Shown here one piece after another: positions 1 to 44,560 of a stretch of 44,560 bases of DNA; within the stretch, counting starts at the first letter, position 1; each line of letters starts with the position of its first letter. The stretch is from an uncultured bacterium (GTDB lineage: Bacteria; Zixibacteria; MSB-5A5; UBA10806): assembly GCA_965541585.1 (NCBI GenBank), contig CBEUCH010000021.1:1-44560 (forward strand). Direction: 5' to 3'. The position numbers were made by a program, and so were the translations under genes. A model generated the notes under the pieces. That model saw only the letters and a program-made list of their open reading frames with translations, ran no database searches and had not been told where the DNA came from.

Positions 1-1237
1 ATATCATCAGACTGACAGCGCTGCTTTCAGATAAAGTGTATGATATTATCGTTTGGGCATTGAAGGGATTGGGATAGTTCTGATGGAGCTGAAATCGATA
101 GGGGCCGGACGATTCGTCAGGATCATCTATACCGACGGTCTGATCGAAATAATATGCGCCGATATCGGCCCTGCTACCATCCGGATCTAATGGGAAATCC
201 GGATCGCCTGCGTCTATGCAGGGGGAGTTGGGAAGAAGACGATAGTCGCCGGAAAATCTATCTACAAAGAGCGGATCGGCCTGAATATCATGAGGCCCCG
301 GCTCTATGCCTATGTAATTCGCGCTGTCATTGCCAAAGACGAGGTTGTAATCCCAATCTACTTCAACCGAATCAGGAAATGTCGCAAAAACTCCTCCGCC
401 AAATTGGCTAAATGCAATTATGTTATTCTTGTAATATTCTTCTTGCCCGCCAACTGGAGTGAAAAAGAAACCGCCGCCTCGCCCATGAGTGGGGCCCAAA
501 CCAGCGATATTGCTCGCAATCGTGTTATTGTAAATACGAGAACCTCCACTTATCCCTCCTCCCCGGACATCTGGATACCTACTTAAAGAAGCATTATCAT
601 TTATTAAGTTATATCTGACAATTCCGGAGGACGCCATAAAGATCCCTCCGCCCCAAGCCCCATGAAATGGCGAGACTGCTGAATTGTTCGCAATTATATT
701 TCCTTCGATAATTGGCGACCCATATCCACACCAAATTCCCCCCCCTGCTACCTGAGAAAAATTGTTCCTTATTATATTACCCCTAATTATAGCGTTTGAA
801 TCCGAAAGTCTTATACCTGAGGTAGCTGGGTCATAGCTTCGTCCATTCTCTTCAATAATATTCCCCTCTATAACAGGGAACCCTTCATCGATATCTACTA
901 ATGCTTTGCTCCTGTATAAATCATGTTCAATATCCGCTGTAACTGTGAAACCTCTTAAAATGAAAGTTGTATCCAGACCGACTCCTAAAATCAAGAATCC
1001 AATAATTTCTGTATTATCAGGACCTTCTGCGCTAGTAACCAAGATATTCTTATTTTCAATGGAGAATGTTTCTACATAGATTCCAGGCGCCACCAGCACG
1101 GTATCGCCGTTTTGAGCGGCGTCTATACCTTCCTGTATGGTGGGGTAGTCTCCGGGGACGTTTATGATGACGGCAGAGGCAACGGGGGCTAAAAGCGCTA
1201 ACGCTGCAATCGATATTATCACATATATAGCTTTCAT
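1..1237 (-). CDS. Secreted right-handed parallel beta-helix (pectin-lyase-like) protein with FlgD/T9SS-type C-terminal domain; 3' end runs off the window
   Basis: Absent from the ORF track because there is no stop in the window. Manual translation from ATG at 1237 gives MKAIYVIISIAALALLAPVASA (signal peptide), VIINVPGDYPTIQEGIDAAQNGDTVLVAPGIY, GNII..N / GGGI repeats, DPLFVD..GDYRLLPNSPCIDAGDP and LHQNYPNPFNAQTIISY. Confidence 0.9.
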   Translation of the reverse strand, partial: MKAIYVIISIAALALLAPVASAVIINVPGDYPTIQEGIDAAQNGDTVLVAPGIYVETFSIENKNILVTSAEGPDNTEIIGFLILGVGLDTTFILRGFTVTADIEHDLYRSKALVDIDEGFPVIEGNIIEENGRSYDPATSGIRLSDSNAIIRGNIIRNNFSQVAGGGIWCGYGSPIIEGNIIANNSAVSPFHGAWGGGIFMASSGIVRYNLINDNASLSRYPDVRGGGISGGSRIYNNTIASNIAGLGPTHGRGGGFFFTPVGGQEEYYKNNIIAFSQFGGGVFATFPDSVEVDWDYNLVFGNDSANYIGIEPGPHDIQADPLFVDRFSGDYRLLPNSPCIDAGDPDFPLDPDGSRADIGAYYFDQTVGIDDPDESSGPYRFQLHQNYPNPFNAQTIISYTLSESSAVSLMI

Positions 1238-1633
1238 TGTCAACTCAGCGTAAATCGCCTTTACACAAAAAAGATAATAGCAACTGTTCTAATTGTCAAG
1301 AATTATTTTACCATAATCATCGCCTTCCAAACAGCAGTTTCACCCGCTTTGAACCCCCGACCTTTTGGCTTTTTTGCCAGGTTTGAGCAGGAGATCGGTT
1401 GTCTCCAATGGGTCGCAGATTCGAGCAAAGCTGATTGAGAATTTCGCCCGGTATTCGAGAGATTACCCTAATGCTATGATAGCCTTGAGGTTCCAGTCGG
1501 GGCGGCTATGATGCGCACCTCCAAAGGTGATTTTTCTGTAGGCCACTAGGCGGTCCAATGTCTTCAATTCGGGTACGTAACGGGGCGGCGCTGCTAATAA
1601 CTCTGAAGATCTTCTGAGAGAGGCGGAATCGTG

Positions 1634-1664
1634 CATTTCCGATAAGTTACAATTATCGGAAACG
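1634..1664. repeat. Palindromic site TTTCCGATAA-N7-TTATCGGAAA, copy 1
   Basis: CATTTCCGATAAGTTACAATTATCGGAAACG is identical to 41236-41266 and related to 2647-2677. Confidence 0.9.
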
Positions 1665-1827
1665 CTCAAACGACAATCCGAACTTGACAGGGTTCGCATA
1701 ACACCGGTTTAGACGAACCGCTGTGACCCATCCTATTTCACCCCGAAAAGCCTTGAGATCATATCTAGATCTTAAATCTTATATTATATCGCACTTATCA
1801 TCGCTGTTTGGCATTGAGCCTCATTAC

Positions 1828-1976
1828 CTGGGCTTTGATCCCAGAGAGGCCATTATCTGTCAAAGACTTATAAAGTTTGTTACAAGTATGCTACAAAAAC
1901 GGAGAGACTGGGATTCGAACAGAGTAACGCCCATTAATGCCAACGATTTATAGCAGCTGCTGCAAATATGCTACAA
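1828..1976 (-). mobile_element. att-site scar: tRNA-Ser-like 3' fragment (1900-1920) flanked by arm-type repeats
   Basis: The reverse complement of 1900-1920 is GTTCGAATCCCAGTCTCTCCG (T-loop, T-stem, acceptor strand, G discriminator). TGYTRCAA pairs with 11-bp period occur at 1878/1889 and 1958/1969. The left flank is shared with 27383-27457 and the right flank with 12512-12586. Confidence 0.75.
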
Positions 1977-2248
1977 GAAATCAAGCTATTATTTTGCGGA
2001 GGCCTACTTCAACAGCACTATCTTCTGGGACCAGTTTATTCCGCTTCGAAATCCATTCACCGGTGAACATAACTGACCCGGCCCCTAGCTTGCTGAAAGC
2101 GAATTCAATTCGAATCTGAAAAGACCAGAATCATTGAATAGAGATGAAGGATCGCCAAATCAGAGAGAGATAAATCTGGTTAGATGTGGAGAATTCGACA
2201 CAAAGTTCTTTATCGTCCGTATCCTAACGAGTAGGAGTTTAATATGAA

Positions 2249-2425
2249 ATGCGCCAAATGAAGCCTGAAACCTTCCAAAGATTATTAACGGTGGAGGAGA
2301 TCGCAGATTACCTTCAGGTTAAACCCTCCACCATTTATCAGTGGACGCACAAAGGTTTTATCCCGCACATAAAACTTGGGAATAAGGTGAGGTTCAAGCT
2401 GAGTAAGGTTGATAAGTGGGTGTAG
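2249..2425 (+). CDS. Excisionase-like helix-turn-helix protein (HTH_17/Xis family), possibly truncated
   Basis: Below the ORF-track cutoff. Translation is MRQMKPETFQRLLTVEEIADYLQVKPSTIYQWTHKGFIPHIKLGNKVRFKLSKVDKWV*, with AGGAG at 2233-2237. Confidence 0.8.
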   Translation: MRQMKPETFQRLLTVEEIADYLQVKPSTIYQWTHKGFIPHIKLGNKVRFKLSKVDKWV

Positions 2426-2484
2426 AGAAGGGCGGTGAAGGGGAGGATATCGATGACGTAATTAGATATAGAATCATATCTGCC

Positions 2485-2510
2485 TGACCTGCCCCACATT
2501 AATCGGTCCA
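2485..2510. mobile_element. Orphan IS3-family terminal inverted repeat-like sequence
   Basis: TGACCTGCCCCACATTAATCGGTCCA nearly matches 12379-12405 and resembles the IS3 end TGTTCTGCTCCCCATCTTTGGTCCA at 19237. Confidence 0.55.
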
Positions 2511-2646
2511 ATTTTTGGATTAAAAAAATACCGGCGCGGTAAAAGGGCTTAGATGTTGGGGTAAAATCATATATCTCAGTACCGAATAATTACAGTCTCA
2601 GGAAACACTAAAACTACCATACTTATTGATAACTTCTGCCAATTAG

Positions 2647-2677
2647 CGTTCCCGATAAGTGGGGATTATCGGAAATG
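2647..2677. repeat. Palindromic site, copy 2 (inverted flanks, different 7-bp spacer)
   Basis: CGTTCCCGATAA-GTGGGGA-TTATCGGAAATG, 20 bp past the stop of the 2117-aa gene. Confidence 0.8.
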
Positions 2678-2697
2678 AGAATAAACGATACTATCCT

Positions 2698-5600
2698 TTA
2701 ATCCCGCCTATTCTCAATCTTTATCTTAGACTTCAGGGACGGTATCACCAATGGTTGGTCTCCGCCGGGCAACAATCTGCCTTGCCCCGGACAATCCACG
2801 CAGCCGGAGAGCGGTACGGGGCCTCTGTAGGCCGCGATCGACATGACGACGTCGGTAAGCTCAAAGGTCACGCAGTTTCCGTCCACGTCGGCGGAAGGCT
2901 TGTATTCAGGAATCTCCTCGGTACAGAAGCAAACGTATCCGGGTTGATCAAAGCCTCTGTAGAAGGCAATCATCTTGACAACGTCGGTAAGCTCACGCGC
3001 GGTGCCGTTTTCGTCGCTGTCACCGGGTATGTAGTCGCAACCGCCTGCAGCAGCTGTGATGCTGACAGGTATGACATGAGTCGGCGAAACGCTGTTATCA
3101 TTGACATTTGCTTCAGCATTGTACGTACTGTCCGCAACAATCTCTGAATCTCTCATGTCTGCCATAAATACGATTTCAGCCGAATCACCGGGAGCAACCT
3201 CACCTGAACCACCTTCAATCACAGAGAACCAGGTTTCATGTGGAGCAATTTCAAATCCCTGGAAGAAGTCATAAGGCGCCGCCTGAGAAACTATAAATAT
3301 AGCGCCGACAGAAGGATCATACTCAGTAGTGAAGCAGGCTCCTCCCGCTGTACCCTGGGTATAGGGAGTTTCGAGCGTTACCTGGTAACTCACGCCGGTA
3401 TATGTTCCGCCAACGGGATCAAATTGTGATATCTCCATCAACGTATCCGGGGGTCCGTTTTGAGAGAATACCCAGAGCCATGGTCCATCTTCGGAAAGAT
3501 CATCCCAGGCCATACCATATACTGGTTTATAGTTAGCCCAGGAATTATATGTTTGGGTTGCGTCGAATTCATGAATTTGAGAAACGAAATCGGCCGTAAA
3601 GAAGTGGCCATTTTCCGGATTACGAGCCAAGCCGCGATTGACAATTTCTGGTCCGGGGAAACTGGTGACAACATTACCGGTAGCTGGATCTATCTGGTCC
3701 ACTACGGAACCGCCGGCAGATCCATACAGAAAAGTACCATCGTATGCCAGGTCACGCCATCCCCATCCGGATGTTCCCTGTTGGTCGAGCGTATCAGCCG
3801 AACCGTCCGGGTGCAGTACATAGAGCTTGTTAGGATCTAATCCATTGTTACCGCCTGTGAAGTAAAAATCAATTCCGTCATACTCTATACCGAGAATCTG
3901 GCCATCACCCAGCATATCGAGGCTCATCGGGCCGGTAAGATCATCCCAAATATCAGTGATCACGGGTACATTACCGCCGCTATAATGGAATGGTGCATAA
4001 TCGGTTGAGTTATGTTCTCTACCAACATTAGAGATTTTTTCCGAAACGGAATTTGATCTGATATCATATCCGCCAAATCCCTTAAGTTCAAGGTTGAAGT
4101 TAATCGCAACACTGTAAGTCATCGGACCGGAACCGGAGTTATGCAGGTATCTCGAATACGTCGCTGTGTCGCCGGGGGCAACATTGTCGACAATCGGTGA
4201 TGTGTCGATGCTGCCGATCGGCGCGGTTAATACGACGTCGTGAGTCGTGGTCTGACCATTAACAACTGTTACAGTATCAGTGTTGGAGTTATAACCCACC
4301 TTAGAAATGGTCACGTCAATATCGCCGGGTCCAATATCAAAGGCATAAGCACCTGTAACGTCAGTTGTATCCCTAACGCTGCCGTTAGCTTCAACAATTG
4401 CTCCTTCAACGGGACCTGCGGTATTGGCATCGGTGACCGTTCCGTCAATCGAACCTTTTACGATCTGGCAGTCTGCGAAAGCAAGGTCGTCCAGATGCCA
4501 TCCGGCATAGAAAACAGCACCGTCGGCGCCGAACGCGAACCTGGCGCGTACGTTGGTTCCGGCAAAAGCGGTAAGATCGAAATTCACGAAATCCCAGAAT
4601 TTCTGGTAATTGCCTGTGAATATCGAATCAGGATTGAGCGGATTATCTGAACTTGTCGTATCATCATATCCGATATCCGGGGATACAGTAATCCAGGAAG
4701 ATCCACCGTCTGTGGATATTCCGAAGTTACCGCCATCGTATCCTGATTCAGTATCATACCAGGAAGCAACACCAATGCTCGGATTTGTAGTACCGACGCC
4801 AAGGTCGAACTCGAGTGTGCTGAACGTACCAGTATAATCACCTGAAAGATTGGTTGCCCAGAGATTTGATCCTGAATACGCGTTTGCAGGGCCTTCGGGA
4901 TTATTCGGAGCACCCCATTCCCAATCGCCGCCACCTGTCAGGTCGCCGTCATCGGCTTCAAAGTCGAGAAAATAGTCAAAAGCGGCAAATTGCAGAATCA
5001 AAGTATCGTTTCTCGGATCTTCATCGCCAACGAGTTCGCTGGTAGCGACTAAAGTATACGAACCGGTAGCGGTGGGAGTAAATTGGGTAAACTGCTGAGC
5101 AACAGAAGTACCGGAATGCAGTACCGCTATTGATTGAACGTCATTGTATCCGCCGGGATTGATTGTCAGGCGAACAGGAACGTGGTTTTCGCGATTGATG
5201 CCGATATTGGAGAATTGTACCTCAGGCGTAAAAGCAACGTTAACAATGCCCGCAGGTGAGGGTACGTTAAACTCATCAACCATAACGTCATGAGCGTAAA
5301 TCGACTTGTACCACTTGATGGCGAGGCTGTCGGAAAGGCGGTTGCCAACAGGACTATCGTTACAAAGATAGCCCAAACCTGTGGCGTTACCGTTCCAGTC
5401 TTCCAGTCCCACCATGGCGCTCTGACCGGCTCCATCTGATCCGACTTCGTCGATGTCGAGATACTGCATGACGATATCGCCGTTTTCATGGAGAATAATT
5501 TCCCATTCCATATTGTAGTTGGAAAGTCTCCAGTTGTGGAACTGAATTACGGTGTAACGATTGGGCTCAGTGCCGAATGTTTCCATCATGCAGGCGCCAT

Positions 5601-8600
5601 CGTATGCCGCGTTACAGTAACCAAAATCCCAGAATCCACCCATAAACGGCATGTTGGGATCTGAGGACTCCGGTACCGGGCAGTCGTTTAATGAACCGCT
5701 GTAAGAGTACCCGAACTGCAGCATTCCGTAACTGATGATGTAAACAGAATCGAAAGTAACTCCATAGTATTTAAAACCGAATCCAATTGGGAAATTGCCG
5801 TAATTGCCCGAGCCGGATATGGTATCCGCGGTTGGCGAAGCGCTAAGATCGATGTAAGCGAATACAGGAGCATCCTCATCACTGATGCCGGAATTATCAA
5901 TCCAGCTATAGCCGAAATCATCCGGGCCGCCTGTACCGTAATGAGTGGCAACCATAAAATCGGTAATTTCAGTATCGTTGGCCGGGTTGGCGTCGCCCGC
6001 GAGAGATGTGAAAGCTTCCACATCGTAATCGCCATTCGGATCAGCATTCCATGTCACGCTGAAAGCGTGCTGAAGCGATCCGCCGCCCGTAACCAACGCC
6101 GTGGATTCGGATTGATTATAAACCGTATCGCCGGTTATACCGTCGGTGATGAGGAAAGTAACCGGGATAGTATAATCGCTATCGCTGTAATTGAGAACGG
6201 TAATCGTCGGAGTAACCGTTGTACCATTAAAGACCATAGAACCATCGAGAGGATCATCAATCGATGATAAAGCGGCGTCAATGGTAGGCGGGTTGTAGCC
6301 GAACGTTATAGCCAGTCCGCTCATAGCGATATTGCCCATCCGGTAGTCGTTGTGGGCAAATTCAAGGCCTCTGTCGCCGGGGTCGTCCTCGATACCAATG
6401 GAATGGCTGGTATAAATTACCGGCCCGACTTCTCTGTACTGGTATTTGATTCCGCGATCTCCCGCCGTTAGAATCAACTGCATGTCAATTCTCTGATCGA
6501 GATCGATATCGAAATCCCAGTTTTCGTAAGATACGATAAACGTATCCGAGTTGTTGGTGTAGTAGTAGGCGATTCCGCCGGATTCGTCGGAAAGGTCATC
6601 CCAGAGAAGGGCGAGGATGTTATCCTGGCCGAGCGTGTCGGGTATATGATAGTTTGTATCAAGGTGTGAAGTAATAGTATCGAAACTGGCGCAACCGTCC
6701 ATGCTCAGATAGATTCTATCGTAAGCGACATCATAGAAGGTGAAGCTGAATCCGAGAGGAATACCGTAGGTATATCGGTTACCAATATTGCCACCATCCC
6801 ATGTCACAGGAGTACCGCTTGTGGTAATGTCAATCCAGTTGTATGGATCGCCGGTACCGCCGTCCTTGTTGGAATCCCATGAGTAGTTGCCCGCATCGGG
6901 GCCGCCGGATTCGTAGTGTTCGTAAACGGTTATGTTGAGCGACATGGTATCATTGGAATTGTCCTCATCAGTCGAAAGATTGGTAAACGATTTAACAACA
7001 TAATCGTTTGCGGTCGGGGCCCATGTCGCGGTATAGTCAACATCACGAACTTCTAACGACACAAGGCTTGCGACCGTTTCTCTGCTCGCATAATCGATTG
7101 TCGGAGCGTGAGGCGAATAAATATTTACGTCGTCCAGGCGCCATGCAAGTGAAGATGTGCTGTATAAACGGAAAGCGATCTTAACATTACTATTGCCTGC
7201 AGCCCAACTTGAAATATCGTAGACCGGCTCATAGGGAACATCCGCACTGCCCTGGGTGGTGGTCCATGTATCGAGTACTTGAGTAGTTGCCCAGTCATCG
7301 GTGGTTCCGAGGATCTGTGCGCTATCCTCAATGCCGGAATAAGGAGCGAAGAATGCCCTGAAAGTAAGATATACTTCAGTTTCCCCTGAGAGATTCATAC
7401 TTGGAGTAATCAGGTATGTATGCTTGGTATCGCTAGACGATGCTTCGTACACCCTGGCAACATCCCCCCAGATACCGAAATAGGTCCACTGTTGCCAATC
7501 GTTAACATCCCAGCCGGGAGTCGAGCCGCTATCCAATACGACCCATCCGGTTGGGGGATTAGCGCCGGTCCAATCTGGAGGATCGCCGAATCCTTCAAGC
7601 ACATGATTAGTCTTATTCAGGTTAATAATGACTGTAGAATCATCAAATGTTTCCGTATTGAGGCCGATATTAGCGACCGTAATCGAAACATTATTGTCGT
7701 AACCGGAAATTCCCCAGGTCGGAGAATTTATACCTGCTGTCATGACGTCATGAGCGAGCGGTATTAATTCGGTTACAAGAACGTCGTCAAAACTCCAGTA
7801 ATCAGATCCGGCCGGGGAGTTGACGAATTGGAACGCGATCTGACAGGTGTTGCCGGCGTACATCGAAATGTCGTAAGAGAATGTAGTAGCGTTCGACGAA
7901 CTTCCTTTTGTGGCGTCATTGTCAAAAATAGTGTTCCATGTCGTCCCGGCGTCTGTAGTGATCTTTATGTACCCATGGTCCTCATTTTGCCAGGGAGCAC
8001 CGCTGGTTGAATGATAATAATATTCAACTACGCTTAAGGAACAAATCGCGCCGGATGAAATAGCGAATGATGGACTGATCATCCACTCGTCCTGCCATTC
8101 GGGGTATGCGTCGGTGCCGGTAGAGTAGATTCTGGCCGACTTGGATCCCCAACGAGTATAATCATGGTAATCGTTGTTGTTCCAGACGCCTTGACCCGGT
8201 TTAGGTGTACCGTAATCGAGAATTTCCCAGCCGGTGGGAGGATTATCGCCCAGCGGTCCCCAGCCGTTGAAATCCTCGAAAAGCAGACTTACGTCATCAG
8301 CCCAGACATTGACCTTATCGATAAACCACCAGTCGATGCCGGAGAGGCCAACATATCCGAAAGTCCTCAACTGAAAGCAGAATCTAACCGATTGTCCGGC
8401 ATAGGAAGTGACATCGTAATTCGCGAAGAACGGCTCATAGTCGGATCCCTGGTTTGAACCCCAGGTATCTAATATAGTCCAGTTGGAACCGCCGTCGGTC
8501 GAAATCTTAATAAAAGCGGAGTCATAATTGGCTAAGGTTCCTCCGTCATCATAGTAGGTTTTAAAAGTCAAAGAGCAGGCTGTCGCTTCGCCCGGAAGGA

Positions 8601-9051
8601 CTACATCAGGCGTAATCAGCCACTCGTCGTATTCCTGTTCCATATATGGTGCATAATGAACGCGGGCAACCGTATCGGACCAGGCGGAAAAATAATACTT
8701 ATGCCAATCCTGGTTGTACCATGTTTGCGAGCCCTCTGTGCCGTTGTCGAGGATCGTCCATCCGGGCGGCGGAGATGAAGGATCGCCCCAGTTAACATCC
8801 TCGAAATCTTCGCTTAGAAGAGTGGTGGCAATTGCCGGAGGATCGAGCTCTCCGCCTGGTGTTGAGTTGCGGTAAGACTGAACCGCGGGTTGAGGATCGG
8901 GGTGCTCGACAACTTCCTCAAGGGCAGGCTGCCAGACGGCCTCCTGATTATCCGGAGAGTCTACAAATTTCGTATCCTCCCCGGCCGCCAAAACCCTGGC
9001 CAAAGGCAACATTAGGAATAGTATTACCGCTAAAGTTTTTTTCACATTCAT
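2698..9051 (-). CDS. Large secreted multidomain surface/adhesin-like protein (repeated cleaved-adhesin/MAM-like jelly-roll domains, NIDO-like repeats, carboxypeptidase-regulatory-like Ig domain, propeller) with C-terminal dockerin-like domain
   Basis: 2117-aa ORF with a signal peptide; three 'E.F...PP.GW...D.G....W...DW...DEWLITP...W..D.V' units; two 'GGPD...YSW' units; 'GSIDGTVTDANTAGPVEGAIV'; paired 'GDSDENG..RELTDVV / ADVDGNC..FELTDVV' motifs at the C-terminus. Confidence 0.85.
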   Translation of the reverse strand: MNVKKTLAVILFLMLPLARVLAAGEDTKFVDSPDNQEAVWQPALEEVVEHPDPQPAVQSYRNSTPGGELDPPAIATTLLSEDFEDVNWGDPSSPPPGWTILDNGTEGSQTWYNQDWHKYYFSAWSDTVARVHYAPYMEQEYDEWLITPDVVLPGEATACSLTFKTYYDDGGTLANYDSAFIKISTDGGSNWTILDTWGSNQGSDYEPFFANYDVTSYAGQSVRFCFQLRTFGYVGLSGIDWWFIDKVNVWADDVSLLFEDFNGWGPLGDNPPTGWEILDYGTPKPGQGVWNNNDYHDYTRWGSKSARIYSTGTDAYPEWQDEWMISPSFAISSGAICSLSVVEYYYHSTSGAPWQNEDHGYIKITTDAGTTWNTIFDNDATKGSSSNATTFSYDISMYAGNTCQIAFQFVNSPAGSDYWSFDDVLVTELIPLAHDVMTAGINSPTWGISGYDNNVSITVANIGLNTETFDDSTVIINLNKTNHVLEGFGDPPDWTGANPPTGWVVLDSGSTPGWDVNDWQQWTYFGIWGDVARVYEASSSDTKHTYLITPSMNLSGETEVYLTFRAFFAPYSGIEDSAQILGTTDDWATTQVLDTWTTTQGSADVPYEPVYDISSWAAGNSNVKIAFRLYSTSSLAWRLDDVNIYSPHAPTIDYASRETVASLVSLEVRDVDYTATWAPTANDYVVKSFTNLSTDEDNSNDTMSLNITVYEHYESGGPDAGNYSWDSNKDGGTGDPYNWIDITTSGTPVTWDGGNIGNRYTYGIPLGFSFTFYDVAYDRIYLSMDGCASFDTITSHLDTNYHIPDTLGQDNILALLWDDLSDESGGIAYYYTNNSDTFIVSYENWDFDIDLDQRIDMQLILTAGDRGIKYQYREVGPVIYTSHSIGIEDDPGDRGLEFAHNDYRMGNIAMSGLAITFGYNPPTIDAALSSIDDPLDGSMVFNGTTVTPTITVLNYSDSDYTIPVTFLITDGITGDTVYNQSESTALVTGGGSLQHAFSVTWNADPNGDYDVEAFTSLAGDANPANDTEITDFMVATHYGTGGPDDFGYSWIDNSGISDEDAPVFAYIDLSASPTADTISGSGNYGNFPIGFGFKYYGVTFDSVYIISYGMLQFGYSYSGSLNDCPVPESSDPNMPFMGGFWDFGYCNAAYDGACMMETFGTEPNRYTVIQFHNWRLSNYNMEWEIILHENGDIVMQYLDIDEVGSDGAGQSAMVGLEDWNGNATGLGYLCNDSPVGNRLSDSLAIKWYKSIYAHDVMVDEFNVPSPAGIVNVAFTPEVQFSNIGINRENHVPVRLTINPGGYNDVQSIAVLHSGTSVAQQFTQFTPTATGSYTLVATSELVGDEDPRNDTLILQFAAFDYFLDFEADDGDLTGGGDWEWGAPNNPEGPANAYSGSNLWATNLSGDYTGTFSTLEFDLGVGTTNPSIGVASWYDTESGYDGGNFGISTDGGSSWITVSPDIGYDDTTSSDNPLNPDSIFTGNYQKFWDFVNFDLTAFAGTNVRARFAFGADGAVFYAGWHLDDLAFADCQIVKGSIDGTVTDANTAGPVEGAIVEANGSVRDTTDVTGAYAFDIGPGDIDVTISKVGYNSNTDTVTVVNGQTTTHDVVLTAPIGSIDTSPIVDNVAPGDTATYSRYLHNSGSGPMTYSVAINFNLELKGFGGYDIRSNSVSEKISNVGREHNSTDYAPFHYSGGNVPVITDIWDDLTGPMSLDMLGDGQILGIEYDGIDFYFTGGNNGLDPNKLYVLHPDGSADTLDQQGTSGWGWRDLAYDGTFLYGSAGGSVVDQIDPATGNVVTSFPGPEIVNRGLARNPENGHFFTADFVSQIHEFDATQTYNSWANYKPVYGMAWDDLSEDGPWLWVFSQNGPPDTLMEISQFDPVGGTYTGVSYQVTLETPYTQGTAGGACFTTEYDPSVGAIFIVSQAAPYDFFQGFEIAPHETWFSVIEGGSGEVAPGDSAEIVFMADMRDSEIVADSTYNAEANVNDNSVSPTHVIPVSITAAAGGCDYIPGDSDENGTARELTDVVKMIAFYRGFDQPGYVCFCTEEIPEYKPSADVDGNCVTFELTDVVMSIAAYRGPVPLSGCVDCPGQGRLLPGGDQPLVIPSLKSKIKIENRRD

Positions 9052-9158
9052 TTGATCCTCGAAGTTTTGGTAAATTTAGCGCTGCTTGTTAATTATCCTG
9101 ATTCCCAAGAGTTTAAAGTTGGCTGCTGTTCAATGTGATAAAAATTCTAAAGTCTGTT

Positions 9159-9452
9159 TCACCGCCTGCTCGTAAGATGAACGCGAACGGCACTTACGCT
9201 ATCGGCAGCGTAAAGAGAATCGTTCTCTACACAGAACCAATTGGCGCCGCCGTCCGTTGTTTTCCAAAAACCGTTATGAGATCCCATAATGATTGTCTGG
9301 CTATCGAATAGATGAACGGCAATGGCTCCAGCATAACCGGCGCTGGGCCCGTTGGTGGACCAGCTGTTCACGTCGGCAAGGGCAGGTACGATATGCGACA
9401 GCACGATAATTTCCGCGCTTGCCAGAATCCCAAACAAATTTCCGGTGATCAT
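9159..9452 (-). pseudogene. Truncated BNR/YCF48-type beta-propeller gene (signal peptide plus first blade only)
   Basis: NSWSTNGPSAG..AIAVH..DSQTII.GS.NGFWKTTDGGANW parallels the N-termini of 29459-31774 and 31867-34161 (DTWTSGGP...IAIDP...FQTTDGGAEW) but stops after 97 aa. Confidence 0.7.
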
Positions 9453-9522
9453 TGTTCTTACTTCCTATCCGTTCCCGGTGCCATAACTCCCGTTAAAGAT
9501 ACATCTTCTATAATATTTTTCC

Positions 9523-9636
9523 TTGACGTCCCTTATGATTAATCGTAAACTGAAAAGTTGGTCTCTTAGAGTAAGCAGAATAAGGGACTGATTGTTTTAA
9601 GCCGCCAAGCCGCAACGCTTGGCGGTTTGCTTTTTG
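9523..9636 (+). promoter_or_regulatory. Conserved element downstream of TrmB gene, copy 1: sigma70-like promoter, GTCCCTTAT/ATAAGGGAC inverted repeat and terminator hairpin (candidate small RNA unit)
   Basis: TTGACG (9523)-17 bp-TAAACT (9546); inverted arms at 9528-9536 and 9580-9588; hairpin 9600-9627 followed by a T-tract. The same layout occurs at 34401-34513. Confidence 0.65.
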
Positions 9637-9645
9637 ATTCTGATA

Positions 9646-10668
9646 TTACATCTTCTTCAATAAATCCCCCATTATATGGTAGTCTTCAGCCTGTTCCCAT
9701 ATATGATTAAAGAGTATTGTAAGACCTTCCGCCAGATCGGTGTGTCTAACCACTTGTGTAGTGAAGGTTGTACCGGTTGAAACCGGATCTTTCATAGCGA
9801 GCAAAACAATCTTCATATCGAAAATAGCCATTTTCATCGGCAGCCGCTTAATTACCCGCGCATTTTCTCCTCGTTCAACTTGTTCTTTTAGAATATTGAA
9901 TGTCCATTCCATTTCTTGCTGATTCCAGGGTAGTTCATAAATAGTTCTTATTTTAATTCCGCGCCGGAGTGGTTTGGCTTGCCGATCCGCTTGTTCTTCG
10001 AGTTTTTTCCTGGGTCCAGAATAAGGTGGTTTTGAGAAAATCAAGACTTCCTTTTTGGCCTCGTCGTTAAGTTGTATAAACTTTTTATGAATCTGCTGCG
10101 AGTCTTTTATTATTTCTATGAAATCCAAGGGGTCTACGTTGGCACGGCTGTCCTTGTACTGCGGTTTTAATTCTTCAATGATTTGGTTGATATTCTCTTT
10201 CGCGGTTTTGTTTTCTTCTGATATTTTCTTTTCCCTCTTATTCAATTCAATTAATTTCGCTTCCTTGGCGGCATTGTACTTTTCTAATATGTCTTTTTCC
10301 TTCTTATTCAATTCGATTAATTTCGATTCCTTTGCGGATTTGTACTTTGCTATTATTTCATTTTCCTTATTGGCCAAATTTGCCAACTCGATTTCCATGA
10401 CGTGGTCCATTTGCGAAAGGAATTTATCTTTGATTGATGCTGGATCTGAAGCACCATATCTCTTAGTATTCCCGGGTCTCGATACACATAATCCTCTGGC
10501 CAATAGTTTTTCAAGCGCCTCATACGCATTTGTACGGGGGATTCCCGCGATCTTCGATACCTCTGTTACGGTAAGCGTATCCTTTTCCAACAGAGAGAGG
10601 TAGCTCTTTGCCTCATATAAGCTTAATCCTACCTCCTTAAACCTCTTTAGCAGTAAGGCTCTGCTCAT
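9646..10668 (-). CDS. TrmB-family transcriptional regulator with extended coiled coil (3 x 22-aa repeats)
   Basis: N-terminal 'GLSLYEAKSYLSLL...VSKIAGIPRTNAYEALEKLLARGL' winged HTH; C-terminal PLD-like domain 'AKKEVLIF...IKIRTIY...LPMKMAIFD...LF..IWEQA'. Confidence 0.9.
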   Translation of the reverse strand: MSRALLLKRFKEVGLSLYEAKSYLSLLEKDTLTVTEVSKIAGIPRTNAYEALEKLLARGLCVSRPGNTKRYGASDPASIKDKFLSQMDHVMEIELANLANKENEIIAKYKSAKESKLIELNKKEKDILEKYNAAKEAKLIELNKREKKISEENKTAKENINQIIEELKPQYKDSRANVDPLDFIEIIKDSQQIHKKFIQLNDEAKKEVLIFSKPPYSGPRKKLEEQADRQAKPLRRGIKIRTIYELPWNQQEMEWTFNILKEQVERGENARVIKRLPMKMAIFDMKIVLLAMKDPVSTGTTFTTQVVRHTDLAEGLTILFNHIWEQAEDYHIMGDLLKKM

Positions 10669-10679
10669 GAAAATCCTCG

Positions 10680-10761
10680 TTGTTGTTTTGTTTGATTTTC
10701 AATTAGTTACGAATTCTATTATGCAACAACAACAATATATTCCATAAATTTTTCTTGTCAA
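10680..10761 (-). promoter_or_regulatory. TrmB promoter with overlapping TTGTTGT...ACAACAA inverted repeat (span 53-56 bp)
   Basis: TTGACA (rc of 10756-10761), TATATT (rc of 10734-10739); arms at 10680-10686 and 10726-10735. Confidence 0.65.
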
Positions 10762-10986
10762 GTAAAAAATGGGCCTTTTGCTATTTTTTTTGGAGAAAGA
10801 TAAATAATGGCCTATATTTACTGGCATAATCGGCTTTATAAGCCGTGATAAATCGCAGTGATCAAACTTCCATATAGAGTGTGACCAAATTGTGACGGTT
10901 AATTGCAATGCGAACCTGTTAACTTCATTTATTGTAGAAATCCAGATTTTCTTCATATTGATTTGCAACCATTCAAAGCAATCTCA

Positions 10987-12111
10987 TTAACTGACTTCAA
11001 GTTGATAGATTACACCCTGTTCTTCTAAATACTCCTTAACATACTCAAAATTATTTTCAACCTCTCCAATATATTCAGGCGGTGAAATCCCTTTACGATT
11101 ATATTTATCCGACAATATCAGGTCGGCAACGGCTGTACAGGTATAACCGGTAGTACGCGCCATAGAAGTAGTATTGGTTTCAGAATCAAATCTATCCAAC
11201 ATCGAATAAGTATATGTCTTTGCTTTGTTATTTTCATTACCAGATATAATCAGACGCATTACCGTAATGTCTGGTTCTCCAGGCTGTATTATCCACTTAG
11301 GAAATAATAGGGCGGCTGTCAGATCAAATGGTCTAATAAAATTCTTGCCAACCTGCACTTTATCATATGAAAGGAATCCTGTGTCTCGCAGGACTCGTAA
11401 ATATTCGGTGATTCCAGGATATCGCAAAGTTTTCTCAACCATATTTGGTATATTCATGGTTTTTATTAGTGAACGCAACCCATCAGAATTCAAGCCCTCC
11501 AGCATACCAATTTCCGGAAATTCAAAAGATTCAGGTTCAGAAAGAGCTTCTTTGACGATCAAGTTACCGTCTTCAATAAAGCGTCCAGGTTGAAGGTATT
11601 CTTCGATGCATTCAATTGGTGGAAATACCGTTTTGTATTCCCAGGGCCATTCCCTGTTTTCGGGTAAACCGCCAACATAGCATTCATATTTATTTACATT
11701 CATTTGAGAATTGTGATAACCCAAAATTATGTTACTCATTCCCGGTGCAACGCCACAATCCACAATCGCAGTAACATTATTTTCCTTAGCTAATTCATCC
11801 AATTGAAATGGATCCTCTGAGAAGAACGATATGTCAACGATATTCTTACCAGCTCGAATAACATTTCTTAGAATCTCTAGACCCATATGGCCCGGAAGTG
11901 ATCCAATAACAATATCACAATCAGCAATAATTTTATTTAAGGATTCTTCTGATATATCGGCATGTATGGTTTCGATTCCATAATCGGTATTTAAAGCTTT
12001 AAGCGAATCCTGATTAATATCGACCGCAATTGTATGATATTTTTTCTGCAAATCAACAGCCATTGCTTTACCAACTAATCCAGCGCCTAAAACAACAATC
12101 TTCTTCTTCAG
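10987..12111 (-). CDS. Saccharopine dehydrogenase / lysine 6-dehydrogenase family NAD(P)-dependent oxidoreductase (probable CTG start)
   Basis: Motifs VDISFF, DCGVAPGMSN, YVGGLP, DGLRSL, EKTLRYPG and TSMARTTGY. The frame extends upstream of the track's ATG (12063) through KKKIVVLGAGLVG to a CTG at 12111 preceded by GGAGG. Confidence 0.9.
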   Translation of the reverse strand: MKKKIVVLGAGLVGKAMAVDLQKKYHTIAVDINQDSLKALNTDYGIETIHADISEESLNKIIADCDIVIGSLPGHMGLEILRNVIRAGKNIVDISFFSEDPFQLDELAKENNVTAIVDCGVAPGMSNIILGYHNSQMNVNKYECYVGGLPENREWPWEYKTVFPPIECIEEYLQPGRFIEDGNLIVKEALSEPESFEFPEIGMLEGLNSDGLRSLIKTMNIPNMVEKTLRYPGITEYLRVLRDTGFLSYDKVQVGKNFIRPFDLTAALLFPKWIIQPGEPDITVMRLIISGNENNKAKTYTYSMLDRFDSETNTTSMARTTGYTCTAVADLILSDKYNRKGISPPEYIGEVENNFEYVKEYLEEQGVIYQLEVS

Positions 12112-12345
12112 GAATCCTCCTTTTTTATCGAATATGGTAATATGGTGAAGCTATTTAAGATTGCCAATAGCAAAAAAACTGCAATTCACTATACGCTATA
12201 ATCCTGTTAAGGACGGGGAGTTACAAATAATGGGGCCGAAGAGTCTCGAATTCACCTAATATCGTAATGAACTAATTATATATGAGCGGATGGGGATATG
12301 CACCCCCCATCCTTCTATTGCCTGACATAGACTTACGAGCGGTAG

Positions 12346-12586
12346 TGTGACGGATTTGTGACTATTTTGCGTGGCAGATGACCTGCCCCCCCATAAATCG
12401 GTCCAGCATAAAAGTATGGCAGGATTAACTTGAGCCGTAGTACTATTACCGGGAACAAGACGATTTCCAAGGTTGCAATAGATGCTGTAACCTATTGTAT
12501 AATAAGGGATTAAACGGAGAGACTGGGATTCGAACCGAGTAGCGCCTCTTAGTACCAACGATTTATAGCAGCTGCTACAAATATGC
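12346..12586 (-). mobile_element. att-site scar: TGTGAC arm pair, orphan IS3-like end (12379-12405) and tRNA-Ser-like 3' fragment (12515-12536)
   Basis: CGGAGAGACTGGGATTCGAACC matches 1900-1920, and the following ~50 bp resemble 1921-1970. TGTGAC occurs at 12346 and 12357. Confidence 0.7.
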
Positions 12587-12721
12587 ACTGGAAATCTCTT
12601 TGAATAATTTAAATCAGACAAACTACTGAGACGAGCCCGAGATTCCTTCTTCGAGAATTCATCAGCCACACTATGCTATCGGACTATGATCATTATATTG
12701 GAAGGCTCCTGATCAATTCTG

Positions 12722-13555
12722 TCATCGTTTCTCAACGTTGTATAAAGAGTCAATAGTGGGATAGAGTTCGGTCCAGTAATATTTTAATGCGGGTAATGAT
12801 TGATTCTCGAGTAAATTGCGAATACTTTGTGTGGTCGCCGGTGACGCCGGCATGCCGTGCCAGGGTGGCTGAGCAGGCCGGATAACATTCTCATTTTTTA
12901 TCTCAGCCGGCGCCCTTGAAACAGATAGCACGGTTTCACGTTCGATATATATCGAATCGGGGGGGGCATTTTCAGAGGTCAACGCTTCGTTCTCACTTTC
13001 TATATATTCCTCTTCCATCTCCTCCAACTCTTCGTAAGTATACTGATTGATCAATGACGTACTATCGAATGTCGGAACGGCAGTAAAATCAATCGCTGAT
13101 CTGGTTTGCGCCGATGATTCATTTATGAAATTTTCATACCAGAGCTCATCAAAAAGAAATCGATAGAAATCGGCGATCTGATTTTCAGTCAAATTGTCAT
13201 CCAAATATCTCAGTAACCTCGAAATATTGTCGAAATATATTCCTCTATCCCTCTCAACCTGTATGTTATGATTCTGCAAGATAGCGATTTTCCTCTTTTC
13301 TTCTTTCGAAGACATTCTTTCTTCAAATACCGATAGTGTCTTAATAATCTCGAGGAAACTAAGCTGAACATTATCTATAAGCTCTCTGATGGTTTCAACT
13401 TCACTGGTATCGATATCCACAGAATTCACGATATTCTTAATTCGTTCAATTCGGATATTCCGTGACCTCTCATCGATGGTCTGCGCCGAAACAGCGAACA
13501 TCAAAACTAATATGAATAGAACCATCGCCGGACAGCATATTCTAAAATAATTCAT
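12722..13555 (-). CDS. Hypothetical secreted alpha-helical protein
   Basis: ORF with likely start MNYFRICC at 13555 (AAGGAG upstream) and signal peptide ..LMFAVSA; lies directly downstream of the 1209-aa gene. Confidence 0.75.
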   Translation of the reverse strand: MNYFRICCPAMVLFILVLMFAVSAQTIDERSRNIRIERIKNIVNSVDIDTSEVETIRELIDNVQLSFLEIIKTLSVFEERMSSKEEKRKIAILQNHNIQVERDRGIYFDNISRLLRYLDDNLTENQIADFYRFLFDELWYENFINESSAQTRSAIDFTAVPTFDSTSLINQYTYEELEEMEEEYIESENEALTSENAPPDSIYIERETVLSVSRAPAEIKNENVIRPAQPPWHGMPASPATTQSIRNLLENQSLPALKYYWTELYPTIDSLYNVEKR

Positions 13556-13574
13556 ACTTCGCTCCTTCAAAAAA

Positions 13575-16500
13575 TTATTGCCATACGATTTCAACAGTAC
13601 CTATCAACCAGTCATCTTTGTCAGGGATAAAGGTATTAATGACAACGTCATTTCCTGATCGCACTATAGACCAGTAAACTGTATTGTCATCTTCCTCATG
13701 GGCATAACCGTTTAAGCCTTTAATATTGCATTTGCCCGGGCGTCCTTTAATACGAAATGCCCATGCCGGATGACCGGTACATTGTACATTTGAGCCGCAG
13801 AATGATTGGTTTCCTTTATTCCTGATGAAGAAATGCCAGACCTCTTTTCCGGGCATATCCGCAGCCGGGGCTGTTTCCTGGATGGCCATACCAAAAACCG
13901 GATGAACCTCGGTTCTGGCGGCATGAGCTCCGTCATGAGTCCAGATCCCGAGTACTATCGCTTTTTTACCATCAACAACTTGTTGATAATAATATTTTCC
14001 CATAACCCCTACTGCCTCGAAACCGGGTGATCCGGACCCGGCAATACCATCGAAATTCTGCCAGTAAGGATGACTATTCCAATCTTCGAATGTCTCTTCT
14101 CTGTCGATTTCCAATGTTAGTATAGGCACATTACCGGTGGAATCGAGATAGCTTTTTATATAAGTATATTTGTCCCCTGGCCAGTCATTAGCATCGCATT
14201 TACCACCCTCCGGACATTCCAGTCTCTCATGAATATCTAAATTGGGATCGAGATTAAAAAATCTCTGAGTATTTATAGTGACTCCTGTTCCCGGAGGCGT
14301 TTTTAGTCCGAAATTGCTGTCCATATCGAAAAATGAATTAACATAGCTTTCAAAATAAAGCTCGCCCGTGAACAAGACCGGCATCTGGTAATTTATAAAA
14401 GGTCCGCAGAATGTGCCAGTTGTAAAGAATACGCGATGAGCGAACCCCGGGACATCCTTTACCTTTGAATCATTAAACAGTTTCGATACTCCCCAAACAT
14501 GACTTGTATATTTTGAGGGAACGAAATTCCCCCAGCCACCATGAAAGTGGGGATTGAGCGGGAGGTAATTATCGGGATCAATCTCCCAGTAATCCATATC
14601 GAACGGCCATTGCCCCACATGAGCCGGATTGGCGGGCGGGATAAGGAATTCAGAGGTATTTAATCCCAGGCTGTCTGAAACCAGAAATGTGAATTTACTT
14701 CCCCTCATTTTTACCTTCTGGCCGAACCATCCTACTCTAACATCGCCAGGTGTTATCCAGCCCGATTCCAAAAATTGCCCTTCGTTAAGATAATCAGAAT
14801 ATACCTCGACTTTATTGGCCATATACACCGTATCAAGTTGCCCGACAATATAATATTCCCCGCCGCCGAGAGGATTGACCTCCCAGATCCTGAGCCATGG
14901 CTGATCACCATGGGCGCCGAGTAGAAGGCTGATTCCCTTTCCGGCATTATGATGGATCGAATTTAAGGTAATGCCATTTTTCTTACAATCGATACCTTCT
15001 ATATGAACGCCGTCTCCGTTATTATAAGCGATTTCGTTGCCCCAGTCGGGCCCACCGCCTATAACGTTTTCCTGAGCGTCCCAGTAGAGAGCGACTCCCT
15101 GTACGTTACCGATTTGATCCCCGCTCTTATTAGTACCTATCCAGTTATTTCGGATCAGGTTGTATTTTGCATTGGTGTCGAGCCTTATTCCCGCGCCGCT
15201 ATTGCCGGAAATTACGTTTCCATAGCCATCGTTATCCCCGCCGATAATATTGGCTTCGCTCGCGGTTGTTAAAAATATTCCTCTATGGATATTCGGTATC
15301 GCCTGATTGCCATTGGCGTTAGTACCGATAAAATTGCCCTCGATCTTATTTATAACCGACTTGCGATTGGCCGATCTCTTCATTACGATTCCATCCCTGT
15401 TGCCGCTAATGACATTTCTAAGATTTTCACGGCCGCCGCCGATTCTGTTTCCATGCGACCCTATCAACAATATTCCATCGAGATCGTTGCCTACCGCCGT
15501 ATTACCATCCGCTCCCAGCCCGATAAAGCTGCCGACCACCGTATTCAGATCGCTTTCTGAAATCCTGATTCCATATTCGCGGTTGCCGCTGATTATTTTG
15601 CATCCTTTATCGCAATTATTCCGCGTTCGGGAGCAAGCCCCGCCTATGGCATTGTTTTTTGAACCGTTTTCTATTGAGATTCCTGTCTTGTTGGATAGCC
15701 TGGTTAAACCGTCTGTTTTTACACCAATATAATTTCCTTCGACCGATGTATTTGTAACGCCGCCCAAAAGTAAGATACCATTATTCTGATTGCCAGAAAT
15801 CAGGTTACCCCGATCGGGTTCGCCAAGCTTGTTATTGCTCGCCGCGGCCCGGACTGACACACCCGCCTGATTTCCCATTCCTCCATGTTGTCGTGAGTTT
15901 GTACCGATATAATTACAAATTAACTTATTGCCCCTCCCCTCAATCCGCACACCCGCCCCATTGAAATTATAAATGGCGAGACCCTTTATGACATTGCGGT
16001 TTCCGGGAATATAAATTCCCCGATTTATCTCCTGCCCGTCTATTTCAATTACAGGTCGCAAGCAGTCGCCGAGATCCGGCAAATCAGATAACGGAGCCGC
16101 TATATTCCCGAGACTGCCGTCGATTATAGTCTCATTATCTCTTAATCCTGGAAGTTCGCTGGTCAAATCAATAACCCAGACGCCTGACTGGGAATCGTAT
16201 CCTGGATCCCCTTGAGGTATCTTAAATGCGATGGTATCCGGCCCCGGATTATCGTTGGCCCATATTATTCCCTCACGTAATGAGAGCGGCTTCTGAGGAT
16301 CATTCCGATGGCCGAATATCTGATCATCGGTTGTCGTAACAACTTTCGATGGGTATACTACGATTTCCTCGACCTCGTAAATTTCCGAATTATACTCGAA
16401 TGTCCAGATTTCACTTCTGCCCTCGTTCTCACCAATAGGATATCCATCGCTATCCAGCGCTTGAATCTGCCAGGCATATTGTTTTTCATCCTCAAATTCC

Positions 16501-17204
16501 CTGGCGCCGACAGGATATTGAAACGATGTTAATATTATCTCCGATTCCTCATAATGAGCCAGGTTCTCGATAGCGTCGCCTGGAGTCTGACCATGATAGA
16601 TTTCGCAAATCTTAAAAGTATAATAGACTTGATCCTCAGTGGGAATCGGGATCGGCTCCGTCCATTGGAATAACGGCGAATTGAATATTACAGTACTTTC
16701 ATCCAGGGGTGAGATCAATCGTGGAGCCGATGGCCATGTAGCCGAGAAGTTGAAACAATCTCGTCCTAATAATTCCCTCGCTTCCAGGCCAATAACTTCG
16801 ATACATACCAGATAATTTCCGGCAGGGAATCGCCCAAGCCTTCTTATCGTCTGTTCGAATTCTGAGTTAAACTCCTGATCATGAACATCATCGATATCGC
16901 CGGAAAATATCGTCCTGCCGCCCGGCGATATGATCAGGTTACTGCTACGGCCGCCGAACATCAGGCCTCTATTCTCCTCGTCGACGCTGCCAAGAAGATA
17001 AACTTCGTAACTTTCCTGTTCATTATTGATTATCTGCAACGACCAGAGATCTTCGAGGTAAAGATCATAACCCGGAGGGGAATTCAGAATAACCGTCCAG
17101 TCAGGATTTTGCGCTGATGCCTGACCGAAGAAGAGCGAGTTTATAATCAATATTGATGCCGAAGTTGTCAGCAAATACCTGGCCCTGGCTAATATGTCTT
17201 TCAC
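13575..17204 (-). CDS. Secreted protein: TANFOR-like/Fn3 N-terminal module, CSLREA-like motif, parallel beta-helix repeats and unknown C-terminal domain
   Basis: 'GRFPAGNYLVCIEV...C...PRLISP...PLFQW...Y..KICEI..GQTP..AI..YAWQIQA....ENEGRSEIWTF' resembles TANFOR-type modules; 'VVTTTDD...LSLREGIIWANDNPGPDTIAF'; repeated GN.IG / N.ISGN units. Confidence 0.85.
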   Translation of the reverse strand: MKDILARARYLLTTSASILIINSLFFGQASAQNPDWTVILNSPPGYDLYLEDLWSLQIINNEQESYEVYLLGSVDEENRGLMFGGRSSNLIISPGGRTIFSGDIDDVHDQEFNSEFEQTIRRLGRFPAGNYLVCIEVIGLEARELLGRDCFNFSATWPSAPRLISPLDESTVIFNSPLFQWTEPIPIPTEDQVYYTFKICEIYHGQTPGDAIENLAHYEESEIILTSFQYPVGAREFEDEKQYAWQIQALDSDGYPIGENEGRSEIWTFEYNSEIYEVEEIVVYPSKVVTTTDDQIFGHRNDPQKPLSLREGIIWANDNPGPDTIAFKIPQGDPGYDSQSGVWVIDLTSELPGLRDNETIIDGSLGNIAAPLSDLPDLGDCLRPVIEIDGQEINRGIYIPGNRNVIKGLAIYNFNGAGVRIEGRGNKLICNYIGTNSRQHGGMGNQAGVSVRAAASNNKLGEPDRGNLISGNQNNGILLLGGVTNTSVEGNYIGVKTDGLTRLSNKTGISIENGSKNNAIGGACSRTRNNCDKGCKIISGNREYGIRISESDLNTVVGSFIGLGADGNTAVGNDLDGILLIGSHGNRIGGGRENLRNVISGNRDGIVMKRSANRKSVINKIEGNFIGTNANGNQAIPNIHRGIFLTTASEANIIGGDNDGYGNVISGNSGAGIRLDTNAKYNLIRNNWIGTNKSGDQIGNVQGVALYWDAQENVIGGGPDWGNEIAYNNGDGVHIEGIDCKKNGITLNSIHHNAGKGISLLLGAHGDQPWLRIWEVNPLGGGEYYIVGQLDTVYMANKVEVYSDYLNEGQFLESGWITPGDVRVGWFGQKVKMRGSKFTFLVSDSLGLNTSEFLIPPANPAHVGQWPFDMDYWEIDPDNYLPLNPHFHGGWGNFVPSKYTSHVWGVSKLFNDSKVKDVPGFAHRVFFTTGTFCGPFINYQMPVLFTGELYFESYVNSFFDMDSNFGLKTPPGTGVTINTQRFFNLDPNLDIHERLECPEGGKCDANDWPGDKYTYIKSYLDSTGNVPILTLEIDREETFEDWNSHPYWQNFDGIAGSGSPGFEAVGVMGKYYYQQVVDGKKAIVLGIWTHDGAHAARTEVHPVFGMAIQETAPAADMPGKEVWHFFIRNKGNQSFCGSNVQCTGHPAWAFRIKGRPGKCNIKGLNGYAHEEDDNTVYWSIVRSGNDVVINTFIPDKDDWLIGTVEIVWQ

Positions 17205-17228
17205 ATTTCACTCCTTTTATTCATATAC

Positions 17229-18974
17229 TCACAGATTTTTTCCGCCCCCGAAACTCTGTTCGAATGTCAATCTTATCAGGAACTCATCATAATCGTCATC
17301 AATTGAAATTTCCTTCCCGAAATTAACGATTTCAATCCTAAGGTTGAGACTGGTTTTATTGTGACGATAAATTGCCTTAAAACCATATGTCTTTTTCGAC
17401 GATTTATCATCCTGAAATGAACCGGAAATGTCGCCTGAATTGTAATGGAAATATACTCTGGTTGTCAGATTATTCTGCAGGGCCTTATGAACCGCCGCCA
17501 ACCTATACGACCATCGGGCCTCCTTACCTACGTCACTCTCGTACGATCTGCTTGACCATCCGATGCCTGCAATCAACTTCACTGGAATGTCAAGCTGCGT
17601 GGAGGACGCAAAACTGATTCTATGAAAATTATAATCGGTCGGTATATCAATCGATGTTCTTCTATCATTAAATATCGAAATCGAATAGCCTAACTTGATA
17701 TTGTGCGATTTCCCCAGCATCTTGATTTTATTGGATATGGTCATGCCCAGTAAATGATTCAGATTATCTACGGCAAAACTGGAATCATCGTTATTACTTA
17801 ACTTATAAAATCGGTAACTCAAATTCAATGATGGCTTATTTCGAACCGTGAAATGCATGTTGATTAATCCGGAATTCGTATTTGTTGTCGTCCTTTTCTG
17901 ACCGTTGAGATTATCGCGAGATAAATCGTAACCAAGTTTCAAAATGAATTTTCCTCTAGCAAACCTGTGATCCCAACTCGTATTTATCTTCCTGATATCG
18001 TTATGAATATAAGAGGTGCCGAGCGATCTAAATCCGGGCCCGATATTGGCAAAGACGACCCGACCATTGCCGTCGCCTGAAGATAACCTCGATTCCAGAC
18101 GCGTCGCAAGATCATACTGGCTGCTGATCCTGGGCGTATAGAAATTAGTTATGAATTCCGGGGCGTCGCCCGATATGTCGATTTCAGCGCTATTTAGATC
18201 TCTGCTGAAGGCGCTTCCGGTAAATTCTCCGATCATGATTAGTTTTTTATTGAACATAGTATGACGCGCGTTAATCCCGACTAATAAATTCTCTTCGGGC
18301 TTGAGGTTGCCCGTAGAAGCCAGCGAACTTGCGTCGTCTTTTATTTTCACCCAATTCAGATGGGCGCTTGAGCCCTTCTTTTCCCCATATCCAATTTTGA
18401 ATCCGTAAAGCGTTTGCTTAAAACTCGCCGTGCCTCCGATCGATTGCTCAATCGCTCTTCTGGTCCTGCCATACGTTGTCGCAAGGAGAAATCGACCAGG
18501 ATGAAGGTCAATCTCGCCTCCGCGTACCATGATACCATTGAGAGTATACTTCGAGTAATCCGGATAAACATCGCCCAATCCGATATCAATCCAATTATTT
18601 CCGGTTTTAACGCTGAATCTATTGAAATACTGACGTATGCTTTTTTCTAACGATGACAATCGTAGTCTGAGATCAACGGGCGGTAATCCCGGTATTGATA
18701 ATTCGCCCGATAAATATGATGACCTTACCCATTCAGGCCGCTTCTGATTCTTGCCGGTGATATCATCATAGATTAACTCGGCATGAAATTGCCCCGAAAA
18801 CCTGATAGACCGCTCGACCGGGATAGAGGGCTGCGCTATGCACGATGGCGAAAGGTAGAATGAATAGATAATAATGACTATAATCGGAAGGATGTATATT
18901 GGATAACTGTTTATCTGCCCCTCTCCGTCAATCCTCAACGCGCTTGCTCCATTGTGTGAATTCGATAATTGCAA
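17229..18974 (-). CDS. Putative outer-membrane beta-barrel protein partnered with the TANFOR-like gene
   Basis: 581-aa ORF with alternating amphipathic strands and motifs 'GLGDVYPDYSKYTLNG..VRG', 'GPGFRSLG..Y..ND', 'RDNL'. The start position is uncertain. Confidence 0.75.
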   Translation of the reverse strand: MQLSNSHNGASALRIDGEGQINSYPIYILPIIVIIIYSFYLSPSCIAQPSIPVERSIRFSGQFHAELIYDDITGKNQKRPEWVRSSYLSGELSIPGLPPVDLRLRLSSLEKSIRQYFNRFSVKTGNNWIDIGLGDVYPDYSKYTLNGIMVRGGEIDLHPGRFLLATTYGRTRRAIEQSIGGTASFKQTLYGFKIGYGEKKGSSAHLNWVKIKDDASSLASTGNLKPEENLLVGINARHTMFNKKLIMIGEFTGSAFSRDLNSAEIDISGDAPEFITNFYTPRISSQYDLATRLESRLSSGDGNGRVVFANIGPGFRSLGTSYIHNDIRKINTSWDHRFARGKFILKLGYDLSRDNLNGQKRTTTNTNSGLINMHFTVRNKPSLNLSYRFYKLSNNDDSSFAVDNLNHLLGMTISNKIKMLGKSHNIKLGYSISIFNDRRTSIDIPTDYNFHRISFASSTQLDIPVKLIAGIGWSSRSYESDVGKEARWSYRLAAVHKALQNNLTTRVYFHYNSGDISGSFQDDKSSKKTYGFKAIYRHNKTSLNLRIEIVNFGKEISIDDDYDEFLIRLTFEQSFGGGKNL

Positions 18975-19293
18975 TATCGTGATTAAGACCGTCGATGCTT
19001 CCCCAGGTTGAATTCCATCAGCTATTAGATAGTATTATATCTGGGATTCTATTACAAGCAATGGATTTAAGATTATCCTGAGATAAACTGCAATTCTGAA
19101 TTCTTAACATGGTTATTCTGGAGGGACGGAATACTTCAGAGGATTAATCAGCTGACTATGCTGAAAGTATCCTGATTTACTGCTCCCGTCCAACCACAAA
19201 GAAACTTGACTTATGCTATGGCAGGACTGACTGACTTGTTCTGCTCCCCATCTTTGGTCCAGTTTGAATGAGAATTTACGTTTTATTTTTCTT

Positions 19294-20144
19294 CTAAGCA
19301 ACCTCGATCTCCGCGATCCTGGACTTAGCTACAAACTCTGCCGGGGATTGGTATCCCAACGAGCTGTGAGGTCGACCTGTGTTGTATTCCTGGCGCCAGG
19401 CTCCGATCTTCTCCTTTGCATCTTCCAGTGACATAAACCAATGTTCGTTAAGGCACTCCTGCCGAAAGCGCGAATTAAATGCTTCAATCAAAGCGTTATC
19501 AGTGGGTTTGCCAGGACGACTGAAGTCCAGCTCAACGTGGTTCCAATAAGCCCAACGATCGAGATCCTTGGAAATGAACTCCGGGCCGTTATCGACTTGT
19601 ATGCGTTCCGGGAGGCCATGTTGCTTGCTGATTCGCTCCAACACACCCACAACGTCAATCCCCCGAATTCGCTGCCCAACCTTTAACGCCAAGCTCTCAT
19701 GGGTGTGATTGTCGACTATCGGCAAGATCCGGAGACGACGACCATCATAAAGCTGATCCGACACGAAATCCATGCTCCAGCAGTCGTTCTTCGCCTTGGC
19801 CGAGGCCGTAATCTCTCGCTTCACACTGGCCACCCGCCGGCGAGGTGGCTTCTTTCGCAAGGCCAATCCTTCTTCTCGATACAGGCGATAAACACGCTTA
19901 TGGTTGACTGACCAGCCTTCCCGCTGCAGCAGAACGTGCAACCGGCGGTAACCATACCCAATCCGACACCCGGCCAACTCCTTCAATCGCATCCGTAAGC
20001 CTTCCTGTCGATCAGCCACGCCTGGTAGCGATGACTCGACCGGTGCCATCCCAGACCTCCACAGGCCCGCCGTTCACTGATCTGATATGCCATTTCCATC
20101 TCGACTACCAGTTCCCGACGTACGGCAGGCCTCAAAGCTTTTTT
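19294..20144 (-). pseudogene. IS3 transposase OrfB (DDE/rve) with an additional frameshift near 20021
   Basis: WSMDF, DNGPEF and N..IE.FN...R.ECLN motifs. The -1 frame after the slippery site reads ALRPAVRR..SERRAC..LGWHRSSHRYQ and then needs another shift to reach VADRQEGLRMRLKELA. Confidence 0.85.
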
Positions 20145-20395
20145 GATAGCACATCCTGCAGCATCTGTTTGTCCAGCGTCAAATCAGCCACTAAGCGTTT
20201 GAGGCGGCGGTTCTCCTCCTCCAGTTGCTTCAGCCTACGAACCTCGGATACACCCATACCGCCAGACTGCTTCTTCCAGCGGTAGAATGTTGCCTCACTT
20301 ATGCCCATCTTGCGCGTGATCTCCACCACCGGTGTTCCCGAAGCAGCCTGCCGCAATGCAAAGGCGATCTGCTGCCCGGTAAATCGTTTCTTCAT
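20132..20395 (-). CDS. IS3 transposase OrfA (HTH)
   Basis: MKKRFTGQQIAFALRQA..G.PV.EI.RKMGISEATFYRWKK...LKQLEEENRRLKRLVADL.LDKQMLQDVLSKKL. Confidence 0.93.
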   Translation of the reverse strand: MKKRFTGQQIAFALRQAASGTPVVEITRKMGISEATFYRWKKQSGGMGVSEVRRLKQLEEENRRLKRLVADLTLDKQMLQDVLSKKL

Positions 20396-20833
20396 CCTGG
20401 CCTCCCTTCCGTCCAATGGCTCAATATAACTAAAAATCTCTCATCCGAAATGGACCAGGATTCGGGGAGCAGAACACCAGGTCTCGTAAGTAAACCAGTT
20501 CATTCATATCTTAGGATACTCTGACAGCGGCAATTGACTCCAATATTAATCATAAGATAGATGCGAGAAGATACAGTATCAATCTTTAAAAAAGGCGAGT
20601 CCTGCATATTCCGGCCACATTAAAATATGTAGTCTTGTCACTTTTGAATTCCTCAGCAATTTTTCTATCATAAATTAACTACACTGCCTTTATAATTCGT
20701 TTATCCACAAGCAGTTGTCAATAATAATCAGACGCAAAGGATAGTTTTCAAAAAAGGAACTTTTGTTTGATTTATCAGTTATAGTAGTCTGCAAAGCTTG
20801 ACAATTTGAAGAAAATTAATAAATTAAGGCGGA

Positions 20834-21268
20834 ATGAAAAAGACTGCAGTAAATAAGTTCCTTACTTGGGCAATAATTATTGCTCTATTTATAATCTATT
20901 CGGCTTCCGGCAACGGATTGATAATGTGTATTAGCGAGTTCGGACACATTCAAATCGAAAGTAAATTTTTCATCAATTATGGCAAAAACGGTCCGGCCTT
21001 TATAGACAATACGCCGTCTAAAATATACTATTTTCCAATCTCAGGGTGCGGAAGTTGTGAAGATATGGAACTTTCACAGGTCGGATTAATTAGTTCCTCC
21101 AGCCAAAGGTATAGAGTATATTATCAAACGACGTCTTCTATTGCCGATATTAAAGGTCCCCGGGAATATATTTTTAACGATGAGATTTCCTACCGGTTTA
21201 ATGAATATCATGATTTAACACCGGGACAAACTCAAAAAATAGTCGCAACGACCATTCTTATTTGCTGA
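20834..21268 (+). CDS. Hypothetical exported Cys/His-containing protein upstream of czc operon (CzcI-like position)
   Basis: N-terminal hydrophobic segment, 'LIMCISEFGHIQIE', 'CGSCED'; TTGACA at 20798. Confidence 0.65.
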   Translation: MKKTAVNKFLTWAIIIALFIIYSASGNGLIMCISEFGHIQIESKFFINYGKNGPAFIDNTPSKIYYFPISGCGSCEDMELSQVGLISSSSQRYRVYYQTTSSIADIKGPREYIFNDEISYRFNEYHDLTPGQTQKIVATTILIC

Positions 21269-21375
21269 TTCCCAACAGGTTTCTATAGAAGTTTGTTTGT
21301 TATCGCAGCCATGACTTGGCTGTGAACGTTCATTTTTATTCAAGAAATAAACTTTAAAAATACAGGAGAACCAGT

Positions 21376-22692
21376 ATGGTGAAGTACGTTATCCGATCAA
21401 GTCTTATAGTAATCTTTTCATTTCTTACAGTTAATATGTATCTACCCACCGTAAAAGCCGAAAATCCAGATTCTAATTTGCAATGGCAAAAGCCATTTGA
21501 TTCAGAAAATGAAACTGATATTCCCACAAGCGATTCTCTTCCTCTGGAAACTGTTCTGAATTTTGTGGCACAGGCAAATCCCGGTCTAAAGGCAAACCGA
21601 AAACAAGTTGAAGCCATGGATGGATTAGTAAATCAGGCTGGACTTCGTCCCAATCCGGAATTAGAGATTGAGTTTGAGGAAGTAGGGTGGGACGCGCCGG
21701 GCTTTGACGAATCCGAAATTCGTATAGTGTTGTCTCAGGAATTTGAACTTTGGGGCAAACGTAAAAATCGTAAGAAACTGGCAAGGAGCGAACTTGCAGC
21801 CACTGAATTTGAAACAATTGTATCTGGATTCGAACTCCGCGCAGAGACCATGGAAAACTTCCACACATTAGTTCATGCGCAAAGACAAGTAGTTCTCGCC
21901 TGCCAAGCCAACGAAATCGCCGAAGCAATCGTTTCTACAACCAAGACCAGAGTTGAAAAGGGTGCGGCCCTATCCGCAGAATTACTGTTGGCTGAACTTG
22001 AGCTTGAACAAACCAAACTCGAATTGGCCCGGGTCAAAAGTCAACTACATATCGCAAAGCATAACCTGGCATCGATGTGGAAAGGCGATGGTTCAAAGTT
22101 AATTGTGGCTGAACCGAAATTAGATAAATCCTTTATATCCAGAATTGCTGACCTACAGCCGTTTGTCAATAATAATCGAGAGATTGCCGCTCTCGAGCAT
22201 GAATTGAAAATCCTAAAAACTCAGTTGGCGGTAGAAAAATCTGAAGGCAAACCAAACTTAACTTTCAGCGGAGGAATTAAGAGACTTCAGGCCGATGAAA
22301 CAAATTCATTTATATTCGCCCTGGGTATACCCCTAAGTTTTTTCAATCGGAATCAAGGAACGGTTTACTCTCTGGCAACTCGATCAGAAGCGATTGAATT
22401 AGCTAAAGAACAAGCTCAACTCAATGCAGAAGCTGATTTCTTGAGCTTAGAGCAAAATCTACGTCAGCTACTCTCTCGCCATAACTCAATAGATACGCTC
22501 TTATTACCACTATCAGAGAAAGCGTACCGTTCGCTTGAAGAGGCATATAATATGGGAAGAGTACCATATTCGACGCTTCTTGAAAGCCAGAGATCATTAG
22601 TAGATCTACGCTTTGAATTGACCGATTTGGAACTGGAGATCAGAAAAGAAATAGGCTCAATCGAGAGTTTACTCGGCATAAAATTAGATTAA
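21376..22692 (+). CDS. czcC: TolC-family outer-membrane efflux protein (CzcC-like)
   Basis: 'QAGLRPNPEL', 'LSQEFELWGKRKNR', 'IPLSFFNRNQG', 'AY..G....LLESQRSL'; first gene of a C-B-A cluster. Confidence 0.88.
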   Translation: MVKYVIRSSLIVIFSFLTVNMYLPTVKAENPDSNLQWQKPFDSENETDIPTSDSLPLETVLNFVAQANPGLKANRKQVEAMDGLVNQAGLRPNPELEIEFEEVGWDAPGFDESEIRIVLSQEFELWGKRKNRKKLARSELAATEFETIVSGFELRAETMENFHTLVHAQRQVVLACQANEIAEAIVSTTKTRVEKGAALSAELLLAELELEQTKLELARVKSQLHIAKHNLASMWKGDGSKLIVAEPKLDKSFISRIADLQPFVNNNREIAALEHELKILKTQLAVEKSEGKPNLTFSGGIKRLQADETNSFIFALGIPLSFFNRNQGTVYSLATRSEAIELAKEQAQLNAEADFLSLEQNLRQLLSRHNSIDTLLLPLSEKAYRSLEEAYNMGRVPYSTLLESQRSLVDLRFELTDLELEIRKEIGSIESLLGIKLD

Positions 22693-22716
22693 CACAACGA
22701 ATTTGAGGATAGGAAT

Positions 22717-23673
22717 ATGAATGTTTTAACACTTTCTGAACGACCATTAAAACCGCTTACGATACCAGTGTTTGTCTTTTTCTTGGCATTCTATGTCCCC
22801 TATATAGGGATCACACAAGACATTAACGAAAGTGATGAAGTGGAGCACGAGGATATCGTCCAACTCTCAAAAGCTGAAATGACTGAGTTTGGCGTTAAGA
22901 CCGCGATGGTCGCATCCGGCACCTTGCATTTGGAGATTATCGTCCCGGGCGAAGTTGCGGTTAACAATGATCGTCTTGCCCATATAGCCCCGCGGTTTCC
23001 GGGCGTAGTGAAACAAGTTAACAGGCACCTTGGCGATAAGGTTCATAAAGGGGACGTATTAGCTGTTATTGAGAGCAATGAAGGATTGGTCCCGTATGAA
23101 GTTCAATCGCTTCTTGATGGTACGATAATAGAAAAACATATAACGATTGGAGAGGTACTCTCTGAAGAGATACCTGCTTTTGTAATCGCAGATCTTAGTA
23201 GTGTTTGGGTTAACCTCTCTATCTACCAGATGCACTTACCTCATGTACGAGTGGGCCAACAAGTGACCGTCTCATCCGGTCAGGAATTCGCGGATGCAAC
23301 TGGACCTATCTCCTATCTGTCGCCCATTATCGATGAGCATACCCGCACTGCCACCGCCAGGGTTGTACTAGCCAACCACAGTGGAGATTGGAGGCCCGGG
23401 CTATTTGTTGAAGGAAGGATTAGAGCGAATGAAGTTGCAGTTGATGTTCTCGTACCGAAATCAGCCCTGCAAATGTTTGAAGGACAAACCGTAGTCTTTG
23501 TTGAAACCGAGGGTGGCTTCATTCCCCAGCCAATTAAGATCGGGCGCACAAATGAAGATTCTGTTGAGATTCTCAAAGGACTCGAAGTAGGTCAGATTTA
23601 CGTTAGTCAAGGAGGCTTCATATTAAAAGCCGAATTGGAAAAGAGTAATTTGGGCGAAGGCCACGGCCATTAA
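22717..23673 (+). CDS. czcB: Heavy-metal RND efflux membrane-fusion protein (CzcB-like)
   Basis: 'IADLSSVWV', 'DEHTRTATARVVL.N..G.WRPGLFV', C-terminal 'LKAELEKS..GEGHGH'. Confidence 0.9.
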   Translation: MNVLTLSERPLKPLTIPVFVFFLAFYVPYIGITQDINESDEVEHEDIVQLSKAEMTEFGVKTAMVASGTLHLEIIVPGEVAVNNDRLAHIAPRFPGVVKQVNRHLGDKVHKGDVLAVIESNEGLVPYEVQSLLDGTIIEKHITIGEVLSEEIPAFVIADLSSVWVNLSIYQMHLPHVRVGQQVTVSSGQEFADATGPISYLSPIIDEHTRTATARVVLANHSGDWRPGLFVEGRIRANEVAVDVLVPKSALQMFEGQTVVFVETEGGFIPQPIKIGRTNEDSVEILKGLEVGQIYVSQGGFILKAELEKSNLGEGHGH

Positions 23674-23690
23674 GGCAACGAGGTAAAAAA

Positions 23691-26600
23691 ATGATTGATA
23701 AAATAATACAGCTCTCGTTAAGGAATCGCCCACTGTTGCTGGTTTTTGGCTTCATGATTATGGCTGGTGGGTATTTAAGTTACAATAAACTACCAGTAGA
23801 CGCTTTTCCAGACGTATCACCCAACCTCGTACAGGTATTTACGATCACGGAAGGATTAGCTCCGGAGGAGATCGAGCAATATATTACCTACCCCGTTGAA
23901 GCCGCGATGAACGGATTACCGGGGATATCCAAAATTCGATCAGTCTCCAATTTCGGGTTGTCAGTTGTCAATGTCTATTTCAAAGATGATGTTGACATTT
24001 ACTTCGCCCGCCGACTCGTAGATGAACGATTGCAGGAGGCCCGTGAGCAGATTCCCGAAGGCTTCGGTGAACCGGAAATGGGTCCCATATCAACCGGCAT
24101 GGGATTGATACTTTTCTACTATCTTGAAGATGAGACTGGAACCTACACTCTGGAGGAACTACGAAGCATTCAGGACTGGCTGGTCAAGTTTCATCTGCAG
24201 ACTGTCCCTGGTGTTACGGAAGTACTGGGCATCGGCGGTTATGAAAAGCAGTTTCATATCAACGTACACCCGGAGGGACTCCTTCGTTATGACGTGTCAT
24301 TATCAGAATTAATTGAGATAATACGCGCCAACAATCTGAATGTCGGGGCACAGTTCATTGAACGAGACGCGGAAGAACTGATAGTGCGTTCGGTGGGTCT
24401 GGCATATACCATCGACGATCTCAAGAATATCGTGGTTAAATCGGAAGACGGAACTCCAATCTTTCTAAGTCAGATCGCCGATATCGAAATCGGTGGCGCC
24501 CTCCGTCGTGGTGTTCAAACCTACAACGGTGTTGGGGAAGTCGTCTCAGGAATGGTTATTAAACTGTTTGGCGCCAACTCCTCAACAGTTATTGAGGCCG
24601 TGGAGTCCAAGATGGTAGAGATCAATAAACTCCTACCGGATGGGATTAAACTCATTCCTTACTACGAGCAGAAAACTCTTGTAGCGGCATGTGTTAAGAC
24701 AGTCACCAACGCCCTGCTTGAAGGCATGGTCTTGGTCATCATAATTCTGATGATCTTTTTGGGAGGTTTTCGACCAAGTCTCGTAGCTGCAGTCTCAATC
24801 CCGTTTTCGGTTCTCTTTGCCTTCATCGGAATGAAACAGTTTGGCATATCGGCCAATCTGATGTCTTTTGGAGGTCTGGCTATAGCTATCGGGATGCTTG
24901 TCGACGGAGCAGTAGTCATGGTCGAAAATACAGAAAGGCTGCTGCATAGTTCAGATCCATCAGAGTCTCGCATTCATGTTGTTGCTCGTGCCTGTAAGGA
25001 AGTGGGTAGACCTATAGCTTTTGCGATATTTATTATTATTGTTGTTTTTCTTCCGTTGTTCACCCTGTCGGGTGTGGAAGGTAAGACCTTTAAACCATTG
25101 GCTTACACGGTCGCCCTGGCTATGTTGGGTTCGCTACTGTTTGCTTTGTTTATTGCACCGGCCCTTTCTTCGCTCCTCCTGCGACGACGAAAGAAGGGCC
25201 ATTTACATTCTGATGGGGGAGAAAAGGGCTTAATACGGTGGCTTCTCATTCCCTACCGACCTGTTCTTCGTTTTCTTATCAAACGTCGTTCCCTCGCCGT
25301 TTTACTGGCAGTAATCTTGATTATAATCGGTGCCGCGTTGTTCCCTCAGTTAGGTTCGGAATTCACGCCGAGACTTCAGGAAGGTACCTTGCTGATTCGC
25401 GCAACTATGCTTCCATCGATTGCGCTCACAGAAAGTACGCGTTTGATTCTGATAGTTGAACGGCGACTAATGAAGATTGATGAGGTGGTAGGAGTTGTCA
25501 CTCGCATAGGTCGAGGTGAGGTCGGAGCCCATAGCGAACCGGTCAACAACGCGGAAATGATAGTACTGCTCAAACCGCGCAACGAGTGGACAAATGGCGA
25601 TACGCAGGAAGAATTGCAAAACTTCATCCGGGAATCTCTGGGTAATGTACCAGGCATGCGAACTTTGTTTTCGCAACCGATTGAGGCAACCATCGATGAA
25701 CTCCTTGAGGGAGTCAGGGCGGAATTGGCTCTCAAACTCTTTGGTGACGATCTTGATGTTCTCAAACGCAAGGCCGATGAAATGGCGCGTGTATTGAGCG
25801 ATATCCGAGGTGCGAGGGATGTTCAACCTGACCAGGTGACCGGCACTCCACAACTCCTGATTCGAGTAGATCGCCAGGCAATTGCTCGTTATGGAATCAA
25901 CGTCGCTGATGTGCAGGAAGTAATTCAAGCAGCAGTCGGCGGAGAAATAGCCGGACAGATATTTGAAGGAGTCAGGCGTTTTGATATTCTTGTACGATAT
26001 GACAAGTCGCATCGTGACACCCCCGAAGCAATCGGACAGATTCTTGTTCAGTCACCTGATGGTGCATGGATTCCACTACATGAACTGGCTTCTATCGAAG
26101 AGATAGTTGGCCCAAGACAGATCACTCGGGAGAATAACCAGCGGTTCATCACTATCCAGTGTAATGTTACCGGTCGCGATATTACATCATTTGTCAAAGA
26201 CGCCCAGGAAGCGATCGACACAAAGGTTGATTTGTCGGCTGGATACTTTACAACCTGGGGCGGACAGTTCCGCCTTCAACAGGAAGCAAATAAAAGACTG
26301 GCGGTTGTGATTCCGATTACTCTGCTCTTTGTCTTTTTCCTACTGTTTTCAAGCTTTAATTCTCTTAAGAACTCACTCCTGATACTGCTGAATCTGCCTC
26401 TCGCTCTGGTAGGAGGCATTGTTGGGCTCTGGATCACCGGGCAGAACCTGTCAGTGCCAGCCTCGGTTGGTTTTATAGCATTGTTTGGTATCGCACTACT
26501 GAATGGAATTGTTCTTGTAACATACTTAAACCAGTTGGTCAAGGGAGGACTGTCAGTGGAAGAGGCATCGCTTAAGGGTGCGTCTCTCAGGATGAGGCCA

Positions 26601-26816
26601 GTGCTCATGACGGCTATGGCGGCTGCGCTAGGGATGATCCCACTTCTTTTTTCCAGTGGTATCGGCAGCGAGGTACAACGGCCGCTGGCGACAGTTGTCG
26701 TTGGTGGGCTAATCACTTCGACAATTCTTACATTGCTGGTCCTCCCTGCTATATACAAATGGTTCACGGATGCTCCAGCAAAAGCTGTGAGTTCAATAAG
26801 CGAGGAGAAAGTCTAA
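23691..26816 (+). CDS. czcA: CusA/CzcA-family heavy-metal RND permease
   Basis: 1041 aa; 'LPVDAFPDVS', 'NLMSFGGLAIAIGMLVDGAVVMVEN', 'RMRPVLMTA', 'GSEVQRPLATVVVGGL'. Confidence 0.95.
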   Translation: MIDKIIQLSLRNRPLLLVFGFMIMAGGYLSYNKLPVDAFPDVSPNLVQVFTITEGLAPEEIEQYITYPVEAAMNGLPGISKIRSVSNFGLSVVNVYFKDDVDIYFARRLVDERLQEAREQIPEGFGEPEMGPISTGMGLILFYYLEDETGTYTLEELRSIQDWLVKFHLQTVPGVTEVLGIGGYEKQFHINVHPEGLLRYDVSLSELIEIIRANNLNVGAQFIERDAEELIVRSVGLAYTIDDLKNIVVKSEDGTPIFLSQIADIEIGGALRRGVQTYNGVGEVVSGMVIKLFGANSSTVIEAVESKMVEINKLLPDGIKLIPYYEQKTLVAACVKTVTNALLEGMVLVIIILMIFLGGFRPSLVAAVSIPFSVLFAFIGMKQFGISANLMSFGGLAIAIGMLVDGAVVMVENTERLLHSSDPSESRIHVVARACKEVGRPIAFAIFIIIVVFLPLFTLSGVEGKTFKPLAYTVALAMLGSLLFALFIAPALSSLLLRRRKKGHLHSDGGEKGLIRWLLIPYRPVLRFLIKRRSLAVLLAVILIIIGAALFPQLGSEFTPRLQEGTLLIRATMLPSIALTESTRLILIVERRLMKIDEVVGVVTRIGRGEVGAHSEPVNNAEMIVLLKPRNEWTNGDTQEELQNFIRESLGNVPGMRTLFSQPIEATIDELLEGVRAELALKLFGDDLDVLKRKADEMARVLSDIRGARDVQPDQVTGTPQLLIRVDRQAIARYGINVADVQEVIQAAVGGEIAGQIFEGVRRFDILVRYDKSHRDTPEAIGQILVQSPDGAWIPLHELASIEEIVGPRQITRENNQRFITIQCNVTGRDITSFVKDAQEAIDTKVDLSAGYFTTWGGQFRLQQEANKRLAVVIPITLLFVFFLLFSSFNSLKNSLLILLNLPLALVGGIVGLWITGQNLSVPASVGFIALFGIALLNGIVLVTYLNQLVKGGLSVEEASLKGASLRMRPVLMTAMAAALGMIPLLFSSGIGSEVQRPLATVVVGGLITSTILTLLVLPAIYKWFTDAPAKAVSSISEEKV

Positions 26817-27157
26817 TGAAGAAGATCAAAGCTTACGTTAAATCGCATCGGCTATCAGAGGTTACTCTGGCCCTTCATAAAGTGGAGAGTTTGCCGGGCA
26901 TGAGCGTCACTGAAGTCAAAGGATTCGGCCGACGTTGTGATTCTGAAGATCATCAGCACCCAAACGACGATCCTGGGGACTTTATGTCGATATCAAAGAT
27001 CGAGATCTTTTGCCGCGACGAATTGGTGGACACTCTCGTTGAGACAATCGAAAAGGCGGCTCATACAGGTTTGTGCGGTGACGGCAAGATATACGTTTTG
27101 CCGGTCGAACAGGCCGTTCGCATCAGCACCGGTGAGCGCGGTCAGGCGGCCATTTAA
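26816..27157 (+). CDS. P-II family protein associated with czc operon
   Basis: Start ATG overlaps the czcA stop (TAATG); 'MKKIKAYVK', 'GMSVTEVKGFGR', 'AHTGLCGDGKIYV.PVEQAVRISTGERG'. Confidence 0.9.
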   Translation: MKKIKAYVKSHRLSEVTLALHKVESLPGMSVTEVKGFGRRCDSEDHQHPNDDPGDFMSISKIEIFCRDELVDTLVETIEKAAHTGLCGDGKIYVLPVEQAVRISTGERGQAAI

Positions 27158-27382
27158 CGATAGTATAGATATGATGTTAGCAGTGTACGTCTTCAAATAA
27201 ATTCGAACAATTTGTATCCTAAAATAAAAGACATTTTTTCGATTAGCAAATCCTTTTGGCGATTTATCTGCAGAAATTCCTCTACGATCCATAAGTCCTG
27301 AAGCCAGAAACATCAAACAAACTTGAATATTGATGTGGCAGCACTAACGTAAATGTGGTGTAACTATTGGGAGTAGATTCAT

Positions 27383-27609
27383 CTGGGCCTTGATCCCAGA
27401 GAGGCCGTTATCGCTCAATCACTTACAAAATATGTTGCAAAAACGGAGAGACTGGGAATCTCCGACATAGGTTTTAGTTAATCCCATACACAGCAGCAAA
27501 ATACGGGATAACTATAAGATTTTCAATAGATTAGGTTTTATATCTGTTTGTGTCTGTTTGTATCTGTTTTTGTCTGTTTTGGTGGTAGGTGGTCACAATA
27601 TGGGCACAA
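27383..27609 (-). mobile_element. att-site scar: 14-bp tRNA-Ser-like core (27444-27457), four 10-bp tandem repeats and arm-type pair
   Basis: 27383-27457 resembles 1828-1913; TRTCTGTTTK x4 at 27541-27580; GTCACA/GGCACA at 27592 and 27603 (11-bp period). Confidence 0.7.
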
Positions 27610-27759
27610 AAGCGTTTCGCCATCATTTTATAGAGAGGTCAAACAACTACACCATGCCATACACGCCGCCAGAATGGATGGAGCCACGCTAAGACTTTAG
27701 AGCGAGATTTTCGCATACATCCATACTCCATTTCCGTTAATCCCCAATTAGTGGAAATG

Positions 27760-27788
27760 AAAAAGGGGCTGTCACTGAAACAGCCCCT
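27760..27788 (-). terminator. Rho-independent terminator
   Basis: AGGGGCTGT/ACAGCCCCT stem with an A-tract on the + strand, 30 bp past the 27819 stop of the frameshifted tail. Confidence 0.75.
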
Positions 27789-27906
27789 CTTCCCATCTCA
27801 GGAAGTATTAGCTTACTCTTATTCCGACGTCTTTCCCTTACTAATGTTGACCTTGGTCTTCAGGGACGGCATCACCAGCGGCTGGTCTCCCTCACCTCGT
27901 AATAGC

Positions 27907-29034
27907 CTACCCGATCCCCGGGCAATCCTCACAGCCGGTGAGCGGTACGGGGCCTCTGTAGGCTGCGATTGACTTGACGACGTCCGTAAGCTCGAAGCTC
28001 GTGCAGTTACCGTCCACATCGGCGGAAGGCTTATACTCAGGATTCTGCTCCGAGCAATCGCAGACGTAGACGGGTTGATCAAAGCCTCTGTAGTAGGCGA
28101 TCATCTTGACAACGTCCGTAAGCTCACGCGCGATGCCGTTTTCGTCGCTGTCGCCGGGGAGGTGGGCGCAGGTGGGACCGCCTAACTCAACCTCGCAGAG
28201 CTCTATCCAGTAAGCCCTCATGCCCTCAAGCTCAACCTCCACCGTATCGCCGGCGTTGGTGATCTCATAGACTCCGCCGGTGCTGCCGGAGGCATCGGTC
28301 ACCAAAAGATTGCCGTTCCCCAACCGATATATGCCTCCACCATAGTGATTGAAGAGCATATTGTGGATGGTCCCATCCAGATCAAAATCCATGATCTGGC
28401 CAGAAAGGGCAAAGCCGGCAGTAAGGTAAGCGCCGGGCAATTGCGGGTCGGCCTGAATCTGTTGCGGCATGGTTGGAACGCTAATCACGTCCGCGGAGGG
28501 AGTACCGTCGGAATTGTATAGTCGGATGATATTTGCGCCTGCAACAGACACCAAACTCCGCCCATCTTCCAGAAAGAAGATCTCATGCATAGGTTCGCCA
28601 TCGGGATTGGTGATGAAATCCGACAAACGGCTGTGCGGGCCGTCAAATTCAAATACTTCAGTACCATTAGGTATGAAGAGGTGGTCTTCCCGAAAGGCGA
28701 TGCCTCTAACGAAGTCAAGACCGTCGGAGCCATCAGCGTATATATAAAGGTAGTTGCCGGTCGCGTCAAAAACATGAATTTTCTCGTCCCCGTACTCTGC
28801 AACATAAATATTGCCGTCGGGACCTTGAATGGCGTTGAAGTGATGAACTAGAGTAGGTAACGCAGTAAAAACGCCCAGATTATGACCGTCAAATGGATCA
28901 AACCCGTAGATCTCTGCCGCCGTTGTTGACCACACAGGTATCAAAAGTACCGACGTCGTATCGGCCAGGGCAACCGACGAGGTGCAAAAGAGCGTCAAAA
29001 GAAAAACCAACCAATAGGATTTCTTCATGGCCAT
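27907..29034 (-). CDS. Secreted NHL-type beta-propeller protein with dockerin-like C-terminal domain; basic tail (to 27819) is out of frame
   Basis: Signal peptide; 'GPDGNIYVAEYGDEKIHVFDATGNYL'; C-terminal domain closely matching that of 2698-9051. Confidence 0.85.
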   Translation of the reverse strand: MAMKKSYWLVFLLTLFCTSSVALADTTSVLLIPVWSTTAAEIYGFDPFDGHNLGVFTALPTLVHHFNAIQGPDGNIYVAEYGDEKIHVFDATGNYLYIYADGSDGLDFVRGIAFREDHLFIPNGTEVFEFDGPHSRLSDFITNPDGEPMHEIFFLEDGRSLVSVAGANIIRLYNSDGTPSADVISVPTMPQQIQADPQLPGAYLTAGFALSGQIMDFDLDGTIHNMLFNHYGGGIYRLGNGNLLVTDASGSTGGVYEITNAGDTVEVELEGMRAYWIELCEVELGGPTCAHLPGDSDENGIARELTDVVKMIAYYRGFDQPVYVCDCSEQNPEYKPSADVDGNCTSFELTDVVKSIAAYRGPVPLTGCEDCPGIG

Positions 29035-29045
29035 CCTCTCCGTTT

Positions 29046-29152
29046 AGAGTTGTTAGTAATCTTGTCGGCCGGAAGCTGACGACCTTGGGGTTGCCTATCA
29101 GAGTTGTTAGTAATCTTGTCGGCCGGAAGCTGACGACCTTGGGATTGCCTAT
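29046..29152. repeat. 54-bp tandem duplication in the leader of the NHL gene
   Basis: AGAGTTGTTAGTAATCTTGTCGGCCGGAAGCTGACGACCTTGGGRTTGCCTAT at 29046 and 29100, with one mismatch. Confidence 0.95.
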
Positions 29153-29195
29153 TTGAAAATCCGACACTACATCCACCACTACGGCAATCCGCGAT

Positions 29196-29378
29196 ACCGG
29201 TATGTGAATGTCGTTCGGCCTTAATTTTATAATAATACAATCCCGAGGCCCGGTCCTTCGCGTCCCACACAACGCGATAATTCCCGGCCCGCTGATCCTG
29301 GCCCGTAAGCCTCTCTATTTTGCGGCCCAGCAGATCGTAAATATCAACGGTGACGAAGGCCTCCTCGGGTAAACTATT
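29196..29378 (-). pseudogene. Orphan FlgD/T9SS-type C-terminal domain remnant
   Basis: SLPEEAFVTVDIYDLLGRKIERL..QDQRAGNYRVVWDA....SGLYYYKI closely matches the tails of the two upstream BNR proteins but has no N-terminal part. Confidence 0.8.
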
Positions 29379-29418
29379 CACGTGCCGTCAGGTCGGCGGA
29401 CCTGACGGTCTTACCGGG

Positions 29419-29456
29419 TGTCGGGTTTTTCGGCTTCACCTCAGAACCCGACCTAC
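29419..29456 (-). repeat. GTAG-type REP-like palindrome
   Basis: Reverse complement reads GTAGGTCGGGTT...AACCCGACA directly after the 29459 stop; related copy at 31821-31860; extra hairpin at 29385-29408. Confidence 0.65.
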
Positions 29457-29458
29457 GT

Positions 29459-31774
29459 CTACTTCAATAAGATCATCTTTCTCATACCCGATATTTCGCC
29501 GGCATTTATCCTGTAAAAATAAACGCCGGACGCTTGCTCCCTCGCATCCCAGACAACCCGATAACTCCCGGCCCGCTGATCCTCACCCACAAGCCTCTCC
29601 ACCCTGCGGCCGAGCAGATCGTAAATATCCACGGTAACGAATGCTTGCTCCGGAAGGTCGTATTCGATGGTGGCGGAGGGGTTGAACGGGTTCGGGTAGC
29701 TGGATGCCGAAAAGGCCGCCGGCAGAGTATTGTCAACCAGGTCGATACCGGTCCGGGTTCTGGTAATCGTCCAGACGGAAGCACCCCAGTGACCAACGAA
29801 AATCCTGCTGGTGTCAATAGGATCTATCACCGTCCGCCCCTTGATAATAGTAGTCTCCATATTCAGGTTGAAATCCTCCCAACTTCCGCCGCCGTCATGC
29901 GATTGGAAAAAACCGCGATTATCAGATAGGGCAAAGATATTATCGGGGTTAAGAGGGTTTACAGCCAGACCGCTGAAACCTTGGTTAGCGCTGTCACGCG
30001 GGATATTATTACCGATTTCAGCCCAACTCAGACCGCTGTTTGTCGATTTATACATTTCGAAATCGGGGTATCCCCCCACGGTTATATAGACTATATCGGG
30101 ATTTACCGGGTCACAGGCTATTAGCCTTACATCGCTCGGCGAGTTTGTCAGAGCTTCCCAGGATTCGCCGCCATTTGTGGATTTGTATGGAAAACCGGAC
30201 CAACCACTGATAAAGACAAGATCGGGATTTACAGGACTAACGGCGAGGGCGTCTTCGCAATCAATATCCGACGGAAGCCCTCCCTGGCAGAAGGACCAAC
30301 TCATGCCGAGATCATCGGAGCGGAAAAGACCCTCGCTTGATCCCATAAGCAAGCGGCGCGTGCCATTTCCGTAATCAACCACGGCTATTTCCGTATAAAC
30401 TCTACCGCGAGGCAGGCCCTCCGTGAACAACTCCCAGGTCGCCCCGCCGTCCGTGGAACGGTACAGTGCGCCGTTATAATCATAATCGTCATGACCGCCA
30501 TAACTTACATATACATAAGACGGATCATAAGGGTCAACCTCGACACTGACTCCACCGAAAAAGTAATTGGAGTCGGGGAAATCCAATTGGACATATTCCC
30601 AGCTTGCCGCCCCGTCGGCAGAGATATAAAGTCCATTCTTCGTTCCCGCAAATAAAGTATCCGGATTGTGCCGGTTGACGGCGATATTGTGTATCTGGGC
30701 GCCGGTAACGTTGTAGCTGATCTTCTGCCAACTGGCGCCGTCATTTGTAGACTTGTAGATCCCGCCGGCATAAAAGCCGAGATATATAATGCCGGTCGCG
30801 GGATCGGAAGTCAACGTCTGCGCCCGGCGACATGCGCCTATAACACCCTGGTTAGCCTCCTCCCAGGTCTCGCCGCCATCGGTGCTTCTCAGGACTCGGT
30901 CGGCTCTACTGCAAACAATAATAATATTATGATCGAGGGGGGCTACCTCAACGTTATACAAATAGCTTTCAGACAGGCCCTGTGGCGTAATGTCGGTCCA
31001 GCTTCCTCCGCCATCGGTCGACTTGGACAGGAGCCATTCGTATGAGGATTCAGAACGTCCGGTTATATATAGAATCTCAGGATCGACAGGGTCTATCTCT
31101 ATATCGGTTCCGCCGGCGACCTGGCGGTTATTGGAGATATTCTGCCAACTGGCGCCGGAATCGGTGCTTTTCCACGTGCCTGTAGCCGGACCCTGGTATT
31201 GAGCCGCCAGGTATATTATGTTGGGGCTGACCGGGTTGGCTTTGATCGCCCCTGTAGCGAACGGAATTCCAAGCCAGGTTGCTCCTCCGTCCGTGGATCT
31301 GAAACTTCCCCCGGAGTAGCCATTACCAACAAACAGAACAGGCGGATCAGTTCGGGAGAGTTCCATACGACTCCATTCCGAAGTAGGCCACTGCAGGGGT
31401 AGGCGTGACCAGCTCTGCCCGGCATCTGTACTTTTATAGGCGCCTCTGACGGTGCCGATAAATATGGTATCCGGCCCGAAGGGGTGAATCTTCACAACCC
31501 GGACATTCCGTGCTTCCATGCGTCCTTCAGAATCAGGTGAACCGGGGAAATGCGACCATTCGGCGCCGCCGTCGGTGGTCTGGAATATGAAGTTTTCCAG
31601 GGTCGCTATATAAAGGCGTTGGTTATCTGCCGGGTCGATGGCGATAGACCAGACCGAAGCGTCGTAAGGCCCGCCGCTGGTCCAGGTATCCTCCTGGGCG
31701 AGGGCTATCTGGATCTGCGCCAGAGCCAGAAACGCGATGCCCGCCAGAATACAAAGCGGTGTCCCGGTTCTCAT
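29459..31774 (-). CDS. Secreted BNR/YCF48/VPS10-type beta-propeller protein with FlgD/T9SS-type C-terminal domain
   Basis: Many S.DGG.TW (Asp-box) repeats; likely start MRTGTPLC at 31774 with GGAGAG upstream; 'SYPNPFNPSATIEY...SGVYFYRI...KMILLK'. Confidence 0.9.
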   Translation of the reverse strand: MRTGTPLCILAGIAFLALAQIQIALAQEDTWTSGGPYDASVWSIAIDPADNQRLYIATLENFIFQTTDGGAEWSHFPGSPDSEGRMEARNVRVVKIHPFGPDTIFIGTVRGAYKSTDAGQSWSRLPLQWPTSEWSRMELSRTDPPVLFVGNGYSGGSFRSTDGGATWLGIPFATGAIKANPVSPNIIYLAAQYQGPATGTWKSTDSGASWQNISNNRQVAGGTDIEIDPVDPEILYITGRSESSYEWLLSKSTDGGGSWTDITPQGLSESYLYNVEVAPLDHNIIIVCSRADRVLRSTDGGETWEEANQGVIGACRRAQTLTSDPATGIIYLGFYAGGIYKSTNDGASWQKISYNVTGAQIHNIAVNRHNPDTLFAGTKNGLYISADGAASWEYVQLDFPDSNYFFGGVSVEVDPYDPSYVYVSYGGHDDYDYNGALYRSTDGGATWELFTEGLPRGRVYTEIAVVDYGNGTRRLLMGSSEGLFRSDDLGMSWSFCQGGLPSDIDCEDALAVSPVNPDLVFISGWSGFPYKSTNGGESWEALTNSPSDVRLIACDPVNPDIVYITVGGYPDFEMYKSTNSGLSWAEIGNNIPRDSANQGFSGLAVNPLNPDNIFALSDNRGFFQSHDGGGSWEDFNLNMETTIIKGRTVIDPIDTSRIFVGHWGASVWTITRTRTGIDLVDNTLPAAFSASSYPNPFNPSATIEYDLPEQAFVTVDIYDLLGRRVERLVGEDQRAGSYRVVWDAREQASGVYFYRINAGEISGMRKMILLK

Positions 31775-31820
31775 TTTCTCTCCCTTTTTCTTGCGTTGTT
31801 TATTGGTTCCAGTGTCAACT

Positions 31821-31860
31821 TGTCGGGTTTTTCGGCTGAGCCTCAAAATCCGACCCCTAC
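31821..31860 (-). repeat. GTAG-type REP-like palindrome, second copy
   Basis: TGTCGGGTTTTTCGGCTGAGCCTCAAAATCCGACCCCTAC, just after the 31867 stop. Confidence 0.6.
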
Positions 31861-31866
31861 GTTTTA

Positions 31867-34161
31867 TTACTTTAATAAAATCATCTTCCTCATATCCGAT
31901 ATTTCGCCAGCATCTATCCTGTAAAAATAAACGCCAGACGCTTGCTCCCTCGCATCCCAGACAACGCGATAATTCCCGGCCCGCTGATCCCGGCTGACGA
32001 GCCTCTCAACCTTGCGGCCCAGCAGATCGTAAATGTCCACGGTGACGAAGGTTTCCACCGGCAAGCTATATTCGATGGTCGCGGAGGGATTGAACGGGTT
32101 CGGATAGCTCGATGCCGAAAAGGCCGCCGGCAGAGTATTGTCAACCAGGTCGATACCGGTTTGGGTCCTGGTAATCGTCCAGACGGAACCGCCGTCGATG
32201 GCCAGAAAGATCCTGCTGGTGTCGACCGGATCTATCAATGTGTAGCCCATAATAACGGTAGTTTCCATATTCAGGTTGAAATCCTCCCAACTACCCCCCC
32301 CGTCATGCGATTGGAAAAACCCGCGGTTATAGGATAAAGCAAAGATGTTATCGGGGTCAAGAGGGTTTACAGCCAGGCCGGTGAAAACCGGGAAAATGCT
32401 CTCACGCGGGATATTATTACTGATTTCAGCCCAACTCAGACCGCCGTTTGTCGATTTATATATCTCAGCGGTTGATAGAAATCCCCCGACTATATAGATT
32501 ATATCAGCGTTCAGCGGATCACAGGCGATTCCATCATATATTGTTCCTATATGGAAATTTGGCAAAGATGCCCAGGTTTCGCCGCCATCGGTGGTTTTGT
32601 ACAACCGGCCCGAAGACCAGTTCGGCTCGCCGACAAAAACAAGGTCCGGATTTACCGGGCTGACCTCGACAGCGACTACTTCGATATCCGCGGGTAACCC
32701 CCCCGCGCAAATAAACCAGCTTTCGCCGAGATCGTCGGAACGGTAAAGACCATCATTTGACTCGATAAACAGCCGGCGAACGCCGTTGCCATAATCTGCC
32801 ACGGTTATTTTGCCATAACTGTTATCCGGAGGCAGCCCCTGTGTGAATGACTCCCAGGTCGCCCCGCCGTCCGTGGAACGATAAATCTCGCCACGGCTCC
32901 ATGTCACATATATATAAGACGGATCATAAGGATCTATCTCAACATAGTATCCACCCCGTACGCCATCGGCGGATCTTAAGTCGACATACTCCCAGCTTGC
33001 CGCTCCGTCGACGGACATGTAAACCGCGTTCAACGTGGCCACAAATAAAATATCGGGATCGCGCCGGTTGGCGGCGATGCCATGGACCTGCGAGCCGGTA
33101 ACGTTGTAGCTGATCTTCTGCCAGCTGGCACCGTCATTTGTAGACTTGTAGATCCCGCTGGCATAAAAGCCGAGATAGATGATGCCGGTCGCATGATCGG
33201 AGGTTAATGTCTGCGCCCTGGTTTCCGTGCCGATAATACCCTGGTTCGCCTCCTCCCAGGTCGCTCCGCCGTCGGTGCTTCTCAGAACCCCGTCGGCCCT
33301 GCTACAGACGATGATAGTATTATGATCGAGGGGGGCTACCTCAACATTATAAAGCTCGCCTTCAGTCAAGTCGGGAGGCGTTATATCGATCCAGGTTCCT
33401 CCCCCGTCGATGGACTTAGACAGGCGCCATTCGTACGAGGGTCCAGAACGCCCGGTTATATATAAAATTTGAGGATCGACCGGGTCGATCTCTATATCCG
33501 TTCCGCCGGCGACCTGGCGGTTATTGGAGATATTCTGCCAGGTGGCGCCGGAATCGGTGCTTTTCCACGTGCCTGTAGACGGACCCTGGTATTGAGCCGC
33601 CAGGTATATTATGTTGGGGCTGACCGGGTCGGCTTTTATCGCCCCTGTAGCAAAGGGAATTGCAAGCCAGGTTGCTCCTCCGTCCGTGGATCTGAAACTT
33701 GCCCCGGGGAAACCGTTAGCAACGAACAGAACAGGCGGATCAGTTCGGGAGAGCTCCATGCGATCCCATTCCGACCCGGGATATATCAAAGGCAAGCGAG
33801 ACCAACTCTGTCCGGCATCTGTACTTTTATAGGCGCCTCTGCCGGTGGCGATGAAGATGGTATCCGGCCCGAAGGGGTGAATCTTCACAACCCGGACATT
33901 CCGAGCTTCCATGCGTCCTTCAGGATCAGGAGAACCGGGGATATGCGACCATTCGGCGCCGCCATCGGTGGTCTGGAATATAAAGTTTTCCAAGGTGGCT
34001 ATATAAAGGCGTTGATTATCTGCCGGGTCGATGGCGATTGACCAGACCGAAGCCTCATAAGGCCCGCCGCTGGTCCAGGTATCCTCCTGGGCGTGGGAAA
34101 CCCTGACCACAGCCAGAATCACGGCAATCGTAAGCAGACAAAAGTACCTACGGCTTTCCAT
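31867..34161 (-). CDS. Tandem paralog: BNR/YCF48-type beta-propeller protein with FlgD/T9SS-type C-terminal domain
   Basis: 764 aa with long near-identical stretches to 29459-31774. Confidence 0.92.
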   Translation of the reverse strand: MESRRYFCLLTIAVILAVVRVSHAQEDTWTSGGPYEASVWSIAIDPADNQRLYIATLENFIFQTTDGGAEWSHIPGSPDPEGRMEARNVRVVKIHPFGPDTIFIATGRGAYKSTDAGQSWSRLPLIYPGSEWDRMELSRTDPPVLFVANGFPGASFRSTDGGATWLAIPFATGAIKADPVSPNIIYLAAQYQGPSTGTWKSTDSGATWQNISNNRQVAGGTDIEIDPVDPQILYITGRSGPSYEWRLSKSIDGGGTWIDITPPDLTEGELYNVEVAPLDHNTIIVCSRADGVLRSTDGGATWEEANQGIIGTETRAQTLTSDHATGIIYLGFYASGIYKSTNDGASWQKISYNVTGSQVHGIAANRRDPDILFVATLNAVYMSVDGAASWEYVDLRSADGVRGGYYVEIDPYDPSYIYVTWSRGEIYRSTDGGATWESFTQGLPPDNSYGKITVADYGNGVRRLFIESNDGLYRSDDLGESWFICAGGLPADIEVVAVEVSPVNPDLVFVGEPNWSSGRLYKTTDGGETWASLPNFHIGTIYDGIACDPLNADIIYIVGGFLSTAEIYKSTNGGLSWAEISNNIPRESIFPVFTGLAVNPLDPDNIFALSYNRGFFQSHDGGGSWEDFNLNMETTVIMGYTLIDPVDTSRIFLAIDGGSVWTITRTQTGIDLVDNTLPAAFSASSYPNPFNPSATIEYSLPVETFVTVDIYDLLGRKVERLVSRDQRAGNYRVVWDAREQASGVYFYRIDAGEISDMRKMILLK

Positions 34162-34400
34162 TTTTTCTCTCCTCCTGCGTTGTTCAGTTGTTCATCGGAT
34201 CCAGTGCCGTCATCCACCTGTCTGCCGACCTGCATTTTTCCTATAGCCCCTGAGCCTGGCGGTTTGCTTTTTTGATTCTAATTATTTTACATGGTGCCGG
34301 ATTCGGAATCCGACACCACAAAATCTGTTTAGCTTCTTTCCTCCTTCCTTTTCCCGCCCCCCCGGGCGGGCAAATACAGTTACTCATAATTTCTTCTTAC

Positions 34401-34513
34401 TTGACGTCCCTTATGGTCGGCGCTTATATTGCGGTCGGGTTACTTAATGTATAGAAGTATAAGGGACCCGTTCACTGAGCCGTCAAGCCTCAACCTTGCC
34501 GGCTCACTTTTTT
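34401..34513 (+). promoter_or_regulatory. Conserved element downstream of TrmB gene, copy 2
   Basis: TTGACG (34401)-18 bp-TATATT (34425); GTCCCTTAT 34406-34414 / ATAAGGGAC 34459-34467; hairpin 34476-34506 followed by a T-tract. Confidence 0.65.
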
Positions 34514-34526
34514 ATTATAAAGATTG

Positions 34527-35423
34527 TCACATCTTCTTCAATAAATCCTCCAGAACGTTGTAGTCTTCGGCTTGTTCCCATAATGTCTCAAATGTGATTT
34601 TTAAGGTTTTTGCCAGATTGCTGTGTTCGACAACTTGAAATGTAAAAGACTCGCCAACGGAAATATGGTCTTTCAATTGAAATATAGCGACTTTCTCATC
34701 AAAGACCGCCATTTTCATTGGCAACTCCGCGATCACGCGGTTTTCATCACAGTCAAGCTCGGCAGTTTCGCGAATGAATTTAAGCTTCAAATGAAGTTCT
34801 TCTTTGGTTTTAGGAATTTCATGAATAGTTTTAATTCTAATCTTCCCGGCCTTGAGCAATTCAGCCTGTTGCGTTTCTTGTTCTTTTATCGTCTCATTAT
34901 CGACAGTGTAGGGAGGTTTGTCAAAAACCAACATCTCCTTTTCAGCCTTGCCCACCAATTCCATATACCTTTTATGAATCTGATAGGAGTTTTTTATGAT
35001 CTCGATAAAATCCATGGGGTTTTCATTGGAGCGGCTGTTCCTGTAAATAGGCGTTAGTTTATCCAGCAGGTCGGTCACATTTTCGCGAGCCGCTTTCTTT
35101 TCTGACAATATCTCTTCTTGTTTCTCATACAGCTTATTAAGCCTGCCTTCAAACGAACGGTCAAGAGCCTCGAGCGCTTTCTTTTCCAGCGAAGCGGGGT
35201 CAGCGGCGCTATATTTTCTTATCTTCCCCGGTTTCGATACGCAAAATCCCTTGGCCAATAACTTCTCGAGCGCTTCGTAAGCGTTGGCGCGAGGGATTCC
35301 GGCTATTCTGGCAACCTCCGCAACGGACAACGTATGCTTTTCCAATAGTGAAAGATAACATCTTGTTTCATAAGGGCTTAGCTTTAACTCTTTGAACTTC
35401 GTAATGATAACCCCGTTACTCAT
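34527..35423 (-). CDS. TrmB-family transcriptional regulator (single 22-aa coiled-coil unit)
   Basis: Clear paralog of 9646-10668 (AGIPRANAYEALEKLLAKG; DFIEIIK; LPMKMAVFD; WEQAEDY...DLLKKM). Confidence 0.9.
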   Translation of the reverse strand: MSNGVIITKFKELKLSPYETRCYLSLLEKHTLSVAEVARIAGIPRANAYEALEKLLAKGFCVSKPGKIRKYSAADPASLEKKALEALDRSFEGRLNKLYEKQEEILSEKKAARENVTDLLDKLTPIYRNSRSNENPMDFIEIIKNSYQIHKRYMELVGKAEKEMLVFDKPPYTVDNETIKEQETQQAELLKAGKIRIKTIHEIPKTKEELHLKLKFIRETAELDCDENRVIAELPMKMAVFDEKVAIFQLKDHISVGESFTFQVVEHSNLAKTLKITFETLWEQAEDYNVLEDLLKKM

Positions 35424-35440
35424 TCAGCCTCCACAAGCCG

Positions 35441-35501
35441 TTGTTGTAGTGGTTCATTTCACAACCACAACAAGTATAAATAGCCTGAGCCGTTTTGTCA
35501 A
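35441..35501 (-). promoter_or_regulatory. TrmB promoter with overlapping TTGTTGT...ACAACAA inverted repeat (span 33 bp)
   Basis: TTGACA (rc 35496-35501)-17 bp-TATACT (rc 35473-35478); arms 35441-35453 and 35461-35473 (11/13 complementary). Confidence 0.7.
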
Positions 35502-35658
35502 GAAAAAAAATCTCACTTTTTGTCTTTTTTTTGAAAAATCTTTGATCTTGTTTATCTGTTTTTGCTTCAATAAGTTCCCTTTACTTAAATCTCCCCCCGG
35601 CTTATGCCGGAGGGAGCGGGACCTCCTGGATCAGGAGGTTTGCGCTAAGACATAGCCT

Positions 35659-36096
35659 CTACGGATTGAAGCGTTGGTAGCCGAGATACATGCCTGTGAA
35701 ATGGCCCGTCGCATCAAGCGGAGAGGCAGCAAGTTCCATCCTGCCCCTGAGAGTCGAACTAGTAATTGTGTCCGATCCACATTTGAAATAGACGCCCGCT
35801 GAATAATCCTCCGAGTCTATGCATTCTCCAGGACAGTTGCCTTGCACGTTCGTATCGTCAATCTTGATCAATACTCTGGTCATTGTGGCGTTGCTCTTGA
35901 GCGTACGAACGAAATCTATCTGCCATTTGACGTTGGTATATACACCAGAAGGAACAGTGAATCCTGACTGAGCGGGCAATGCGGTATCGTTGACCGGTCC
36001 GAAACGGTCGTCATACGAAGATGGACAATCTGCCTGGGCTGTACCTGCCGTTAAGGCAAAGGCCGAAATTGCTACGATAGTGATTAAGTAACGCAT
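35659..36096 (-). CDS. Small secreted protein, novel paralog family member 1
   Basis: Signal peptide MRYLIT..AQA; family motifs LP..S, W...F.RT, IDSEDY..G, MEL, G.F..M.L.Y; AAGGAG RBS. Confidence 0.85.
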   Translation of the reverse strand: MRYLITIVAISAFALTAGTAQADCPSSYDDRFGPVNDTALPAQSGFTVPSGVYTNVKWQIDFVRTLKSNATMTRVLIKIDDTNVQGNCPGECIDSEDYSAGVYFKCGSDTITSSTLRGRMELAASPLDATGHFTGMYLGYQRFNP

Positions 36097-36213
36097 CTTT
36101 TACTCCTTGTTTTGTCGTTTTTAGAATTACATTTTCTTCGGTAAACGTTTGTGCCGGTTCTCTTCAGGCGGAGCCCTGGCTTGCCGGTTTGACCTTATAA
36201 ATCGTCGTTTCCA

Positions 36214-36240
36214 CCGCAAAATTTTGCCCCCCTTTTACGG
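36214..36240. promoter_or_regulatory. 16-bp near-palindromic box CCGCAAAATTTTGCCC plus CCCTTTTACGG (candidate LuxR-type operator)
   Basis: The same motif lies upstream of all four family genes (36214, 36883, 37510/37526, 38059/38075). Confidence 0.7.
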
Positions 36241-36333
36241 TTTGTCAGTTCTTTGCTACTAAAATCTCCCCCCGGCACGAGCCGGGGGGAGCGGGACCTC
36301 CTGGATCAGGAGGTTTGCGCTAAGACATAGCCT

Positions 36334-36768
36334 CTACGGATTGAAGCGTGTGTAGCCGAGATACATGTCTTCGAAATGGCCTGTCTCATCAAGATTCTTA
36401 TCGGAGCTAAGCTCCATCTTGCCCCTGAGAGTCGAACCAGTAATTGTGTCCGATCCATTGTGGGAACCGGCGCCCTCTGAATAATCCTCCGAGTCTATCC
36501 ATTCTTCGACCGGAGAAGAGTCGCCTTGCACGTTCGTATCGTCAATCTTGATCAATACTCTGGTCTTCGTGGCGTTGCTCTTGTCCGTACGAACGAAATC
36601 TATCTGCCAGCTGACGTTGGTATATACACCAGCAGGAACGGTGAATCCCGACTGAGCGGGCAATTCGTCATCGTCCTTCGGTCCGAAACGATCGTCATAC
36701 GCCTGGGCCGAGCCGGCCATTAGGGCAAAGGCCGAAATCGCCAGGATAGTGATTAAGTAACGCATCAT
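36334..36768 (-). CDS. Small secreted protein, family member 2 (cysteine-free)
   Basis: Close paralog of 35659-36096. Confidence 0.85.
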   Translation of the reverse strand: MMRYLITILAISAFALMAGSAQAYDDRFGPKDDDELPAQSGFTVPAGVYTNVSWQIDFVRTDKSNATKTRVLIKIDDTNVQGDSSPVEEWIDSEDYSEGAGSHNGSDTITGSTLRGKMELSSDKNLDETGHFEDMYLGYTRFNP

Positions 36769-36985
36769 TTACTCCTTGTTTTGTCGTTTTTAGAATTACA
36801 TTTTCTTCGGTAAACGTTTGTGCCGGTTCTCTTCAGGCGGAGCCCTGGCTTGCCGGTTTGACCTTATAAATCGTCGTTTCCACCGCAAAATTTTGCCCCC
36901 CTTTTACGGTTTGTCAGTTCTTTGCTACTGAAATCTCCCGGACGGAGATTCCCTCATACAATACGTTGTCGCCGGACTATACCCC

Positions 36986-37396
36986 CTATGGCGAGTAGAT
37001 TTTGTACTTTAGCTTCAAGTCTTTAAATACGCCCCGGCTATTGCATACGGGGTCAAGCTCCATCCTACTCTGTATGGGCGTACCTATAATAAGGCATGAG
37101 CCTCTAATTTTGTAGCTGCCCGGCATATAGTCCCTGGAGTCTATTGATATGGTATCACAGTCCGTACCATTTATCGTTACGTGTACTATGCAACATCCTG
37201 TGGTTCTGCTCGTACGGGTAAATTTAAAGTACCAATTGACGGCTGTACAGCCTGCGGGATCAATCGCGCTGCTGGAATCAGGCAAATCCCCACAGTCCTC
37301 GACATACAAGATATCGAAGTTCGGGCATTGGGCTTGGGCGGTGCCTGCCGCTACGGCAAGAGCCAGAACCGCTAATAAGATTATTGTGTACCGCAT
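36986..37396 (-). CDS. Small secreted protein, family member 3 (8 Cys)
   Basis: Signal peptide ..AGTAQA; LPDSS, VNWYFKFTRT, IDSRDYMPG, RMEL, GVFKDLKLKY. Confidence 0.85.
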   Translation of the reverse strand: MRYTIILLAVLALAVAAGTAQAQCPNFDILYVEDCGDLPDSSSAIDPAGCTAVNWYFKFTRTSRTTGCCIVHVTINGTDCDTISIDSRDYMPGSYKIRGSCLIIGTPIQSRMELDPVCNSRGVFKDLKLKYKIYSP

Positions 37397-37493
37397 TTTC
37401 TCTCTCCTTGAAAAGTCAGTTAAAGTTTACAGGCAAACTCATACAGGATCGGGCCGGCCGCAGGCGGAGGCCGCGCCCTCCTGTCTATGCGGT

Positions 37494-37552
37494 GAGAGTA
37501 TTTCGCCCCCCGTAAGATTTAGCCCCCGTAAAATTTTGCCCCCCTTTTACGG
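37494..37552. promoter_or_regulatory. Tandem copies of the 16-bp box upstream of member 3
   Basis: CCGTAAGATTTAGCCC (37510) directly followed by CCGTAAAATTTTGCCC (37526) and CCCTTTTACGG; degenerate third copy at 37494. Confidence 0.7.
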
Positions 37553-37577
37553 TCTATCAGCCCCGCCGCCGGCGGGG

Positions 37578-37970
37578 CTAACGGTAATCGTACACTTCCA
37601 ACTCCATATCCTCAAAGTAGCCGCATGATCCGCTTATCAGAGTTATCTCGAGTTGATTCTCCGGGGAAAAGACGAGGCCAGACCACTCAAGATGGTGCCG
37701 TCCGGGAGGGTAATCCTCTGAGTAGAGCCACTCCAGCGCGTTCGTACCCAGGATCCTGACAATTATGGTGGCCTGGCCGACAGTCATTTCCGTTCGGGTG
37801 AAATGGAAACTCCATTTAAACTCGGAGCAAGCTTCGGCTGAATACGCGGCCGAAGAATCAGGGAGGGCACAATCCGACTTGACCTGCATCCGCTTGAATG
37901 AAGTCAAGCAGTCACTTATCGCTGCCGGGGCAGAAACCAAAATGACTAAAATGGTGAGCAAATACCACAT
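37578..37970 (-). CDS. Small secreted protein, family member 4
   Basis: Signal peptide; DCALPDSS, KWSFHFTRT, YSEDYPPG, GYFEDMEL. Confidence 0.8.
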   Translation of the reverse strand: MWYLLTILVILVSAPAAISDCLTSFKRMQVKSDCALPDSSAAYSAEACSEFKWSFHFTRTEMTVGQATIIVRILGTNALEWLYSEDYPPGRHHLEWSGLVFSPENQLEITLISGSCGYFEDMELEVYDYR

Positions 37971-38058
37971 TCTCTCCCCCCTGTTAACTTGCTGTTATCC
38001 CGTCTTAGCGTGACCGAGGCGGTTCCAGGACAAGACCTTGATGCCCCGCCTGTATGAC

Positions 38059-38100
38059 CGGGATATTTTCGCCGCCGCATATTTTCGCCCCCCTTTTTTG
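38059..38100. promoter_or_regulatory. Tandem copies of the 16-bp box upstream of member 4
   Basis: CGGGATATTTTCGCCG (38059) followed by CCGCATATTTTCGCCC (38075) and CCCTTTTTT. Confidence 0.65.
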
Positions 38101-38324
38101 CGTATTTTCAGCTATTCATTGCTCAAAGCGCCGCTCGGTCTTCATTATGACAACCCGATGAAGAGAATGGCTCGGCTCGCCGGGAGAAACCGCTGGCAAA
38201 ATGCTTCATGAAAACGAATCTTAAAAAACCCCCCTATAAATAGCTCTCGTGGGGGTAATATTGCCGGATCTATAAAAGCTGTCAATAGGGCTTGATTGGG
38301 TTAATATTGGGTAATGAATATTAC

Positions 38325-39617
38325 CTATCGGAGATCGCGCAGGAAGGAAGCTAAGTTGATATTCTTATTGGAGATAACTAATTTTCTTCTGATTCTCTGG
38401 CGATGTTTATCGACCGTCAGCAAAGATAAATTGAGAGTTCTTGAGATCTCCTTAGAAGAAGCCCCGCCTTTTACTAGATTGCATATTTCAATCTCTCTTG
38501 AAGTGAGCTTTGAGTAAACATGCAATATTCCGCCGCTGGAGGCTGCCAGTTCTCTGAGATTATTCTTTAATGCCTTGTAGCAAGCCATATCTACAATTCC
38601 ATCGTCATTTATCAATTTATGCAGAACCGGCGTCAAAACGTGGTCAACAGTGTCGGCAACCTCCCTTTTGATCTTCAGTTTCTCTTCTTCAAGATGAGAT
38701 AAAACCTCTTTAAGGGTAATGTTTTTTTCCTGAAGTAATTGCTTTTCCTCGATGAGGGCCTGTTGTATTCTTTTCTGCTCAGTGATATCTATATTCATTG
38801 CGACCAAATACTTAGGGACCCTGTTTTCTCGCACAAAATCTCCCGCATATTGAATCCAAATCGATTCGCCGTCCTTTCTGACAAACTCCGTTTCACCCAC
38901 CGATATTGGCTTTCCCTCTTCAAACAGTTTGCTATGACGCTGCCTGCGGGACTCAGAATCCTCAGATTTCATGATCAACTCATAGTAAGGGCGGCCAATA
39001 AGCTCCTCTTCAGAATAACCGTAAATCATACAATATGCCGGATTCGCATAATGGTATATGCCATTTTTATCGGTGAGGCAGATGCCAGCCGGCGAGTATT
39101 CCCATACGGCCCTATAGCGTTCCTCGCTTTCTCTCAGGGCATCCTCTGCATGCTTGCGCTCGGAAATGTCCCTGAAGCTTTTCAGCACAAAGGAGTTTTT
39201 TTCAACTCTTATGCGGACCCCGCCAACTTCAACCTGAATGATGGCACCGTTCTTGCATGTCAACTCGCTTTCGCCTTTATACTCTGAGCCGCTTTCAAAT
39301 ATCTTTTCGATATCCGCGTGAAGTTTTGACCATTTCTCTTCGGGAAACAGGTCTTTTAAGAAGAATTTCAATAAATTCTTTCTTGAATAGCCCAGCAAAT
39401 TGCACGCAGATTCGTTGACATCGACGATTTGTCCTCTCTCATCGATTAGGATGTTGGCGTCAATTAGGCTGTTAAAAAGATGGCGAAATCTGCATTCAGA
39501 TTCTCTGATTCTCCTGCCATGGATTATAACGCCGCTCACAATGCTCGCGGCCAGTATCAGGAATGCCGCGGCGACGGTCATTACCCCCCATGTGAATCCT
39601 AATGACGAGTCTGGCAT
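38325..39617 (-). CDS. Membrane-anchored PAS-PAS-LuxR-type HTH transcriptional regulator
   Basis: Likely start MPDSSLGF at 39617, overlapping the upstream stop; one TM helix; two PAS domains (VN.SAC.LLGYSR..DISERK; ANPAYC.IYGYSEEELIG..DITEQK); LuxR HTH 'LTSREIEICNLVKGG.SSKEIS..LNLS..TV.KHR..IRRKL'. Confidence 0.9.
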   Translation of the reverse strand: MPDSSLGFTWGVMTVAAAFLILAASIVSGVIIHGRRIRESECRFRHLFNSLIDANILIDERGQIVDVNESACNLLGYSRKNLLKFFLKDLFPEEKWSKLHADIEKIFESGSEYKGESELTCKNGAIIQVEVGGVRIRVEKNSFVLKSFRDISERKHAEDALRESEERYRAVWEYSPAGICLTDKNGIYHYANPAYCMIYGYSEEELIGRPYYELIMKSEDSESRRQRHSKLFEEGKPISVGETEFVRKDGESIWIQYAGDFVRENRVPKYLVAMNIDITEQKRIQQALIEEKQLLQEKNITLKEVLSHLEEEKLKIKREVADTVDHVLTPVLHKLINDDGIVDMACYKALKNNLRELAASSGGILHVYSKLTSREIEICNLVKGGASSKEISRTLNLSLLTVDKHRQRIRRKLVISNKNINLASFLRDLR

Positions 39618-40219
39618 ATAAAACCTATAGAATACAATATGTGAGCGATGATGTTTAACACGGCATGAATACCCCAAATTCCAAAAGAGAGAAAATAGTC
39701 GAAGAATGCAAAATAAGCCAAGCTTCCCGAAGAATAAAGTAATAGTGCCGATCCAACCCAAAAGCGGTAGTTTTTAAAGCATGAATGGTAACCTTCTTTC
39801 TGCAAATTCATCAGCGTATAAGCAGAAATCCCCACGTAGAGGGTGTACGCCAAAGGAGCCGTGAGGTCGTTAAAAACATTCAGGCTTCTTGATGCAATCA
39901 CGTCCGCCACGCAAACAAGTAAGAATATTATAATACTTATTCTCAGCGCCCTCCTCATTAATGATCTTTTCTGCCAACAGGAGAAAACAAAAACCATCAA
40001 GCCATATTCAAACGGCATATATATGTGATGAATCCAGTAGTAATCGGTCTTGTTGAGAGTTTGGTAGAAGGTATAACCTTCTACCAAAACCACCATCGCA
40101 AATAGAAAAAGAAGTATTTTCATATCTGGACTTAACCTGCGATACAAGTATACGCCAACAGATACAGGAATCACTGTAGAAGACGCAGCGATTACATATA
40201 ATGGAAAGAGATTCCCCAT
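39599..40219 (-). CDS. Hypothetical multi-pass (about 7 TM) membrane protein
   Basis: 206 aa with about seven hydrophobic segments; 'HHIY..FEY', 'FWVGSALLLYSSGSL..F'; operonic with both neighbours. Confidence 0.85.
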   Translation of the reverse strand: MGNLFPLYVIAASSTVIPVSVGVYLYRRLSPDMKILLFLFAMVVLVEGYTFYQTLNKTDYYWIHHIYMPFEYGLMVFVFSCWQKRSLMRRALRISIIIFLLVCVADVIASRSLNVFNDLTAPLAYTLYVGISAYTLMNLQKEGYHSCFKNYRFWVGSALLLYSSGSLAYFAFFDYFLSFGIWGIHAVLNIIAHILYSIGFICQTRH

Positions 40220-40225
40220 TGGTTC

Positions 40226-40582
40226 CTATCTGGTGCCTGTCAATTCACTTGCAGCAGGACAGTATGGCGGGCAGGCGGATACAAATTCCGCCAGTACGCC
40301 GCCGGTGAGATCATCGCCGCTTGAATTTACGCCTACCAAAACAAAAGTTGGCTCCCCGGTATCGCTTGTCGCGTTATATATTCGGAGCCCTCGACAGCTT
40401 CCCTGATTGAGAATTTCTAGCACTGCGCTTTTACCTACGTATCCGCCCAAAAACGCCCCTGCCCCGGCGGACACGCGATAATTCTTCGTGAGTTCTGCAG
40501 CCTCTTCGAGACTGATCGAATGATCTTCGTCTCCTGTAAATGCCACAAAAACCACGACCAGAATAGAAATGAAGTATCGCAT
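40226..40582 (-). CDS. Small exported protein with C-terminal CPPxC motif
   Basis: Signal-like N-terminus; 'HSISLEEAAELTKNYR', 'ILNQGSCRGLRIY', 'VLVGVNSSGDDL', 'ACPPYCP'; GAAGGAG RBS. Confidence 0.85.
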   Translation of the reverse strand: MRYFISILVVVFVAFTGDEDHSISLEEAAELTKNYRVSAGAGAFLGGYVGKSAVLEILNQGSCRGLRIYNATSDTGEPTFVLVGVNSSGDDLTGGVLAEFVSACPPYCPAASELTGTR

Positions 40583-41235
40583 TTCTTTTCTCCTTCAAAG
40601 TTAAATTATGTTTCTGGACTTAATTAGAACAGAGACTGTTTTTTCAGTGTGAATACCCCTCTTTTTGATGTTGTTTCAGATTTAGCTTTTTTTGCTTTGC
40701 GCTTTTAGCTTGGTGTTAATGCCTCCCCCTTTTTTTGGTGTTAAATGCCCCCTTCAACCAAAATGTAAGATTCAGATTGACGTTTTTTAGTCAATGCTAT
40801 CCCGTTTTCATTCCTCCTTTAGACATTACTGTCTTTCAGTTCAAACATCAGCCCAAGAATCGTCAGAAGATGCAGAATTTTTAACTGACGTTGTGTTGAA
40901 ATTCTTATAGCCTGCACAATTAATACAATTTTGAGAGGTTCATGCTCCCCTGCCGATATACCCCTTTCTCGGCTTACGATGACGGTTAAGATAGGCATCA
41001 TAGAATACTAAGAATCCAATAACGTTAAACTCAAATCGCTCGCTCCTATGCAACACAATATTTGGGCCTCAACGGGCAATCGCTCCCGTAAATCGGCGCC
41101 GAATGTTCCCGGGGGGAGGGAATTGCACTATATATAACAACTCCGAATATCGGCTGTCAAGTCATTTATTACACCCATCCCTCAGCCGCCGGGGGGGAGG
41201 ATTTAGGCCGATGAAGCGCAAGTGGAATTGCGCCT

Positions 41236-41266
41236 CATTTCCGATAAGTTACAATTATCGGAAACG
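41236..41266. repeat. Palindromic site, copy 3
   Basis: 31/31 identical to 1634-1664 in direct orientation. Confidence 0.9.
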
Positions 41267-41292
41267 AAAAAGCCCCGACCGAAGCCGGGGCT
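41267..41292 (-). terminator. Rho-independent terminator
   Basis: AGCCCCG/CGGGGCT stem with an A-tract, 14 bp after the 41307 stop. Confidence 0.75.
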
Positions 41293-41306
41293 CATTGAGC
41301 CGATTC

Positions 41307-41888
41307 TTATTCCGGTGGAAAAGGCGTATATGGTGAAATAGGAGTATACTTCATCGATACGGTCGCCCATGGACCTCTATTGTTTTCCCGATGCACCGTA
41401 AAACGACTCAGGGAATTGGCCGAGACCCTCAGTAAAAAACCATAATACGGCAGCCTTCCGTCAGCCCAGCGCATGCAGAGATCCGTGAAGTCTATGCTGA
41501 TCTCCTGGTTGTCCGGTAGTGTAATCATCTTCTCCGCATAAAAGACATCATCAAAATCCCCACCAGGCTCAGTCCAGGGCAAATCCCAGGTGACGTTGTT
41601 GGCATCCCAATCGGTAATAATCGGATGGAGTCTTATGGAGATAAATGTCGTGTCATCCGTTTGAGGCGATGCCGTTAGGTTTAAAAACGCTCTGTCTACG
41701 ACCATGGTCGTATCCGGGAACTCGATCTCAGGTCTCATCAGGACACGGAAGTCGCCGTAGTCAGGCGAGCGGATCACAATGGCCGAATTTATCTCCACGA
41801 TATTCTCATCTGCGAGCGCAACCCCCGTTGGCATGATGATCCAGAGGGCGATTGCCATACATGCCGTATATATTTTTATCGCTTTCAT
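41307..41888 (-). CDS. Secreted DNRLRE-domain-like protein
   Basis: Signal peptide; 'W.ANNVTW..PWTEPGGDF', 'IDFTDLC..W.DG..PYYGFLL'. Confidence 0.75.
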   Translation of the reverse strand: MKAIKIYTACMAIALWIIMPTGVALADENIVEINSAIVIRSPDYGDFRVLMRPEIEFPDTTMVVDRAFLNLTASPQTDDTTFISIRLHPIITDWDANNVTWDLPWTEPGGDFDDVFYAEKMITLPDNQEISIDFTDLCMRWADGRLPYYGFLLRVSANSLSRFTVHRENNRGPWATVSMKYTPISPYTPFPPE

Positions 41889-41924
41889 CTTAATCCTCCT
41901 TGGCTATTCCTTCTTCTAAAGATC

Positions 41925-44560
41925 TCACCTGAGCAAGACCATCTTTTTTGATGCCTTCCCGTAATCCGTTTTCAATATGGAGAAGTAAATGCCAGAGCTG
42001 ACTTCCTGTTCGGCGCTGTTTCTACCATCCCATATCACGGTGTGCTCACCGCCTGGCATGTGGTCAGCAATAAGGGTATTTACCAACTGGCCGTTTAAGT
42101 TGTAGATTTCCAATTTGGCGAATCCTGGCTCGGCCAGATAAAATGAGACGCTTGTTGTGGGATTGAAAGGATTGGGAAAGTTCTGTTGCATGCCGAAATC
42201 GTCAGGCAGGCCTGCATACCAGGATTCCCGCTTCGGTAAGCCATCCAACGGGTCTTCAGTAAGATAATAGGAATAGTCTATATTCCCTACTATCTCACTG
42301 GGATTCGGTATGGGTTCGCCCCACCAATTCCCTTGTGCTGATACTTCAGAAAAGATGGCAGGATACTTCATGTCATAGTACCTGCCTGAAAAAATGCTGG
42401 AAATTGAATTGTAACCGCTGTCGGGAACCACGCCGAAGTCAGGAGGGGGCTCAATAACAGAATCATGCGATTCGATTAGTACTCCGCCTACCCCATTGTC
42501 TTTTATCATCGTCCATCTTATGTATGGGCTGCTGCGGCTATCACAATAGATCCCTATGCGGTTTCCGTTGAATTTGTTCGGCGTGGTGAAAGGTGGATCT
42601 AATACTATTGACGGCGACGAGCTTGCCAGGAAAAGGCCATAATTCCCATTGCTTTCAACAGTATTCGCCATGAGCTCCGATCCCCCATCTATGGAATTGA
42701 AGTAGATGCCTTTTTCAAATCCCGTAATCGTATTTTCCGTCATTTCGACGACAGGTCGTGAATATTCGGTATCATATATGCTAAAATGAACCCCGGTTAT
42801 CGCATTCTGTCCGACCGCCGTTCCATCAATTACGTTAGACTTGATAAAAACATAATGTGGATTAAGGGGGTTTATATTCCCTTCGTAGTAAATGCCATTC
42901 GGGCAATCAGTTATCGTATTGCCTTGCACCCAAAGATCAGCTGCTGGGCCGTATATAGAGAAATTGCCAGTAACTTTGATGCCGTATTCGCCACAATTCT
43001 TGAAATTCGACTCTGAGACGATGACCGAATCTTTCCCCCGGAACTTCAAGTCTATTCCTGCAACCTCTATGTCTTCAAAGGAACATTGAATTGCTATGAC
43101 CGTATCAATCGGAATTAGATAATTACCCGGGTCATCATAAAAAACACCTTTTCTCGCGTGTCTCAGGTCGCAATACTGCAAATTGATCCCCAGCGGACTT
43201 GCTGGCGGTAGGAACTCCCATAAGCTTATTCCATCCCAATCCCCCGGGAGGCCACCCTCAATCCTTGATGATTCAAATACAATCCGGTTATTTTCGTCTC
43301 CAACCGCTTGTAGTAGGCTCCGTCCGGCGATAGCAATTCTGGATCTATTGGGATCACCGAAAACATCATAGCTGTCATACGAGTAGGCCACCAGCACGGT
43401 GCAGGGCGGGTTTACTGTGACCACTTCTCCGGGAATAGGAAGACGTTCGATAGCTATATCGCCAGTAACCATAATCAGGCCAGGCCCCCAATTCTCACTC
43501 CATATTGGGCCGTTCTTAAAAATATCACCGATGTAGAAGATTCCCAGTTCTGACCCAACCACAAAACCGCTTGAGTATACGTCCCAATCCTCTTTGCAAC
43601 TCGAGATTTTGTTGATTGAAATAGTTGGTCCGATATCCCCGTTATACATCTCATTCCAGCTTCTTCCTGAATCGGGGCTTGCCCAGATTCTACCAGGCGC
43701 GATCCCCGATGACGTACCCACAAGAAAACCGGGATATCCCGCGGGTTCTCCTAAGTGGTGAAATACATGCGGGTCAACTACAATAGTGCCTAAATCGACA
43801 TCGCCTGTGCCGTGTATCTTTTGATACCATGTGTTATCAACATTTTTGTAAACACCATTGCTGGTTGCGGCAAACAGCTGGTCGTAGTACTGGCTTTTGG
43901 TAAACTCTTTGACCTCTACGGCACCGACGAGCCCGTTATCGAATTGAGTCCAAGAATTATTCTCATACTTGAATACTTTTCCAATTCCAGCGCCCCCCAC
44001 ATATGCTTCCACTGAACTGTTAGGATCAGGTTCGGCGTAAATATCGTTGAAGGATGAATTTGGGAAATATTGGGGAGAACCCCAATTCTCTCCATCATTG
44101 GTCGAGACCCAGGCACGATTATCGCTCGCAGCGAAGGCATGGCTTCCCGATCCGGGTTCAAGATCCAATGCAATTATCGCTGGGCCGAGGGCAGGTGTTC
44201 TATTAACCCAGCTATCGCCGCCGTCGGAGGAGAACATGACAGTTCCGCCGCCATCTGCTTCAGAAGCGACCATGATGAGCTCATTCGACCCCACAAAATC
44301 TGTGGAGATTGACATCCCGTCTTTCGTCGGCTCCCCGACATCGAAAGCGGTTCCCATGAACTTCCAAGTCTGATTATACCATCTCTTGACAAGTCCATTT
44401 TCGGAAAGGGCGAATATTCTCTTGGTGTTGGGATTGTTGTTGTGCTCCGCAAGACTGAGATCGATAACATTGCACTTGTACGTGCCGGTGACGATTTCAT
44501 TAACGGCCAACGTAGGATTTTCATAGTTGATATCCCGCTCCTCTATGATCTCATAGACGT
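41925..44560 (-). CDS. Secreted BNR-propeller / parallel beta-helix protein with FlgD-type C-terminal domain; 5' end outside the window
   Basis: The frame stays open from the track's TTG (44510) to the window edge; S.DGG.SW repeats, 'PGDWDGI', 'AQGNWWG', 'QNFPNPFNPTT...WDGRN...VSSGIYF...KKMVLLR'. Confidence 0.9.
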   Translation of the reverse strand, partial: VYEIIEERDINYENPTLAVNEIVTGTYKCNVIDLSLAEHNNNPNTKRIFALSENGLVKRWYNQTWKFMGTAFDVGEPTKDGMSISTDFVGSNELIMVASEADGGGTVMFSSDGGDSWVNRTPALGPAIIALDLEPGSGSHAFAASDNRAWVSTNDGENWGSPQYFPNSSFNDIYAEPDPNSSVEAYVGGAGIGKVFKYENNSWTQFDNGLVGAVEVKEFTKSQYYDQLFAATSNGVYKNVDNTWYQKIHGTGDVDLGTIVVDPHVFHHLGEPAGYPGFLVGTSSGIAPGRIWASPDSGRSWNEMYNGDIGPTISINKISSCKEDWDVYSSGFVVGSELGIFYIGDIFKNGPIWSENWGPGLIMVTGDIAIERLPIPGEVVTVNPPCTVLVAYSYDSYDVFGDPNRSRIAIAGRSLLQAVGDENNRIVFESSRIEGGLPGDWDGISLWEFLPPASPLGINLQYCDLRHARKGVFYDDPGNYLIPIDTVIAIQCSFEDIEVAGIDLKFRGKDSVIVSESNFKNCGEYGIKVTGNFSIYGPAADLWVQGNTITDCPNGIYYEGNINPLNPHYVFIKSNVIDGTAVGQNAITGVHFSIYDTEYSRPVVEMTENTITGFEKGIYFNSIDGGSELMANTVESNGNYGLFLASSSPSIVLDPPFTTPNKFNGNRIGIYCDSRSSPYIRWTMIKDNGVGGVLIESHDSVIEPPPDFGVVPDSGYNSISSIFSGRYYDMKYPAIFSEVSAQGNWWGEPIPNPSEIVGNIDYSYYLTEDPLDGLPKRESWYAGLPDDFGMQQNFPNPFNPTTSVSFYLAEPGFAKLEIYNLNGQLVNTLIADHMPGGEHTVIWDGRNSAEQEVSSGIYFSILKTDYGKASKKMVLLR

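Follow-up and report, generated by a model that had tools for sequence, protein, structure and literature searches.

Linker repeats as a possible ruler of operator spacing in a bacterial family of TrmBL2-like regulators

The HsdS subunits of the type I restriction enzymes EcoR124I and EcoR124II carry TAEL repeats. In HsdS of NgoAV the gap is N6 with one LEAT repeat and N7 with two, which is termed a molecular ruler (10.64898/2026.01.10.698759): two DNA-recognition domains are joined by a helical spacer whose tandem repeats set the half-site gap, at 4 residues per 1 bp over 6-8 bp, in a methyltransferase/nuclease. The regulator family described here would use 22 residues per whole DNA turn in a predicted homodimeric transcription factor, with arms up to ~60 bp apart centre to centre. 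As in HsdS, the half-site gap can be predicted across natural variants from how many repeats the spacer helix holds, with one exception. HsdS is the closest precedent, by likeness of mechanism and with no homology.

The spacer of Gal4 is 11 bp. In the Gal4/Ppr1 zinc-cluster factors, as in the present family, a common half-site is combined with paralog-specific spacing under the influence of the linker (PMC10250231). These factors differ from ours in being eukaryotic and in having short spacers (6 bp in Ppr1). Their spacing arises from linker conformation before the dimerisation helix, whereas in our family it would depend on how many repeats a long antiparallel rod contains.

The best match by both sequence and fold is TrmBL2 of Pyrococcus furiosus (PDB 5bpd/5box/5bqt), of the archaeal TrmB family (PF01978), which shares the arrangement of wHTH, dimerisation helix (putative in our family) and PLD-fold domain and likewise has no sugar-binding barrel. 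TrmBL2 is described as a chromatin protein of high abundance, capable of non-specific binding (PMC4877046). Our family differs from it in being bacterial, in scoring far below every NCBIfam TrmB/TrmBL cut-off, in a helix longer by up to three or more 22-residue units, and in a private palindrome at each gene's own promoter, which argues for a specific regulator over a non-specific filament. Shared with the TrmB family are the conserved Tyr49/50 and the TrmB site TACT-N3-AGTA, carried or nearly carried by several members with 42-46-residue linkers (PMC4158304). Literature searches found no paper on a TrmB ruler.

Two TrmBL2-like regulators and their linkers

The window, i.e. the whole stretch of 44,560 nucleotides analysed, holds two such genes as open reading frames on the reverse strand, a long one of 340 codons (9646-10668) and a short one of 298 (34527-35423). 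Both proteins have an N-terminal wHTH matching PF01978 (66.9 and 61.4 bits versus a cut-off of 25.6; E 1e-18 for the long protein), and TrmBL2 5bpd matches the short protein at E 4e-11 over residues 12-286. Foldseek with the model of the long protein returned TrmBL2 structures as best matches. Model and fold search place an amphipathic helix and then a PLD-like alpha/beta domain after the wHTH; in the long protein the layout is wHTH 1-75, a linker of 104 residues and PLD-fold domain 180-340, and the linker of the short protein has 60 residues. A DUF7436 match in the long protein stayed under its cut-off. PLD enzymes carry the motif HxKxxxxD; here P277, K279 and D284 are conserved at that position, so that the His is replaced. 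Both proteins stop after the PLD fold, lacking the C-terminal sugar-binding subdomain, and the profiles of sugar-sensing TrmB/TrmBL1 (NF040851, NF047390, NF047392) matched the N-terminal part only, at 21-31 bits versus 500-650. The TrmBL2 chromatin profile NF041141 gave 45-54 bits versus 530 and did not reach its equivalog cut-off. Among viral contigs, 205 pattern matches contained 0 relatives.

The preliminary description had read three 22-residue units in the long protein and one in the short, with a 66-bp period in the DNA. Open reading frames, units and alignment all agree with this: the units occupy residues 94-159 of the long protein (10192-10389, reverse strand, 66 bp each) and residues 94-115 of the short one (35079-35144, reverse strand), and the two proteins align with a single 44-residue gap. 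TRF recovered the period of 66 at 10225-10368 (2.2 copies, 84% matches). Linker length is quantised in 22-residue steps. Over 120/121 proteins, linkers of 60 (62 proteins), 82 (19), 104 (10) and 126 residues (3) occurred, and none of 71, 93 or 115. The hydrophobic period of the linkers is 3.65, and the repeat units showed no clean clustering by locus.

Judged by orientation only, each regulator would be co-transcribed with its likely targets. For the long gene (2698-9452, reverse strand) these are a 97-residue BNR-like fragment (9159-9452) and a 2117-residue protein with a signal peptide and InhA-like MAM and carboxypeptidase-regulatory domains (2698-9051); for the short gene they are two BNR/Vps10 propeller proteins with secretion C-terminal sorting domains (29459-34161, reverse strand). 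Behind the long gene lies a conserved, convergent 122-nt element (9516-9637, forward strand), a putative small RNA gene with a promoter-like site (9523-9551), ~80 nt and then a terminator-like hairpin (9598-9629). A second convergent copy stands behind the short gene (34394-34514, forward strand). In its consensus fold the sense strand held the terminator-like hairpin only, and an Rfam search of six loci gave one match (E 0.59, under the gathering score), unrelated to the 122-nt elements. Pairing of the putative RNA with its own promoter was considered and found no support, as GTCCCTTAT and ATAAGGGAC match without co-variation in divergent copies.

Operator span, linker length and half-site class

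Inverted repeats had been reported at 10680-10735 (56 or 53 bp) and 35441-35473 (33 bp), each adjoining a -10 box. Both were found there, overlapping the end of a TTGACA-16/17-TATAyT promoter. These sigma70-type promoters, called by consensus match only (11/12 positions each), are TTGACA-16-TATATT for the long gene (10734-10761, reverse strand) and TTGACA-17-TATACT for the short gene (35473-35501, reverse strand). Scored with a half-site weight matrix built from 84 half-sites, all of other genomes, the putative operator of the long gene (10677-10735, score 31.3) spans 59 bp, with 12-bp arms at 10677-10688 and 10724-10735, the latter overlapping the -10 box. That of the short gene (35438-35473, score 26.7) spans 36 bp with 12-bp arms, or 33 bp with 7-bp arms. 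Among arm pairs 24-80 bp apart in the 3.5-Mb genome, the long and short operators rank 1 and 2. The motif is restricted genome-wide to these promoters: TrmB-like promoters account for 4 of the 10 pairs scoring >20 (ranks 1, 2, 3 and 7), the other 6 are mostly without a promoter, and the pair scan found no wider regulon. At locus C24 the genome scan favoured a 51-bp pair and a matrix trained on the 60-residue loci gave 38 bp.

The preliminary description had proposed that arm spacing follows repeat number by 10-11 bp per repeat, to be seen by plotting the two across homologs. In 96 non-redundant homolog promoters, with a span caller blind to the protein, inverted-repeat span grew with linker length (Spearman rho 0.65, slope 0.46 ± 0.04 bp per residue), and the ruler idea survived. 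A fixed 90-nt window gave rho 0.57 and slope 0.41 ± 0.06. As controls, the region upstream gave rho 0.11 (n=92), the region downstream gave 0.09 (n=95), and ten shuffles lay between -0.11 and 0.13. The other 27 of 123 genes, including L038 and 19 with 42-residue linkers, had no called promoter or too little flank. The family-wide slope is ~0.41-0.51 bp per residue, where a straight helix predicts 0.44, and 40 loci of the window's half-site class (class A) gave 10.0 ± 1.4 bp per 22 residues, in agreement with the predicted step.

Within class A, loci with linkers of 60, 82, 104 and 126 residues show spans of ~36-41, 49, 59 and 73 bp (n=32, 3, 4 and 1); loci with a promoter and a linker of at least 82 residues number only 8. 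Proteins with linkers that long numbered 33. A matrix trained on the 60-residue loci only, whose median span is 39 bp, gave 40, 49 and 50 bp at 82 residues, 59, 59, 59 and 62 bp at 104, and 73 bp at 126. The class-A rank correlation is a modest 0.39 (0.24 after UTR length), because 32 of 50 loci have one length, with spans spread over 30-46 bp. Individual departures include L123 (82 residues, span 40) and L119 (64 residues, span 25), and in class B the step from 46 to 52 residues exceeds 0.44 bp per residue. Non-overlapping related pairs differed in the predicted direction in 5/5 cases (sign test p=0.06), including one pair from the other half-site class. L039 (74 residues) and L020 (52 residues), from one genome and of that other class, have HTH domains 79% identical and spans differing by +8.5 bp by the caller. 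UTR length did not track linker length (rho 0.18), and neither did the position of the symmetry axis over all 96 loci (rho 0.18), because the distance between the -10 box and the start of the operator varies in class B.

It had also been suggested that the two HTH domains are nearly the same, and that linker length rather than the recognition helix sets specificity. The wHTH domains are 64% identical, and near-identity holds for the recognition helix alone (one T/A difference). The role of linker length is upheld by the span correlation; the exclusion of the helix goes too far, as the residue at position -2 from the conserved Tyr49 (N/S/G versus R/K) predicts the best-fitting half-site matrix at 49/50 and 38/43 loci (87/93 overall), and as most paralogs in the window's genome (three of four) have one class and almost one spacing. 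In the chimera L039, whose C-domain is 84% and whose HTH is 54% like the 298-residue protein, the operator goes with HTH and linker. Specificity looks like a two-part code of recognition helix and linker length.

Proposed mechanism and alternative readings

We consider it about three-quarters probable that these proteins are autorepressors with an antiparallel coiled-coil ruler, in which the units set the arm spacing and the recognition helix sets the half-site letters. Each gene would head a unit of secreted proteins. Its product would dimerise through a long antiparallel coiled coil with winged-HTH heads at opposite ends; the TrmB coil pairs Phe81/Ile91' and Phe84/Leu88', i.e. it is antiparallel (PMC4158304). 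The heads would sit on the two arms of the inverted repeat, one arm covering the start site together with the end of the -10 box, and transcription would stay blocked until the PLD-fold domain, itself catalytically dead, senses some signal. The 22-residue unit, as two 11-residue repeats, would make six helical turns, ~33 Å, with little net twist, and each unit would carry the heads about one DNA turn further apart on the same helix face. Operator arms would keep pace in 10-12 bp steps. The sequences suggest that each unit corresponds to roughly one extra DNA turn between sites, a built-in ruler guiding each copy to its own promoter.

The long coil might instead be a loose tether that merely permits wide sites, as an upper bound. 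Long proteins would then bind narrow operators as well, spacing would drift outward after expansion, and paralogs would be little insulated. This fits the spread of spans at 60 residues, the 68-residue linkers (37 bp, not clearly above the spans at 60 residues), the exception L038 (151 residues, only a weak pair 29 bp apart), triplet-periodic arms that permit several registers, and the three of four paralogs in the window's genome that share a class and near-equal spacing (34, 36 and 38 bp). However, the long loci have no narrow pair, their values at 104 residues are tight, each group profile has its peak at a single span, the slope is that of a rigid helix, and 11-residue half-unit steps are absent from 120 proteins. 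We regard a loose tether as unlikely.

Quite improbable is a coil folded back on itself, in which extra units form an intramolecular hairpin with the head distance fixed, wide sites are held by two dimers or tetramers, and the correlation stems from common descent of a single promoter-HTH cassette. AlphaFold2 monomers do fold back mid-helix, breaking at 118-122 in the 340-residue protein and at 131-134 in a 357-residue homolog. The TrmB dimer has been called domain-swapped about the dimerisation helix (PMC4158304), TrmBL2 is tetrameric on DNA (PMC4877046), and a single clade for long linkers is not rejected (p-AU 0.22). Yet the break shifts with the midpoint, by about half a unit and at different repeat phases, as one would expect of a single chain imitating a symmetric antiparallel dimer. 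Moreover, 37 long linkers contain 0 Pro in 2496 core residues, and descent alone leaves three graded steps and the separate class-B step unexplained.

It is very improbable that the inverted repeat is a 5' leader RNA hairpin, or an accidental pairing between a T/G-rich start region and an A/C-rich ribosome-loading stretch, rather than a protein site: part of the arms can pair in several leaders and G.U-type mismatches in the arms exceed A.C (70 versus 46, p=0.03, with loci not independent), but the same excess appears in the bases preceding the likely start site (41 versus 27), the left arm begins in the -10 box region in 47/50 class-A loci, the predicted leader folds of L001, L012 and L021 are weak or leave the arms mostly unpaired, the letters of the arms go with the recognition helix, and the distal arm has no fixed distance to the start codon (6-44 nt in long loci).

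Meaning for the family

Cross-talk between duplicated regulators is a standing question, to which the usual answer is a change in the recognition helix. The antiparallel ruler would add a second, geometric axis readable from sequence alone, with repeat number predicting operator spacing in DNA turns. A distance of 45-60 bp between half-site centres would, for single dimers, far exceed the reviewed TrmB-family sites (gaps of 3 to 8 bp), and a step of one DNA turn offers a reason for the 22-residue size of the unit. Four natural linker lengths and simple unit deletions make the ruler directly testable. There is perhaps an even chance that the family amounts to a naturally occurring set of orthogonal repressors, in which a rigid coil counts DNA turns, 22 more residues re-address a gene to a new spacing (up to ~70 bp overall) with the head untouched, and swapping joins promoter-operator-head-ruler cassettes to different sensor domains. 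If so, the family would offer a length-programmable scaffold for synthetic-biology repressors targeted through the length of the rod, and a few half-site words could serve up to 15 paralogs in one genome.

The regulators of the window and their family

Re-examination bore out the positions that the preliminary description gave for both regulator genes (340 aa, 9646..10668, minus strand; 298 aa, 34527..35423, minus strand), their 22-aa repeats and their inverted repeats. The long protein carries three 22-aa units (residues 94-159) and the short protein one, and their alignment has a single gap, of 44 residues. The HTH domains had been called nearly the same; this held for the recognition helices, which differ at one position, but the whole wHTH domains are only 64% identical. 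At both genes the inverted repeat reaches into the end of a -10 box that is close to consensus. Both proteins matched PF01978, and TrmBL2 was their closest solved relative by sequence and by fold, yet they scored far below all NCBIfam TrmB cut-offs. Their C-terminal domain has the PLD fold, in which an invariant Pro replaces the His of the catalytic motif.

The family turned up in 17 of 61 relatives and, across the phylum, in 19 of 285 genomes, chiefly within a single order; close relatives are labelled Ca. Zixiibacteriota. There are four paralogs in the genome of the window (G000, 3.5 Mb, of which the window forms contig C21) and 15 family genes in genome G017. Paralogs shuffle domains (L039; P0001, P0003, P0006, P0007), the head and linker recombining with the C-terminal domain near the linker end; P0003 and P0007 are 96% identical in the N-part and 60% in the C-part. 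Elsewhere in the window, an ORF with an IS3-type integrase core (rve domains) lies at 19294-20049 (minus strand). Three tandem paralogous small proteins, secreted-looking and lacking a Pfam match (145, 144 and 136 aa), are encoded at 35659-37396 (minus strand), with near-identical, hairpin-bearing spacers after the first two genes.

Inverted-repeat span and linker length

Loci were drawn from related genomes, 80 of 393 confirmed metagenome stretches and 32 genome loci. These gave 131 distinct genes encoding both domains, 123 after 95% collapse. A promoter could be called, with sufficient flanking sequence, for 96 of them; among the other 27 are L038 and 19 genes whose linkers are 42 aa long. 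Linkers were measured from one conserved proline to another, which gives 60 residues in the short protein and 104 in the long one. Span was called blind to the protein, by taking the top-scoring inverted repeat of 10 bp that follows the -10 box; because the arms have a 3-bp period, single spans are uncertain by ±3 bp.

Span rose with linker length across the 96 promoters (rho 0.65; slope 0.46 ± 0.04 bp per residue). By textbook values, a straight helix is expected to yield 1.5 Å/3.4 Å = 0.44 bp per residue. With the search fixed at 90 nt to take out leader-length bias, rho was 0.57 (slope 0.41 ± 0.06), against 0.11 upstream of the -35 box, 0.09 downstream of the stop and -0.11 to 0.13 in ten shuffles. 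A score of 11 was attained by 45 of the 96 promoters versus 6% of shuffles; these 45 gave rho 0.76 (slope 0.51 ± 0.04), and rho 0.81 after collapse to 35 clusters.

For half-site class A (50 loci, including the window genes), spans were read with a matrix whose training set was the 32 loci having 60-aa linkers. They were 30-46 bp (median 39) at 60 aa, 37, 37, 37, 37 and 40 at 68 aa, 40, 49 and 50 at 82 aa, 59, 59, 59 and 62 at 104 aa, and 73 at the one locus with 126 aa. Anchoring the left arm to the -10 box (n=40) gave 10.0 ± 1.4 bp for each 22 aa, in agreement with the 10-11 bp per repeat predicted earlier (permutation p = 5e-5, kin treated as independent). Absolute helix lengths roughly match arm-to-arm distances: by arithmetic, the modelled 99-residue helix (76-174) would span ~148 Å against ~160 Å for 47 bp centre to centre, and 55 residues and 24 bp each come to ~82 Å.

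Long linkers were scattered on a quick tree of both domains minus the linker (83 rows), but paralogs exchange these domains. For the N-part alone, a single clade of the 8 long loci was compatible with the data (p-AU 0.22); such a single origin would still need three graded steps. Class B provides a separate step within one genome, L039 (74 aa) versus L020 (52 aa). Related non-overlapping pairs all differed in the predicted direction (5/5, +6 to +17 bp; p = 0.06).

Several observations count against a ruler. The sole pair at L038 (151 aa) is weak and 29 bp wide, 68-aa linkers bring no clear gain in span, class B climbs by over 0.44 bp/aa from 46 to 52 aa, and G.U-type mismatches are in slight excess, untranscribed positions included. 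L123 and L119, too, fell short of expectation by the trained matrix; the lowest 82-aa locus reads 46 with the left arm fixed. On balance, the observation is real and has support from well over two points, and we put at about three in four the probability that it reflects a coiled-coil ruler working together with the recognition helix.

Monomer models (pLDDT 91 and 87) predicted a single long helix broken near the middle, at 118-122, and at 131-134 in a homolog with a 126-aa linker; the modelled break tracks the midpoint, not a sequence motif. A real hairpin in the linker helix would be compatible with these models. The midpoint break also fits a lone chain that mimics an antiparallel dimer; a review (PMC4158304) describes the TrmB dimer as domain-swapped about this helix, with antiparallel pairs.

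Linker lengths in 120 of 121 proteins were 52 (1), 53 (2), 60 (62), 64 (11), 68 (11), 82 (19), 100 (1), 104 (10) and 126 (3). None of these 120, from a search seeded with the long protein, was 71, 93 or 115; class B locus L031 has 71. The 37 long linkers show a hydrophobic period of 3.65, that of an 11-residue pattern, and 0 Pro in 2496 residues. A single step of 11 residues would leave the register of the coil intact but displace the heads by half a DNA turn; two would leave them on the same DNA face. The linker of L038 (G017:C8, about 1011600-1012800) consists of 11-residue repeats (151 = 52 + 9 x 11), and its upstream site is off the ruler.

In mechanism this is similar to the HsdS ruler (10.64898/2026.01.10.698759) and bears a looser likeness to Gal4/Ppr1 spacing (PMC10250231). 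Among non-subscription papers, and so apart from the TrmB and TrmBL2 structure papers, we found none that describes a ruler stepping by whole DNA turns in the TrmB family or in any other bacterial transcription factor.

Recognition helix and half-site classes

Specificity had been tentatively ascribed to linker length rather than the recognition helix. Linker length does track span, but residue 47 tracks half-site class: N, S or G goes with arms TTGTwGTTGTwA, and R or K with TGywACTACTA. Classes and seeds were initially spotted by eye; leave-one-out matrices assigned 49/50 and 38/43 loci to their own class. The TrmB site reported in PMC4158304, TACT-N3-AGTA, is contained in class B. Class A may be either a C-to-G variant or a half-site in flipped orientation. 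Three G000 paralogs share class A with close spans (34, 36 and 38 bp), and therefore spacing sets apart only the long one.

A matrix of 84 half-sites from other genomes gave 10 hits scoring over 20 in the 3.5 Mb, with the paralog promoters at ranks 1-3 and 7; this ranking of their own putative operators suggests that the paralogs autoregulate. The same scan of the genome revealed no wide regulon.

In Ignavibacteria, L198, L203-L206 and L208 have 46-aa linkers, a TRTKIY helix and half-sites of a third type, TATCCCC...GGGGGTA, which at some of these loci recurs upstream of the -35 box. The distant, G+C-rich L129-L154 (42-aa linkers), most of them outside the span correlation, carry a GACACC...GGTG palindrome apparently on the -35 box, not behind the -10 box.

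Elements and genes behind the regulators

A conserved 122-nt element (window 9516-9637 and 34394-34514, both plus strand; G000 C4:15169-15290 and C24:19424-19543) lies just behind all four G000 paralogs; the genome has no other significant match to it. It comprises a convergent promoter-like site, ~80 nt and a terminator-like hairpin, occurs in 12 non-redundant loci, had no Rfam match, and is a putative small RNA gene.

A second element lies 15-65 nt past the regulator stop at L075, L076, L077, L078, L108, L019, L110 and ~25 more loci, with a strong ribosome-binding site, a 15-codon ORF (MQIDLQGxCxLIxET type) and a G+C hairpin, then a secreted gene. Since its variation seems nucleotide-level and some copies lack the start, it may be an RNA element, not a peptide.

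At window 9159-9452 (minus strand), a 97-aa ORF resembles the start of BNR/Vps10 genes found behind other family members and is probably a truncated remnant. By a crude rule, the gene after the regulator usually starts with a signal-peptide-like stretch (ORF obtained at 68 loci), and 10 of 20 downstream genes hand-picked from these loci encode a secretion sorting or FlgD-Ig domain (E 1e-5). Family members therefore look like regulators at the head of secreted-protein units.
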